Assembly: GCF_000025685.1 (NCBI RefSeq)
Contig: NC_013964.1
Span: 90,001-122,000, forward strand
Direction: 5' to 3'
DNA from: Haloferax volcanii DS2
GTDB lineage: Archaea; Halobacteriota; Halobacteria; Halobacteriales; Haloferacaceae
DNA length: 32,000 nt
Notes under the pieces: generated by a model
What the model was told of the DNA's origin: nothing
The model's input: only the letters and a program-made list of their open reading frames with translations
Databases searched by the model: none
In this document: positions 1 through 32,000 of the stretch, in pieces
Layout of the letters: each line of letters starts with the position of its first letter
How positions within the stretch are numbered: position 1 is the stretch's first letter
Program-made: the position numbers and the translations under genes

Positions 1-600
1 CGCGCCGGCGAGTTTCGCGGCCTGCACGTACTCCTCGCTGCGCTCGCTGGCGACGATGCTCTGGACGAGGCGGGCGTGCCACGTCCACCACAGCGCCGCG
101 ATGGCTATCATCGCGTTCGTCAGCGTCGGCTCCAAGGCCGATGTGATTGCCAACGCCATCACGAGCGGCGGTAAGGCGAGCGCCGTGTCGGTCGCCCGCA
201 TGATAATCGTCTCGGTCCAGCCGCCGTAGTAGCCGGCGACGAGGCCGAGCAGCACGCCCACGGGGACGCCGAAGCCGAGGACGACGGCCACGAGCATGAG
301 CGACAGCCGGTAGCCGAAGAGGATGCGCGAGAGCACGTCGCGGCCGACGTGGTCGGTCCCCAGCGGGTGGTCGACGCTCGGCGGCTGAAGCGTGTTCGAG
401 AAGTCGGTGAACTTCCCGGCGTGTTCGGGGTACGGCGCGACGACGGGCGCGAAGACGGCGAGCAGGACGATGGCGATGATGATGCCGAGACCGACGACGC
501 TCATCGGCCTGCTGGTAAAGCGCTTCCACGACCGTTGCCAGAGTTCGCGGCGCTCGGCCGAGACGACCCGGTCGAGGACGCTCGTCGACTCGGCGCTCAT
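1..600 (-). CDS. ABC transporter permease, DppC/OppC type (start in window, 3' end beyond window edge)
   Basis: Absent from the ORF track because it runs off the window. Reverse translation from ATG 600-598 gives MSAESTSVLDRVVSAERRELWQRSWKRFTSRPMSVVGLGIIIAIVLLAVFAPVV..., a typical N-terminus plus first TM helix of the second Dpp/Opp permease. The frame stays open to nt 1. ATGA start/stop overlap with the upstream permease (stop 597-599). Confidence 0.85.
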   Translation of the reverse strand, partial: MSAESTSVLDRVVSAERRELWQRSWKRFTSRPMSVVGLGIIIAIVLLAVFAPVVAPYPEHAGKFTDFSNTLQPPSVDHPLGTDHVGRDVLSRILFGYRLSLMLVAVVLGFGVPVGVLLGLVAGYYGGWTETIIMRATDTALALPPLVMALAITSALEPTLTNAMIAIAALWWTWHARLVQSIVASERSEEYVQAAKLAGA

Positions 601-1628
601 GTCGCCTCCTCCATCGCCAGTCTGATGCGCGGGTCGACGCGACCCAACAGCACGTCGACGAGGAAGTTGATGCTCACGAACGCGACGCCGATGGTCATCG
701 TGACGCCGACGACGGCGTTGAAGTCGTTGTTCAGCACCGCGGTGACGCCGTAGGACGCGAGGCCGGGCCACGAGTAGACGAGTTCGATGAGGAACGCGTT
801 GCCCAGAAGCGAGGCGTACAACAGCCCCAGAATCGTGAGCGTCGGGATGAACGCGTTCTTGAGCGTGTACTTGTACGTGACGAGCCACGAGGGGAGGCCG
901 AAGCCGCGTTCGGCCTCGACGTAGTCTTGGTCTTTCACGTCAATCATGCTCGACCGGGTGATGCGCATCACCTGTCCGATGCCGGCGAGCGAGAGCGCGA
1001 GCGCCGGGAGGATGATGTGCGCCCACGCGTCGACGTGGGCCGCGAGGTTCCCCGACAGCAGGGTGTCCACGAGCAGGAAGCCCGTGAACCGCGAGACGCC
1101 CGAGCCGAACTCCGAGCCGAGCCGCCCCGTGATGGGGAGCCATTCGAGCAGGTAGCCGAATATCAGCTGGAACATGATTGCGACGAAGAAGCCGGGCACG
1201 CTCACGCTGAAGAACGCGACGAGCCGCGTCGCGTTGTCGGCGAGCCCGTCTTTGTTCTGCGCGGCGATGACGCCCAGCGGGATGCCGATGACGACGGTGA
1301 GGAACATCGACACCGTGATGAGTTCGAGCGTCGCCGGCAGGTAGTAGACGATGTCGGTGCTGACCGCGCGCTTCGTTTCGAGGCTCGTCCCGAGGTCTCC
1401 GACGAGCAGGCCCCGCATGTAGTCGAGGTACTGCAACGGAATCGGCTTGTTCAGGCCCATCTCGGCGGCGAGCGCCTGCACCTGCTCTTCGGACGCGAGC
1501 GCGCCGAGGGCCATTCGCGCGGGGTTCCCGGGGAGCACTCGTGACGTGGTGAAGATGATTATCGACAGGCCGATGAGACTCACGAGGATGCCCGCGAGCC
1601 GGCGCACGAGATACTGCCAGTACTTCAT
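597..1628 (-). CDS. ABC transporter permease, DppB/OppB type
   Basis: ORF 597..2006 trimmed to the internal Met at 1628 (MKYWQYLVRRLAGILVSLIGLSIIIFTTSRVLPGNPA...), the standard N-terminus of the first Dpp/Opp permease, with multiple hydrophobic spans. The 126 upstream codons are Arg/Pro-rich and lie inside the SBP gene. ATGA overlaps at both ends (1625-1628, 597-600) suggest translational coupling. Confidence 0.9.
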   Translation of the reverse strand: MKYWQYLVRRLAGILVSLIGLSIIIFTTSRVLPGNPARMALGALASEEQVQALAAEMGLNKPIPLQYLDYMRGLLVGDLGTSLETKRAVSTDIVYYLPATLELITVSMFLTVVIGIPLGVIAAQNKDGLADNATRLVAFFSVSVPGFFVAIMFQLIFGYLLEWLPITGRLGSEFGSGVSRFTGFLLVDTLLSGNLAAHVDAWAHIILPALALSLAGIGQVMRITRSSMIDVKDQDYVEAERGFGLPSWLVTYKYTLKNAFIPTLTILGLLYASLLGNAFLIELVYSWPGLASYGVTAVLNNDFNAVVGVTMTIGVAFVSINFLVDVLLGRVDPRIRLAMEEAT

Positions 1629-3370
1629 TCTTGGTAGATGTCGGGGAACCAGTAGTCGAAGCTCATCGACGGCCGGAAGGTGTAGCCCGCCACGTCGGCG
1701 GCGAAGGCGTGTTTCTTCGACTGGACGAAGATGAACAGGTCGGGGTACTGGTTCGCGATGCGTTCTTGCACCTCGGCGTACAGTTCGGCGCGGGCGTCGG
1801 CGTCGACCGTCGAGCGCGCCTCGTCGATGAGGGAATCGACGTTCTCGTCTTCGAGGTGTTCCATGCTCATCCACGTCGAGGCGGCCTCGGAGTGGTACTG
1901 GTTGTAGAACACCGTGTCGGGCGAGGGGTACACCGGCCCGTAGAACACCTGATTGATGTGGGGCGTGTCCTCGACGCTCGTGGCGAGTTCCGTCATCGTC
2001 CCCCACGTCTGGGGGTTCAACTCGACGTCGATGCCGATTTCGTCCATGTTCTGCTGGAACAGCAGCCCCATCTTCTCTTCGAGGCCGTAGTCCTTCACGT
2101 AGGTGTTCTGGACGGTGATGTCGCCCTCCTCGTAGCCGGCGTCGGCGAGAATCTGCCGCGCCCGCTCGGGGTCGTAGGTCGGCTGGACGATGTCGTCGTT
2201 GTGGACGCCGAACGACGACGGGAGCGGGCCCTGCGCGGGGAGCGACCCCGGCGCGATTTCGTTGCGCGCCGTCTCGTAGTCGAAGCCGTAAGCCATCGCC
2301 TCGCGGACCGCGGGGTCGTCGGTCGGGGCCTTCTGGGTGTTGATTTTGAAGTAGAACGTCGTCACCGTCGGCACCGACTCGACGCGGATGTCGTCTTCGG
2401 CAGCGAGCGCCTCGTAGGTCTCCTCGCTTTGGTACTGGCTCGACATGTCGAGTTCGCCCGTCTTCATCAGCGAGCGGACGGTCGGGTCGTTGGTGATGAT
2501 TTGGACGGTGACGTTGTCGTACGCGCCGTCTTTGAACGAGCCCCAGTAGTCCGCGTAGCGGCTGAACGAGATCTGGGCCTGCCGCTCGAAGCCCGCGAGC
2601 TCGTACGGGCCGGAGCCGGCGTCGTTGTCGTTGAGGAACGACTGGGCGTAGTCGCCGCGGTCGCCGAAGTCGCCGTCCTCGGCGTTGTCGAGGACCTGCT
2701 GTTTGTCGACGACGAACAGTAACACGAGCGTCGCGAGGAACGGCGAGTGGACGCGGTCGAGCGTGAACGACACGGTCCGCTCGTCCTCGACGGTCACGTT
2801 CTCCTTCGAGAGCACGTTACCGAGCAGCGACGAGTAGCCTTGGTTGATATCGAGGAAGCGCTCGGCCGAGAACTGCACGTCCTCCGCCGTAACGGGGTTG
2901 CCGCTGTGGAACGTCGCGCCCTCGCGGAGCGTGAACGTGTAGGTCTGGTTGTCGTCCGAGACGGTCCAGTCCTCCGCGAGGTGCCCCTGCAAATTCCCCT
3001 CCGTATCGGGGAACACGAGCGGGTCGTAGAGGTTGACCAACGCGAGCACCTGCGTGTAGTCGGTCCCCTTCGCGGGGTCGACGGTCCCGAAGCGCTGGGT
3101 CGCGCTCATGCGGAGCGTCGAACTGCCCGAGTCGCCGCCGGACGACGACTCCGTCTCTGTCTCCTCGTCGTCGCCGCCCGAGGCCGTGGTCTGTTCTTGG
3201 CCGTCGTAGCTCTCGCCGCCGCCGGAACAGCCCGCGAGACCGGCGATTCCGGCCGTCCCGAGCGCCTTGAGGAAGTTCCGCCGACTCGCCGCGTCTCCGA
3301 ACCGAGCGCGGACCGACTCCGACGCCGAACCCACCTGCGACCGCATCTGTGTGATGTCTTTTCTCGACAT
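1625..3370 (-). CDS. ABC transporter substrate-binding lipoprotein, SBP family 5 (Dpp/Opp type), Tat-exported
   Basis: 581-aa ORF with twin-arginine motif SRRNFLK, lipobox LAGC, then a Gly/Ser/Asp/Glu/Thr-rich linker. The mature part has family-5 SBP character (NLYDPLV, FHSGNPVTAEDV, YADYWG). An alternative start at Met9 (3346) is possible. Confidence 0.9.
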   Translation of the reverse strand: MSRKDITQMRSQVGSASESVRARFGDAASRRNFLKALGTAGIAGLAGCSGGGESYDGQEQTTASGGDDEETETESSSGGDSGSSTLRMSATQRFGTVDPAKGTDYTQVLALVNLYDPLVFPDTEGNLQGHLAEDWTVSDDNQTYTFTLREGATFHSGNPVTAEDVQFSAERFLDINQGYSSLLGNVLSKENVTVEDERTVSFTLDRVHSPFLATLVLLFVVDKQQVLDNAEDGDFGDRGDYAQSFLNDNDAGSGPYELAGFERQAQISFSRYADYWGSFKDGAYDNVTVQIITNDPTVRSLMKTGELDMSSQYQSEETYEALAAEDDIRVESVPTVTTFYFKINTQKAPTDDPAVREAMAYGFDYETARNEIAPGSLPAQGPLPSSFGVHNDDIVQPTYDPERARQILADAGYEEGDITVQNTYVKDYGLEEKMGLLFQQNMDEIGIDVELNPQTWGTMTELATSVEDTPHINQVFYGPVYPSPDTVFYNQYHSEAASTWMSMEHLEDENVDSLIDEARSTVDADARAELYAEVQERIANQYPDLFIFVQSKKHAFAADVAGYTFRPSMSFDYWFPDIYQE

Positions 3371-3403
3371 ACGTTACTCATCCTCACAGAGGTGCAATGG
3401 AAC

Positions 3404-3413
3404 ATAAAGATAC
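3404..3413 (-). promoter_or_regulatory. TATA-like box for the SBP/permease operon
   Basis: The minus strand reads GTATCTTTAT, centred about 38 nt upstream of ATG 3370. The same GTATCT(T/A)T core occurs at 10371-10381 and 16685-16697, and as ATCTTTAT at 7280-7289. Confidence 0.35.
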
Positions 3414-3690
3414 CGTATAGTAACCTAAAACAATATTCTCGGTTCAAAACGAAATGCCCGATGAACAATATGGAACAATGTGGCTGTCTGTCGTCTGCCA
3501 CACGTCTGGTCGTGTCTCCGTAATCGACGGACTGCACGACCGTCCGAAGCACGTCGCCGGCTGTCGTGGACGATTGGAAATATTAGTTTTCCGCCCGCTG
3601 GCGCTCGCTCACCGCTCGCGCCCGCGCTCTCCCACGCTACTGCGACGAGAGCCCGTTCCCGACTGTACAGTTCTCGGTCGTTCGAGACGG

Positions 3691-3925
3691 ATTATTATAA
3701 GAAAGCAATGATATTTTGAAATATGACAAATTTATCTGGGGCCTCGTAGGGGGCCTATCATAAATTCACAAAGTGGATTCTAAAACGCCTATTTATGGCT
3801 ATAACATCTGGTTTATCTCCTTATTACTGGATATTTATTAGTCATTGTGACTCGACAACTGATTGCCTATCTATACTGAATCCTATATTTTAAGAAAAAT
3901 ATATGCTTACTTACTTTTTATGACC
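3691..3925. other. AT-rich island inside a 722-bp divergent intergenic region
   Basis: About 235 bp that are by eye far below the window's GC (runs such as attattataagaaagcaatgatattttgaaatatgacaaatttatc and tatattttaagaaaaatatatgcttacttactttttatg). Contains many TATA-like words, no ORF of 60 aa or more, and one GC-rich insert with direct GGGGCCT repeats (3738-3744, 3750-3756). Confidence 0.6.
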
Positions 3926-4067
3926 TCACACAAGACGCTGTTCCGAACCGTCTCTCCGGCTTGGTTGCACCCGGCTTGTTCGCCCCGTTCCATCTCGCAG
4001 AAGTGATTCTGAAATCGGAAATCTAGTTGACAATTTGGCACGTGGTGTGACTCGGACGACGCTTAAG

Positions 4068-4079
4068 TCCCCGCGGGGA
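4068..4079. promoter_or_regulatory. Perfect 12-bp palindrome TCCCCGCGGGGA between the AT-rich box and the lactonase start
   Basis: tccccgcgggga equals its own reverse complement. It lies at -25 to -14 relative to ATG 4093, directly after the AT-rich gcttaag (4061-4067). Confidence 0.3.
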
Positions 4080-4092
4080 GAACGGCCACTCG

Positions 4093-4962
4093 ATGGCATG
4101 GGAGTTCGAGCGGGTCGCGGGTCCGTTTCGGGCCACCGAGGGCCCGATTTGGACCGGCGACGCGGTTCGATTCACGGAGATAAAGGAGAATCAGGTCCTC
4201 GAATACGACCCGGGGACGGGAGAGACGTGCGTCTACATCGACTCGACCGCCGGCGCGGTCGGCCTCCACGAGGGACGCGACGGCGAACTGTACGCCTGCG
4301 AGGCCGAGGGCCACCGCATCGCCGCGTTGACACCGGGTGAATCCGCGTCGGTCGTCGTCGACGAGTTCGAGGGGACGCCGCTCAACGGGCCGAACGACCT
4401 CGAAATCGACCACGACGGGGATATCTGGTTCACCGACCCCGACGACAAAGACCGGGGGCTGCTCGGTCACACCTCCGTCTTCCGCGCCGAGCGGGTGGAT
4501 GCGGACGCGAGCGACGGTTGGCGACTCGTCCGCCTCACAGACGAGATGGACCGACCGAACGGCATCCTCCTCTCGCCGGACGAGTCGCGACTGTACGTCG
4601 CAGAATGCACCTACGGCCCGGACCAAGAGACCGACCTGCGGGCCTATCCGATTCGCGACGACGGGTCGCTCGGCCCCCGCGAGATACTGCACGACTTCGG
4701 TGACCATCGCGGTATCGACGGCATGACGCTCACGGAGTCGGGCGACATCGTCGCCTGCGCCGGCTGGGAGAAAGGCGGCCCCGGACCGTCGATATATGTG
4801 TTCTCCCCGGAGGGCGAGGTGCTCGAACGTCACCCGTTCCCCGAGAACCGCCCGACGAACTGCACGCTCGGCGGGCCGGACTGCTCGACGCTCTACGTCG
4901 CGGACATGACGGGCAGCCTCTACGCGGCCGAGACCGACCGCTCGGCGTACGTTCGCTTCTGA
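4093..4962 (+). CDS. SMP-30/gluconolactonase/LRE-family sugar lactonase
   Basis: 289 aa with beta-propeller lactonase character (EGPIWTGD, PNDLEIDHDGDIWFTDP, RPNGILLSPDESRLYVAE, GIDGMTLTESGDIV). No signal peptide. Confidence 0.88.
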   Translation: MAWEFERVAGPFRATEGPIWTGDAVRFTEIKENQVLEYDPGTGETCVYIDSTAGAVGLHEGRDGELYACEAEGHRIAALTPGESASVVVDEFEGTPLNGPNDLEIDHDGDIWFTDPDDKDRGLLGHTSVFRAERVDADASDGWRLVRLTDEMDRPNGILLSPDESRLYVAECTYGPDQETDLRAYPIRDDGSLGPREILHDFGDHRGIDGMTLTESGDIVACAGWEKGGPGPSIYVFSPEGEVLERHPFPENRPTNCTLGGPDCSTLYVADMTGSLYAAETDRSAYVRF

Positions 4963-5046
4963 CCGAAACGGGACCGCGAGGACAGCTACGCTGGAGTGGC
5001 TGTCGTCGGAATCGACCCCGACCGCGGCGACTCCGACGCGGGCGTC

Positions 5047-5463
5047 TCAGCGGAGCGGTTCGAACGCGTCGAGCCCCGCTTGGGACGCTTCCATGTCTTC
5101 GGACACCGCGCCGCCGCTCGCGCCGACCGCGCCGACGACGACGCCGTCGTGTTCGACCGGGAACCCGCCGCCGAAGACGACGACGCGACCGTTATCGGTG
5201 GTGTGGAGGCCGTACACGTCGCCGCCGGGTTCGGCTCCTTCCTTCAGTTCGTGGGTGGGCTTCTTCACCGCGGCCGCGGTGTAGGCCTTGTTCTGTGCGA
5301 TGTTACTCGCGACGAGCTTCGCACCGTCCATCCGGCGGAAGCCGAGGAGGTTCCCCTCGCTGTTCGTCACCGCGAGGTTCAGCGGAACGCCGAGTTCCTC
5401 GGCTTTCTCCTCCATCGCGTCGAGAATCGTCTTGGCTTCGGCTAGCGTCAGCTCTTGTACCAT
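5047..5463 (-). CDS. GlcG/HbpS-like (DUF336) putative heme-binding protein
   Basis: ORF 5047..5499. The likely start is Met13 (MVQELTLAEAKTILDAMEEKAEELGVPLNLAVTNSEGNLLGFRRMDGA...NIAQNKAYTAA...GGGFPV...GAVGASGG), typical of the GlcG family. The longer start at 5499 is not excluded. Confidence 0.8.
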   Translation of the reverse strand: MVQELTLAEAKTILDAMEEKAEELGVPLNLAVTNSEGNLLGFRRMDGAKLVASNIAQNKAYTAAAVKKPTHELKEGAEPGGDVYGLHTTDNGRVVVFGGGFPVEHDGVVVGAVGASGGAVSEDMEASQAGLDAFEPLR

Positions 5464-5588
5464 CGACTCGACCGTCGGCGGCTCGGAGCAAAAATCCACC
5501 GCTCACGGGGAGAACCGCCGCCGGAACGGCCACAGACGGCGATGCAGCTATTCGAACCGAATCGAACGCTGCGGACTCGACTGCGCGT

Positions 5589-5606
5589 GTTCGCGTTCGC
5601 GTTCCC
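5589..5606. repeat. Hexamer tandem repeat GTTCGC GTTCGC GTTCCC
   Basis: Read directly at 5589-5606, in the 175-bp gap between the GH28 stop (5639) and the GlcG-like start (5463). Confidence 0.8.
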
Positions 5607-5638
5607 CTGTCGTCGTCGCGTCGGCTTGAACGTACGGG

Positions 5639-7255
5639 TTACCGCGGGAGGGCGTTCCCCGACCGCTCGAACGACGCCACGTCGCCGGCGTCGGCGGCGT
5701 CGATGAGGTCGTTGTTGACGAACAGGCGCTCGTCGGCCGTGTCCGACAGCGAGAGGAACGTTCCCGTTCCCTCGGTCGCCCGCGAGTTCCGAACCGTGAT
5801 GTCCGTCGTGTCGGAGACCGAAATCGCCGCCGCGTCGTCGTCGCGGTGGGCCTGTCGGCCGACGAAGCCGTCGACCAGCAGGCCGTCCACGTCCTCGCAG
5901 GCCAGTCCGCTCCGGTAGTAGTCGGGCAGGTCGCCGTCGTCGTCCCACTCGACGGTCACGTCGCGCATCGTCACGTCGCGGGCGTTCTCGACGTGGACGC
6001 CGGCGATGTCGTTGGCGAAGATGGGCGTGACGACCGAACTCGGCTGGAGGTCGAAGTTACCGCCCACCTCGTCGGCGTGCTCGCTTCCGGCGAGGTCGAT
6101 GCGGACGTTGTCGAACTCGATGGTCTCGATATCGGCGTCCGCGGAGCCGTAGACGAGCGCGCCGTTCTCGCTGCGCGCGACGATGTTCGAGAAGCGCACG
6201 TTCCGAATCCCGCCGAGGTCGGTGTCGCCGTCCCGCGGGACCGACGTGACGTAGATGGGCTCGCCTTTGCCCCACCACGGGCCGGGGAGCATGTTGGAGT
6301 TGACGACGATGTCGGTGAAAAGCACGTTCTCGACGACGCCCGAGTCGCGGTGCTGGATGCCGAGGCCGCGGTTCGATTCCTGCACGACGATGTTCTGGAA
6401 CAGGCAGTCGCGAATCGTGTCGTCGGTGCCCGAGCCGAACTTGATGGCGCAGGCGCTCGACCGGAGCGTGCAGTTCGTCACGACGATGCCCTCGCAGGTC
6501 GTCGGCTCGTCGGGGCGCGCGCCGAAGGTGATGCTGTCGTCGCACGACTGGATGGTGCAGTCGGAGATGTGGACGTTCTTCGTGTCGCCGAGCGCGATGC
6601 CGTCGCAGTTCGGGATGAGCAGGTGGTTGAGGATGTCGACGCCGCGGATATCGACCTCCTCGGTTCCATGGAACGACAGCGTCCACGCGGGCATGTCGCG
6701 GATGGTCACGTCGCGGACGCGGACGTTCGTGCAGTTGTTGAACCGGAACATCGGCCCGGGCCGGAAGTCGGGTTTGGCGACGGGCCAACCGTCCGTCCCA
6801 CTCGTCCGCGAGAGATAGGCGTCGCCCTGCCGCGCCTCGTGGGGACCGTTCGAGATGAGCGGGTGGGACGCGCTCTCGTTGGAGTGGCCCTGAATGGGCG
6901 TGTCCATCCGCATGAACTCGGTTCCGAGGCCGTCGAACTCGCCCTCGCCGGCGATGGTGACGTTCTCCACGTCCTCGGCGAGGAAGAAGATGCGCTCGTT
7001 GTCGGGGCCGATGAACTTGTCCGTGAACTCCGACTCGTCTTTCGCGGGGCTGACGACCGCGCCGGCTTCCAGATAGAGCGTCACGTCGCTTCGGAGATGG
7101 ACGGTTCCGACGGTGTACGGCCCGCTGGGGACGGTGACGGTCCCGCCGCCGGACTCCGAGCAGTCGTCGATGGCCGTCTGGAACGCCTCGGTCTGGAGGT
7201 CGGCCGTCTCGTCGGCGTAGGCTGTCACGTCGAAGGCACTCGCTGCGGGTGGCAT
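5639..7255 (-). CDS. Glycoside hydrolase family 28 protein (polygalacturonase/rhamnogalacturonan-hydrolase-like beta-helix), cytoplasmic
   Basis: 538 aa. The N-terminus FQTAIDDCSESGGGTVTVPSGPYTVGTVHLRSDVTLYLEAGA is typical of pectate-lyase-fold/GH28 proteins. Repeated beta-helix coils are present. GH28-type acidic motifs are IPNCDGIAL (Asp218 codon 6602-6604) and QSCDDSITF (Asp239-Asp240). No Tat/Sec leader. Confidence 0.88.
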   Translation of the reverse strand: MPPAASAFDVTAYADETADLQTEAFQTAIDDCSESGGGTVTVPSGPYTVGTVHLRSDVTLYLEAGAVVSPAKDESEFTDKFIGPDNERIFFLAEDVENVTIAGEGEFDGLGTEFMRMDTPIQGHSNESASHPLISNGPHEARQGDAYLSRTSGTDGWPVAKPDFRPGPMFRFNNCTNVRVRDVTIRDMPAWTLSFHGTEEVDIRGVDILNHLLIPNCDGIALGDTKNVHISDCTIQSCDDSITFGARPDEPTTCEGIVVTNCTLRSSACAIKFGSGTDDTIRDCLFQNIVVQESNRGLGIQHRDSGVVENVLFTDIVVNSNMLPGPWWGKGEPIYVTSVPRDGDTDLGGIRNVRFSNIVARSENGALVYGSADADIETIEFDNVRIDLAGSEHADEVGGNFDLQPSSVVTPIFANDIAGVHVENARDVTMRDVTVEWDDDGDLPDYYRSGLACEDVDGLLVDGFVGRQAHRDDDAAAISVSDTTDITVRNSRATEGTGTFLSLSDTADERLFVNNDLIDAADAGDVASFERSGNALPR

Positions 7256-7279
7256 GTACGCGTACCCTCGCGGTGACCT

Positions 7280-7289
7280 ATCTTTATAC
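7280..7289. promoter_or_regulatory. Shared AT-rich TATA-like element of the divergent GH28 / sulfatase pair
   Basis: ATCTTTATAC is the only AT-rich word in the 56-bp gap. It is centred about 27 nt upstream of GTG 7312 (+) and about 30 nt upstream of ATG 7255 (-). Confidence 0.45.
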
Positions 7290-7311
7290 TACTGGTGGTC
7301 GGAGTTCGGCC

Positions 7312-8739
7312 GTGAGTGATGCTCGCCCAAACGTCCTGTTCGTGATGACTGACCAGCAGCGGTCGGACACGATTCGGGCGCTCGGAAACAGTCGAATCCA
7401 CACCCCGAACATCGACCGCCTCGTCGACCGCGGCGTCTCGTTCACCAACGCCTACTCGCCGGACCCGATCTGCATCCCGGCGCGGCACACGATTCGAACC
7501 GGCTGTGAGGCCGTCTCGACGGGCTACCTCGGGAACGAAAAGCGCGACGCGCGACACCTCGAAGACCGGTGCGGCCCCTTCCTCGCCCGGAGCATGCGCG
7601 AGCGGGGCTACCGGACGTTCCTCGTCGGAAAGTACCACGCCCACCCCCGCGACATCGACCTCGGCTACGACCACCACCTGAGTTTCGAGGCGTTCCGCGA
7701 GGAGACCGGCCACGAGGTCAAGACGACCGCCCGGCAGGGCGCGATGGTCCATCTCCCCCAGCAGAACCGACTCCCGCCGGACGACAATTACGAGGCGTGG
7801 ATGACCGACCGCGCGGTGGATCTCGTCGGCCGCGACACCGACGAGCCGTTTTTCGGCCTCGTCTCGTACGAGCCGCCGCACCCGCCGTTCGCGCCGTCGC
7901 CGCCCTTCGACCGGATGTACGACCCCGAACGGCTCGAAAACCCGGTGAAAGGCGACCTCGAAACCGACCACATGGACGAGAAGATCCCCGCCCAGAACCA
8001 CCACTTCTGGACGACCCGCGAGGGCGGCATCGACGACACCACCGTCCGGGTCATCAAGGAGTACTACTACGGGATGATTTCCGAGGTCGACCGCCGCATC
8101 GGTCGCCTGCTCGACGCGGTCGAGGCCCGCGACGACGCCGACAACACCCTCATCTGCTTCTTCTCGGACCACGGCGAACTCCTCGGTGACCATCGCGGCT
8201 GGGAGAAGTCGTCGTTCTTCGAGTCGTCGTGTCGCGTCCCGTTTCTCGTGAGTTGGCCCGCGGAGCTTCCGGCCGGCGAGCGCCGCGACGACCTCGTGTC
8301 GCTCACCGACCTGTTCGGCATCGCGACGACCGCCGCGGACGACCAGGAACTCCGCGATGGCGTCGACGTGCTCGGGACGATTCGGGGCGACGCGGAGTCC
8401 CGCGAGCGACTGTTCGGCTACCACCGGACGCCGCGGCTCCCGCCGAACTTCACCGGGATGGTCCGCGAGGGCCGCTGGAAGTACGTGTTCATGCGCAACG
8501 GCGGCCGCGAACAACTGTTCGACCTCGCGGCCGACCCGAACGAACTCGACGAGTGCGCCGCCGACAACCCCGAGGTCGTCGCCGAACTCCGCGACGCGCT
8601 GGCGGCGAAGCTGGCCGACGCGGGCGCGGACGAGTTCGTCGAGAACGGGACGCTCCGGCGCGCGCCGTACCAGGAAATCGACATGGGCCGACTCGTCCGC
8701 GAGCCGTACCCCGAGGAGCCGGCGGACGCGCTGGACTGA
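7312..8739 (+). CDS. Formylglycine-dependent (Cys-type) sulfatase, S1 family, cytoplasmic
   Basis: ORF 7249..8739. ARPNVLFVMTDQQRSD plus CIPAR (CxPxR; Cys codon 7471-7473) form the sulfatase signature. I prefer GTG 7312 as the start. ATG 7249 would overlap the divergent GH28 start and lie upstream of the TATA-like box. ATG 7345 would delete the conserved PNVLF strand. No signal peptide. Confidence 0.85.
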   Translation: MSDARPNVLFVMTDQQRSDTIRALGNSRIHTPNIDRLVDRGVSFTNAYSPDPICIPARHTIRTGCEAVSTGYLGNEKRDARHLEDRCGPFLARSMRERGYRTFLVGKYHAHPRDIDLGYDHHLSFEAFREETGHEVKTTARQGAMVHLPQQNRLPPDDNYEAWMTDRAVDLVGRDTDEPFFGLVSYEPPHPPFAPSPPFDRMYDPERLENPVKGDLETDHMDEKIPAQNHHFWTTREGGIDDTTVRVIKEYYYGMISEVDRRIGRLLDAVEARDDADNTLICFFSDHGELLGDHRGWEKSSFFESSCRVPFLVSWPAELPAGERRDDLVSLTDLFGIATTAADDQELRDGVDVLGTIRGDAESRERLFGYHRTPRLPPNFTGMVREGRWKYVFMRNGGREQLFDLAADPNELDECAADNPEVVAELRDALAAKLADAGADEFVENGTLRRAPYQEIDMGRLVREPYPEEPADALD

Positions 8740-8810
8740 CGCGTCGTCGTCGCCGGGTTCTCTCCCCCGCTCTCCCCGCCGTCCGGTCCCCGAAATCGCC
8801 GGTCCCGCCG

Positions 8811-8820
8811 TACTTTTATG
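8811..8820 (+). promoter_or_regulatory. TATA-like box of the enolase-superfamily gene
   Basis: TACTTTTATG is centred about 32 nt upstream of ATG 8848. The track's ATG 8818 lies inside this box, which argues for the 8848 start. Confidence 0.4.
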
Positions 8821-8847
8821 ACCGTTCCGCGTAACCGACTACCACGA

Positions 8848-9978
8848 ATGGAGATCAGCGACATCCGTACCATCCGGTTCAGCTGTGCGTCCCACATCGA
8901 CCCCGACGAGAAGGGTCACGGCCACCCCGGCGAGCCGAGGGAGTCGACGCGGACCATCACCCACGTCGTCGTCGACGGCGGCCCCGACGGCTACTGCCGC
9001 GGCGGCCACGAGGCGGCCAACGAGTTCGCCAAGAAGCACCTCGTCGGCGAGAACCCGCTGTACCGCGAGAAGCTCTGGCAACTGCTCTGTCGGGCCGAGC
9101 GACTGAACAAGGGAACGCTCACCGACAAGCGCGTCGCGCCCATCGACTGCGCGCTCTGGGACATCGCCGGCAAGGACGCCGGCCTCCCGGTCTACCAACT
9201 CATCGGCGCGGCCCGTGACTCGGTCCCGGCGTACGGCAGTACGATGGTCGGTGACGACGACCCCGACGGACTCGGCTCGCCCGAGGCGTACGCAGACTTC
9301 GCCGAGGAACTCGTCGCGGAGGGGTATCAGGCCGTCAAACTCCACACGTGGATGCCGCCGTTCGGTGACGACCCCGAACAGGACATCGCCGCCTGCCGGG
9401 CGGTCCGCGAGCGCGTCGGCGACGGCATCGACCTCATGCTCGACGCCCACCACTTTTACAGCCGGAGCGAGGCCAAGAAAATCGGGAAGGCGCTCGAAGA
9501 CCTCGACTTCCGCTGGATAGAAGAGCCGATGGACGAACACTCGATGTCCTCCTACGAGTGGCTCTCGAACGAACTCGATATCGCCGTCGTCGGCCCCGAG
9601 ACCGCCGAGGGTCGGATGCACACCCGCGCCGAGTGGATTAAGCGGGACATCGCAGATATCATCCGCGTCGGCGTCTACGACGTTGGCGGCCTCACGCCGG
9701 CGTTGAAGGCGGTCGGCCTCTGCGAGTCGTTCAACATCGAGTGCGAGATTCACGGCCGCGACGCGCCGAACCTCCAACTACTCGGGACGATGGCGTTCCC
9801 CGGCCGGTACTACGAGCGCGGCCTCCTGCACCCGAAGCACGACTACGAGACGTACTTCCCCGGTCTCGAACACCCGCCGGACGAAATCGACGACAACGGC
9901 GTGGTCGAACTGCCGAAGACGCCCGGCCTCGGCTACGCGTTCGACTGGGACTACATCGACGCCAACCGCGTCGCGTAA
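8848..9978 (+). CDS. Enolase-superfamily (mandelate racemase/muconate lactonizing enzyme family) sugar-acid dehydratase or lactone cycloisomerase
   Basis: ORF 8818..9978 trimmed to MEISDIRT. MR/MLE hallmarks: CALWDIAGKDAGLPVYQLIGA, metal-ligand contexts IDLMLDAHH / RWIEEP / VVGPETAEG, and CEIHG (candidate His base). Confidence 0.85.
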   Translation: MEISDIRTIRFSCASHIDPDEKGHGHPGEPRESTRTITHVVVDGGPDGYCRGGHEAANEFAKKHLVGENPLYREKLWQLLCRAERLNKGTLTDKRVAPIDCALWDIAGKDAGLPVYQLIGAARDSVPAYGSTMVGDDDPDGLGSPEAYADFAEELVAEGYQAVKLHTWMPPFGDDPEQDIAACRAVRERVGDGIDLMLDAHHFYSRSEAKKIGKALEDLDFRWIEEPMDEHSMSSYEWLSNELDIAVVGPETAEGRMHTRAEWIKRDIADIIRVGVYDVGGLTPALKAVGLCESFNIECEIHGRDAPNLQLLGTMAFPGRYYERGLLHPKHDYETYFPGLEHPPDEIDDNGVVELPKTPGLGYAFDWDYIDANRVA

Positions 9979-10066
9979 CTACCTCGGCGGGCGGGACGGA
10001 ACGACCCCGAGTGCGACGAGAGAGAACGACGACGCGACGGCGGTCGCTCGCGAAACGCTATCCCCG

Positions 10067-10071
10067 TTTTT
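10067..10071 (+). terminator. Oligo-T tract downstream of the enolase-superfamily gene
   Basis: T5 run (ccccgtttttcc) about 90 nt after stop 9978. Archaeal terminators are typically oligo-T. Confidence 0.3.
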
Positions 10072-10121
10072 CCGAGTGGTGATTCAGTTCGCCGTTCCGG
10101 TCGGTGGCCGAGTCTCGGAGG

Positions 10122-10340
10122 TCAATTGTACGCGCCCCAGAGTCGGAGCAACAGGTAGCCGCCGACGGCGACGCCGACGAGCGAGATGCCCCAGACGCCG
10201 AACATTCCTGCAATCGTCCCGTCGAGGACGAAACGCGCGAGGAGAATCATGCAGACGCCGGCGAGCGCGGTCATAATGAAGTTCCGGTTCGACGCCGCGG
10301 CCTTCCGGAGCGAAGGCACGCGCGATGCGTTGACTGACAT
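10122..10340 (-). CDS. Small (72 aa) two-TM membrane protein, unknown function
   Basis: C-terminal part of ORF 10122..10502 from MSVNASRVPSLRKAAASNRNFIMTALAGVCMILLARFVLDGTIAGMFGVWGISLVGVAVGGYLLLRLWGAYN, with two clear hydrophobic helices. Its own TATA-like box sits at 10371-10381. No family recognised. Confidence 0.45.
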   Translation of the reverse strand: MSVNASRVPSLRKAAASNRNFIMTALAGVCMILLARFVLDGTIAGMFGVWGISLVGVAVGGYLLLRLWGAYN

Positions 10341-10370
10341 ACGTACCCACACGGTCGCTCTCCGCACACA

Positions 10371-10381
10371 AATAGATACTG
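10371..10381 (-). promoter_or_regulatory. TATA-like box (minus strand CAGTATCTATT)
   Basis: Lies 32-41 nt upstream of ATG 10340. Contains the 10-mer ATAGATACTG, which is identical at 16688-16697. Confidence 0.35.
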
Positions 10382-10452
10382 CTCGCTCGGAGGTCGTTCG
10401 ACCGGCTCGGACGGCTCTGCGGGGCGAAAACGTGGTGCTGGAAAGCGGCTGA

Positions 10453-10487
10453 CGGTCAGCGGTCAGCGGTCGGTGGTCGGCGGTCGA
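10453..10487. repeat. Five tandem heptamers (CGGTCAG CGGTCAG CGGTCGG TGGTCGG CGGTCGA)
   Basis: Read directly. Located between the stop of the ABC ATPase (10521) and the small membrane-protein gene. Confidence 0.9.
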
Positions 10488-10520
10488 TAGTTGGCCGCGC
10501 ACGGCGTCCGCGAGCCCGGT

Positions 10521-11582
10521 TCAGTCGTCGACGATGCTCGGACTGTCCCAGTACTCGTGGTCTTCGTCGGCGCGGAAACACCGCGCGGCGTGGCCGGTCT
10601 CGTCTTCGAACGCGCCCGGGTCGTTCGTCTCACAGACCTCGCGCGCCTTCGGACAGCGCGGGTGGAAGTGACAGCCGCTGGGCCGGTTCGTCGGGTCGGG
10701 GATGTCGATTTTCCGAATCGGAAGGTCGTCGTCCTCGTCTCCTTCGTAGAGGTTCGGGGTCGCCCACTTCAGCGCCTGCGTGTAGGGGTGCTGAGGGTCA
10801 CCGATGACCTGCTCTATCGGCCCGACTTCGACGATGCGGCCGAGGTACATGACGGCGATGCGGCCGCCGGACTTCTCGGCGATGTACCGGGCGTTCGAGA
10901 GGTCGTGGCTGATGAAGACGTAGGAGGTGTTGAACAGGTCTTGCAGTTCGAGCATCAGGTCCATCATCTCCACCCGGAGGCTCACGTCGAGGGCGCTGAT
11001 GGCCTCGTCGGCGAGGATGACGTCCGGGTTCAAAAGCAGCGACCGAACCAACACGACGCGCTGTTTCTCGCCGCCCGAGAGCTGGTGGGGGAACCGCTCG
11101 ACGAAGTCCTCGGCGGGCGTGAGCCCGACGCGTTCGAAGAGCGCGTAGATGCGCTTTCGGCGCTCCTCCTCGCCGAGACTCGGGTTCCACTTTTTCAGGG
11201 GGAGCATCAGCGAGGTGAGGATGCGCTGGTTCGGATTCAGCGCGCTGCCGGGGTCCTGGTGGATAATCTGGAGCGACCGCCGAATCTCCGAGAACGGGAT
11301 GTCCGGGTCGCGGCTGTTTTTCGCCTCCCAGATATCCTGTCCGCGGTAGGTAATCGAGCCGTGGGTCGGCTCCTGCGCGCCGATGATGGCCTTTCCGAGC
11401 GTCGACTTACCGCAGCCGGACTCGCCGATGAGCGTGACCACGTCGTTTTCCCCGATGTCGAGCGAGATGCCGTCGACGGCGCGGACCGTCTGTCGCTCGC
11501 CGAACAGGCCGAGGAAGCCGCTGCTGTCCGTGAAGTGGACCGATACGTCGTCCACCGAGAGGATGGAGTTATCGACGCTCAT
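10521..11582 (-). CDS. ABC transporter ATP-binding protein, DppF/OppF type
   Basis: 353 aa with Walker A GESGCGKST, signature LSGGEKQR, Walker B ILADEAISALD. The C-terminal oligopeptide-ATPase extension carries CHFHPRCPKAREVC...C. ATGA-type 4-nt overlap with the upstream ATPase. Confidence 0.93.
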   Translation of the reverse strand: MSVDNSILSVDDVSVHFTDSSGFLGLFGERQTVRAVDGISLDIGENDVVTLIGESGCGKSTLGKAIIGAQEPTHGSITYRGQDIWEAKNSRDPDIPFSEIRRSLQIIHQDPGSALNPNQRILTSLMLPLKKWNPSLGEEERRKRIYALFERVGLTPAEDFVERFPHQLSGGEKQRVVLVRSLLLNPDVILADEAISALDVSLRVEMMDLMLELQDLFNTSYVFISHDLSNARYIAEKSGGRIAVMYLGRIVEVGPIEQVIGDPQHPYTQALKWATPNLYEGDEDDDLPIRKIDIPDPTNRPSGCHFHPRCPKAREVCETNDPGAFEDETGHAARCFRADEDHEYWDSPSIVDD

Positions 11583-12667
11583 TCGGCCTCACCGCCCTCT
11601 TCGGCCGCTTCCATCGCGGGAATCGGAATCTCGTCGGACACGTCGTCGTGGTAGAAACACGCGGTTCGGTGGCCGCCGCCGCGGTCCGCCATCGGTGGCT
11701 CCGCCTCCGCGCAAGACTCGTCGGCCATCGGGCACCGCGGCCGGTACGAACAGCCGGGGATGTTGGTCACCGGGTCGGGCTTCGACCCCGAGATGGACTG
11801 CATCTCCTCGATGGGGGCGTTCAGGTCCGGCGTCGCGTTGAGGAGCGACCGCGTGTAGGGGTGCGCGGCGTCGTACAGTATCTCCTCGGTCGAGCCGATT
11901 TCGACGATGTCGAACGCGTACATCACGACGAGCCGGTCCGCGAGCTTGGTGAGAAGCGGCAGGTCGTGGGTGATGAAGATAATCGTCAGGTCGTACTCCG
12001 CTTTGAGCTCCTTGAGCAGCGAGACGATAGAGCGCTGCATCAGGAGGTCGAGCGCGGCGGTCGGCTCGTCCATCACGAGCACCTCCGGTTCGAGGATGAG
12101 CGCGAGCGCGACGAGCGCGCGCTGTTTCATCCCGCCCGAGAGCTCGTAGGGGTACGAGTCGAGGACGCGGTCGGGGTCTAAGTAGAGGTCGCCCAGAATC
12201 TTGCGGGCGCGGTCGAGCCCCGCCTCCACGTCGCGGTTGTGGTCTTCGAGGGTCTCCCTGAAGTGGCCGCGGACCTTCTTGACGGGGTTGAACGAGCTCA
12301 TCGCACCTTGGAACACCATGGCGACTTCGCCCCAGCGGAACTTCCGCAGCTCTTCCTCGTCGAGGTCGAGCACGGAAATCGGCTCGCCGCCGTCGGGCGG
12401 GTAGTAGGTGACCTCGCCGGAGGTCTCGCCCGGACTGACGACCGCGTTCATCAACGCGGACGACGTCATCGACTTGCCGCTGCCGCTTTCGCCGACCATC
12501 CCGAGCGTCTCGTTGCGGTAGATGTCGAAGTCGACGTTGCGGACGACTCTCGATTCGCCTCGGTTGGTCCCGAAGGTGACCTCCAGGTCGCGGACTTCGA
12601 ACACGACGTCTTGGTCGGGGTCCGAGTCGTTCTGATTCGACGTTCGCATTGCTTGGTTGGTAGTCAT
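11579..12667 (-). CDS. ABC transporter ATP-binding protein, DppD/OppD type
   Basis: 362 aa with Walker A GESGSGKS, signature LSGGMKQR, Walker B LVMDEPTAALD. The C-terminal extension carries CSYRPRCPMADESC...C. Confidence 0.93.
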   Translation of the reverse strand: MTTNQAMRTSNQNDSDPDQDVVFEVRDLEVTFGTNRGESRVVRNVDFDIYRNETLGMVGESGSGKSMTSSALMNAVVSPGETSGEVTYYPPDGGEPISVLDLDEEELRKFRWGEVAMVFQGAMSSFNPVKKVRGHFRETLEDHNRDVEAGLDRARKILGDLYLDPDRVLDSYPYELSGGMKQRALVALALILEPEVLVMDEPTAALDLLMQRSIVSLLKELKAEYDLTIIFITHDLPLLTKLADRLVVMYAFDIVEIGSTEEILYDAAHPYTRSLLNATPDLNAPIEEMQSISGSKPDPVTNIPGCSYRPRCPMADESCAEAEPPMADRGGGHRTACFYHDDVSDEIPIPAMEAAEEGGEAE

Positions 12668-12694
12668 CGTCTGGTTATAGGTGTTGGCACGGGG

Positions 12695-13717
12695 TCAGTC
12701 CCCGCCGGTCGCCTGCGATTGGTTGTTCTTCGAGGTGCCTTTCTTCGAGGTGTTCGCGTGGCGCGCCCGGAGGCGGACGTTGAACAGGCTGTCGAGCCCC
12801 TGCGACAGGAGGACGAGCCCGAACGACAGCAGGAAGATACAGACCATGGGCGCGACCATCCACGGGAGCATGTCCGGGCGGGTGAGCGCGTTGCCCTCGT
12901 ACGCGAGGTTCATCATGACGCCCCAGTTGAACGTGGTGAACGGCAGGATGCCGAGGAAGTACAACCCCACGGACTCGAAGATGATGCGCCGCGAGGTGAG
13001 CGCCCCGTTTATCATCACGTACGGCATGAGCTGCGAGAGGATGTCCCGCCGGAGAATCGACGACAGCGGGATGCCCATGATTTCGGACGCCTCGACGTAG
13101 GACTCCTCGCGGATGCTCAGCACCTGCGAGCGGACGGTCCGCGCCAGCCCCGGCCAGTTGTCGATGCCGAGGAACACTCCGACGATGTAGGGGTTTTCTG
13201 GCTGGAAGATGGCCGTGATGACGATGATGAGCGGCAGACCCGGAATCGTGATGACCACGTCGGTGACGGTCATCAGGAACGAGTCGATGCGCGTGCCGTG
13301 TTCGAAGCCGGCGACGACGCCCACGAGAGCGGCGAAGCCGACGCTCACGACCGCGCCCGCGAATATCATCTTGAACATGCCCGGCGTCGCGTGGATGAGC
13401 TGGGCGTGAATCGGCTGGCCGAACACGTCGGTGCCGAGCGGGTACGCCAGCGATTCGAACGGCGCGGCGAGGACGGGCGCGTCACCGCTCGTCGGTCGCT
13501 CGACGAGCCAGACGCCGACGGTGCCCATGAGGACGAAAAAGGCGAGAATCGCGCCGCCGACGAGCGCGCGCCAGTCGTCGGCCGCGATGCGCGCGGGTGC
13601 GATAACGTTCATTTCGAGGAATCGCTTTGCGCGGTCGGCACCCGATTCGGGGTCCGGGTCGATGTCCTCCTCGTAGAGGTCTTTCAGGTCGAACGTGTCG
13701 GAATGTGCTTCACTCAT
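12695..13717 (-). CDS. ABC transporter permease, DppC/OppC type
   Basis: 340 aa polytopic protein with the conserved cytoplasmic-loop region (SIREESYVEASEIMGIPLSSILRRDILSQLMPYV). Confidence 0.9.
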   Translation of the reverse strand: MSEAHSDTFDLKDLYEEDIDPDPESGADRAKRFLEMNVIAPARIAADDWRALVGGAILAFFVLMGTVGVWLVERPTSGDAPVLAAPFESLAYPLGTDVFGQPIHAQLIHATPGMFKMIFAGAVVSVGFAALVGVVAGFEHGTRIDSFLMTVTDVVITIPGLPLIIVITAIFQPENPYIVGVFLGIDNWPGLARTVRSQVLSIREESYVEASEIMGIPLSSILRRDILSQLMPYVMINGALTSRRIIFESVGLYFLGILPFTTFNWGVMMNLAYEGNALTRPDMLPWMVAPMVCIFLLSFGLVLLSQGLDSLFNVRLRARHANTSKKGTSKNNQSQATGGD

Positions 13718-13719
13718 GG

Positions 13720-14724
13720 TTACTCCTCACCCACCGAGATGCGCGGGTCGATGAGCGTGTACGTGAGGTCGGCGATGAAGATGGCGGTCAGCGAAATCGC
13801 CGTGAACACGAGGAGCGTGCCCATCAACAGCGGGTAGTCTTGCGTCTTGACCGCCTCGAACATCAGGAGACCCATGCCCGGGTACGCGAAGACCTCCTCG
13901 ACGATGACGGCGCTGCTGAAGACGCCGGCGATGCCGATCATAAACTGCGTGTACATCGGGAGGATGGAGTTGTGCCCGAGGTACTGCGTGGCGATGCGGG
14001 TCTCGCGGAGCCCGCGAAGCTGCGCCACGCGGATGTAGTCCTCGCCGAGGACGCGAACCGCGTTCCCGCGCATGGCGAGCGCGCCGGAGGTCGCGAGCGC
14101 GCCCATCGAAATCGCCGGGAGCGCCGCGTGTTGCACGAGACTGAGCATGAACTCCGGATTGTACCCCGCGGCGATGCCCGAGCCGATTCGGCCGCCGGTC
14201 GGGAAGTAGTTGTTCTGGATGGCGAGGAAGTAGATGAGCACGACGCCGACGATGTAGTACGGAATCGAGTTGAGTCCGATGATGAGCGATGACACCGTGG
14301 AGTCGAACCGCGACTTCTCCCGGTAGGCCGTCATCACGCCGAGGAAGATGCTCAGCGAGTAGCCCAGCGCGAGCGCGTAGACGCTGATGAACATCGACCA
14401 CGGGATGCGCTGCATGATGAGCGTCGTGACCTCCTCGTTTTTGAAGAACGAGGTGCCGAGATCCTGCCGGAGAATCACGTCAGACGCGTAGTTGAAATAC
14501 TGTACGTGCATCGGCTGGTCCGGGTTCACGTTCGTGTAGAGCTGTATCATCCTGTTCAGTCGGTCGATATCGACGCTCCCGCCGCTCTGCGAGAGGATCA
14601 CGCTCCGCATCGCTTCCGTCGGGCCACCGGGCATGGCCTGGTACAGCAGAAACGAGACCGTCATCGTGACGAAAAACGTCAGTATCGCTTGCCCGAGACG
14701 CTTCAACAAATACTTTGGTGTCAT
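13720..14724 (-). CDS. ABC transporter permease, DppB/OppB type
   Basis: 334 aa. The N-terminus MTPKYLLKRLGQAILTFFVTMTVSFLLYQAMPGGP is typical of this type. Loop region GEDYIRVAQLRGLRETRIATQYLGHNSILP. Confidence 0.9.
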   Translation of the reverse strand: MTPKYLLKRLGQAILTFFVTMTVSFLLYQAMPGGPTEAMRSVILSQSGGSVDIDRLNRMIQLYTNVNPDQPMHVQYFNYASDVILRQDLGTSFFKNEEVTTLIMQRIPWSMFISVYALALGYSLSIFLGVMTAYREKSRFDSTVSSLIIGLNSIPYYIVGVVLIYFLAIQNNYFPTGGRIGSGIAAGYNPEFMLSLVQHAALPAISMGALATSGALAMRGNAVRVLGEDYIRVAQLRGLRETRIATQYLGHNSILPMYTQFMIGIAGVFSSAVIVEEVFAYPGMGLLMFEAVKTQDYPLLMGTLLVFTAISLTAIFIADLTYTLIDPRISVGEE

Positions 14725-14754
14725 TATTAATAGTTTGGCTTCTAGCGTGAGAGA

Positions 14755-14775
14755 GCTTAATTGTGGTGGTTAAGC
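14755..14775 (-). other. Intercistronic hairpin (GCTTAA-N9-TTAAGC) between SBP and permease genes
   Basis: 6-bp perfect arms at 14755-14760 and 14770-14775, in the 73-nt AT-rich gap after the SBP stop (14798). Confidence 0.3.
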
Positions 14776-14797
14776 CCGTCGAGGCTGCCGTCTCACC

Positions 14798-16654
14798 TCA
14801 CTGCGAGTTGGAGCTAATCCATCCGTTTTTGAAGGAGAACTCGCCCGGTCGGTTCGTGTTGAGTTCGTAGTCGTCGCCCGTCGGCATGGAGAAGTCCTGC
14901 GTGTCGCCCCAGTAGCCGGAGTCTTCCTCGACGAAGACGAAGTCGGGAAGCGCGTAGTTGAACCACTGGACGAGGTCGCGGGTCCGCTCTCTGACCTGCT
15001 CTGCGGACTCGGAGTTCGGCAGGTCGTTCATCAGCTGTGCGGGCTGAATCTCTTTGCCGCTGCCGGAGATTTCGGTCGCGCCGACCTCGCTCGGGATGGT
15101 CGTCGTAAAGGGCTTGCCCGTCGGGCCGGTCTCGTTCCCACTGGAGGGGTCACCGACCTCGATGCCGTAGAAGTTGTTCGAGAAGTACGCCGTCGGGTGC
15201 CACAGCGCCTTCGCGACGTGCCATATCCAGAAGATGTCCGCCTCGTACGTTTGGAGGCGCTGGTAGTAGTCGGTCGAGCTGACCGTGCTGATTTCGGTCT
15301 GGATGCCGAACGCGTTGAGGTGGTCGTTGAAGACCTTCGTCGCCTGCACCTGGGTGTTGTTGTTCTGCGTGAGGACGGTGAACGTGAAGGACTCGCCATC
15401 AGGGTCGACCCACGTCCCGTTCTCCTTGGTGTAGCCGGCGTCTTCGAGCAGCTGCGTCGCGGTTTCGAGATCCTTGCCGACCGGGTAGTCGATGAGCTGG
15501 TCGACGAAGTCCGAGCCGAGGTACTCCTCGTGAATCGTCGAGCGCAGCGCCGTCTGGTTCTCGGCGGGCGCGCCGACCGTTCCGGCCTGCCGCATCGCGG
15601 CGACCATCGACTCGAAGTCCACCGCGTTGACGATGGCGCGTCGGACGGGAAGCCTCGCGATGTGCTCGTTCTTGAAGTTGAACGTGAACTTCTGGGTGCG
15701 GAACCAGTTGAGCCGGTAGACGTTCTCGATGTTGTCCGGGTACCGGGACTGCTGGGACTCCGACATGAGTACGTCGGGGTTCATGTCGAGTTGGTCGTTC
15801 ACCGACAGCGACTCCACGTCGGAGGTCGTCTCGGGGATGATGCGGACGTTCGGGACGTCCGTCCGGCTCGCGTACGGGTGGTCTTCGAACTTCTCGAGGA
15901 CGGTCTCCGAGGAGTTGAAGCCGGTGACGCGGTACAGCGCGTTGCCGAGACCCTCGTCGATGAGCTGTTGGGTCGTGATGCTCATGTCGAGGAGGTCGCT
16001 CGTCACGCTCTCGCGCTCGCTCTCATTCGATGCCTCCTCGTAGCGGGTGAGGTATTCGCGGTAAATCGACCGCGGGGTGTTGACGAACGTCTCGGCGACG
16101 TTCGCCTTCATCAGGTTGGGCGAGACGGCCGTCTTGAACGTCCGCTCGATGGTGTAGTCGTCGACCAGCGTGTTGCTCTCGATGGGTGACTGCTCGGGCG
16201 ATTGCAGGCGGTCGATTTCGAGACCGATGTAGTAGTCTTCGGCCGTCAGGTCGTCGCCGTTCCACCACTTGAACCCCTCGGGGAACGTCAGCGTGAGCGT
16301 CCGCCCGTCGACGGTCATGTCTTCGAGCAGGTCGGGTCGGACCGTCCCGTCGGCGTAGCCGCGCGCGACTTCCTCGAACAGTTGGTCCTGCAGGGTGTGC
16401 GCGTAGTTGCCGAGGCTGTACCGGTTGAACTGCACGTCCGTCGCGGGTCGGCCCGCGGGGTAATCGAGGGTGTCGTCGGCGATGCTCGCGCCGCCCTCGG
16501 TGGTCGTGCCGCCGTCCGTGCCGTCCCCGGTACTGCCGTCTTCGGTCGTCTGCCCGGAACTATCGAAGCAGCCGGCCAGTCCAGCCGTGCCAGCCACCGC
16601 CCCGTACTTGATAAGGTCTCGTCTACTCCAGTTGGTTGAACGCTTTCCAGCCAT
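14798..16654 (-). CDS. ABC transporter substrate-binding lipoprotein, SBP family 5 (Dpp/Opp type), Tat-exported
   Basis: 618 aa with SRRDLIK twin-arginine motif, lipobox LAGC and a Thr/Gly/Asp/Ser linker. First gene of a five-gene SBP-permease-permease-ATPase-ATPase operon (16654 -> 10521). Confidence 0.9.
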   Translation of the reverse strand: MAGKRSTNWSRRDLIKYGAVAGTAGLAGCFDSSGQTTEDGSTGDGTDGGTTTEGGASIADDTLDYPAGRPATDVQFNRYSLGNYAHTLQDQLFEEVARGYADGTVRPDLLEDMTVDGRTLTLTFPEGFKWWNGDDLTAEDYYIGLEIDRLQSPEQSPIESNTLVDDYTIERTFKTAVSPNLMKANVAETFVNTPRSIYREYLTRYEEASNESERESVTSDLLDMSITTQQLIDEGLGNALYRVTGFNSSETVLEKFEDHPYASRTDVPNVRIIPETTSDVESLSVNDQLDMNPDVLMSESQQSRYPDNIENVYRLNWFRTQKFTFNFKNEHIARLPVRRAIVNAVDFESMVAAMRQAGTVGAPAENQTALRSTIHEEYLGSDFVDQLIDYPVGKDLETATQLLEDAGYTKENGTWVDPDGESFTFTVLTQNNNTQVQATKVFNDHLNAFGIQTEISTVSSTDYYQRLQTYEADIFWIWHVAKALWHPTAYFSNNFYGIEVGDPSSGNETGPTGKPFTTTIPSEVGATEISGSGKEIQPAQLMNDLPNSESAEQVRERTRDLVQWFNYALPDFVFVEEDSGYWGDTQDFSMPTGDDYELNTNRPGEFSFKNGWISSNSQ

Positions 16655-16684
16655 GCGGTATCATCTATCATGATACTCCCCGTT

Positions 16685-16697
16685 AATATAGATACTG
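16685..16697 (-). promoter_or_regulatory. TATA-like box (minus strand CAGTATCTATATT) of the complete Dpp/Opp-type operon
   Basis: Lies 31-43 nt upstream of ATG 16654 and shares ATAGATACTG with 10372-10381. A perfect 10-bp palindrome TATCATGATA lies between it and the start (16667-16676). Confidence 0.4.
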
Positions 16698-16768
16698 GAT
16701 TTGTCCATCCCAACCATGATAGAGAAAATAACAGTTCTCTGCCCGTTCGTGCTTGTTTTCGCCCCGTC

Positions 16769-16990
16769 TCACGCGCTCCTCGCCGTCCACAGCAACAGTC
16801 CGAGCATCAGGACCGCCAACCCGCCGAACGTCGTCAGCTGGAGGTAGACGAGCGCGTGGGTCGTCGTCCCCGGTTCGATAGACGGGAGCGAGATGAGTAG
16901 CAGGACGATAGAGGCCAGCGAGATGACGAGGACGAACTTCATCCGGGTCTCGTAGTCGCGGAGCACGTCGGCGAGACTCGTTTCGGGCAT
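16769..16990 (-). CDS. Small (73 aa) two-TM membrane protein, unknown function
   Basis: MPETSLADVLRDYETRMKFVLVISLASIVLLLISLPSIEPGTTTHALVYLQLTTFGGLAVLMLGLLLWTARSA. It has two hydrophobic helices, GC-rich third codon positions, and a TATA-like palindrome about 32 nt upstream. No family recognised. Confidence 0.45.
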   Translation of the reverse strand: MPETSLADVLRDYETRMKFVLVISLASIVLLLISLPSIEPGTTTHALVYLQLTTFGGLAVLMLGLLLWTARSA

Positions 16991-17017
16991 GCCTACGTAG
17001 AGTACCGCGGTGTATTT

Positions 17018-17027
17018 CAGTATACTG
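17018..17027 (-). promoter_or_regulatory. Palindromic TATA-like element CAGTATACTG
   Basis: Perfect 10-bp palindrome centred about 32 nt upstream of ATG 16990. It resembles the CAGTATCT boxes at 10371-10381 and 16685-16697. Confidence 0.3.
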
Positions 17028-17104
17028 CCCCGGCCAGCCTCACCCTCACCCTCGCCGTCCCTTTCCCCGGTAGACTTAGATAAGACGAGACGAAATGCAG
17101 GTGC

Positions 17105-17566
17105 ATGGACAGAGGATTAGTACTCATCGAGAACACTGACTTACACGCGGACCTCCTCCGGGAGGCCAGAGAACACGCGCTCGGCGCGGACGCCGACCTC
17201 GTCCTCCTCGTCACGCTCACCGAAGACGAGTTCGAGGAGACCCAGGAGGTCCTCGACACCATCGGCGACGTCGAGCACACGTCGTACACCGAACAGGACG
17301 CGTTCAAGGGCGCGATGAACGACGCCGAGGAGGTCGCCCGGAAGGTCTTCGCGACCGACGACGAGGTGTCCTACGAAATCGTCCCGCGAATCGCCGCCGA
17401 GAAAGAGCGCGCCGAGACGGTCATCGAAGTCGCCGACGAGGAGGGCGCAGACCACGTGTTCATCCTCGGCCGGAAGCGGTCGCCGACCGGAAAGGCGCTG
17501 TTCGGCGACCTCGCGCAGTTCGTGATTCTCAACTTCGACGGCTACGTGACGCTTCACACCGAGTGA
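17105..17566 (+). CDS. Universal stress protein (UspA family)
   Basis: 153 aa with the typical C-terminal ATP-binding region ADHVFILGRKRSPTGKALFGDLAQFVILNFDGYV. TATA-like CTTAGATAAG lies at 17075-17084. Confidence 0.85.
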   Translation: MDRGLVLIENTDLHADLLREAREHALGADADLVLLVTLTEDEFEETQEVLDTIGDVEHTSYTEQDAFKGAMNDAEEVARKVFATDDEVSYEIVPRIAAEKERAETVIEVADEEGADHVFILGRKRSPTGKALFGDLAQFVILNFDGYVTLHTE

Positions 17567-17597
17567 GCGTCGTCGCGGCGGACTGAGCCGACTCTCG

Positions 17598-17603
17598 TTT
17601 TTT
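17598..17603 (+). terminator. Oligo-T (T6) tract after the usp gene
   Basis: ctcgttttttctg lies 32 nt downstream of stop 17566, in the gap between convergent genes. Confidence 0.35.
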
Positions 17604-17647
17604 CTGCCCCCGCGACCGCGTAGCCGTCTGTACTCAGTCGTTCGAGA

Positions 17648-18487
17648 CTACTCCGGCGGGCTGTCCCACTCCTCGCCGTCGTCCTGCGGGTGGTAGCCGA
17701 TCTGCGAGCGGGCGTGTTCGAGGTCGTACCACCGGCGCTGGTTGTCGCTCACGCCGCTGAAGATACCGAATTCGACGTTGTCGTCTTGCAGACAGCAGTC
17801 GATTTCGTGGGCGAAGTCGCGGCGGGACTGCCACATCGACTTCATGCGCCCGACGGTTTCCTCGTACTCGGCGCTCCCGCGTTCGAACTCGCCGTTCTCG
17901 ACGGCGGCCTCGGCGTCGCCGTAGGGGTGGTCGTACTCCGGCATCCGGACGCTGCACACCCGGAGGGCGTAGAACTGCTTGGGGTATTCGTAGTTCTCGA
18001 CGTAGTACCGACCCATGTCCTCGCCGTACGCCTTCGACGCGCCGTAAAACGAGTCGGGGCGGACGGGGTCCTCGTGGCCGATGACGAGTCCGTGACCCGG
18101 CTCATATATCTCGGGGGAGAACTCGTCCTCGTAGCCGCCCATGACGTGATTGGTCGAGAGGAAGACGAACGACTCGATTTCGTTCTCGCGGGCGACTTCG
18201 AGCGCGTTGTACATCCCGATGATGTTGGGCTCGAAGATGTCCTCCCACGTCCCGTCGGTGTAGGGGTACGCCGCCATGTGGACCATCGCGTCCTGCCCCG
18301 CCGCGGCGCCGTCGAGCGCGTCGTAGTCGGACACGTCGCCGACGACGGTGTCGTAGCCACCGTAGGGGTGGTCGTCGGGACGGTCGGAGCGGTTGAAGTA
18401 CGTGAAGTCGTAGGCGTCGTCGTCGTGCAGGTGGTCTATGACTGCGGTGCCGCACCGGCCATAGACGCCGGTCATCAAGACGTCCAT
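17648..18487 (-). CDS. NAD-dependent epimerase/dehydratase-fold SDR, uronate dehydrogenase (Udh)-like
   Basis: 279 aa with GxxGxxG (TGVYGRCGT) and YxxxK (YGASK). Blocks NIIGMYNALEVAR, LSTNHVMGGY, PVRPDSFYGASKAYGE, MWQSRRDFAHEI and SDNQRRWYDLEHARSQIGYHPQDD parallel, from memory, Agrobacterium Udh (NIIGLYNLYEAAR, SSNHTIGYY, PDGLYGVSKCFGE, TWFSHDDF, WWDNSHLGFLGWKPKDN). The fold call is firm; the substrate call is moderate. Confidence 0.8.
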   Translation of the reverse strand: MDVLMTGVYGRCGTAVIDHLHDDDAYDFTYFNRSDRPDDHPYGGYDTVVGDVSDYDALDGAAAGQDAMVHMAAYPYTDGTWEDIFEPNIIGMYNALEVARENEIESFVFLSTNHVMGGYEDEFSPEIYEPGHGLVIGHEDPVRPDSFYGASKAYGEDMGRYYVENYEYPKQFYALRVCSVRMPEYDHPYGDAEAAVENGEFERGSAEYEETVGRMKSMWQSRRDFAHEIDCCLQDDNVEFGIFSGVSDNQRRWYDLEHARSQIGYHPQDDGEEWDSPPE

Positions 18488-18510
18488 ACGAATCCACTCT
18501 GACCAAATCG

Positions 18511-18518
18511 TAATAAAT
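18511..18518 (-). promoter_or_regulatory. TATA-like box of the Udh-like gene
   Basis: The minus strand reads ATTTATTA, centred about 27 nt upstream of ATG 18487. Confidence 0.35.
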
Positions 18519-18662
18519 TGATGGGTGACCGTGACGTCCGACTTCGCTTCGGGTATCGCTTCGGCCCGCCCGTTCGGGTCACGAAGCCTGAATGCCGCGC
18601 ACCAGATGGACGACTCGCGGGCCCTCTCGCGCGTGAACGCCGGGTTCAGGCGTTGACGATGG

Positions 18663-18670
18663 GTTTATCA
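18663..18670 (+). promoter_or_regulatory. TATA-like box of the KdgD-like gene
   Basis: GTTTATCA is centred about 28 nt upstream of ATG 18695. It is immediately preceded by the inverted repeat AACGCC-N7-GGCGTT (18636-18654). Confidence 0.35.
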
Positions 18671-18694
18671 CGGTTGACTCAGATTGACTGTACC

Positions 18695-19633
18695 ATGCCA
18701 CTCGCAGACGACCGTGTACGCAGTCGTCTCCGTGGCGTCGCCGTCGGCTTGCTCACGCCGTTCGACGACGACCTGGAGATTCAACACGACAAACTCGAAG
18801 CGAACGCGAAGTCGCTTTCCGGCGACGGTATCTCGTCGTTCCTCGCGGCCGCGAACATCAGCGAATACCACTCCCTGTCCCAACAGGAGCGCGTCGACGT
18901 GACGGAGACGGCGGTCGACGCGCTCCCCGACAGCGCCTGCGTCCTCGCCGGCGTCGGCGGGTCGACGAAGGCCGCGACGGACCTGATGGAAGCCTACGAC
19001 CGCGTCGGCGTGGACGCCATGATGGTCATGCCGCCGGACCACACCTACGTCCACGAGCGGGGACTCATCCGCTACTACGAGAAACTCGACGCCGCGACCG
19101 ACACGCCGCTCGTTCCCTACGTCCGCGGCTTCGACCCCTCGGTCTCCTTCCTCCGCGACCTCTCGCGCATCGAGGGCGTCGTCGGCGTCAAGTACGCCAT
19201 CGAGGACCCGGTCAAACTCGGTTCCGCCGTCGCCGTCGCGGACGACGACGTGGTCTGGGTGGACGGCCTCGCGGAACCCTACGCCGTCTCGTTTTGGAAC
19301 GAGGGCATCGAGGGGTTCTCGGCGGGCGTCAGCAATTTCCGCCCGGAAATCGGCCTCGCGCTGTTCGAGGCGCTCACCGAGGAGAACTGGGAACGCGCCC
19401 GCGAGATTCGCGACCTGACGCTCCCGTTCCAAGCTCTCCGCGGCGAGACGGGAACCGACAACGACCTTCCCGGCGCGATAAGCGTCCCGATAGTGAAGAA
19501 GGGCCTCGAACTGGCCGGCCTGCACGGCGGGGAAGTCCGCGAGCCGATTCGGTCGCTGTCGGCCGACGACGAGCGCCGCGCCGAGGAACTGTACGAGGAA
19601 CTCGACGACGGCATCGCCCGCGTCATCGACTGA
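18695..19633 (+). CDS. Dihydrodipicolinate synthase/N-acetylneuraminate lyase family protein, 5-dehydro-4-deoxyglucarate dehydratase (KdgD)-like
   Basis: ORF 18518..19633 trimmed to MPLADDRVRSRLRGVAVGLLTPFDDD (the family-typical N-terminal strand). Also has SEYHSLSQQER, VGVDAMMVMPP, and VVGVKYAIED as the candidate Schiff-base Lys. The start is supported by TATA spacing. Confidence 0.85.
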   Translation: MPLADDRVRSRLRGVAVGLLTPFDDDLEIQHDKLEANAKSLSGDGISSFLAAANISEYHSLSQQERVDVTETAVDALPDSACVLAGVGGSTKAATDLMEAYDRVGVDAMMVMPPDHTYVHERGLIRYYEKLDAATDTPLVPYVRGFDPSVSFLRDLSRIEGVVGVKYAIEDPVKLGSAVAVADDDVVWVDGLAEPYAVSFWNEGIEGFSAGVSNFRPEIGLALFEALTEENWERAREIRDLTLPFQALRGETGTDNDLPGAISVPIVKKGLELAGLHGGEVREPIRSLSADDERRAEELYEELDDGIARVID

Positions 19634-19752
19634 CTCACCGACATCGACCCGAGCGCGCACCGACGACTCCGACCGCACCGATATCGACTGACCACGCTCA
19701 CCGCACCTGCCTGACGCTACCCGGCGACAGCCGTCGGAAGCACCCTACCCCA

Positions 19753-19757
19753 TTTTT
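19753..19757 (+). terminator. Oligo-T (T5) tract downstream of the KdgD-like gene
   Basis: cccatttttcgcc lies about 120 nt after stop 19633. Confidence 0.25.
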
Positions 19758-19929
19758 CGCCGTCTCGACGTTCCCTCGCTCCCTGTTGAGCCGTTTTCAC
19801 GTCTCACCGGCCCGCTCGTCTCCCACCGGACTCCCGGCCCGCACTAATCATAACACACCTTCAGCTCCGGCAGTTGAGCGGCCACATTCCTAGACTGACC
19901 GCATGAGGGCAGCGTCATACTCCATCTTG

Positions 19930-19944
19930 TTCGCCGGTGGGGAA
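19930..19944. promoter_or_regulatory. Imperfect dyad TTCGC-CGGTG-GGGAA (copy 1 of a 15-nt direct repeat)
   Basis: ttcgccggtggggaa matches ttccccggtggcgaa (19995-20009) at 13/15 positions, 65 bp apart. Both fit TTCCC-N5-GGGAA with one arm mismatch. Confidence 0.3.
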
Positions 19945-19994
19945 CGAACATCAGGCGAATCGTGCCCAATTATTCACTCTGGATGGGATTTGCG

Positions 19995-20009
19995 TTCCCC
20001 GGTGGCGAA
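19995..20009. promoter_or_regulatory. Imperfect dyad TTCCC-CGGTG-GCGAA (copy 2)
   Basis: See 19930-19944. The CCGGTGGC core also occurs at 28994-29001, upstream of the CUT1 SBP gene. A related CGGTGGCG occurs at 24824-24831, in the iclR/GH105 spacer. Confidence 0.3.
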
Positions 20010-20148
20010 TATTCGGATTTAGGCCTCTCTGTGGGCTCTGGATTGGGTTTAGGGGGGTTGGCGTTTTGGTCGGCTGTGCGTCACTCACGACGAACGCGCG
20101 AATTCGACGCGATATTCGCCCATATATTACAAGCATATGACTGTAATT

Positions 20149-20164
20149 TTCCCGCCTCGGGAAC
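20149..20164. promoter_or_regulatory. Dyad TTCCC-GCCTC-GGGAA(C), near-identical to the iclR-promoter dyad
   Basis: ttcccgcctcgggaac matches ttcccgcctggggaac (24738-24753) at 15/16 positions. Both follow a T-rich/TATA-like stretch (gtaatttt and tatatatttg). It lies about 120 nt upstream of the SGNH esterase start. Confidence 0.4.
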
Positions 20165-20276
20165 CGATGATGCCACTTCGGCGTCTGTCTCCGTCCAGCA
20201 CCGGCGCGCCCGTCGTCGCGCGTCGGTCGCCGGAGGTAGGGATAAGTAGGTGTGGCGTGTGCGTGACTCACACGGT

Positions 20277-21311
20277 ATGCAGCACGACGATATCCAGCAC
20301 GACGACGTTCAGTTCCACAACGTCAGGGCGCTCCAGCGGGTCAGACCGCACGAGGGACTTCGACTGCTCCGCGTTCCGGAGGCCGTCAGGAGCGGCCTGA
20401 ACACCGGCGCGCAGACGCGGATGTCTCACCCGGCGGGAACCGAGATTCGACTCGTCCCCGATGAGACGGTTCGAATCACGCTCTCCTCCGAGGAGCGAGA
20501 CAGCCTCGTTCGACCGTTCTGGGGAGACTTTCAGGCGACGGGCGAGGAGTTCACGCTCGGGCCGGAGCCGAAGACGGTCGAACTGTCTCCCCCGGAGTCG
20601 CTGTCCGACCTCGACCCGGCGGCGACCGGCGAGATGCGTTACGCGCCCGAGGTGTGCCGACTCGTCTTCCCCGGCGACCACCGCGGCGGCCACATCTACT
20701 ACCACGGCGTCGAGGGCGCGCGGCGGCCGCCGACCGCCGACGAGGTTCCGAGCCTCCGATACCTCGCGTACGGCACGTCGATTACCGAGGGCGAGGACCC
20801 GTCGGCGGAGATGCTCACGTACGTTAACCAGACGGCCCGGAGACTCGGTGCGGACCCGATAAATCTCGGCTCCTGCGGGACAGCCTACTGCGACCCCGCG
20901 ATGGCCGAGCACATCGCCGCCCGCGACGACTGGGACGTGGCGACGCTCTCGCTGTCGGTGAACATGGTCGGCCGATTCTCGCCCGACGAGTTCCGCGAGC
21001 GCGCCGCGGACATGGTCGAAACCGTCGCCGCGGCGAACCCGACCAAACCCGTCGCCTGCATCACGCTGTTCCCGCACGTGCGCGAGTACAAGCGCGACCA
21101 CGAGGAAGCGACGCTCTCCGAGACGTTCCGCCAGCACCTTCGTGACGTGGTTGACGAGTGCGGCTACGACAACGTCCACCTCGTGGAGGGCCCCGACCTC
21201 CTGCCGACCGCCAGCGGGATGACGACCGACCTCGTCCATCCCGGCGACGACGCGATGGTTCGCATCGGTGAGCGCCTCGCGCGCGAGCTCGAATCTCTCA
21301 TGGACGATTGA
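20277..21311 (+). CDS. SGNH/GDSL-family hydrolase (putative carbohydrate esterase) with N-terminal beta-sandwich-type domain
   Basis: ORF 20250..21311; start taken at ATG 20277. Block I YGTSITEG (Ser nucleophile) and block V DLVHPGD (DxxH). The roughly 160-aa N-terminal extra domain resembles that of esterases with accessory domains. No signal peptide. GGATAAGTA lies at 20240-20248, about 33 nt upstream. Confidence 0.85.
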   Translation: MQHDDIQHDDVQFHNVRALQRVRPHEGLRLLRVPEAVRSGLNTGAQTRMSHPAGTEIRLVPDETVRITLSSEERDSLVRPFWGDFQATGEEFTLGPEPKTVELSPPESLSDLDPAATGEMRYAPEVCRLVFPGDHRGGHIYYHGVEGARRPPTADEVPSLRYLAYGTSITEGEDPSAEMLTYVNQTARRLGADPINLGSCGTAYCDPAMAEHIAARDDWDVATLSLSVNMVGRFSPDEFRERAADMVETVAAANPTKPVACITLFPHVREYKRDHEEATLSETFRQHLRDVVDECGYDNVHLVEGPDLLPTASGMTTDLVHPGDDAMVRIGERLARELESLMDD

Positions 21312-21409
21312 CCGGGATATGCGCGACTCAGACGCTCTCGTAGTCGAATTTTCCGAACGAAATCTCCGCGAGCGTAACACCGAAGCACCCCCCTGTTCGA
21401 TGGACGTGT

Positions 21410-22318
21410 ATGACCGTCGCCGCAAATCTGGGCTACATGCTCGGGGTGCTCTGCCTCGGGGCGCTAGCGAAGCGTCTCGGCCTCCTCGACAGCGGCCGCC
21501 GCGACAAACTCACGTTCTTCGCGTTCGCCTTCGCGCTCCCCGCGCTCGTGTTCACCTCGACGTACGACCAGCCGATTCGCGAAGTTATCGAGCCGACGCT
21601 CGTGTTGGGCTTTTGGCTCGTCCTCTTTACGATGCTCGCCGTCGGCTGGGTCGTCCACCGGCGGGTGTCGCCCGACTCGGTTCGCAGTGTCGCCATCGTC
21701 CAGTCGTACTACTCGAACCTCGGCTTCCTCGGGCTCCCGCTCGTCGATTCGACGTTCGGTTCGCTGGCGTCTGCGAAGGCGGCCGTCATTCTCGGCATCG
21801 GCGCGCTCACCCACGTCCCGCTCACTATCACGGTCCTCGTGCTCGTCAACGGCGCTGACGTGTCGTTCAAAGAGGAGTTCATCGGCGTGCTCAAGACGCC
21901 GGTCATTCCGGCGCTCGTGTTGGGGCTCGCCTTCTCCGGGCTCGGCCTCGGCGTCCCCGGTGTCCTTCTGACGGGGCTCGACGCGCTCTCCTCGCTCGCG
22001 CTCCCCGTGGCGCTGCTCTCCATCGGCGCGTCGCTCACGATTTCCACCGAGTCGTTCGACTTTCGCACCGTCGGGGCCGTCGTCGGCAGCAAAGTCGTCC
22101 TGATGCCGCTTCTCGCCTTCGCCGTCTTCTCGACGTTCGCGTCGAGTTGGTCGACGGTCCAAGCCGGCGTGACGATGCTCGCGACGCCGACCGCCGTCTC
22201 GTCGTTCATCTACGCGAACGAACTCGGCGGCGACGCCGACCTCGCGTCGATGAACGTGTTCGCGACCACCGCCGTCTCGGTCGCCACCCTGTTCGTCGTC
22301 CTCCAGTTCCTCCTTTGA
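21410..22318 (+). CDS. AEC (auxin efflux carrier) family membrane transporter
   Basis: 302 aa with about 10 hydrophobic spans and two-lobed architecture. Sequence character is that of the Mem_trans/AEC family (LGLLDSGRRDKLTFFAFAFALPALVF ... LPVALLSIGASL). Confidence 0.88.
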   Translation: MTVAANLGYMLGVLCLGALAKRLGLLDSGRRDKLTFFAFAFALPALVFTSTYDQPIREVIEPTLVLGFWLVLFTMLAVGWVVHRRVSPDSVRSVAIVQSYYSNLGFLGLPLVDSTFGSLASAKAAVILGIGALTHVPLTITVLVLVNGADVSFKEEFIGVLKTPVIPALVLGLAFSGLGLGVPGVLLTGLDALSSLALPVALLSIGASLTISTESFDFRTVGAVVGSKVVLMPLLAFAVFSTFASSWSTVQAGVTMLATPTAVSSFIYANELGGDADLASMNVFATTAVSVATLFVVLQFLL

Positions 22319-22458
22319 GGCGGCGGCGGCTCGTCGATACCAGTCCGAACCTCGCGAATTCGCTTCGCTCACACCTTGCGACGGCCACGAGCGCGCGGCG
22401 GCCATCCGCGCTCGCCATGAGAAGCTTACTTGGTGATGGGTGTGCATGGCTAGGTCGA

Positions 22459-23910
22459 ATGTCGAGAACCTACGGTAACTTCATCGACGGCGAATGGACA
22501 GATTCCCAGTCGGGAGAGACGTTCGAAGTGACGAACCCCGCGGCGGCCGGCGAAGTCGTCAGCGTCCCCCCGGCGTCCTCCGAAGCGGACGTCGAGGCGG
22601 CGCTCGACGCGGCCGTCGCCGCGCAGGACGAGTGGGCGTCGACGCCCGGTCCGTCCCGTGGCGCGGTGCTCCGCGAGGCCGGCAACAACCTCGAAGCCCG
22701 GAAGGAGGAGGCGACCGAAGTGCTCGTCCGCGAGGAGGGCAAGACGCGCTCCGAGGCGGGCGGCGAAGTACAGCGCGCCATCGACATCTTCCACTACTAC
22801 GGCGCGAAGGCGCGGGACTTCGGCGGCACCGTCAAGTCTGCGAGCGCCCCCGGCAAGGACCTCTACACGAAGCACGAACCCCTCGGCACGGTCGCGCTCA
22901 TCACGCCGTGGAACTACCCCATCGCCATCCCGGTCTGGAAGCTCGCCCCGGCGCTCGCGGCCGGTAACACCGCGGTCCTCAAGCCGGCGTCCGAAGCGCC
23001 GGGCGTCGTCTCCATCGTCCTCGAATGTCTCGACGATGCGGGACTCCCGGCCGGCGTGGCGAACACCATCACCGGCTCCGGGAGCGAGGTCGGCGGCCCG
23101 CTCATCGAGAGCGAGCGCATCGACGGCGTCTCCTTTACCGGCAGCACCGCCGTGGGGACGATGGTCGCCGAGACGGCCGCGGTCGACCTCAAGCGCGTCC
23201 AGTGTGAGATGGGCGGCAAGAACCCGACCGTCGTGATGCCCAGCGCGGACATCGAGGCGGCCGCCGAGACCGTCGGCGTCGGCGCGTTCGGCACGACCGG
23301 CCAGTCGTGTACGGCCACCTCGCGCGCCATCGTCCACGAGGACGTGTACGACGAGTTCGTCGCGGCCGTCTCCGACTACGCCGAGTCGCTCGTCGTCGGC
23401 GACGGACTCGACGACCCCGACATGGGCCCGCACGTCTCCGAGAACGAACTGTCCTCGACGCTCGAATACATCGACATCGGCTCCTCGGAGGGCGCGACGC
23501 TCGAAGCCGGTGGCAGCCGACTCTCCGGCGACGACTACGACGACGGCTACTTCGTCGAGCCGACCGTGTTCTCCGGCGTCGAAAACGACGCTCGTATCGC
23601 TCAAGAGGAGATTTTCGGTCCCGTCCTCGCGGTCGTCAAGACCGACTCCTTCGAGGACGCGCTCGACCTCGCCAACGACGTTGACTACGGGCTGTCGGCC
23701 AGCATCGTCACGCAGGACCTCAGCGAGGGCAAGCGCTTCGTCAACGAGGTCGAAGCGGGCGTCGCGAAAATCAACGAGAAGACGACCGGTCTCGAACTCC
23801 ACGTCCCCTTCGGCGGCTACAAGGACTCGTCCACTAACACGTACCGCGAGCAGGGCGACGCCGGCCTCGACTTCTTCTCGTCGGTGAAGACCATCTACGA
23901 GAACTACTGA
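22459..23910 (+). CDS. NAD(P)-dependent aldehyde dehydrogenase, 2-oxoglutarate (alpha-ketoglutarate) semialdehyde dehydrogenase-like
   Basis: ORF 22147..23910 trimmed to MSRTYGNFIDGEWTDS (canonical ALDH N-terminus). The upstream 104 codons are Arg-rich and overlap the AEC gene. Catalytic contexts are EMGGKNP (Glu) and GQSCTATSR (Cys), with cofactor site FTGSTAVG. Confidence 0.9.
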   Translation: MSRTYGNFIDGEWTDSQSGETFEVTNPAAAGEVVSVPPASSEADVEAALDAAVAAQDEWASTPGPSRGAVLREAGNNLEARKEEATEVLVREEGKTRSEAGGEVQRAIDIFHYYGAKARDFGGTVKSASAPGKDLYTKHEPLGTVALITPWNYPIAIPVWKLAPALAAGNTAVLKPASEAPGVVSIVLECLDDAGLPAGVANTITGSGSEVGGPLIESERIDGVSFTGSTAVGTMVAETAAVDLKRVQCEMGGKNPTVVMPSADIEAAAETVGVGAFGTTGQSCTATSRAIVHEDVYDEFVAAVSDYAESLVVGDGLDDPDMGPHVSENELSSTLEYIDIGSSEGATLEAGGSRLSGDDYDDGYFVEPTVFSGVENDARIAQEEIFGPVLAVVKTDSFEDALDLANDVDYGLSASIVTQDLSEGKRFVNEVEAGVAKINEKTTGLELHVPFGGYKDSSTNTYREQGDAGLDFFSSVKTIYENY

Positions 23911-23929
23911 GCCGCGGGCCTCCGCGCGC

Positions 23930-24703
23930 TCAGGAGAACTTCGTGTTCAGTTCGATGACGTTCGCCGCGCTTCGGACGTAGTCCGCGAGTTCGCCGTGCA
24001 GGCGGTCCTCGGTGAACCGGCTCGACGGGCCGGTGATGCTAATCGCGCCGAGGATTGTCTCGTCGTTCTTGACCGGCGCAGAGACGCAGCGCAGACCGTT
24101 GATGTTCTCCTCGTCGTCGATGCCGTACCCTTGCTCGCGGATGGTTTCGAGCTCCTCGAACAGCTCCTCCGGACTGGTGATGGTGTTCGCCGTCTTGGGC
24201 TCGTACTCCATCGCGGCCGCGATTTCCTCGATGCGCTCGGGCGGCAGGTACGCCAGAATCGTCTTGCCCAGCGACGTGGAGTACATCGGCTGTTGGGTCC
24301 CCACCCGCGACAGCGTCTCGACGGCGTGTTCCCCCTGCGCCTTGTGGAGGTACGAGACCTTTCCGTACTCCTCGACGCCGAACTGGACGATTTCGCCCGT
24401 CTCCTCGGCCAGCGAGTCGACCTCTTTTTGAACGATGTCGAAGTTGCCTATCTGGTCGCGGACGTGCGAAGCCACGTCGAGAAACCGCAGGCCCAGCCGG
24501 TAGCCGTCGCCCTCTCGGACGATGACGCGCCGCTCTTCGAGCGTTCGGAGGTGGCTGTGGACCGTGCTCTTCGAGTGGCCGAGCTCGTCGGCAATTCGCG
24601 TCACGCCGATGCCCGCCTCCTCCTGGAGGTGGTCGATGATATTGAACGCTATCTGGACCGAGCGGATTGTTCGGCCGGGGCGTTTGTTCGGTGGGGAGCT
24701 CAT
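23930..24703 (-). CDS. IclR-family transcriptional regulator
   Basis: ORF 23930..24952 trimmed to MSSPPNKRPGRTIRSVQIAFNIIDHL. It has a winged-HTH (GVTRIADELGHSKSTVHSHLRTLEERRVIV) plus an IclR effector domain (MYSTSLGKTILAY, NGLRCVSAPV, GAISITGP). TATA spacing supports the start at 24703. Confidence 0.92.
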   Translation of the reverse strand: MSSPPNKRPGRTIRSVQIAFNIIDHLQEEAGIGVTRIADELGHSKSTVHSHLRTLEERRVIVREGDGYRLGLRFLDVASHVRDQIGNFDIVQKEVDSLAEETGEIVQFGVEEYGKVSYLHKAQGEHAVETLSRVGTQQPMYSTSLGKTILAYLPPERIEEIAAAMEYEPKTANTITSPEELFEELETIREQGYGIDDEENINGLRCVSAPVKNDETILGAISITGPSSRFTEDRLHGELADYVRSAANVIELNTKFS

Positions 24704-24727
24704 GGTGTGGTAGTCGAACCAGAGCCG

Positions 24728-24736
24728 TATATATTT
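24728..24736 (-). promoter_or_regulatory. TATA box of the iclR gene
   Basis: tatatattt (minus strand AAATATATA) is centred about 29 nt upstream of ATG 24703. Confidence 0.45.
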
Positions 24737-24737
24737 G

Positions 24738-24753
24738 TTCCCGCCTGGGGAAC
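24738..24753. promoter_or_regulatory. Dyad TTCCC-GCCTG-GGGAA(C); extended form GTTCCC-N5-GGGAAC; candidate IclR operator
   Basis: Perfect 6-bp arms at 24737-24742 and 24748-24753. It abuts the upstream side of the iclR TATA box (-34 to -50 from the iclR start). A 15/16 match lies at 20149-20164. Confidence 0.4.
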
Positions 24754-24890
24754 GTATCGGCTGCGACGAACGAGTACCCCCGGCTCCGGACTGGCTGACC
24801 GACTGGCCCGCGCGGCCGCCTTCCCGCGGTGGCGCGTCGCCATGGGATACATTTTTCATCCCTGCACGTCTTCGTGTGGGTACTGTACCC

Positions 24891-25958
24891 ATGCCAGCAG
24901 ACGAGCTTACACCAGTCCAGCGCGCCGCGTCGTATCTCCGGTCGTTGGACATCGACGGTCAATCGTGGATTACCGGCGTCGCCATCAACGGCCTGCTCGC
25001 CGAGGGCGGAGACGAGTCGGTCGAGCGCGCGAAGCACTTCGTCGACACCGCGGTGGCGACCCAGAACGACGCCGGGCAGTTGAGCTACGGCCCGAGCTAC
25101 CCAATTGAGGTTTTCAGCCACGGCCGCGAGTACGAGGCGAGCTGGGAGCTGACCGTCAAGAAGTGCATGAACACGAACAACAGCACCGCCATCGGTCACA
25201 GCGTCCTCGACTTCTACGACCGCACGGGCGAGGACCGCTACCTCGACGCGGCCGAACGCGCCTACGAATCGCTTCTCTCCTTCGAGCGGACCGAAGACGG
25301 CGGCATCCCTCACCACGACCCCGAACTCGCGGGCATCAAGTCGCTGTGGATCGACTCCGTCTACATGATGTGCCCGTTCCTCGCGCGCTACGGCGCGGCC
25401 GCGGGCGACGCCGACGCCTTCGACGAGGCGGTCGAGCAGATTCTGATTCACGCCGCGCACCTCCGCGACGGCCACACGGGGCTGTTCCGCCACATCTGGG
25501 TCGAACAGCCGAACCACTACCCGCAGGGCGCGTTCTGGGCGCGCGGCAACGGGTGGGCCGCCGCCGCCTCGGCGGACGTGCTCGAACGGCTCCCCGAGGA
25601 CCACCCGAAGCGCGACGACCTCCTCGACCTGTTCCGGTCGCACTGCGAGGCGCTCCTTCCGCTCCAAGACGGTAGCGGTTTCTGGCACAACCTCGTCGAC
25701 GACCCGCACACGCCGCTCGAATCGTCGGGGACGCTCATGTTCGCCTACGCGTTCGCCCGCGGCATCGACCTCGGCATCCTCGATGCGGAGACCTACCGCC
25801 GACCCGCCGAAGACGGGCTCGCAGCCGTCTCTCGCGTCGTCGGCGAGGAGGGCGCGGTCAACCGCGTCGCCGGCCCGCCGGGCGGCCCCGAGGCTCCGCT
25901 GACGGACACGCCTTACGGACAGGGCTGGTTCCTGATGGCCGCGGCCGCGCTCGACTGA
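24891..25958 (+). CDS. Glycoside hydrolase family 88/105 protein (unsaturated glucuronyl/rhamnogalacturonyl hydrolase), cytoplasmic
   Basis: ORF 24735..25958 trimmed to MPADELTPVQRAASYL. Family blocks of the (alpha/alpha)6 barrel: LWIDSVYMMCPFLARYG, FWARGNGWAAA, GFWHNLVDD, ESSGTLMFAYAF. No signal peptide. Confidence 0.88.
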   Translation: MPADELTPVQRAASYLRSLDIDGQSWITGVAINGLLAEGGDESVERAKHFVDTAVATQNDAGQLSYGPSYPIEVFSHGREYEASWELTVKKCMNTNNSTAIGHSVLDFYDRTGEDRYLDAAERAYESLLSFERTEDGGIPHHDPELAGIKSLWIDSVYMMCPFLARYGAAAGDADAFDEAVEQILIHAAHLRDGHTGLFRHIWVEQPNHYPQGAFWARGNGWAAAASADVLERLPEDHPKRDDLLDLFRSHCEALLPLQDGSGFWHNLVDDPHTPLESSGTLMFAYAFARGIDLGILDAETYRRPAEDGLAAVSRVVGEEGAVNRVAGPPGGPEAPLTDTPYGQGWFLMAAAALD

Positions 25959-26058
25959 GACCTTCGCCCCCAGCGTTCGTTTCGACTCTTTCGGCCTGGC
26001 ACCACAGTTATGCGCTCCGGCGCACATTGACGAACGAACTCCCGCGACAGGAGACACT

Positions 26059-27156
26059 ATGACTTACCACGCAGGCATCATCGGCACGGGCGGCATCGCA
26101 GGGATGGGCATCCTCGGCATGCACGACGAGGAGGCCATCGGCAGAGAGAAAATCGACGCGAGCCACGCGGGCGGGTACGCCGCGACCGACGACATCGAAC
26201 TCGTCGCCGTCGCAGACGTGGACGAGTCGAAACTGGACACCTTCGGGGAGGCGTGGGACATCCCCGCCGACCGCCGGTACGTCGGCCACGAGGCGATGCT
26301 CGAAGCTGAGGACCTCGACGCGGTGTCGGTCTGCACGCCGTCGTTCCTCCACCGCGACCACGTCGTCTACGCCGCGCGCTCCGCGGCCGACCCCTCGGTC
26401 GTCTGGTGCGAGAAACCCATCGCGTCGGCCGTCAGCGACGCCGAGGAAATGGTCGCCGTCTGCGACGACACCGACACGGAACTCGTCGTCAACCACTCGT
26501 TCCGGTTCACGGACAAGCTCCGTCGGCTCCGCGACCTCGTCCGCGATGAGGGTATCCTCGGCGACGTGAAGTCCGTGAGCGCGCAGTACCGCATGGAACT
26601 CATGCGGAACTCCACGCACGTCCTCGACACCCTCGTCTACCTCCTCGACGCGCGGGCCTCGCGGGTGAGCGGCCACATCACCGGCGAGAACGAGGCGCTC
26701 GACGCGCTGGACGCCACGGAGTCGGTCGTCGACGCCGGCGGCGGCGGGCACGTCGTCATGGACGACGGCACGTTCGTCACCGTGGACTGCACGATTCCGC
26801 GCGACGTCTCCTCGATGACGCTGAGTTTCATCGGCACCGAGGGCAAACTCTACATGAACAACGACGACGGCGAGTGGCGCTACTGGTCGCTCGAAGACGG
26901 CGAACACGTCGAGCGGTCGCTCCCCGGCATCGAGGGCGCGTGGACGTGGGAATCGGACTACAAGGGGTCGTTCGCCAACGCGGCGGCCCACGTACAGGAA
27001 CTCCTCGGCGGCGACGCCGAAAACTACTCGCCCGGCGTCGCGGCGACCCGCTCGCTCGAAATCATCGTCGGGTTCTACCTCTCGCACTACACCGATTCGA
27101 CGGTCGATATCCCGCTTCCGGGGCCGCTCCGGGAGGTCCCTATCACGTCGTGGTGA
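26059..27156 (+). CDS. Gfo/Idh/MocA-family NAD(P)-dependent oxidoreductase (putative sugar dehydrogenase)
   Basis: 365 aa with N-terminal Rossmann GIIGTGGIAGMG and the family EKP motif (VWCEKPIA). The C-terminal alpha/beta domain is present. Confidence 0.9.
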   Translation: MTYHAGIIGTGGIAGMGILGMHDEEAIGREKIDASHAGGYAATDDIELVAVADVDESKLDTFGEAWDIPADRRYVGHEAMLEAEDLDAVSVCTPSFLHRDHVVYAARSAADPSVVWCEKPIASAVSDAEEMVAVCDDTDTELVVNHSFRFTDKLRRLRDLVRDEGILGDVKSVSAQYRMELMRNSTHVLDTLVYLLDARASRVSGHITGENEALDALDATESVVDAGGGGHVVMDDGTFVTVDCTIPRDVSSMTLSFIGTEGKLYMNNDDGEWRYWSLEDGEHVERSLPGIEGAWTWESDYKGSFANAAAHVQELLGGDAENYSPGVAATRSLEIIVGFYLSHYTDSTVDIPLPGPLREVPITSW

Positions 27157-27696
27157 GCCGCAGTCGGTCGGTCAGTCGCTCACGCCGGACAATCATCCGG
27201 CATGGCCGGAAGAGCTTCTGGCGCCGGGGATCGAGCTGAATCGGACGTATATCGAGGATAGAGGCCCAAATAGTGCAGTATCGGGTTTTCTATTGCTCTC
27301 TCCCGCAGTGGTCTTCTCGTCTGGCCGGTCGAATCTGTGCTCCAGGATATATCCGTGACACTCCGCATAGAAATAATTCCAAATTACAATTCTATGGTAG
27401 TAATGGTTAGGGCGTGCAACCCGTTTGGACGGCAATCGCGTACATCGAGCCGTCGTACCACTCGGTTAGCGGGTGACGCTCCACGGTCGATTCGAGCCTC
27501 ACCGGGTTTCCGCCAGTGGCGGATAAGTATCCGGAAGGACCGGAGCGAACGGTTATTCCGGAAGACGGCCATTTGTGCGCCGCTACTCCGGGGTAAATTC
27601 GATTTTGGGGTAATTCGTCCAGTACTATTCTCGGTGAGAAATTCGTTGCGGATGGCGGGCGCTCCGCCATGGCCGGACAACTGTCTCCTTCGAGCG

Positions 27697-27999
27697 TCAG
27701 ATCATCCGGTAGACTTCGTCCATCCAACTGTCGTCGGTCTCGACGGTGATGCCGCTCATGACCTCTGCCCAGTCGGCTTGCGCCTCGCTGTTGTCCATTA
27801 CCTCTTGGATGGCCTCCGGGTCGTCGACTTCCATGAAGCCGAAAACGTGGCCGTCTTTCTCGAAGACGCTGTACGTTTGCAGGCCGGCGTCGGAGTCCAA
27901 GTAGGCGGATTCGAGCGCCTCGGGGACGTTCTCGTGTTTCGTTCGGTACTCTTCTCGCTTGCCGTCTTTAATCTCCAGGTGGAACGCGATTCGCGCCAT
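27697..27999 (-). CDS. rhaM: L-rhamnose mutarotase
   Basis: 100 aa. MARIAFHLEIKDGKREEYRTKHENVPEALESAYLDSDAGLQTYSVFEKDGHVFGFMEVDD aligns by eye with E. coli RhaM ([57 protein letters not shown]). Confidence 0.88.
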   Translation of the reverse strand: MARIAFHLEIKDGKREEYRTKHENVPEALESAYLDSDAGLQTYSVFEKDGHVFGFMEVDDPEAIQEVMDNSEAQADWAEVMSGITVETDDSWMDEVYRMI

Positions 28000-28054
28000 A
28001 CGGCCTCCGATTCGGCGGCCCCCGTCTTAGCTTTTCGGCGGGTAAGATTTAGTA

Positions 28055-28066
28055 CGGGAACGCCCG
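28055..28066. promoter_or_regulatory. GC-rich dyad CGGG-AACG-CCCG between the AT-rich box and the amidohydrolase start
   Basis: Lies at -24 to -13 from ATG 28079, directly after the AT-rich taagatttagta (28043-28054). This is the same architecture as 4068-4079 in front of the other lactonase-type gene. Confidence 0.3.
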
Positions 28067-28078
28067 TCGTCGATTGTA

Positions 28079-28948
28079 ATGATAGATACCCACACCCACG
28101 CGTGGGGTGCCGCGAGCCCGGAACACCCGTGGACCAACGGCCCCATCTTGGACCTCGTGGACAGCTTCGACGTACACACCGTCTACACCGCCGAGCGCCT
28201 GCTCGCCGACATGGACCGAAACGGCGTGGACGAGGCGGTCGTCGTGGGCTACCCTATCTGCGACTGGACGGACAACTGGTACACCCGACGGGTCGCCGCC
28301 GAGTACGACCGACTCCACGGCATCGTGATGCTCGACCCCTTCGCCGACGACGCGGTCGAGCGTCTCGACCGCTGTATGGAGACCGACGGCGTCCTCGGCT
28401 TCCGCCTCGGCGCGGCCTGCCCGTACGATCGCATGTGGGAGACGTTCGACCCGAGCGTGACGTGGCTCCGAGAGAGCGTCGAGGAGACCGCGTTCTGGGA
28501 GGCCGCGGTCGACCACGACGCGACCGTCCAGATTCTCTGCGACCACGGCCAACTCGACCAGGCGCTCGAACTCGTCGAGGCGTATCCCGAACTCACCTAC
28601 CTGTTCGACCACTTCGCCCACGCCGGCCCCGAAACCCCCACCGACGAGGGGACGTTCGGCCGGTTCGCCGACCTCGCGGAACACGACTCGGTCGCGGTGA
28701 AGGTCTCGGAAATTGTCCACATGTCCGACTCGGCGTTTCCCTACGCCGACATGCACGACCACGTCCGGTGGCTCCTCGACACCTTCGGTCGCGAGCGGGT
28801 CGTCTGGGGCTCCGACTACCCCAACGTCAGCGACGTCGCCAGCTACGCCGAGGCGTGTAACTGGCTCAAGCAGGTCGACTCGTTATCGAAGGCCGACCGG
28901 TCGTGGCTGACCGAGAAGTCGTTCCGGCGGCACGTCGACCTCGGCTGA
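28079..28948 (+). CDS. Amidohydrolase-2 family (PF04909-like) metal-dependent hydrolase; sugar-acid lactonase or aldarolactone isomerase candidate
   Basis: 289 aa with an N-terminal IDTHTHAW (HxH metal site), later DHFAH, and WGSDYP (Asp). The size and motifs fit the L-rhamnono-/L-fucono-lactonase group. Confidence 0.85.
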   Translation: MIDTHTHAWGAASPEHPWTNGPILDLVDSFDVHTVYTAERLLADMDRNGVDEAVVVGYPICDWTDNWYTRRVAAEYDRLHGIVMLDPFADDAVERLDRCMETDGVLGFRLGAACPYDRMWETFDPSVTWLRESVEETAFWEAAVDHDATVQILCDHGQLDQALELVEAYPELTYLFDHFAHAGPETPTDEGTFGRFADLAEHDSVAVKVSEIVHMSDSAFPYADMHDHVRWLLDTFGRERVVWGSDYPNVSDVASYAEACNWLKQVDSLSKADRSWLTEKSFRRHVDLG

Positions 28949-29030
28949 GCGTAACCGGTCGTCACCGCGTGCCTCGCTCGCACTGTCGTCGATCCGGTGG
29001 CTGAACTCTCCATCTCCGAATGACACCGGT

Positions 29031-29044
29031 ATATTTATTATAAT
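29031..29044 (+). promoter_or_regulatory. TATA-like region of the CUT1 sugar ABC operon
   Basis: atatttattataat is centred about 36 nt upstream of ATG 29073. It resembles the iclR box (gtatatattt). Confidence 0.4.
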
Positions 29045-29072
29045 GAACTATAGTGGTTTGTAATAGCACATC

Positions 29073-30539
29073 ATGACTGATAGTGGTTCACAGAACCGGC
29101 TCAGTAGGCGGCGGTACGTGACCGGACTCGGAGCAGGTCTCACAGCGGCACTAGCGGGTTGTATGGGTGGCGGGAACGGCGGTGGCAGTGGTTCCGATGG
29201 CGGTTCCGACGGGGGAGGCTCCGGCGGCGGTGGCGGCGACTCCGGGTCGCAGTCACTCGACTTCTGGCTGTTCGGCGGCATCCCCGCCGAACGAGAGTAC
29301 ATCAGTAACCACTACAGCAGTTACAGCGACCACGACGTCACCTACCAGCACCAAGAGTGGGGGCAGAAGTACCAGATTATCGCGTCCGCGGCGGCGAACA
29401 ACAACCTCCCGGACGTGATGGCCGGCCAGACTCAGCAGATTCCGGATTACGTCGGCGCGAGCGCCATCCAACCGCTCGACCAAGAGCAGTTCGCCGACCA
29501 GTTGGAGGAGATAAACAGCCGGTTCATCCAGGCGAACGTCGACACGCAGATTTACGACAGCCTCGGCGACACCGAAGGAGAGCGGCAGTGGGGGCTTCCC
29601 GGCGGCTACGCCGACCTCGGTCCGTTCGTGGACATCCGAACCGACTACCTCGAACAGACGAGTTTCGACAGCCCGCCGCGCAACTGGGAGGAGCTCATCC
29701 AACTCGGCGAGGAGATGCAGGAGCTCGACGAGGTGTCGGCGGCGATTACCGCGCCGGGGACCGACTTCGGCCTGACGACCGGCTACTTCATCGGCTTCGT
29801 CTACGCCAACGGCGGTCGGTACTTCGACCCCGAGACGCTGGAGGCGACGGTCGACCAACCCGGCTTCGTCGACGCCGTCAGGCTCTATCAGGACATCGCC
29901 GAGGCCGGTCTGTTCCCCGACTCGATGGCCGAGAACGACCACATCGGTGCGGGACGGCTCCTCCGCGAGGGCGAGTCCGGCATCTTCATCACGTACTCCC
30001 ACGCGAACGCGGTCTACCAGACGACCGGCGCGCCGCAGGCGTGGCTCGACGGCGAGGGCCACACCGTCACCCGCGCGCCGCTTCCGGACAGCCCGTCGGG
30101 GAGCTTCGAACCCCGCGACCTGCTCCTGCAGAACGCGCAGGGCTTCATGCTCGGCAACGGCACCGACTCGGAGGCCGAACTGCAGGCCGCCTTCGACTTC
30201 ACCGAGTGGTGGAACTCCGAAGAACAGCTCGCGCCGTGGACCTACGACGCCGAGAACGACGTGGGCATCCGCGGGCGCGTCCCGACGCTCGAAAGCGCCT
30301 TCGAGGACCCGAGCGACCTCTTCCGGAGCCAGTTCGGCGACCTCGTGACGCTGTACGAGAACGACGACCTGTTCACGCGCACCTCGCGGTTCCCGTCGTT
30401 CTCGGGCATCGCGTCGGTCCAGAGCATCATCAACACCGAGGTCATCCAGCCGGTCGTCCTCGGCAACGCGACGGCAGAGGAGGCCTGTAGCGCCGCCAAC
30501 GAATCGGTTCAGGAAGTCATCGACGAGGAGCTGGCCTGA
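29073..30539 (+). CDS. Extracellular solute-binding lipoprotein, SBP family 1 (CUT1 sugar ABC transporter), Tat-exported
   Basis: 488 aa with SRRRYV twin-arginine motif, lipobox LAGC, and a long Gly/Ser/Asp linker (GGGNGGGSGSDGGSDGGGSGGGGGDSGS). The mature domain is of the sugar-SBP type. Confidence 0.9.
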   Translation: MTDSGSQNRLSRRRYVTGLGAGLTAALAGCMGGGNGGGSGSDGGSDGGGSGGGGGDSGSQSLDFWLFGGIPAEREYISNHYSSYSDHDVTYQHQEWGQKYQIIASAAANNNLPDVMAGQTQQIPDYVGASAIQPLDQEQFADQLEEINSRFIQANVDTQIYDSLGDTEGERQWGLPGGYADLGPFVDIRTDYLEQTSFDSPPRNWEELIQLGEEMQELDEVSAAITAPGTDFGLTTGYFIGFVYANGGRYFDPETLEATVDQPGFVDAVRLYQDIAEAGLFPDSMAENDHIGAGRLLREGESGIFITYSHANAVYQTTGAPQAWLDGEGHTVTRAPLPDSPSGSFEPRDLLLQNAQGFMLGNGTDSEAELQAAFDFTEWWNSEEQLAPWTYDAENDVGIRGRVPTLESAFEDPSDLFRSQFGDLVTLYENDDLFTRTSRFPSFSGIASVQSIINTEVIQPVVLGNATAEEACSAANESVQEVIDEELA

Positions 30540-30597
30540 CGATGCGACTCGAACCGTCGCTCGAACGACGGCGGCCCAACGGCGGTGAGTTACGACC

Positions 30598-31524
30598 ATG
30601 AGTTACTCGAAGCAGGCGAGGGGCTCGTTCGAGAGCGTCTCCAAGCGGATTCCGGAGGGCGTCAAGGTGTACCTCCCGGTCCTGCCGGTGACGGCGCTCG
30701 TCGGGCTGTTCATCCTCTACCCCATCGCGCAGGCGATCTATTCGAGCTTCTTCAACAAGGACCTGCTCGCGCCCAGCGAGGCCGAGTTTATCGGACTGGC
30801 GAACTACGCCGAAATCTGGTCGAATCCGACTATCCATCAGGTGCTGTGGAACACGCTCATCTGGGTCGTCGTCGGCAGTTCCGCCGCTATCGTCCTCGGC
30901 TTCCTGATGGGTTGGCTCCTCCACGAGAAACTGCCGTACACGAGCGTCGCGAGCGCAATCGTGCTCATCCCGTGGGTCCTCCCGCGGGTCGTCGGCGCGT
31001 CCATCTGGCAGTTCATGTTCGGCGGGTCGCAGGGCATCATCAACGAACTGCTCGTCCAGCTCGGCGTCATCGACGAGTACATCGTCATGCTCGGCTCGAC
31101 GGAGCTCTCGCTGTGGCCGCCCATCATCGGGATGATTTGGCGGCTCGCACCGCTTTTCGCGCTGTTGACGCTCACGTCCCTGCAGGGCATCGACGAGCAT
31201 CTCTACGAGGCCGCGCGCATGGACGGCGCGACGCCGTGGGAGCAGTTCCGGTTCATCACCATCCCGATGATGCGGTACAACCTCGCCATCGGGTTCCTCC
31301 TGATGCTCATCTACAACATCAGGAACTTCTCGATGATTTGGGTGATGACGAAGGGCGGCCCCGGCGTCTCCAGTAGCACGCTCCCGGTCATGATCTACCG
31401 GACGGCGTTCGTCGACTTCGACGTGGGGCTGGCGTCGGCGCTGTCGCTCATCCTGTTCGTCGTCCTGCTCGTGTTCTCGTACTACTACATTCAGGTGTAC
31501 GACCAAGTGCGGGGTGACGTCTGA
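30598..31524 (+). CDS. Carbohydrate ABC transporter permease (MalF/UgpA-like)
   Basis: 308 aa with six hydrophobic spans and the EAA loop region LQGIDEHLYEAARMDGATPWEQFRFITIPMM. Confidence 0.9.
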   Translation: MSYSKQARGSFESVSKRIPEGVKVYLPVLPVTALVGLFILYPIAQAIYSSFFNKDLLAPSEAEFIGLANYAEIWSNPTIHQVLWNTLIWVVVGSSAAIVLGFLMGWLLHEKLPYTSVASAIVLIPWVLPRVVGASIWQFMFGGSQGIINELLVQLGVIDEYIVMLGSTELSLWPPIIGMIWRLAPLFALLTLTSLQGIDEHLYEAARMDGATPWEQFRFITIPMMRYNLAIGFLLMLIYNIRNFSMIWVMTKGGPGVSSSTLPVMIYRTAFVDFDVGLASALSLILFVVLLVFSYYYIQVYDQVRGDV

Positions 31525-32000
31525 TGGCGGCGAAAGACCCCGACACGGCCGCCGAGTTCCGGCGGAACGAGTCGTGGCTGTTCGACACCACGGCGGGCGC
31601 GTACGTCCGCAAGACGGCGGTTTCGCTCCTGACGCTCGTCGTCTTCGCGTTCGTCCTCTTCCCGCTGTACTGGATGGTCGTGACGGCGTTCAAGACCACC
31701 GCGGAGATTCAGCAGATTCCGCCGACGGTGTTCCCGAACGATTTCTCGTTGGAGGGCTTCCGGCTCGTCGTCGAGTCGTCGATTCAGGCGGGCGGCTACA
31801 CCTCGCTTTTCGCTAACCTGTTCGGCTGGCAGGCGTCGTCGGCCATCGACATCGACATCCTGTCGCTCGTGCTGAACAGCCTGAAAGTCGCGATCGGCGC
31901 GGGCGCAATCGCGCTCGTCTTCGGGACGGCCGCGTCGTACGTGCTCTCGCGCCGCGACTTCGCCGGGAAGAACGCGCTCATGAGCATCTTCCTCGCGTCG
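31524..32000 (+). CDS. Carbohydrate ABC transporter permease (MalG/UgpE-like), 3' end beyond window edge
   Basis: Not in the ORF track because it is open-ended. ATG 31524 overlaps the preceding stop (cTGATGg). My translation is MAAKDPDTAAEFRRNESWLFDTTAGAYVRKTAVSLLTLVVFAFVLFPLYWMVVTAFKTTAEIQQIPPTVFPNDFSLEGF..., a typical MalG-type N-terminus. The frame is open to nt 32000. Confidence 0.85.
   Translation, partial: MAAKDPDTAAEFRRNESWLFDTTAGAYVRKTAVSLLTLVVFAFVLFPLYWMVVTAFKTTAEIQQIPPTVFPNDFSLEGFRLVVESSIQAGGYTSLFANLFGWQASSAIDIDILSLVLNSLKVAIGAGAIALVFGTAASYVLSRRDFAGKNALMSIFLAS

Follow-up and report, generated by a model that had tools for sequence, protein, structure and literature searches.

Our results suggest, on balance, that the 32,000 nt analysed here (the window; HVO_B0080 to B0108 on megaplasmid pHV3 of Haloferax volcanii DS2) hold a catabolic island for acidic oligosaccharides of uronate and rhamnose, fused to the known rhc L-rhamnose cluster, although we infer the whole mechanism. 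The link between uronate and rhamnose is supported by conserved synteny. The cluster is syntenic in at least 8 Haloferax species (94-98% identity), and in other genera GH28 orthologues are surrounded by portions of it, which argues against a chance juxtaposition. Proteins encoded here match those of DS2 exactly, and locus tags were assigned across the window from the anchors HVO_B0083, B0095 and B0104, consistent with the gene count, the tag of the SMP-30-type gene coming from PMC3404096. In the literature searched we found neither a mention of these tags nor an experiment on these genes, which leaves the island uncharacterised in its left part.

Gene content, importers and the rhc boundary

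All the genes named in a sequence-only reading of this DNA, including the AEC transporter and the IclR regulator, were found where they had been placed and above Pfam gathering scores (Table 1). That reading left out nine other catabolic genes, encoding an SMP30 lactonase, a GlcG/HbpS-like protein, an enolase-superfamily dehydratase, a Usp, a Udh-like SDR, a DHDPS/KdgD-like protein, an aldehyde dehydrogenase, a GFO/IDH/MocA oxidoreductase and an L-rhamnono-1,4-lactonase. RhaM and the CUT1 importer are present as claimed, but together with the amidohydrolase they belong to the start of the characterised rhc cluster; rhcB-F lie just past the window edge and are annotated in the syntenic region of H. 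alexandrinus. The CUT1 system here is reportedly an importer of the rhamnose monosaccharide.

Table 1. Features of the window (positions in nt).
Feature	Locus tag	Position	Strand	Family match or remark
First Dpp/Opp-type ABC importer	HVO_B0080-82	1-3370	-	PF00496, 262 bits
DppC (partial), first importer		1-600	-	
DppB, first importer		597-1628	-	
SBP, first importer		1625-3370	-	SBP_bac_5; Tat-lipoprotein
SMP-30/gluconolactonase-family lactonase	HVO_B0083	4093-4962	+	PF08450, 140 bits; proposed aldaro-lactone hydrolase
HbpS/GlcG-like (DUF336) protein	HVO_B0084	5047-5463	-	PF03928, 131 bits; same strand as GH28, downstream of it
Leaderless GH28-family exo-type uronidase	HVO_B0085	5639-7255	-	PF00295, 63 bits (cut-off 22.9)
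Divergent GH28/sulfatase spacer, 56 bp		7256-7311	.	Single TTTATA at 7283-7288, read from sequence
Leaderless S1 formylglycine-type sulfatase	HVO_B0086	7312-8739	+	PF00884, 152 bits
Enolase-superfamily acid-sugar dehydratase	HVO_B0087	8848-9978	+	PF13378, PF02746; proposed galactarate dehydratase
Second Dpp/Opp-type ABC importer	HVO_B0089-93	10521-16654	-	PF00496; two ATPases, two permeases, SBP
SBP, second importer		14798-16654	-	SBP_bac_5; Tat-lipoprotein
Universal stress protein (Usp)	HVO_B0095	17105-17566	+	PF00582
Junction lacking β-helix gene in DS2		17567-17647	.	Between Usp and SDR dehydrogenase
Extended-SDR dehydrogenase	HVO_B0096	17648-18487	-	Proposed uronate dehydrogenase
DHDPS-family protein	HVO_B0097	18695-19633	+	PF00701; proposed 5-dehydro-4-deoxyglucarate dehydratase/decarboxylase
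Three GTTCCC-N5-GGGAAC-type palindromes		19930-20164	.	Upstream of SGNH gene; candidate operator
Leaderless two-domain SGNH esterase	HVO_B0098	20277-21311	+	PF14606, PF13472
AEC-family membrane transporter	HVO_B0099	21410-22318	+	PF03547, 86 bits
2,5-Dioxovalerate (α-ketoglutarate semialdehyde) dehydrogenase	HVO_B0100	22459-23910	+	NCBIfam NF052305 equivalog
IclR-family regulator	HVO_B0101	23930-24703	-	PF01614, PF09339
Fourth palindrome of the same type		24738-24753		In IclR/GH105 spacer
Leaderless GH105-type unsaturated uronyl hydrolase	HVO_B0102	24891-25958	+	PF07470, 209 bits
GFO/IDH/MocA oxidoreductase	HVO_B0103	26059-27156	+	PF01408
Left end of rhc cluster		27697-32000	.	Characterised L-rhamnose cluster
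RhaM (rhamnose mutarotase)	HVO_B0104	27697-27999	-	PF05336
L-rhamnono-1,4-lactonase (amidohydrolase)		28079-28948		Identical proteins so named by NCBI
CUT1 SBP		29073-30539	+	SBP_bac_1
CUT1 permeases		30598-31524; 31524 to past 32000		

Two Dpp/Opp-type importers and one CUT1 importer had been assigned to one glycan. All three exist, and their SBPs carry Tat/lipobox leaders (SRRNFLK...LAGC, SRRDLIK...LAGC and SRRRYV...LAGC, read from the translations). Nevertheless, the assignment is an over-count, since the first Dpp operon continues on the same strand into two ATPases and then DUF917 and hydantoinase genes, and adjoins GH28 in Haloferax only; it is probably outside the glycan system. The permeases of the second importer adjoin GH28 orthologues at 10 non-Haloferax loci and in H. 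namakaokahaiae (11 loci by permease clusters), and of the two Dpp systems only B0089-93 travels with GH28 in other haloarchaea. Its lipoprotein SBP would capture the oligosaccharides for import.

Proposed intracellular trimming and oxidation of uronate

Import followed by cytoplasmic trimming, as had been proposed, fits the position of four leaderless enzymes beside ABC importers with lipoprotein SBPs: GH28, GH105, the sulfatase and the SGNH esterase all lack an RR motif and a hydrophobic leader, as judged by eye from the translations, and only 11 in-frame codons precede the ATG of GH28. GH105 acts on lyase-generated 4,5-unsaturated ends, and B0102 may take the unsaturated uronate off such ends. 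Its earlier label, GH88/105, was right as to the uronyl hydrolase family and can be narrowed to GH105 by PDB matches, the named GH105 chains 3qwt, YteR 1nc5 and 4xuv being much closer than the family-88-labelled chain 5noa (6e-18); a WIDS motif lies at residue 153.

Saturated uronate, most likely α-galacturonate, would then be removed by the exo-type GH28 (B0085). The GH28 assignment is borne out by its Pfam score and by its AF2 model (pLDDT 87.7), whose top Foldseek matches are the exo-polygalacturonases 2uve and 3jur and the galacturonidase 5olp. The protein keeps N216-x-D218 and D239-D240, with S266 in place of the GHG His and Gln in place of the RIK Lys; since these His and Lys residues of the polygalacturonase motifs are absent, its substrate may not be galacturonan. 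The TTTATA element, about 27-30 nt from the start codons of both GH28 and the sulfatase, might serve them as a shared TATA-like promoter.

Substituents would be removed by the SGNH esterase (B0098) and the sulfatase (B0086), and it is from these two enzymes that sulfate and ester groups on the substrate are presumed. Both identifications agreed with the Pfam matches; the sulfatase has the expected CxPxR motif (C54-I-P-A-R58), and the esterase has GTS (residue 166) and DxxH (residue 318). Orthologues of the sulfatase adjoin GH28 in three Halosimplex species, H. namakaokahaiae and Halorubrum lipolyticum (gene calls), with a 77% match near GH28 in Halopelagius (tblastn); those of the esterase lie near GH28 in Natronoglomus, Halomontanus and Halogeometricum (gene calls) and, by tblastn only, in Halobonum (54%).

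A full gene set for oxidative hexuronate breakdown, unnoticed earlier, is also present. Free uronate would be oxidised by the Udh-like SDR (B0096), whose nearest solved relatives are the uronate dehydrogenases 3rft, 6mfh and 3ay3 (E 4e-19) and which keeps YxxxK and a residue aligned to Arg174. Among NCBIfam models it scores best with Azf, the G6P dehydrogenase of haloarchaea (168 bits, cut-off 400); this score exceeds the single-sequence Udh match, with B0096 below both thresholds, and counts against the Udh reading. The SMP30 lactonase (B0083) may open the lactone, and B0087 may dehydrate the aldarate. B0087 aligns over residues 3-375 with the A. tumefaciens acid-sugar dehydratase 1rvk/4hcd/4mmw (E 1.8e-109), a homologue which we take to act on galactarate and not glucarate; its best NCBIfam family, L-talarate/galactarate dehydratase, is matched under the cut-off. 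The KdgD-like B0097 is predicted to dehydrate and decarboxylate the product. Its best NCBIfam models are those of KdgD (PRK03620, TIGR03249), both under cut-off, and its PDB matches are 3d0c and 3e96 at about E-37 and A. tumefaciens KdgD 4ur7 at 3e-14. Finally, B0100, which passes NF052305 (815 bits, cut-off 750), would give α-ketoglutarate, and freed L-rhamnose could pass via RhaM into the neighbouring rhc pathway.

The likely regulator is the IclR protein B0101, 40% identical to the IclR regulator of the rhc cluster, with BhcR and KdgR as best NCBIfam families (both under cut-off). The palindromes at 20149 and 24738 are exact 16-mers, and both sites are conserved in H. alexandrinus.

Conserved companions and the missing depolymerase

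The synteny set comprised 19 non-identical haloarchaeal loci, and some 15 further genomes of haloarchaea encode an orthologue of GH28. Their neighbours include PL22 oligogalacturonate lyase and GH78 rhamnosidase (five loci each), GH4 and GH115 (three each), RhaM or rhamnonate-pathway genes and, in Halogranum, a PL11-like protein; GH42 and CBM9 are also among the companion families. The presence beside GH28 of PL22, GH78, GH4, GH115, SGNH, sulfatase and rhamnose genes supports a rhamnose/galacturonate-type glycan. The SMP30 lactonase is conserved together with GH28 in Halorubrum lipolyticum, Halopelagius and H. namakaokahaiae, and Usp in Halogranum, Halogeometricum and Halopelagius; an 82% orthologue of the GFO/IDH/MocA oxidoreductase lies near GH28 in Haloarcula salina. 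Moreover, in Haloarcula amylovorans a GH28 paralogue has on its flanks the counterparts of the SDR (70%), KdgD-like protein (63%), ALDH (70%) and IclR regulator (50%), all orthologues, together with GarL- and UxuA-like genes.

The claim that the window holds no lyase and no rhamnosidase is correct for DS2, where tblastn recovered no lyase, GH78, PL22, GH4 or GH115 gene in the window, nor a remnant of one. The lack of a depolymerase probably does not extend to sister Haloferax, where H. alexandrinus, H. lucentense and H. gibbonsii carry, at the Usp/SDR junction, a gene for a 552-aa Tat-secreted right-handed β-helix protein that is absent from DS2. In a fold search, the model of a homologue best matched mannuronan C5-epimerases and capsule or alginate lyases. 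The family is nearly restricted to haloarchaea and multi-copy, its members often have lectin domains, and in structure it is similar to depolymerases of capsules and of tailspikes. The protein of the sister species is probably the extracellular depolymerase. Loss of its gene may explain the missing depolymerase of DS2, which could then do no more than scavenge fragments that other organisms produce.

Nature of the substrate

Among known glycans, the backbone of rhamnogalacturonan-I comes closest as a model of the substrate. RG-I carries no sulfate, which leaves the sulfatase unaccounted for if the target is purely pectic, and pectin, polygalacturonate and rhamnogalacturonan supported no growth of haloarchaea with GH28 and PL genes (PMC9726719, PMC12343721). 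This non-growth, the sub-cut-off scores of B0087 and the KdgD-like protein, the His/Lys loss in GH28, the lack of a recognisable depolymerase or rhamnosidase in the DS2 window and the fact that GH105 was not seen near GH28 at GH28-bearing haloarchaeal loci outside Haloferax all weigh against our main reading.

An ulvan-type sulfated glycan (GlcA/IdoA-Rha3S) seems unlikely, although it would give GH105 the ΔUA-Rha3S linkage to cut, the sulfatase a rhamnose 3-O-sulfate to free and the directly adjoining rhc cluster its rhamnose. GH105 does match the ulvan 3S-rhamnoglycuronyl hydrolase 4ce7 (2e-16), a real match but weaker than that to YteR-type RG hydrolases, and in Halosimplex the sulfatase is located with GH78, RhaM and GH28. 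The best solved relative of the sulfatase is 7oz8 (E 1.9e-54). It has the motif HATCY, which in the 7OZ8 paper belongs to BT1918, a 3-O-sulfatase of subfamily S1_46 that acts on 3S-GlcNAc; the residues that bind the N-acetyl group in BT1918 are replaced in B0086. In contrast, B0086 matches P36 (S1_25, 6hr5), the sulfatase for ulvan rhamnose, far less well (1e-24). PL24, PL25, PL28 and PL40 were not recognised, GH28 is accompanied elsewhere by PL22, GH4 and the PL11-like gene, and the presumed galactarate specificity of the Agrobacterium dehydratase does not suit ulvan. To our knowledge, known ulvan loci do not include GH28.

It is very unlikely that the island serves to recycle or attack the surface glycans or exopolysaccharides of haloarchaea, whether the cell's own or from neighbouring cells. 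These polymers are acidic, carry sulfate in some cases and include rhamnose and hexuronate. The failed enrichment of haloarchaea on pectin, which hints at a natural substrate other than plant pectin, and the haloarchaeal, capsule-depolymerase-like character of the β-helix family would suit such a target. Hexuronic acids, a sulfated hexose and rhamnose are constituents of the S-layer glycans of H. volcanii (PMC4022621, PMC3892788). The suggestion of an S-layer substrate gained no direct support, and the island showed no connection with the agl genes of glycosylation; in addition, the PL22, GH78, GH115, GH4, GH42 and CBM9 companions are typical of plant or algal wall breakdown, and DS2 lacks the secreted enzyme. 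GH105 also requires a lyase-made 4,5-unsaturated end, and we know of none in haloarchaeal surface glycans.

Finally, the window might be a mosaic serving no single glycan, in which separate pathways for hexuronate/aldarate monosaccharides and rhamnose lie among unrelated or decaying hydrolases, the trimming genes of DS2 being relics. The lost β-helix gene, the hydantoinase company of the first Dpp system, the GH105-GH28 linkage confined to Haloferax and the many separate sugar clusters of pHV3 (xac, rhc) point that way. We consider it improbable: every reading frame is intact and identical among many DS2 assemblies, GH28 repeatedly occurs with the same importer, SGNH, sulfatase and rhamnose/uronate genes while gene order varies across genera, and GH28 and the sulfatase have their 56-bp divergent spacer in common.

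To conclude, our analysis favours an island for uronate- and rhamnose-containing acidic oligosaccharides which, if experiments confirm it, would be the first described archaeal route leading from import through intracellular trimming to the conversion of uronate into α-ketoglutarate.

Gene content and extent of the island

GC3-based gene calling resolved the window into ~29 genes. The 10 proteins that were looked up are exact H. volcanii DS2 entries (e.g. ADE01456/D4GP87, D4GP88, D4GPA0 and D4GPA7), and published locus tags exist for HVO_B0083, an SMP30 lactonase (PMC3404096), HVO_B0095, the Usp protein, and HVO_B0104, a rhamnose mutarotase (PMC11023807). As the gene count between these anchors fits exactly, the window corresponds to HVO_B0080 to HVO_B0108. 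Annotation was borrowed from H. alexandrinus pBNX82-1 (98% identical). The GH28, sulfatase, SGNH, GH105, RhaM, importer, AEC and IclR genes named in the sequence-only reading all exceed their Pfam gathering scores where it had placed them. Its statements on protein location were also borne out: all three binding proteins carry twin-arginine and lipobox leaders, and the four glycan-processing enzymes have no leader, their N-termini aligning with M1 of homologues (leaders were judged by eye). As it had noted, no lyase or rhamnosidase is encoded in the window, even as a remnant; PL22, GH78, GH115, GH4 and β-helix gene remnants were sought there and none was found, and searching the window for Rfam families, tRNAs and tandem repeats gave nothing relevant. 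It had overlooked nine catabolic genes, recognised by Pfam and NCBIfam (table).

Features of the window; the nine catabolic genes added by profile searches come first.
Feature	Locus tag	Position	Strand
SMP30 lactonase	HVO_B0083	4093-4962	
GlcG/HbpS-like protein			
Enolase-superfamily dehydratase	HVO_B0087	8848-9978	
Usp protein	HVO_B0095		
Extended-SDR dehydrogenase	HVO_B0096	17648-18487	
DHDPS-family protein (KdgD-like)	HVO_B0097	18695-19633	
Aldehyde dehydrogenase (ALDH)	HVO_B0100	22459-23910	
GFO/IDH/MocA oxidoreductase			
Amidohydro_2 lactonase			
Left Dpp/Opp importer	HVO_B0080-82	1-3370	-
GH28 protein	HVO_B0085	5639-7255	-
Sulfatase	HVO_B0086	7312-8739	+
Second Dpp/Opp importer	HVO_B0089-93	10521-16654	-
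SGNH protein	HVO_B0098	20277-21311	+
GH105 protein	HVO_B0102	24891-25958	+
AT-rich spacer		3371-4092	
GH28/sulfatase intergenic region		7256-7311	
TTTATA element		7283-7288	
Small ORF, 72 aa		10122-10340	-
Heptamer-like run		~10440-10490	
Small ORF, 73 aa		16769-16990	-
Usp-SDR junction		17567-17647	
Palindromes upstream of SGNH-AEC-ALDH		19930-19946, 19995-20011, 20149-20164	
15-nt tandem repeat		20272-20305	
Palindrome in IclR/GH105 spacer		24738-24753	

Several further elements accompany these genes. The AT-rich spacer (722 bp) separates the divergent SBP and lactonase genes and has no Rfam match; GC of 2-kb windows over it is ~0.60, compared with ~0.65 elsewhere. The two small ORFs immediately flank the second Dpp operon; they are hypothetical proteins in relatives and their translations look hydrophobic. 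In the SRR32913805 contig (L093), which is a rearranged or engineered strain, the 73-aa ORF beside Usp is joined to a GTP_EFTU-family gene and not to the SBP of the second Dpp operon. The GGTCAGC/GGTCGGY heptamer-like run, a short way upstream of where the ABC ATPase gene ends, is missed at the default tandem-repeat threshold.

The interpretation of the whole window as one glycan island with three importers was sustained only in part: the families of the four glycan-processing enzymes are confirmed, and their lack of leaders fits trimming in the cytoplasm, but the left Dpp and the CUT1 importers probably serve other substrates. At the right end, HVO_B0104 to B0108 belong to the characterised rhc cluster. 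Proteins identical to the Amidohydro_2 lactonase are named L-rhamnono-1,4-lactonase by NCBI, and the RhaM, lactonase and CUT1 genes continue, outside the window, into a second permease, an ATPase, rhcE, rhcD, a luciferase-like gene, an IclR gene, rhcF and rhcB. Since rhc genes directly follow it, the CUT1 system is most simply a rhamnose monosaccharide importer, as Reinhardt 2019 reportedly described. At the other end, the DS2 contig shows the order SBP-permease-permease-ATPase-ATPase followed by DUF917, hydantoinase and two more DUF917 genes, on the same strand with overlapping or adjacent starts, and this left system adjoins GH28 only in Haloferax; its gene context suggests that it probably takes up another, non-glycan substrate. 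The left flank (L001:10001-20667, same contig) carries DUF917 (S-Me-THD) and hydantoinase/oxoprolinase genes, then an AsnC-type regulator.

Putative trimming enzymes and a predicted oxidative uronate route

Profile and structure comparisons keep the two proteins that had been assigned to GH28 and GH88/105 within GH28 (PF00295, fold) and GH105 (PF07470). HVO_B0085 scores 63 bits against PF00295 (cut-off 22.9) over residues 169-388, and all of the top 11 Foldseek matches of its AF2 model (pLDDT 87.7, pTM 0.90) are GH28 enzymes, apart from the putative glycosyl hydrolase 4mxn; the exo-PG 2uve, the Bacteroides galacturonidase 5olp and the exo-PG 3jur head the list. N216, D218, D239 and D240, which line up with NNDG and GDD of 5olp, do not vary across 15 homologues; all three catalytic aspartates are thereby invariant. 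The position of the GHG His is occupied by an invariant S266 and the equivalent of RIK reads R296-G-L-G-I-Q/N. Both replacements, Ser for His and Gln/Asn for Lys, are clade-wide and extend to Planctomycetota and Acidobacteriota relatives (~40% identity). Because the absent His and Lys are galacturonate carboxylate binders, canonical polygalacturonase specificity is doubtful, and the canonical polygalacturonase signature was rejected for this protein. HVO_B0085 thus belongs to GH28 and is probably exo-acting, but it is no textbook polygalacturonase. Its nearest named GH28 family is Agrobacterium PglB (E 8e-67), below cut-off.

HVO_B0102 reaches 209 bits against PF07470. Its best PDB match is 3k11, an unclassified putative glycosyl hydrolase, followed by three named GH105 entries, 3qwt, YteR (1nc5/2gh4) and 4xuv; GH88 membership was rejected in favour of GH105, one chain labelled family 88 (5noa) matching far more weakly, at 6e-18. 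The W-I-D-S stretch at residue 153 corresponds to W-L-D-D in the alignment with 3k11, and we take the Asp of this W-x-D motif to be the catalytic residue, after YteR. On these matches, HVO_B0102 is a YteR-like GH105 rather than a GH88 enzyme.

The sulfatase HVO_B0086 (PF00884, 152 bits) contains the C54-I-P-A-R58 motif. Its nearest solved relative is 7oz8 (E 1.9e-54), which is taken, via its HATCY motif, to be BT1918, an S1_46 3-O-sulfatase for GlcNAc. N-acetyl-binding residues of BT1918 are changed in the Haloferax protein (Y94 to Asn, Y408 to Arg), and these residues are likewise variable in marine S1_46 members (7OZ8 paper). The ulvan Rha3S sulfatase (S1_25, 6hr5) was rejected as closest relative, with only 1e-24. 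HVO_B0098 is a general SGNH protein (PF13472 and PF14606) that keeps the Ser and Asp-x-x-His blocks. Membership of CE12 is unsupported, since a PDB search (E up to 0.1) gives only 4lhs, an uncharacterised and distant Bacteroides protein that is its lone solved relative. The start of the SGNH gene bears the 15-nt tandem repeat (2.3 copies), which encodes HDDIQHDDVQ.

Among the added catabolic genes, the SDR HVO_B0096 has Udh enzymes as its top four PDB matches (3rft, 6mfh and 3ay3 among them, 4e-19) and keeps YxxxK together with the residue aligned to the carboxylate-binding Arg174. It scores 168 bits against the Azf G6P-dehydrogenase profile, below the cut-off of 400, and its homologue search returned no homologue named Udh and no informative names. 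HVO_B0087 matches A. tumefaciens 1rvk/4hcd/4mmw over residues 3-375 (E 1.8e-109, 370 bits). We take these structures to be galactarate dehydratase III (GalrD-III), an assignment that is said to come from the GalrD-III study of Groninger-Poe et al. 2014. For HVO_B0097, KdgD is the best-scoring NCBIfam/TIGRFAM family but below cut-off (149 vs 278 and 128 vs 374); A. tumefaciens KdgD 4ur7 matches at 3e-14, and the unassigned 3d0c and 3e96 are closer. HVO_B0100 passes, at full length, the haloarchaeal 2,5-dioxovalerate (α-KGSA) dehydrogenase equivalog NF052305 (815 vs 750 bits). The SDR, lactonase, dehydratase, KdgD-like protein and aldehyde dehydrogenase are thus predicted from their sequences to provide steps of an oxidative hexuronate route to α-ketoglutarate. 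The window contains no KduI/KduD for the unsaturated uronate released by GH105; speculatively, direct oxidation might turn this uronate into 5-keto-4-deoxyglucarate, on which KdgD acts.

Conserved neighbours, a secreted candidate depolymerase and putative regulatory sites

A scan of 185,579 species genomes for GH28 relatives gave 80 loci, ~26 of them haloarchaeal; gene calls and clustering were made on 19, and conserved neighbours were typed by Pfam scans. According to permease clusters, an importer of the HVO_B0089-93 type lies beside GH28 in 11 loci (10 non-Haloferax plus H. namakaokahaiae). PL22 oligogalacturonate lyase and GH78 α-L-rhamnosidase adjoin GH28 in 5 loci each, GH4 and GH115 in 3 each, and SGNH esterase in 3 by gene calls plus Halobonum by tblastn. 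The sulfatase is found there in three Halosimplex species, H. namakaokahaiae and Halorubrum lipolyticum, and by tblastn in Halopelagius; Halogranum has a PL11-like protein. RhaM, rhamnonolactonase, rhamnonate dehydratase and lactate-utilisation genes also occur beside GH28 orthologues. As gene order varies between genera, the GH28 associations are not simply inherited blocks. Synteny links GH28 with the metabolism of both rhamnose and uronate, and it also connects the sulfatase and the esterase with GH28.

Haloarcula amylovorans has, on scaffold7, a GH28 paralogue (42%) with orthologues of the SDR (70%), KdgD-like protein (63%), ALDH (70%) and IclR regulator (50%) on its flanks, and the same locus encodes a GarL-like aldolase, a UxuA-like dehydratase and a thiamine-diphosphate enzyme. 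This locus is, to judge by its gene content, a second, differently organised uronate/aldarate island. Other GH28 loci carry further enzymes: Haloarcula salina (L025:49-8294) encodes what appear from sequence to be a 1682-aa GH2 with a ricin-like C-terminus and a GH42, and in uncultured Halobacteriales a GH97 is Pfam-confirmed in L051:1686-3452, with a near-identical protein at L062:11682-13448.

In several genera, a Tat-secreted β-helix-repeat protein with C-terminal ricin-type lectin domains adjoins GH28. Tblastn of plasmids located a 552-aa homologue between Usp and SDR in H. alexandrinus, H. lucentense and two H. gibbonsii strains; one such gene (L088:22095-23753) is the counterpart of the Usp-SDR junction of DS2, where these two genes are 81 bp apart and the flanks align on both sides of a clean gap against sister Haloferax. 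The gene is absent from every DS2-type contig read. Searches detect 133 members of this multi-copy family, nearly all of them in haloarchaea. It has no PDB sequence match, and the fold search alone was informative: the model core has pLDDT > 90, and the best matches are the mannuronan C5-epimerases AlgE4 and AlgE6, a Klebsiella K1 capsule lyase, an alginate epimerase/lyase, RbmB lyase and phage tailspike depolymerases. Among these, the epimerases and lyases act by taking the C5 proton from uronates, so a lyase-type depolymerase that would generate GH105 substrates is a reasonable, if unproven, reading of the model. If the β-helix protein is such a lyase, DS2 may be a scavenger or a degenerate variant.

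The GH28 and sulfatase genes diverge from start codons separated by 56 bp, and the single TTTATA element lies ~27-30 nt from each start; it may act as a shared bidirectional promoter for leaderless mRNAs. Palindromes of the GTTCCC-N5-GGGAAC type occur upstream of SGNH-AEC-ALDH (three) and in the IclR/GH105 spacer (a fourth) and nowhere else in the window; two of the four are exact 16-mers, and a stricter pattern gave no further operator sites in the window. The broader TTC…GAA class is enriched intergenically (8/19 sites in 12.7% of the sequence). Palindrome conservation was compared with one relative, 98% identical. HVO_B0101 is 40% identical to the IclR regulator of the rhc cluster, and the palindromes are a candidate operator for it.

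Relation to known systems and likely function

The B. subtilis RG-I cluster (yes/yte) comprises the YesOPQ ABC importer, the GH105 enzymes YesR/YteR, the SGNH acetylesterases YesT/YesY and the PL11 lyases YesW/YesX. Secreted lyases make oligosaccharides that are imported by the ABC system; in the cytoplasm GH105 takes the unsaturated galacturonate, SGNH enzymes deacetylate and rhamnose is released. ABC import, GH105, an SGNH esterase and rhamnose release are likewise proposed for the Haloferax island, and the closest solved structures to HVO_B0102 include YteR. Nevertheless, the Haloferax importer is of the Dpp/Opp type whereas that of B. subtilis is CUT1; PL11 is missing, with the non-homologous secreted β-helix protein, itself missing in DS2, in its place; the sulfatase is a Haloferax feature; no solved CE12 enzyme is detectably similar to the SGNH protein; and uronate is predicted to be oxidised to α-ketoglutarate instead of passing through KduI/KduD and KDG.

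In A. tumefaciens, atu3138-3143 encode the oxidative D-galacturonate pathway (Udh, Gli, Gci, KdgD), and the species also has the polygalacturonases PglA and PglB (PMC6683767). Agrobacterium and, by prediction, Haloferax reach α-ketoglutarate by means of a uronate dehydrogenase that depends on NAD, a KdgD of the DHDPS family and a semialdehyde dehydrogenase, and HVO_B0087 has an A. tumefaciens member of the enolase superfamily as its closest solved structure. However, the Haloferax matches to these steps are below equivalog cut-offs, the aldehyde dehydrogenase excepted; a lactonase and an aldarate dehydratase apparently stand in for Gli/Gci, as Gci (4ggb) matches HVO_B0087 only at 1.5e-24; and ABC importers of oligosaccharides are proposed where Agrobacterium has the GaaPQM TRAP monosaccharide system. 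In Flavobacterium sp. UMI-01, DEHU, the unsaturated uronate that lyases make from alginate, is converted through 2-keto-3-deoxyglucarate and α-KGSA to α-ketoglutarate (PMC8563752), an example of a lyase product entering an oxidative route. The last two steps (KDGR dehydratase/decarboxylase and semialdehyde dehydrogenase) are predicted in the Haloferax island as well, but the enzyme families differ, Flavobacterium using an SDR reductase and an RraA-family dehydratase.

Within H. volcanii, PMC10838023 cites Reinhardt 2019 and Johnsen 2009-2015 for the rhc and xac clusters, and Reinhardt et al. 2019 for the diketo-hydrolase pathway and the IclR-type activator RhcR. These clusters share organism and replicon with the island and, like the route predicted for it, are oxidative and non-phosphorylative, under IclR-type activators; xac, too, has α-ketoglutarate semialdehyde dehydrogenase as its final step. 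Unlike HVO_B0083-B0103, they serve monosaccharide uptake and have no glycoside hydrolase, sulfatase or esterase. Bacteroidetes PULs likewise cluster sensor/regulator, transporter and CAZyme genes for one glycan, and the earlier label "PUL-like" is apt in the loose sense used for Gram-positive bacteria; in the strict sense it fails, as Haloferax has no SusC/SusD pair among the ~29 genes and no outer membrane, and trimming would be cytoplasmic, not periplasmic.

In the most likely function, acidic oligosaccharides would enter through HVO_B0089-93, and GH105, GH28, the esterase and the sulfatase would trim them inside the cell; oxidation would take the uronate to α-ketoglutarate, while the rhamnose would be handed to the rhc pathway. 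As a substrate, the RG-I backbone is the best-known model, but a sulfated rhamnose-uronate glycan, ulvan-like or otherwise, may also be the target, as may haloarchaeal EPS. Caution on function is advisable because haloarchaea with similar gene sets (GH28, PL) did not grow on pectin, polygalacturonate or rhamnogalacturonan (PMC9726719, PMC12343721). How haloarchaea use uronic-acid polysaccharides is an acknowledged gap, and enrichments on pectin and alginate have failed (PMC9726719, PMC12343721).

Bacteria have known utilisation systems of the pectin/RG type and known oxidative pathways for uronates, and the island is an archaeal variant of these, with public annotation and unstudied function: a literature search on HVO_B0085, B0086, B0087, B0093, B0096, B0097, B0098, B0100, B0101, B0102, B0103 and B0105 found no publication, and the Archaeal Proteome Project supplements were also empty. 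A bolder reading, which we consider rather unlikely, would make it a complete haloarchaea-specific system for an acidic, possibly sulfated rhamnose-uronate glycan, in which the β-helix family would be a new family of polysaccharide lyases producing unsaturated fragments, these fragments would be taken up and then trimmed in the cytoplasm, and saturated and unsaturated uronates converge on 5-keto-4-deoxyglucarate/α-ketoglutarate. To our knowledge, Archaea have no described uronate catabolic pathway; for H. volcanii, a metabolism review from 2025 covers only xylose, arabinose, fructose, rhamnose and galactose. If this bolder reading were true, the pathway would be the first of its kind and DS2 a natural loss-of-depolymerase "cheater".

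To conclude, the island as an archaeal variant of the bacterial systems lies in the best genetic model haloarchaeon, beside a characterised pathway, and natural variants exist with and without the candidate depolymerase. With a tractable host and such variants, the question is open to direct genetic and high-salt enzymatic attack. Confirmation would give Archaea a route for hexuronate oxidation and would yield GH28, GH105, sulfatase and esterase enzymes adapted to salt, perhaps with a new family of lyases, and the locus bears on uronic-acid polysaccharide use in hypersaline habitats.

Follow-up and report, generated by a model that had tools for sequence, protein, structure and literature searches.

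Plausible but divergent candidate genes for an oxidative uronate branch in a polysaccharide-utilisation island on plasmid pHV3 of Haloferax volcanii DS2

The window, a 32,000-nucleotide stretch of pHV3, a plasmid of the model archaeon Haloferax volcanii DS2, is part of a polysaccharide-utilisation island. The six genes named in a preliminary description of this DNA are genuine open reading frames at the coordinates cited below and bear the marks of haloarchaeal coding DNA (GC3 of 0.79-0.93 and acidic products). As that description had it, an SDR gene (17648-18487, minus strand; Pfam Epimerase) is transcribed divergently from a DHDPS-family gene (18695-19633, plus strand; Pfam DHDPS, 113.9 bits), with a 207-bp spacer between them. 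The SDR has 279 aa and belongs to a long-loop clade of the Udh/Azf family, and its neighbor is a 312-aa enzyme of the DHDPS/N-acetylneuraminate-lyase family, haloarchaeal “ANISE” subfamily. The spacer (18488-18694) is a putative divergent promoter region with a TATA-like box near each start; CGTAATAAAT adjoins the SDR start and GGGTTTATCA lies ~25 bp ahead of the DHDPS-like start, and Haloferax, Halorubrum, Halocatena and Halopelagius share both elements.

On the plus strand beyond this pair lies a row formed by an SGNH/GDSL esterase (20277-21311; Pfam Lipase_GDSL_2/3), an AEC-family membrane transporter (21410-22318; Mem_trans, 85.6 bits) and a 483-aa aldehyde dehydrogenase (ALDH; 22459-23910). 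An IclR-family regulator follows on the minus strand (23930-24703; IclR_C and HTH_IclR), its 257-aa form agreeing with database entries, and then, on the plus strand, a GH105/GH88 unsaturated uronyl hydrolase (24891-25958; Glyco_hydro_88, 208 bits) and a Gfo/Idh/MocA oxidoreductase (26059-27156; GFO_IDH_MocA) with no specific NCBIfam assignment. On the other side of the SDR are an SMP-30/gluconolactonase-family beta-propeller lactonase (4093-4962, plus), the previously reported GH28 gene (5639-7255, minus; Glyco_hydro_28, 63 bits), a sulfatase-family hydrolase (7312-8739, plus; Sulfatase, 152 bits; start taken from the H. alexandrinus orthologue as annotated in RefSeq), an enolase-superfamily enzyme of the mandelate racemase subgroup (8848-9978, plus) and an Opp/Dpp-type ABC transporter (10521-16654, minus) comprising two ATPases, two permeases and a family-5 binding protein (ABC_tran with oligo_HPY, BPD_transp_1 and SBP_bac_5). 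Absent from the preliminary description are the GH105/GH88, esterase, sulfatase, oxidoreductase, IclR and AEC genes, a pair of Opp/Dpp-type ABC systems and the first part of a rhamnose (rhc) cluster.

The GH28 protein is of the polygalacturonase/rhamnogalacturonidase type; its top NCBIfam matches are polygalacturonase PglB, at 226 bits short of the cut-off of 600, and a rhamnogalacturonidase, and it has no obvious signal peptide. The best solved relatives of the GH105 enzyme are YteR, 3K11 and 3QWT, all GH105, together with the ulvan-type 3S-rhamnoglycuronyl hydrolase 4CE7. The sulfatase hints at a sulfated natural polymer, and the GDSL esterase, whose orthologues adjoin a pectate lyase in Halarchaeum, is possibly a deacetylase for acetylated uronic-acid polymers. 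The ABC transporter probably serves oligosaccharide uptake; many haloarchaea have kept the system next to the SDR.

Upstream of the GDSL-AEC-ALDH row (19929-20164) the palindrome GTTCSC-N5-GSGAAC, a putative IclR site, occurs three times, starting at 19929 (0 mismatches), 19994 (1) and 20148 (1), and a perfect copy, GTTCCCGCCTGGGGAAC, lies in the divergent IclR/GH105 promoter region (24737-24753). The window thus holds four sites with at most one mismatch, where ~0.5 would be expected, and all four are intergenic. The triple arrangement is also found in other Haloferax species, and the palindrome recurs 5' of the IclR gene in many genera. This shared operator-like element ties the GH105 gene and the ALDH-containing row to one regulator, which argues for the uronate reading developed below, and the IclR protein encoded here is likely the regulator of the island. 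Against that reading, the SDR/DHDPS-like promoter region has no copy.

The window ends within the rhamnose cluster, where a rhamnose mutarotase (27697-27999, minus; Pfam rhaM) precedes an amidohydrolase (28079-28948, plus; Amidohydro_2). The latter gene had been listed among the candidates for the uronate pathway; it exists as described, but it is RhcC, an L-rhamnono-1,4-lactonase, and a role as lactone isomerase is rejected. Its counterpart on a 98%-identical H. alexandrinus plasmid is annotated rhcC and is followed in RefSeq by rhcE, rhcD, an IclR gene, rhcF and rhcB. This IclR gene of the rhc cluster is separate from the one at 23930-24703 and presumably encodes RhcR. The start of the rhc cluster belongs to the same island and lies outside the uronate branch; the rhamnose pathway is complete without the uronate-branch candidates, which counts in favor of the uronate reading.

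Among these candidates the ALDH has the strongest assignment. The NCBI curated equivalog model NF052305 (DioxValDhHalo, haloarchaeal 2,5-dioxovalerate dehydrogenase) matches it over its full length (1-483) with 815.1 bits against a cut-off of 750, whereas the bacterial GucD model gives 550 bits, under its cut-off. The earlier label, an ALDH of the 2-oxoglutarate-semialdehyde type, is strongly supported, and the enzyme is predicted to be a 2,5-dioxovalerate (alpha-ketoglutarate semialdehyde) dehydrogenase with 2-oxoglutarate as product.

The enolase-superfamily enzyme is of the Atu3453 type and is a good candidate for an aldarate (glucarate/galactarate) dehydratase. By phmmer it matches 4MMW, 4HCD and 1RVK with E 6e-110, and Foldseek places its AlphaFold model (pLDDT 91.6) closest to 4HCH (E 1.7e-50, TM 0.96, 48% identity), deposited as “D-glucarate dehydratase from Agrobacterium tumefaciens”. 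Across 42 homologues the metal ligands and base (K164, D199, E225, E251, H302) do not vary. Counted against the assignment, the title of 4HCH is the depositors' own name, for which we found no publication. The SMP-30 protein is indeed a lactonase by Pfam (SGL, 139.7 bits, cut-off 26.3) and has the sugar lactonases 3DR2, 7PLB and 3E5Z as best solved relatives; it is a candidate for hydrolysing an aldaro-1,5-lactone to the aldarate.

The DHDPS-like protein had been called KdgD-like, and here only the family and the catalytic residues stand. The equivalents of KdgD Lys166, Tyr140 and Ser211, whose catalytic roles are described in PMC5114784, are present, and two KdgD models are its top NCBIfam matches, which count for the label, though both fall under cut-off (149 against 278 bits, 128 against 374). 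The protein's identity to named KdgD proteins is 24-26%, no nearer than to DapA, and where KdgD has the carboxylate-binding motif GGTGE every orthologue has ANISE, so that the Gly-Thr pair contacting the carboxylate of the substrate is lost; the bacterial proteins nearest to it either have no known function or adjoin an arabinonate dehydratase. The missed cut-offs, the low identity, the motif and these relatives count against the label, and at family level only the protein is a candidate 5-keto-4-deoxy-aldarate dehydratase/decarboxylase forming alpha-ketoglutarate semialdehyde.

The label “Udh-like” likewise survives in part. The best solved relatives of the SDR are the uronate dehydrogenases 3RFT, 3RFV, 6MFH and 3AY3 (E 4e-19 to 6e-17), the next-best being a dTDP-glucose dehydratase (E 3e-8). 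The TGxxGxxG, T-N-H and YxxxK motifs and Arg214 (Arg174 of Udh) are kept, retaining the residues with substrate and catalytic roles in Udh (PMC4476818). Its length resembles that of Udh (267-275 residues) as against 304-363 in those of its PDB and Foldseek matches that are sugar-nucleotide enzymes, which we counted for a uronate dehydrogenase. The Azf model gives it 167.6 bits (cut-off 400), compared with 439 for a true Azf and 150 for P0264, which clusters with A. tumefaciens Udh in the SDR tree, and we read this score as a family-level indication only. Against the reading, the SDR falls in a clade apart from all characterised Udh, its 39-residue insertion lies in the beta6-alpha10 loop that shapes the substrate pocket, and the non-halophile members of the clade sit in glycan-biosynthesis rather than catabolic clusters; such haloarchaeal sequences were called uncharacterised in PMC8506132. 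The SDR is thus a candidate NAD(P)+-dependent uronate 1-dehydrogenase.

Comparative genomics gives the uronate reading its best support. Of 39 haloarchaeal loci, 34 have the DHDPS-like gene no more than 10 kb from the SDR, 25 have IclR and 21 an ALDH orthologue at that distance. The Gfo/Idh/MocA gene, which adjoins the ALDH in Halarchaeum, is present in 12 of the loci. A second enolase-superfamily gene, a Gci-like cycloisomerase matching Agrobacterium galactarolactone cycloisomerase 4GGB/4HPN over its full length (7e-71), lies within 10 kb of the SDR in 24 of the 39. Genes for pectate lyases, GH28 and GH105 frequently lie in the vicinity, and Halarchaeum and Halomontanus have the same gene set with pectate lyase, GH28, GDSL esterase and lactonase. 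These neighborhoods are conserved over three haloarchaeal families and back the reading, as does the absence of isomerase-route genes (UxaC/UxaB/UxaA, KduI/KduD and KdgK/KdgA types), none of which appeared among the 26 window genes scanned against Pfam, in agreement with the preliminary description. Gene presence, family membership, the ALDH model match, the enolase-type homology, the neighborhoods and the motif clustering are established by this analysis.

We propose that oligosaccharides would be imported by the ABC systems and trimmed inside the cell by GH28, GH105, the GDSL esterase and the sulfatase, with rhamnose passing to the adjacent rhc pathway (named in the RefSeq annotation) and galacturonate or glucuronate to a non-phosphorylative oxidative branch. 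There the SDR would oxidise the pyranose at C1 to an aldaro-1,5-lactone, the SMP-30 lactonase would open it, the enolase-type enzyme would dehydrate the aldarate to 5-keto-4-deoxy-aldarate, the ANISE-type enzyme, through a Schiff base at its conserved lysine, would dehydrate and decarboxylate this to alpha-ketoglutarate semialdehyde, and the ALDH would yield 2-oxoglutarate. Of the two aldarolactone routes considered earlier, the lactonase-dehydratase route keeps its candidates; the window has no Gci orthologue, which leaves that route as the sole one available here. GH105 would release a 4,5-unsaturated uronate that rearranges to 5-keto-4-deoxyuronate, a product that the Gfo/Idh/MocA enzyme is a candidate to oxidise or reduce. 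The targets of the island's own IclR, reached through the palindrome, would include the GH105 gene and the GDSL-AEC-ALDH row. All substrates and all reactions of the branch are predictions.

The weightiest objection comes from growth. Strains AArc-m2/3/4 and HArc-gm2 carry orthologues, and no growth on pectin, polygalacturonate or rhamnogalacturonan was reported for them (PMC9726719); strain A-rgal3 has the DHDPS-like orthologue, and its growth on galacturonate is marginal or absent (PMC12343721). Also counted against the reading, the SMP-30 and enolase-type genes lie 8-13 kb from the SDR and outside Haloferax are mostly swapped for other lactonase or enolase-superfamily types. The pathway as first outlined is supported by the neighborhoods, the ALDH and the enolase-type enzyme; the amidohydrolase drops out of it, and the KdgD-like and Udh-like labels are weaker than first given. 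A Udh-like SDR, a DHDPS-family dehydratase and a semialdehyde dehydrogenase beside pectin-type glycosidases are best explained, of the explanations found, by an oxidative uronate branch. With moderate confidence in the two together, we suggest that the island serves the use of a rhamnose- and uronic acid-based polymer, of rhamnogalacturonan or ulvan type, and holds plausible but divergent candidates for every step from uronate to 2-oxoglutarate.

As the preliminary description had stated, the literature searched held no experimentally defined uronate pathway in Archaea; if our reading is true, uronate oxidation to 2-oxoglutarate would be newly assigned to this domain, and it could be tested directly in H. 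volcanii. With regard to the known systems, the enolase-type enzyme shares only 26% identity with Gci 4HPN, and on an Agrobacterium plasmid an SMP-30 gene and a DHDPS-like homologue form a direct pair. The view that the haloarchaeal gene set is an archaeal variant of the known bacterial uronate pathway is partly supported.

An oxidative branch that would carry uronates to 2-oxoglutarate is, judging from the encoded proteins and the company they keep in other genomes, the most likely function of this part of pHV3, and one that we regard as reasonably probable. It would run through a 279-residue dehydrogenase of the Udh/Azf family (the SDR), an SMP-30 lactonase, an enolase-type dehydratase, a 312-residue DHDPS-like enzyme in the role of KdgD, and an aldehyde dehydrogenase. 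The window has a G+C content of about 65%, and a filter on third-codon-position G+C gave 26 genes with acidic products; acidic products and high third-position G+C are typical of haloarchaea. Seven of the encoded proteins match ADE01446.1, ADE01532.1, ADE01296.1, ADE01287.1, ADE01631.1, ADE01587.1 and ADE01424.1 exactly (UniProt "_HALVD" names), and the closest copies in other genomes, 98% identical, lie on megaplasmids of H. alexandrinus and H. lucentense; most copies of the island genes sit on megaplasmids.

Pfam and NCBIfam matches, together with the way RefSeq annotates the H. alexandrinus copy, give the following arrangement: a first Opp/Dpp-type ABC system 5' of the SMP-30 lactonase gene (4093-4962), then genes for an HbpS/GlcG-like protein annotated as a "heme-binding protein" (PF03928; 5047-5499, minus strand), a GH28 (5639-7255), a sulfatase (7312-8739), the enolase-superfamily enzyme (8848-9978), a second Opp/Dpp-type ABC system (10521-16654) and a universal stress protein (Usp), the last of these located between the second ABC system and the SDR. 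The SDR gene (17648-18487, minus strand) and the DHDPS-like gene (18695-19633, plus strand) are indeed divergent, as had been proposed, with 207 bp between them. There follow an SGNH/GDSL esterase (20277-21311), an AEC transporter (21410-22318), the aldehyde dehydrogenase (22459-23910), an IclR regulator (23930-24703, minus strand), a GH105/GH88 (24891-25958) and a Gfo/Idh/MocA oxidoreductase (26059-27156), while 27697-32000 holds a rhamnose mutarotase, the rhamnonolactonase RhcC and a rhamnose ABC transporter, which form the start of the L-rhamnose catabolism (rhc) cluster, one that has been characterised. Every gene named in the preliminary description was recovered at its position and in its superfamily, and a Pfam scan of the window agreed with it that genes of the isomerase route are missing there.

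Several further features of the island deserve mention. Two intergenic stretches, 3371-4092 (722 bp) and 27157-27696 (540 bp), are unusually long and contain A+T-rich segments; neither an open reading frame with a coding signature nor a Pfam match turned up in them, and they may represent promoter regions, remnants or small RNAs. In loci of Halorubrum, Halocatena, Natronorubrum and Natrinema, orthologues of the HbpS/GlcG-like protein (68-94% identical) turn up repeatedly close to the SDR. At the place of window positions 17567-17647, the gap between the Usp and SDR genes, relatives encode a 552-residue right-handed beta-helix protein with a twin-arginine signal peptide (SRRTALALLGG...; compare 18690-20348 of comparison locus L038); the carriers are H. 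alexandrinus, H. lucentense, H. gibbonsii, H. marisrubri, H. massiliensis, H. prahovense and Halorubrum lipolyticum. Because of its signal peptide this protein may be a secreted depolymerase, and since its gene is missing from the window, as it is from H. denitrificans, H. chudinovii and H. namakaokahaiae, the window strain may be without an extracellular enzyme that attacks the polymer. Halorubrum lipolyticum also encodes an SDR 94% identical to that of the window, an enolase-type enzyme at 93%, an HbpS-like protein at 94% and a DHDPS-like protein at 83% (locus L007), identities far beyond the expectation between genera, which suggests a recent lateral transfer of parts of the island.

The firmest assignment is that of the aldehyde dehydrogenase, which scores 815.1 bits on NF052305 (equivalog cut-off 750) with residues 1-483 aligned to profile positions 1-483, and whose identical protein is named 2,5-dioxovalerate dehydrogenase by NCBI. 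These matches argue strongly that it is the haloarchaeal 2,5-dioxovalerate (alpha-ketoglutarate semialdehyde) dehydrogenase, and the earlier placement of the enzyme in the 2-oxoglutarate-semialdehyde type was thus borne out over its full length. The enolase-type enzyme resembles the Agrobacterium Atu3453 structures (1RVK, 4HCD, 4HCH, 4HCL and 4MMW; E = 6e-110), and its predicted model (pLDDT 91.6) superposes on 4HCH with a TM score of 0.96 at 48% identity; the metal ligands and acid/base residues K164, D199, E225, E251 and H302 are invariant. The title of 4HCH, "D-glucarate dehydratase from Agrobacterium tumefaciens", is the depositors' label, and a literature search found no publication behind it, so that while sequence and model give good grounds to regard the enzyme as a putative "D-glucarate dehydratase" of the Atu3453 type, the name itself is the depositors' only. 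It is not an orthologue of Gci or of the canonical aldarate dehydratases (GudD, GarD, TalrD/GalrD), given 26% identity to Gci 4HPN, 123 bits on the TalrD/GalrD model (cut-off 500) and no match to the GudD model in NCBIfam. No Gci-like gene was found in the window, and one is present in other haloarchaeal loci.

For the SDR, the assignment as a putative uronate dehydrogenase holds at family level only. Its best relatives of solved structure in a sequence search are uronate dehydrogenases (E = 4e-19), the next family following at 3e-8 or weaker, and at 279 residues it is close in length to Udh (267-275) as against 304-363 for the sugar-nucleotide enzymes among its matches. The glycine-rich motif and the Tyr-x3-Lys pair are present, with G7, G10, G13, Y148 and K152 invariant in 36 orthologues and the latter pair aligned to the Udh "YGVSK"; "STNH" (N113 and H114 invariant) and R214 align with the Udh "SSNH" and R174 of the A. 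tumefaciens enzyme. In Udh the roles of such residues, Arg174 included, have been described, the Asn of the S-N-H motif stabilizing the C6 carboxylate of the substrate (PMC4476818). These substrate and catalytic residues are also kept in Azf and therefore do not separate uronate from sugar-phosphate specificity. After a search of 1.8 billion cluster representatives, a neighbour-joining distance tree of 104 family members, with long terminal branches and no support values, set the SDR in a clade separate from characterised Udh; its beta6-alpha10 loop has 39 residues, compared with 13 in Udh and 16 in P0191, the Azf representative of the tree. The predicted model is of modest quality (pLDDT 70.8), and Foldseek ranks UDP-galactose epimerases and Udh together (E ~1e-11, TM 0.55-0.59). 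The "Udh-like" label of the preliminary description thus stands as regards family and conserved residues and is weakened by the separate clade and the long loop.

An identity with Azf was considered and rejected, even though Azf is the top NCBIfam match: on NF041293 the SDR scores 167.6 bits against an equivalog cut-off of 400, the true Azf representative scores 439, and P0264, a tree member that groups with A. tumefaciens Udh, scores in a range similar to that of the SDR (150 bits). The 167-bit score would then reflect family membership alone. A published phylogeny of Azf contains an uncharacterised haloarchaeal group with a loop insertion of this kind (PMC8506132), and the SDR probably corresponds, by its sequence, to these "group 2" sequences. 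Long-loop SDRs outside the halophiles, on metagenome contigs (L045, L047, L048 and L049), lie in conserved glycan-biosynthesis clusters together with genes for a CMP-sugar synthetase (CTP_transf_3), Ldh_2, a cyclase, NeuB, a methyltransferase and a glycosyltransferase, which suggests a role in the biosynthesis of an acidic sugar; the contigs of two halophile relatives were too short to tell anything of gene context. The long-loop clade would accordingly be functionally mixed, and a catabolic Udh activity gets no support from these members.

The DHDPS-like protein is likewise a candidate 5-keto-4-deoxy-aldarate dehydratase/decarboxylase at family level only. The two KdgD models are its top family matches in NCBIfam, and it fails the cut-offs of both (TIGR03249, 128.1 bits against 373.95; PRK03620, 149.4 against 278); DapA gives 79.7 bits and the archaeal KDG aldolase a weak match of 40. 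By BLAST it is no closer to genes named kdgD (24-26% identity) than to DapA (27%), and its best solved relatives, 3D0C and 3E96, are both uncharacterised structural-genomics proteins. KdgD of A. tumefaciens uses a Schiff-base Lys166, Tyr140 and Ser211, the Ser being the proposed proton donor to the leaving hydroxyl, while the Gly-Thr of its GGTGE motif coordinates the substrate carboxylate (PMC5114784). Aligned with the A. tumefaciens enzyme (4UR7), the protein has equivalents of these three residues ("VGVKYA", "VPYVRG" and "GFSAG"), which are kept in its haloarchaeal orthologues; in the window protein ANISE takes the place of the beta2 GGTGE, as it does in all the orthologues compared (64-100% identity). 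Paralogues, 3D0C and most bacterial relatives have GNTGE at this site, and 3E96 has GNTSE. The failed cut-offs, the low identity to kdgD and the strictly kept ANISE lead us to regard the protein as a member of a distinct conserved subfamily and not of the KdgD family, so that of the proposed "KdgD-like" character the best-matching models and the Lys/Tyr/Ser set survive, and the cut-offs, the GGTGE motif and the closeness to kdgD do not. The automatic UniRef name of the H. massiliensis orthologue is "putative 5-dehydro-4-deoxyglucarate dehydratase", and the nearest bacterial relatives are associated with pentonate genes. For the predicted dehydration and decarboxylation of 5-keto-4-deoxy-glucarate to alpha-ketoglutarate semialdehyde, the one indirect support is that the semialdehyde dehydrogenase is co-located in 21 of 39 haloarchaeal loci.

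What chiefly leads us to the uronate reading is the recurrence of these genes together. Among 39 haloarchaeal loci around SDR orthologues (Haloferacaceae, Halobacteriaceae, Haloarculaceae and Natrialbaceae; genes counted within 10 kb), a DHDPS-like gene is near the SDR in 34, about 27 of these being of the ANISE type and at least 60% identical. An IclR regulator is found in 25 of the 39, a second enolase-superfamily gene in 24, an aldehyde dehydrogenase in 21 and a 6-phosphogluconolactonase-type lactonase in 11; GH105 (10/39), pectate lyase (9/39) and GH28 (7/39) are less frequent. Counts for the SMP-30 lactonase and the window-type enolase are underestimates, because the flanks end at 10 kb and both genes are located, in Haloferax, at that limit or past it. 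Compared with Gci (4GGB/4HPN), the second enolase-superfamily gene matches over its full length at 7e-71, just behind a 3,6-anhydrogalactonate cycloisomerase; NCBIfam gave generic matches only for these genes and for the lactonases of the other genera. In the annotated neighbourhoods of Halarchaeum sp. CBA1220 and Halomontanus rarus the whole set lies side by side: pectate lyase, GH28, GDSL esterase, SDR, DHDPS-like gene, two enolase-superfamily genes, lactonase, aldehyde dehydrogenase, Gfo, IclR and an Opp-type transporter. This association mirrors the Udh-Gci-KdgD-dehydrogenase set of Agrobacterium (PMC6353982). We also note a second type of locus (L024, L033 and L018), in which a more distant SDR (60-73% identical) accompanies a Gfo/Idh/MocA orthologue, mostly with a GNTGE-type DHDPS paralogue and a fumarylacetoacetate-hydrolase-family or cupin gene; it may represent a related pathway for a different sugar acid.

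A shared regulator may tie part of the island together. When no more than one mismatch is allowed, the window has four copies of the palindrome GTTCSC-N5-GSGAAC, where about 0.5 would be expected, and all four are intergenic: three upstream of the GDSL-AEC-aldehyde dehydrogenase gene row (19929-19945, 19994-20010 and 20148-20164) and one, a perfect copy, in the divergent IclR/GH105 promoter region (24737-24753). In many genera it is found again 5' of the IclR orthologue and ahead of genes of the cluster, and it is probably, on this pattern, the operator of the island's IclR regulator; its presence at both gene groups would place the aldehyde dehydrogenase and the pectin-type enzymes in one putative regulon. 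A weaker site with two mismatches lies at 4067-4083, 10 bp before the SMP-30 start. The palindrome was also sought in the SDR/DHDPS-like promoter and rejected there, no copy being present at two mismatches or fewer; the conserved features of that region are two TATA-like boxes only, and in sister species a weak related element, GTTCA-N7-TGAAC.

The amidohydrolase-2 protein (28079-28948), suggested earlier as a candidate lactone isomerase (Gli), must be given another role: in the 98%-identical H. alexandrinus plasmid it is annotated as rhcC, an L-rhamnono-1,4-lactonase, and a PDB search with the protein returned spurious repeat-protein matches only. Its gene heads a complete rhamnose cluster, which makes it a member of the rhamnose pathway; past the window end (L044) the H. 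alexandrinus annotation continues with rhcE, rhcD, an IclR gene, rhcF and rhcB. Because rhc already encodes rhcB, rhcC, rhcD, rhcE and rhcF together with its own IclR gene, we rejected a reading in which the SDR would be a rhamnose dehydrogenase, the enolase-type enzyme a rhamnonate dehydratase, the DHDPS-like protein a keto-deoxy-rhamnonate aldolase and the aldehyde dehydrogenase a lactaldehyde dehydrogenase; the enolase-type enzyme reaches only 59 bits on the rhamnonate dehydratase model, which also counts against that reading. The uronate candidates and rhc form one contiguous island, as would be expected for the use of a polymer of rhamnose and uronic acid.

Our doubts about the uronate branch arise from the divergence of both key enzymes, the missing carboxylate-binding motif of KdgD and the mixed functions of the SDR clade, and three alternatives have to be weighed. 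One of them, which we judge unlikely, retains the end product and changes the main substrate from free galacturonate or glucuronate to 5-keto-4-deoxyuronate, formed from the 4,5-unsaturated uronate that GH105 releases once a lyase has acted; the SDR or the Gfo/Idh/MocA enzyme would oxidise its aldehyde, giving 5-keto-4-deoxy-aldarate directly, from which 2-oxoglutarate would be reached through the DHDPS-like enzyme and the aldehyde dehydrogenase, and the lactonase and enolase-type dehydratase would be accessory. The adjacency of the GH105 and Gfo/Idh/MocA genes, with the IclR palindrome in the promoter region upstream of GH105, fits this scheme, as do the pectate lyases found with the SDR and DHDPS-like gene in 9 of the 39 loci, the Gfo orthologues that adjoin the aldehyde dehydrogenase in Halarchaeum, and a Pfam scan in which KduI and KduD, which would take up the GH105 product, were missing among the window genes. 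A bacterial oxidative route also carries an alginate-derived analogue to 2-oxoglutarate via 2-keto-3-deoxy-glucarate, but the enzymes of that precedent are unrelated, being a classical SDR reductase and an RraA-family dehydratase (PMC8563752). Moreover, known Udh enzymes have saturated uronates as their substrates and act at the anomeric carbon of the pyranose, there would be no need for the conserved Gci-like or glucarate-dehydratase-like enzymes, and the window strain has neither a lyase gene nor the secreted beta-helix protein of its relatives. This route could coexist with the main reading.

Alternatively, the DHDPS-like protein might be a class I aldolase that cleaves a 2-keto-3-deoxy sugar acid (keto-deoxy-aldarate, KDG/KDGal or keto-deoxy-rhamnonate) to pyruvate and an aldehyde, the aldehyde dehydrogenase then acting on tartronate semialdehyde, glyceraldehyde or lactaldehyde and not on alpha-ketoglutarate semialdehyde. 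Aldolases and synthases make up most of the DHDPS/NAL superfamily, and the failed KdgD cut-offs, the lost GGTGE, the equally high identity to DapA and the weak KDG aldolase match would all suit such an enzyme; yet the co-localised dehydrogenase exceeds the cut-off of a curated model for 2,5-dioxovalerate dehydrogenase, the scores on the KdgD profiles (149 and 128 bits) are about double that on the DapA profile (80 bits), the Ser proposed to protonate the leaving hydroxyl is conserved, the rhamnose pathway has a keto-deoxy-rhamnonate dehydrogenase and hydrolase of its own and is complete, and a Pfam scan found neither tartronate-semialdehyde reductase nor glycerate kinase among the window genes. 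We therefore consider the aldolase quite improbable. Growth data from the literature add to our doubts about the uronate branch and also bear on the SDR: the strains AArc-m2/3/4 and HArc-gm2, which carry orthologues, did not grow on pectin, polygalacturonate or rhamnogalacturonan (PMC9726719), and A-rgal3 showed marginal or no growth on galacturonate (PMC12343721). These failures, the separate and mixed long-loop clade, the encoded sulfatase and the pentonate association of the nearest bacterial DHDPS-like relatives are what could be said for an SDR whose substrate is another sugar with an anionic or modified C6, be it a sugar phosphate as for its paralogue Azf, a sulfated sugar or an aldonic-acid derivative, in an island that would degrade some other polymer (for example a haloarchaeal or algal sulfated exopolysaccharide, or glycoprotein glycans) and yield 2-oxoglutarate from another keto-deoxy acid. 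That is a very unlikely reading in our estimation, since the SDR recurs beside pectate lyase, GH28, GH105 and Gci-like or glucarate-dehydratase-like genes, conserves the equivalent of Udh Arg174 and the S/T-N-H motif whose Asn has a known role (PMC4476818), and falls well below the Azf cut-off.

Returning to the uronate branch, the sulfatase and an ulvan-type GH105 relative indicate that its natural substrate may be a sulfated polymer of rhamnose and uronic acid and not plant pectin. This leads us to a bolder and distinctly tentative proposal, one we think doubtful as a whole, that haloarchaea including H. volcanii possess a fully non-phosphorylative uronate catabolism built from uncharacterised enzyme lineages. 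Saturated uronates would enter via the long-loop Udh/Azf-family dehydrogenase, followed by lactonase and dehydratase or by a Gci-like cycloisomerase, and unsaturated uronates derived from lyase and GH105 would be oxidised directly by the Gfo/Idh/MocA enzyme or the SDR. Both entries would converge on 5-keto-4-deoxy-aldarate, where a new dehydratase/decarboxylase of the ANISE type would take over; the substrate would be a sulfated polymer from algae or other halophiles, which would explain the negative growth tests on pectin, and Azf, that unusual haloarchaeal glucose-6-phosphate dehydrogenase, would have evolved from the uronate-type dehydrogenase.

Uronic acids are among the main building blocks of pectin, of the polysaccharides of algae and of haloarchaeal glycans, and gene deletion and the expression of halophilic proteins are routine in H. 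volcanii. With the locus on pHV3 of this tractable strain, DS2, the uronate hypothesis is directly testable in the best archaeal genetic model, and we see in this the main value of the finding. The earlier suggestion that uronate catabolism is undefined in Archaea agrees with the full-text literature searched, in which we found no paper on the subject: a 2019 review of hexuronate catabolism never mentions Archaea (PMC6353982), according to a paper of 2023 the oxidative route for glucuronate had yet to be described for haloarchaea (PMC10443357), and a review of H. volcanii has no uronate pathway among those it lists. Bacteria are already known to carry out this chemistry; what is new with respect to the literature searched is the archaeal setting, together with the two divergent enzyme subfamilies. 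If correct, the proposal would add a sugar-acid pathway to archaeal central metabolism, give functions to two large subfamilies now labelled "epimerase/dehydratase family" and "dihydrodipicolinate synthase family", and hint at the origin of Azf. It may also resolve a puzzle, namely the role of haloarchaeal pectin-type genes, as enrichment of pectin-degrading haloarchaea failed though genomes encode such enzymes (PMC9726719).

The closest known system is the bacterial oxidative pathway for galacturonate and glucuronate, with Udh, Gli, Gci, KdgD and alpha-KGSA dehydrogenase in A. tumefaciens, and the lactonases UxuL/UxuF with an aldarate dehydratase in Pseudomonas (PMC6353982). The proposed branch would share its chemistry and end product, with a Udh-family SDR, an enolase-superfamily enzyme and a DHDPS/NAL-family enzyme at steps 1, 3 and 4 and an aldehyde dehydrogenase last. 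Other haloarchaea resemble Agrobacterium in having a Gci-like cycloisomerase beside the SDR, whereas H. volcanii, with its SMP-30 protein and Atu3453-type dehydratase and without a Gci-like gene, recalls the lactonase and dehydratase of Pseudomonas. Unlike in these bacteria, the SDR belongs to a separate long-loop clade, the DHDPS-family enzyme is below the cut-offs, has ANISE and is no KdgD orthologue, the dehydratase is of the Atu3453 type and matches no canonical GudD/GarD model in NCBIfam, and the genes, in an archaeal host, are scattered over ~20 kb among glycosidases and transporters.

The XacA-F pentose pathway of H. volcanii is also a non-phosphorylative oxidative route to 2-oxoglutarate encoded on pHV3, for another substrate, and XacF, its alpha-ketoglutarate semialdehyde dehydrogenase, is of the same family as the window aldehyde dehydrogenase, which passes the model of that enzyme. 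The keto-deoxy acid dehydratase of the pentose pathway we take to belong to the fumarylacetoacetate hydrolase family and not to the DHDPS family, and xacF presumably adjoins xacD, whereas the window aldehyde dehydrogenase gene comes after an AEC transporter gene; related Haloferax plasmids have a second aldehyde dehydrogenase copy elsewhere. Both systems share IclR-type regulation (PMC11519228). The Flavobacterium pathway for DEHU, an unsaturated uronate derived from alginate, parallels the alternative entry through unsaturated uronates, as a lyase-derived keto-deoxy-uronate passes via keto-deoxy-glucarate and alpha-ketoglutarate semialdehyde to 2-oxoglutarate, but it employs a classical SDR reductase in reverse and an RraA-family dehydratase on a substrate of different stereochemistry (PMC8563752). 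Azf, finally, differs from the SDR by the NF041293 score (167.6 bits, cut-off 400), by the loop (39 residues in the SDR, 16 in P0191) and by the catabolic polysaccharide context of the window, and is like it in family, Rossmann fold, catalytic and Arg residues and haloarchaeal origin (PMC8506132); it oxidises at C1 a pyranose with an anionic C6 group, as we propose for the window SDR.

Follow-up and report, generated by a model that had tools for sequence, protein, structure and literature searches.

Gene content of the region

The window analysed here is a stretch of 32,000 nucleotides of the Haloferax volcanii megaplasmid pHV3 (90-122 kb), in which all genes are intact and have normal codon bias (Table 1). 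The preliminary description had placed a GH88/105 gene among an aldehyde dehydrogenase (ALDH), a Udh-like SDR, a Gfo/Idh/MocA oxidoreductase (Gfo) and a KdgD-like gene, and domain profiles and structure relatives recovered all of these in the window; the IclR regulator is also among the confirmed genes. The hydrolase, which among solved structures is closest to GH105 enzymes, YteR/YesR among them, is encoded by the sole PF07470 gene in the genome. The Gfo gene starts about 100 bp behind it, just past position 25958, where the segment originally considered ends.

The GH28 hydrolase would be the source of saturated galacturonate, the SGNH/GDSL protein is a probable acetyl esterase for the glycan, and pHV3 also encodes a secreted pectate-lyase-like protein, which matches PDB 9buj at E 2e-19 and shares 54% identity with a protein annotated as pectate lyase. 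The universal stress protein is by synteny a conserved Udh companion in haloarchaeal uronate clusters, and the HbpS/GlcG-like protein recurs beside Udh/KdgD clusters, with orthologues 68-72% identical in loci L042, L043, L047 and L074. The island directly adjoins the characterised L-rhamnose cluster, the mutarotase of which is probably HVO_B0104 (locus tag from PMC11023807); the Amidohydrolase_2 lactonase is conserved with rhamnose genes in L042-L047.

Table 1. Features of the pHV3 window (positions counted from its first nucleotide).
Feature	Position	Strand	Evidence and remarks
SMP-30/gluconolactonase-family lactonase	4093..4962	+	PF08450, E 1.6e-40; candidate aldarolactone hydrolase
HbpS/GlcG-like (DUF336) protein	5047..5499	-	PF03928, E 5e-38
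GH28 hydrolase, galacturonidase or rhamnogalacturonidase type	5639..7255	-	PF00295; NCBIfam PglB 226 bits, below cut-off
Sulfatase	7249..8739	+	PF00884, E 3e-44
Enolase-superfamily acid-sugar dehydratase, galactarate dehydratase III-like	8818..9978	+	PDB 1rvk/4hcd/4hch/4hcl/4mmw, E 6e-110
Opp/Dpp-type ABC importer: two ATPases, two permeases, family-5 binding protein	10521..16654	-	Pfam
Universal stress protein	17105..17566	+	PF00582
Udh-like extended SDR	17648..18487	-	Candidate uronate 1-dehydrogenase; second-best candidate DKI dehydrogenase
KdgD-like DHDPS-family enzyme	18695..19633	+	Candidate 5-keto-4-deoxyglucarate dehydratase/decarboxylase
Palindrome TTCCC-N5-GGGAA, three copies (one exact, two with one mismatch)	19930..20163		Upstream of GDSL-AEC-ALDH; candidate IclR operator array
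SGNH/GDSL esterase	20250..21311	+	PF14606/PF13472
AEC-family membrane transporter	21410..22318	+	PF03547
ALDH, alpha-ketoglutarate semialdehyde (2,5-dioxovalerate) dehydrogenase	22459..23910	+	NF052305, 814 bits, cut-off 750
IclR-family regulator, divergent from GH105	23930..24703	-	PF01614/PF09339
Palindrome TTCCCGCCTGGGGAA	24738..24752		IclR/GH105 intergenic region; candidate operator
GH105-type unsaturated uronyl hydrolase	24891..25958	+	PF07470, 208 bits; no signal peptide
Gfo/Idh/MocA oxidoreductase	26059..27156	+	PF01408; best candidate for acting on DKI
L-rhamnose mutarotase, start of L-rhamnose (rhc) cluster	27697..27999	-	PF05336, E 3e-15
Amidohydrolase_2 lactonase, probably L-rhamnonolactonase	28079..28948	+	PF04909
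CUT1-type sugar ABC importer, rhamnose cluster; runs past window end	29073..32000	+	Pfam

A probable oxidative uronate pathway

On the well-supported part of our reading, the stretch probably encodes the central steps of an oxidative, non-phosphorylative pathway for hexuronates, of the type known from bacteria. The Udh-like SDR would first oxidise the uronate to an aldarolactone. Among solved structures it is closest to uronate dehydrogenases (3rft, E 4e-19), and alignment to AtUdh brings its YxxxK and S-T-N-H motifs into register; the top NCBIfam match is the haloarchaeal G6PDH Azf (168 bits vs a cut-off of 400), and the nearest paralogue in the genome is an Azf-like gene (43%). Formation of 5-keto-4-deoxy-glucarate would follow, either by the lactonase, present in single copy in the genome and probably HVO_B0083 (locus tag from PMC3404096), and the galactarate dehydratase III-like enolase, or by a Gci-like enolase elsewhere on pHV3 (C4:397960-399090). 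The Gci-like enolase shares 74.5% identity with a protein of Halopelagius, which in turn matches A. tumefaciens Gci (4ggb/4hpn) at 6e-76. The structures matched by the enolase of the window are those of a protein that we take to be A. tumefaciens GalrD-III.

The KdgD-like enzyme would convert 5-keto-4-deoxy-glucarate to alpha-ketoglutarate semialdehyde (alpha-KGSA). Its top NCBIfam matches are the KdgD models, PRK03620 with 148.5 bits and TIGR03249 with 127, neither of which reaches the cut-off; it matches PDB 3d0c/3e96 (E 1e-36), the Schiff-base Lys and the Tyr are conserved, and a paralogue with 75% identity is encoded at C4:401723. Oxidation of alpha-KGSA to 2-oxoglutarate would fall to the ALDH, which shares 64% identity with a second copy of KGSADH at C4:43203-44648, presumably XacF (HVO_B0039). 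Since a lactonase and a galactarate-dehydratase-like enolase are present in the window, the ordinary oxidative galacturonate route is complete and covers most of the genes.

Fate of the GH105 product

The predicted product of the GH105 enzyme is 4-deoxy-L-threo-5-hexosulose uronate (DKI). The canonical route for this compound is missing from the window, as had been noted beforehand: family profiles of the window ORFs gave no KduI, PfkB (KdgK) or Eda (KdgA) family match and no classical KduD-type SDR. In searches of the whole genome, which is 99.95% complete, KduI (PF04962), UxaC and RpiB/DhuI-type isomerases had no matches and no protein passed the KduD cut-off (TIGR01832; best 196 bits vs 339). 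The proposed survey of the genome for the four enzymes thus found KduI and KduD wanting, while PfkB kinases and Eda-type aldolases are present on the chromosome and pHV4. KduI was likewise found in none of 395 sampled Halobacteria genomes; PF07470 occurs in 52 of them, across 25 of 91 genera.

KduI is absent from the organism and was found in none of the sampled haloarchaea, and oxidation of DKI, as proposed beforehand, is the fate that we tentatively favour. The chemistry of the proposal is sound: DKI retains C2 and C3 of D-GalA/D-GlcA, and C1 oxidation therefore yields 5-dehydro-4-deoxy-D-glucarate. In such a shunt the oxidised DKI, as 5-keto-4-deoxy-D-glucarate, would enter the pathway at KdgD. 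The first candidate for the oxidation is Gfo, which matches an aldose-aldose oxidoreductase (PDB 5a02, E 2.5e-15), followed by the Udh-like SDR and thirdly the KGSADH-like ALDH, which would then act on a second omega-aldehyde 2-keto acid. The last of these had been listed as a candidate beforehand, but NF052305 and the identity to C4:43203-44648 make it best read as the terminal alpha-KGSA dehydrogenase; being the last step after KdgD, it is not free for DKI.

The preliminary description knew of no precedent, but one has been described: an oxidative DEHU pathway is known from Flavobacterium UMI-01, in which DEHU is converted via KDGR and alpha-KGSA to 2-oxoglutarate (PMC8563752). The DEHU of that strain differs from DKI in being its alginate-derived diastereomer.

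Candidate operators

The palindrome TTCCC-N5-GGGAA occurs six times in 4.0 Mb, five of these on pHV3. With one mismatch allowed the window has four sites against 0.81 expected, a number reached in none of 100 shuffles, and each of the four is placed either ahead of GDSL-AEC-ALDH or in the spacer that separates IclR from GH105; the same scan found no copy in the Udh/KdgD intergenic region. In ten orthologous loci (nine Haloferax, one of genus g2) the arms are kept and the spacer is variable, and IclR orthologues of other genera adjoin KdgD genes and carry the same palindrome. Through this sequence as operator, the IclR regulator probably governs both GH105-Gfo and the operon of esterase, transporter and ALDH.

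Gene linkage in other haloarchaea

Orthologues of Gfo (70-97% identical) were found in 76 of the 395 genomes, namely in 37 of the 52 GH88-positive and 39 of the 343 others. In 25 of the 52 PF07470 genomes, from 10 genera, no more than 10 kb separate the orthologue from a gene of the GH88/105 family, a linkage far above chance, and it adjoins two different GH88/105 subfamilies. A Halarchaeum plasmid carries a DUF362-FAH-Gfo-ALDH operon beside pectate lyase, cupin, Udh- and KdgD-like genes. KdgD-GH105-Udh triplets occur in a Natrialbaceae-type family; their GH105-linked Udh and KdgD copies form a clade of their own in both trees (support 100/99 and 96/90), and two of the triplet genomes also hold a separate Udh-Gci-KdgD set.

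The argument from neighbourhood to a shunt is thus borne out in the repeated linkage of GH105 to Gfo, Udh-like and KdgD-like genes, but the ordinary galacturonate route already accounts for the co-location. Against the shunt, the H. volcanii Udh and KdgD group in the general clade, outside the GH105-linked one, and GH105 is lacking from the surroundings of most Udh-(Usp)-Gci-KdgD clusters of haloarchaea; the missing palindrome between Udh and KdgD and the KdgD scores below cut-off count against it as well. For the compact Halostagnicola cluster and that of a further genome (G216) it cannot be argued that GH105 alone supplies uronate, because the former also carries GH28 and the latter a Gci-like gene. 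Among the 41 genomes with a strong GH105 match, 11 have no KdgD-like gene at E<=1e-60. Gfo orthologues are also found behind a GalrD-III-like enolase where the neighbours are fucosidase/sulfatase genes or others, as would be expected of an enzyme that dehydrogenates a saturated sugar.

Alternative fates of DKI

A reductive or redox-isomerising route, rather unlikely in our view, is the main rival to the shunt. In it Gfo would turn DKI into 2-keto-3-deoxy-L-galactonate by reduction at the C1 aldehyde, and Udh, KdgD and ALDH would serve saturated uronates only. In other haloarchaea Gfo would have as partners an aldo-keto reductase (AKR), an epimerase of LarA type, an SDR and a hydrolase of the FAH family. 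The product would pass either through the neighbouring 6-deoxyhexose diketo-hydrolase pathway (4-dehydrogenase and FAH hydrolase) to pyruvate and L-glycerate, or to KDG for KDG kinase and KDPG aldolase in a semiphosphorylative Entner-Doudoroff route. The rhc cluster directly downstream of GH105-Gfo does have an FAH hydrolase and a KDR-dehydrogenase SDR, the PfkB kinases and Eda aldolases would suit the second fate, and the aldose-aldose oxidoreductase to which Gfo is best matched both oxidises and reduces the aldose C1. Modules of GH105, LarA-like, Gfo and AKR genes are found in Halopelagius and genus g35, in part where the genome has no KdgD-type gene, and in Halarchaeum the AKR, DUF362/LarA-like and FAH genes share one operon region with Gfo. 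In two g35 genomes DapA is the sole member of the DHDPS family, so there Gfo cannot feed KdgD and the GH105 product goes elsewhere. In H. volcanii, however, no orthologous AKR lies near the locus (the best AKR matches are chromosomal and 50-57% identical), and the LarA-like gene is 258 kb distant. A KGSADH-like ALDH adjoins Gfo here and in Halarchaeum, and the candidate operator is common to GH105-Gfo and the ALDH operon; both point to a route forming alpha-KGSA. We also know of no precedent for a route of this kind, which counts against it.

It is still less probable that DKI is not assimilated at all, the island being horizontally acquired and incompletely functional and DKI being excreted or unspecifically detoxified; GH105 would merely unblock oligosaccharide ends for the use of rhamnose and saturated galacturonate, and Gfo would act on a neutral sugar. 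Leaving DKI unprocessed would be costly, since compounds of this type are reactive, and the intact genes with normal codon bias, the Gfo-GH88/105 linkage within 10 kb in 25 genomes and the conserved candidate operator upstream of GH105-Gfo argue for a maintained function. In favour of non-assimilation, Gfo orthologues are present in 39 genomes that have no PF07470 gene, a fucosidase-rich locus is one context of Gfo orthologues, and haloarchaea with PL/GH28 genes failed to grow on pectin, polygalacturonate or rhamnogalacturonan (PMC9726719). Growth on pectin has been reported for no haloarchaeon (PMC9726719, PMC12343721).

That the DHDPS-family protein is not KdgD but an aldolase, acting for instance on 2-keto-3-deoxy-L-galactonate in the manner of the galacturonate pathway of fungi, with the ALDH oxidising the released glyceraldehyde and no alpha-KGSA pathway here, is very improbable. 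In favour of it, the protein misses both KdgD cut-offs (148.5 vs 278 and 127 vs 374), is matched equally well by true DapA structures and by A. tumefaciens KdgD 4ur7 (E 4e-14) and has NISEY in place of the GxxGE motif. Against it, the KdgD models lead NCBIfam by a wide margin (dapA 79 bits, nanA 31-49 bits), the ALDH clears the curated 2,5-dioxovalerate dehydrogenase cut-off, and in many haloarchaea the orthologue stands in the order Udh-Gci-KdgD, as in bacteria.

Overall, the chemistry, the missing KduI and KduD and the GH105 linkage speak for an oxidative shunt as first described, and the role then given to the ALDH and the view on precedents need correction. Entry of the GH105 product by a single oxidation step is a plausible but unproven idea that we hold with less than even confidence. 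The oxidative pathway probably lies within an island whose ABC importers take up rhamnose/uronic-acid oligosaccharides and whose GH28, GH105, esterase and sulfatase degrade them inside the cell, in the cytoplasm, and there, as our tentative first choice, DKI may be oxidised at C1 and so join the oxidative pathway at KdgD.

Gene content of the island

The window is pHV3 (contig C4) at 90,001-122,000. Genes were picked by GC3 codon bias and annotated by Pfam, NCBIfam and PDB sequence searches, and the set described earlier at 17648-25958 was confirmed: an extended SDR, a DHDPS-family protein, an SGNH esterase, an AEC transporter, an aldehyde dehydrogenase (ALDH), an IclR regulator and a GH105 protein, with a Gfo/Idh/MocA gene (Gfo) beginning 100 bp past that interval. 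The upstream part of the window holds a lactonase, a GH28 protein, a sulfatase and an enolase-superfamily protein. Directly downstream of the window follows an L-rhamnose cluster (ABC importer, MDR dehydrogenase, rhamnonate dehydratase, IclR, FAH hydrolase and SDR), and a second island on pHV3 carries a Gci-like enolase (74.5% identical to a protein matching the Gci structures 4ggb/4hpn at 6e-76), a Usp gene and, at C4:401723-402625, a second KdgD, 75% identical to the window copy. These surroundings mark the window as a predicted cytoplasmic disassembly-and-catabolism island for rhamnose/uronic-acid oligosaccharides. The RefSeq annotation of the orthologous Haloferax plasmids offers generic names only.

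Taken from their longest starts, the ORFs of the sulfatase and the divergently oriented GH28 share 7 bp, and neither shows an obvious signal peptide; any cytoplasmic sulfatase requires a maturation system. The HbpS/GlcG-like gene has counterparts, 68-72% identical, next to Udh/KdgD genes of several haloarchaeal families.

Positions of the features discussed (window positions unless a genome and contig are named; G000, H. volcanii, with C4 = pHV3; other G numbers, sampled genomes; L, compared loci)
Feature	Position	Strand	Remark
SMP-30/gluconolactonase (SGL lactonase)	4093-4962		probably HVO_B0083 (tag via PMC3404096)
HbpS/GlcG-like (DUF336)	5047-5499		
Sulfatase/GH28 ORF overlap	7249-7255		
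Enolase-superfamily protein	8818-9978		PDB 1rvk/4hcd/4hch/4hcl/4mmw, E 6e-110
Udh-like SDR	17648-18487	-	
KdgD-like	18695-19633	+	
Palindrome array, three sites	19930-20163		sites at 19930, 19995 and 20149
ALDH	22459-23910	+	
IclR	23930-24703	-	
Palindrome, one site	24738-24752		
GH105	24891-25958	+	
Gfo	26059-27156	+	
Rhamnose mutarotase	27697-27999	-	probably HVO_B0104 (tag via PMC11023807; Pfam)
Probable pectate lyase	G000:C4:370745-372844		
LarA-like, H. volcanii	G000:C4:374393-375769		L079 8393-9769
LarA-like, other loci	L045, L048-L052		
Gci-like enolase, second island	G000:C4:397960-399090		
Triple palindrome array, second island	G000:C4:404860-405208		
Azf-like SDR	G000:C1:534906-535784		
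RraA-like	G000:C1:537014-537454		
Distant GH88-like, examples	G317:C4:33501; G315:C3:205077; G325:C3:54624; G302:C32:113992		
Aldehyde:ferredoxin oxidoreductase	L042 12135-13805; L043; L081 9070-11110		L081, Halostagnicola larsenii NZ_CP007056.1
Three GH88/105 paralogues	L039 (G015:C1:1995000-2014999)		

The predicted unsaturated uronyl hydrolase and its substrate

The GH105 protein is cytoplasmic, the sole PF07470 gene product of the H. volcanii genome (208 bits), and its best PDB matches are GH105 members (3k11, 3qwt, YteR 1nc5, YesR 2gh4 and ulvan 4ce7). The motifs WIDSVYMM (W-x-D-x-x-x-M, with the catalytic Asp) and WARGNGW align, and on these features the protein is a predicted unsaturated uronyl hydrolase of family GH105; the named protein nearest to it in sequence, 98% identical, is "glycosyl hydrolase family 88 [Haloferax volcanii]". 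A PF00544 search for pectate lyase found none. pHV3 does encode a 699-aa protein with a weak DUF1349 match that resembles the pectate lyase structure 9buj (E 2e-19) and shares 54% identity with a Halarchaeum protein annotated as pectate lyase; this is a probable secreted pectate lyase by homology, which makes a supply of unsaturated substrates plausible.

Absence of the canonical route for DKI

The GH88/105 product is 4-deoxy-L-threo-5-hexosulose uronate (DKI). Family searches of the window genes bore out the preliminary description in that no KduI, PfkB or Eda family member and no classical KduD-type SDR occurs there. Over the 99.95%-complete genome this absence extends to KduI (PF04962, 0 matches) and to KduD (TIGR01832 equivalog; 18 SDR matches, of which the best reaches 196 bits where the cut-off is 339), and does not extend to the kinases and aldolases: five PfkB and three Eda-family genes are present, unlinked to the locus, on the chromosome and pHV4 only (0 on pHV3), where they sit in glucose/galactose clusters. 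In the literature these kinases and aldolases have roles in glucose and galactose catabolism. Neither UxaC nor an RpiB/DhuI-type isomerase was found in the H. volcanii genome. The KduI/KduD/KdgK/KdgA route thus has its starting compound and the families of its kinase and aldolase in common with what is seen here, but not its first two enzymes.

Among 395 evenly sampled Halobacteria genomes, 52 from 25 genera carry PF07470 genes and none carries KduI; control genomes did give matches. Judged from these searches, the gap in canonical DKI processing is real, and DKI is without a recognised outlet in Halobacteria.

A probable ordinary oxidative uronate pathway

The ordinary oxidative uronate pathway is likely present in H. 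volcanii, as read from enzyme families and synteny. The best PDB relatives of the Udh-like SDR are uronate dehydrogenases (3rft, E 4e-19), with aligned YxxxK and SxNH motifs, and its best NCBIfam match is the haloarchaeal G6PDH Azf, under the cut-off. The carboxylate-binding Arg174 of AtUdh was considered as a marker of uronate specificity and does not discriminate, because Azf-like and AraDH-like paralogues carry the same residue. For the step from aldarolactone/aldarate to 5-keto-4-deoxy-glucarate, the candidates by family are the SGL lactonase, the window enolase and the Gci-like enolase of the second island. Two KdgD NCBIfam models match the KdgD-like protein best, both under their cut-offs, at 148.5 bits where 278 are required and 127 where 374 are; the protein keeps the Schiff-base Lys and the Tyr, with an altered GxxGE motif, and relatives show the bacterial-type Udh-Gci-KdgD synteny.

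The ALDH scores 814 bits on NF052305, the equivalog of haloarchaeal 2,5-dioxovalerate (alpha-ketoglutarate semialdehyde, alpha-KGSA) dehydrogenase, against a cut-off of 750, and is 64% identical to the pentose-cluster copy, which we take to be the alpha-KGSA dehydrogenase XacF. The suggestion that this enzyme might be free to oxidise DKI loses its footing here, since every KdgD route needs the alpha-KGSA step; on this assignment the ALDH is the expected last enzyme behind KdgD and no orphan, and as a DKI oxidase it was demoted to third candidate. The co-location of Udh-, KdgD- and ALDH-type genes around GH105 stands, but it does not call for a shunt from DKI, as a complete ordinary oxidative galacturonate route in the window alone accounts for these genes. 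No description of uronate catabolism in H. volcanii, including growth on galacturonate or glucuronate or a role of GH105 or Gfo, was found in the searchable literature.

The Xac (pentose) and Rhc (L-rhamnose) pathways are experimentally established for neutral sugars, and share organism, replicon and design with the uronate branch: a sugar 1-dehydrogenase, a lactonase, an enolase-type dehydratase, XacF (64% identical to the window ALDH) and IclR-type activators, with the rhc cluster adjoining the window. Enzyme families and logic are also those of the oxidative D-galacturonate/D-glucuronate pathway of A. tumefaciens and Pseudomonas, of which many haloarchaea retain even the Udh-Gci-KdgD gene order, and the window enolase lies very near an A. 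tumefaciens structure family (E 6e-110). We take the structures concerned to be those of A. tumefaciens galactarate dehydratase III (GalrD-III). In contrast to the bacterial case, the host is an archaeon, the pathway is divided over two pHV3 islands, the Udh-like SDR is nearer to Azf than to bacterial Udh, and the KdgD-like protein falls under the curated cut-offs. The bacterial pathway takes saturated uronates only, and entry of the GH105 product is a new proposal here.

Candidate routes for DKI

The most economical reading, which we favour tentatively, is that the GH105 product enters the pathway by C1 oxidation. The C1 aldehyde of DKI would be oxidised by Gfo, else by the Udh-like SDR, else by the ALDH, candidates by context in order of preference, to give 5-keto-4-deoxy-glucarate as the substrate for KdgD. 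Gfo is the most consistent neighbour of GH88/105 genes: 25 genomes from 10 genera have an orthologue (70-97% identity) no more than 10 kb away from a GH88/105-family gene, and the linked genes include a distant GH88-like subfamily of about 410 aa. On a Halarchaeum plasmid, a DUF362-FAH-Gfo-ALDH operon has as neighbours an AKR, a cupin, a pectate lyase, two enolases and Udh- and KdgD-like genes. The ESM Atlas entry for Gfo gives generic family names only, and a function as L-rhamnose dehydrogenase is unlikely, an MDR dehydrogenase accompanying rhamnonate dehydratase in all loci.

Among solved structures, Gfo comes nearest to an aldose-aldose oxidoreductase that both oxidises and reduces C1. Modules of GH105, LarA-like, Gfo and AKR genes are found in one genus (g35), two genomes of which have DapA as their only DHDPS-family member, a point against a simple link from Gfo to KdgD, and in Salinarchaeum and Natrarchaeobius Gfo comes after a 1rvk-like enolase. 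These contexts make a reductive fate of DKI a serious rival, although we consider it rather unlikely. It is improbable that DKI is not assimilated. The Gfo-adjacent enolase of Salinarchaeum and Natrarchaeobius was rejected as an orthologue of the window enolase at 34% identity, the two sharing the 1rvk-like subgroup only.

The Gfo protein is 70-82% identical across different haloarchaeal families and always 365 aa long, and its orthologues are often on plasmids or small contigs; this pattern points to strong constraint or to a recent spread. In at least 10 genomes, genes of a distant GH88-like family (about 400-480 aa; PF07470 E 1e-11 to 1e-16) are found 3-10 kb away from Gfo orthologues. Beside GH105/Gfo in g35 and Halopelagius stands a protein of 449-458 aa, 83-89% conserved, that matches DUF362 and Lar_N (LarA-like) weakly; in H. 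volcanii the LarA-like gene sits in a distant pectin island instead.

A shared palindrome

The palindrome TTCCC-N5-GGGAA is rare: the 4.0-Mb genome holds six exact copies, and pHV3 carries five of these. With at most one mismatch, the window contains four sites against 0.81 expected, a number reached in 0 of 100 shuffles; three form an array upstream of the GDSL esterase-AEC transporter-ALDH genes, and one lies between IclR and GH105. The second KdgD island has a triple array upstream of a ThuA-like gene. The arms are kept and the spacer varies in ten orthologous loci (nine from Haloferax, one from genus g2), and the palindrome also occurs with orthologues of the window IclR beside KdgD genes in other genera; it is absent from the Udh/KdgD intergenic region. 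The palindrome is probably the operator of the window IclR, and its predicted sites suggest that a single regulon couples GH105-Gfo with the ALDH operon.

Distribution of Udh and KdgD with GH105

KdgD-like genes occur in 83, Udh-like genes in 77 and Gfo orthologues in 76 of the 395 genomes, and all are enriched in the PF07470-positive ones (34, 29 and 37 of 52, respectively). Commonest is the arrangement of the ordinary pathway, Udh-(Usp)-Gci-like-KdgD, which lacks GH105. In three genera of a Natrialbaceae-type family, KdgD-GH105-Udh triplets stand beside rhamnose genes; their Udh and KdgD copies form a well-supported clade of their own in maximum-likelihood trees, two triplet-bearing genomes also retain a separate Udh-Gci-KdgD set, and from this the triplet copies look like a pair specialised for the GH105 context. 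The H. volcanii copies group in the general clade, not in the GH105-linked one.

Clusters of this kind were considered as "Gci-less, GH105-only" proof of DKI oxidation and given up: Halostagnicola has GH28 just past the first 20-kb frame, and the cluster in genome G216 contains a divergent Gci-like gene. With GH28 and a KGSADH-like ALDH slightly further along and, in one of the genomes, a Gci-like gene nearby, the triplet cluster does not single out DKI as substrate. An aldehyde:ferredoxin oxidoreductase (87-89% conserved) adjoins the GH105-linked Udh in three Natrialbaceae-type genomes, with a SAMP1 ubiquitin-like gene next to it in the annotated Halostagnicola record; this oxidoreductase might be another enzyme that oxidises the aldehyde of DKI or alpha-KGSA.

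At a Halobacterium-wangiae-like locus (L039), three GH88/105 paralogues, 43-48% identical, lie among non-glycan-looking genes: CoA-transferase III, acyl-CoA dehydrogenase, HpcH/HpaI lyase, a glyoxalase-family protein, an EamA transporter and a KGSADH-like ALDH. The locus was rejected as support for a route from DKI over keto-deoxyglucarate to a GarL aldolase on account of its CoA-transferase/acyl-CoA dehydrogenase/glyoxalase-rich context; the lyase may be a CoA-ester lyase, and the paralogues may do something else.

Relation to the alginate route

In Flavobacterium sp. UMI-01, the SDR FlRed oxidises DEHU, the alginate-derived diastereomer, to 2-keto-3-deoxy-glucarate, from which an RraA-family enzyme (FlDet) forms alpha-KGSA; oxidation of the latter yields 2-oxoglutarate (Nishiyama et al. 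2021, PMC8563752). The preliminary description knew of no precedent, and for this reaction class there is one. The C1-aldehyde oxidation logic of this pathway (FlRed, FlDet, FlDeg) is exactly that proposed here, but its substrate is the L-erythro diastereomer from alginate, as opposed to L-threo DKI from pectin, ulvan or GAG; its oxidase is a classical-SDR DEHU reductase running backwards; and its dehydratase is of the RraA family, a step that the DHDPS-family KdgD would perform here. No RraA-family dehydratase is linked to the locus. H. volcanii has a single RraA-like gene, which lies on the chromosome, about 1.2 kb from the Azf-like SDR. For L-threo DKI, no paper combining DKI with alpha-KGSA was found.

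Implications

Extended to the haloarchaea, and with more doubt, the proposal is that 4-deoxy-5-keto-uronate released by GH88/105 enzymes and lyases would pass through a dedicated dehydrogenase (Gfo, or a specialised Udh paralogue in Natrialbaceae) and KdgD to 2-oxoglutarate, under an IclR regulator with the TTCCC-N5-GGGAA operator. About one in eight of the sampled haloarchaeal genomes carries GH88/105 hydrolases and none KduI, and the DKI product is reactive. Since H. volcanii is a genetically tractable model, the question is directly testable by deletions and enzyme assays. Should the shunt prove wrong, the locus would keep its value as a complete oxidative uronate pathway of bacterial type in an archaeon, apparently one not described before. 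If oxidation leads DKI into the KdgD pathway, carbon from pectin, ulvan or GAG would reach 2-oxoglutarate without input of ATP or NAD(P)H. Archaea would then have their first pathway for unsaturated uronates, and L-threo DKI its first oxidative route; the route would parallel the one recently found for DEHU from alginate, and an orphan Gfo/Idh/MocA family of very high conservation would gain a function.
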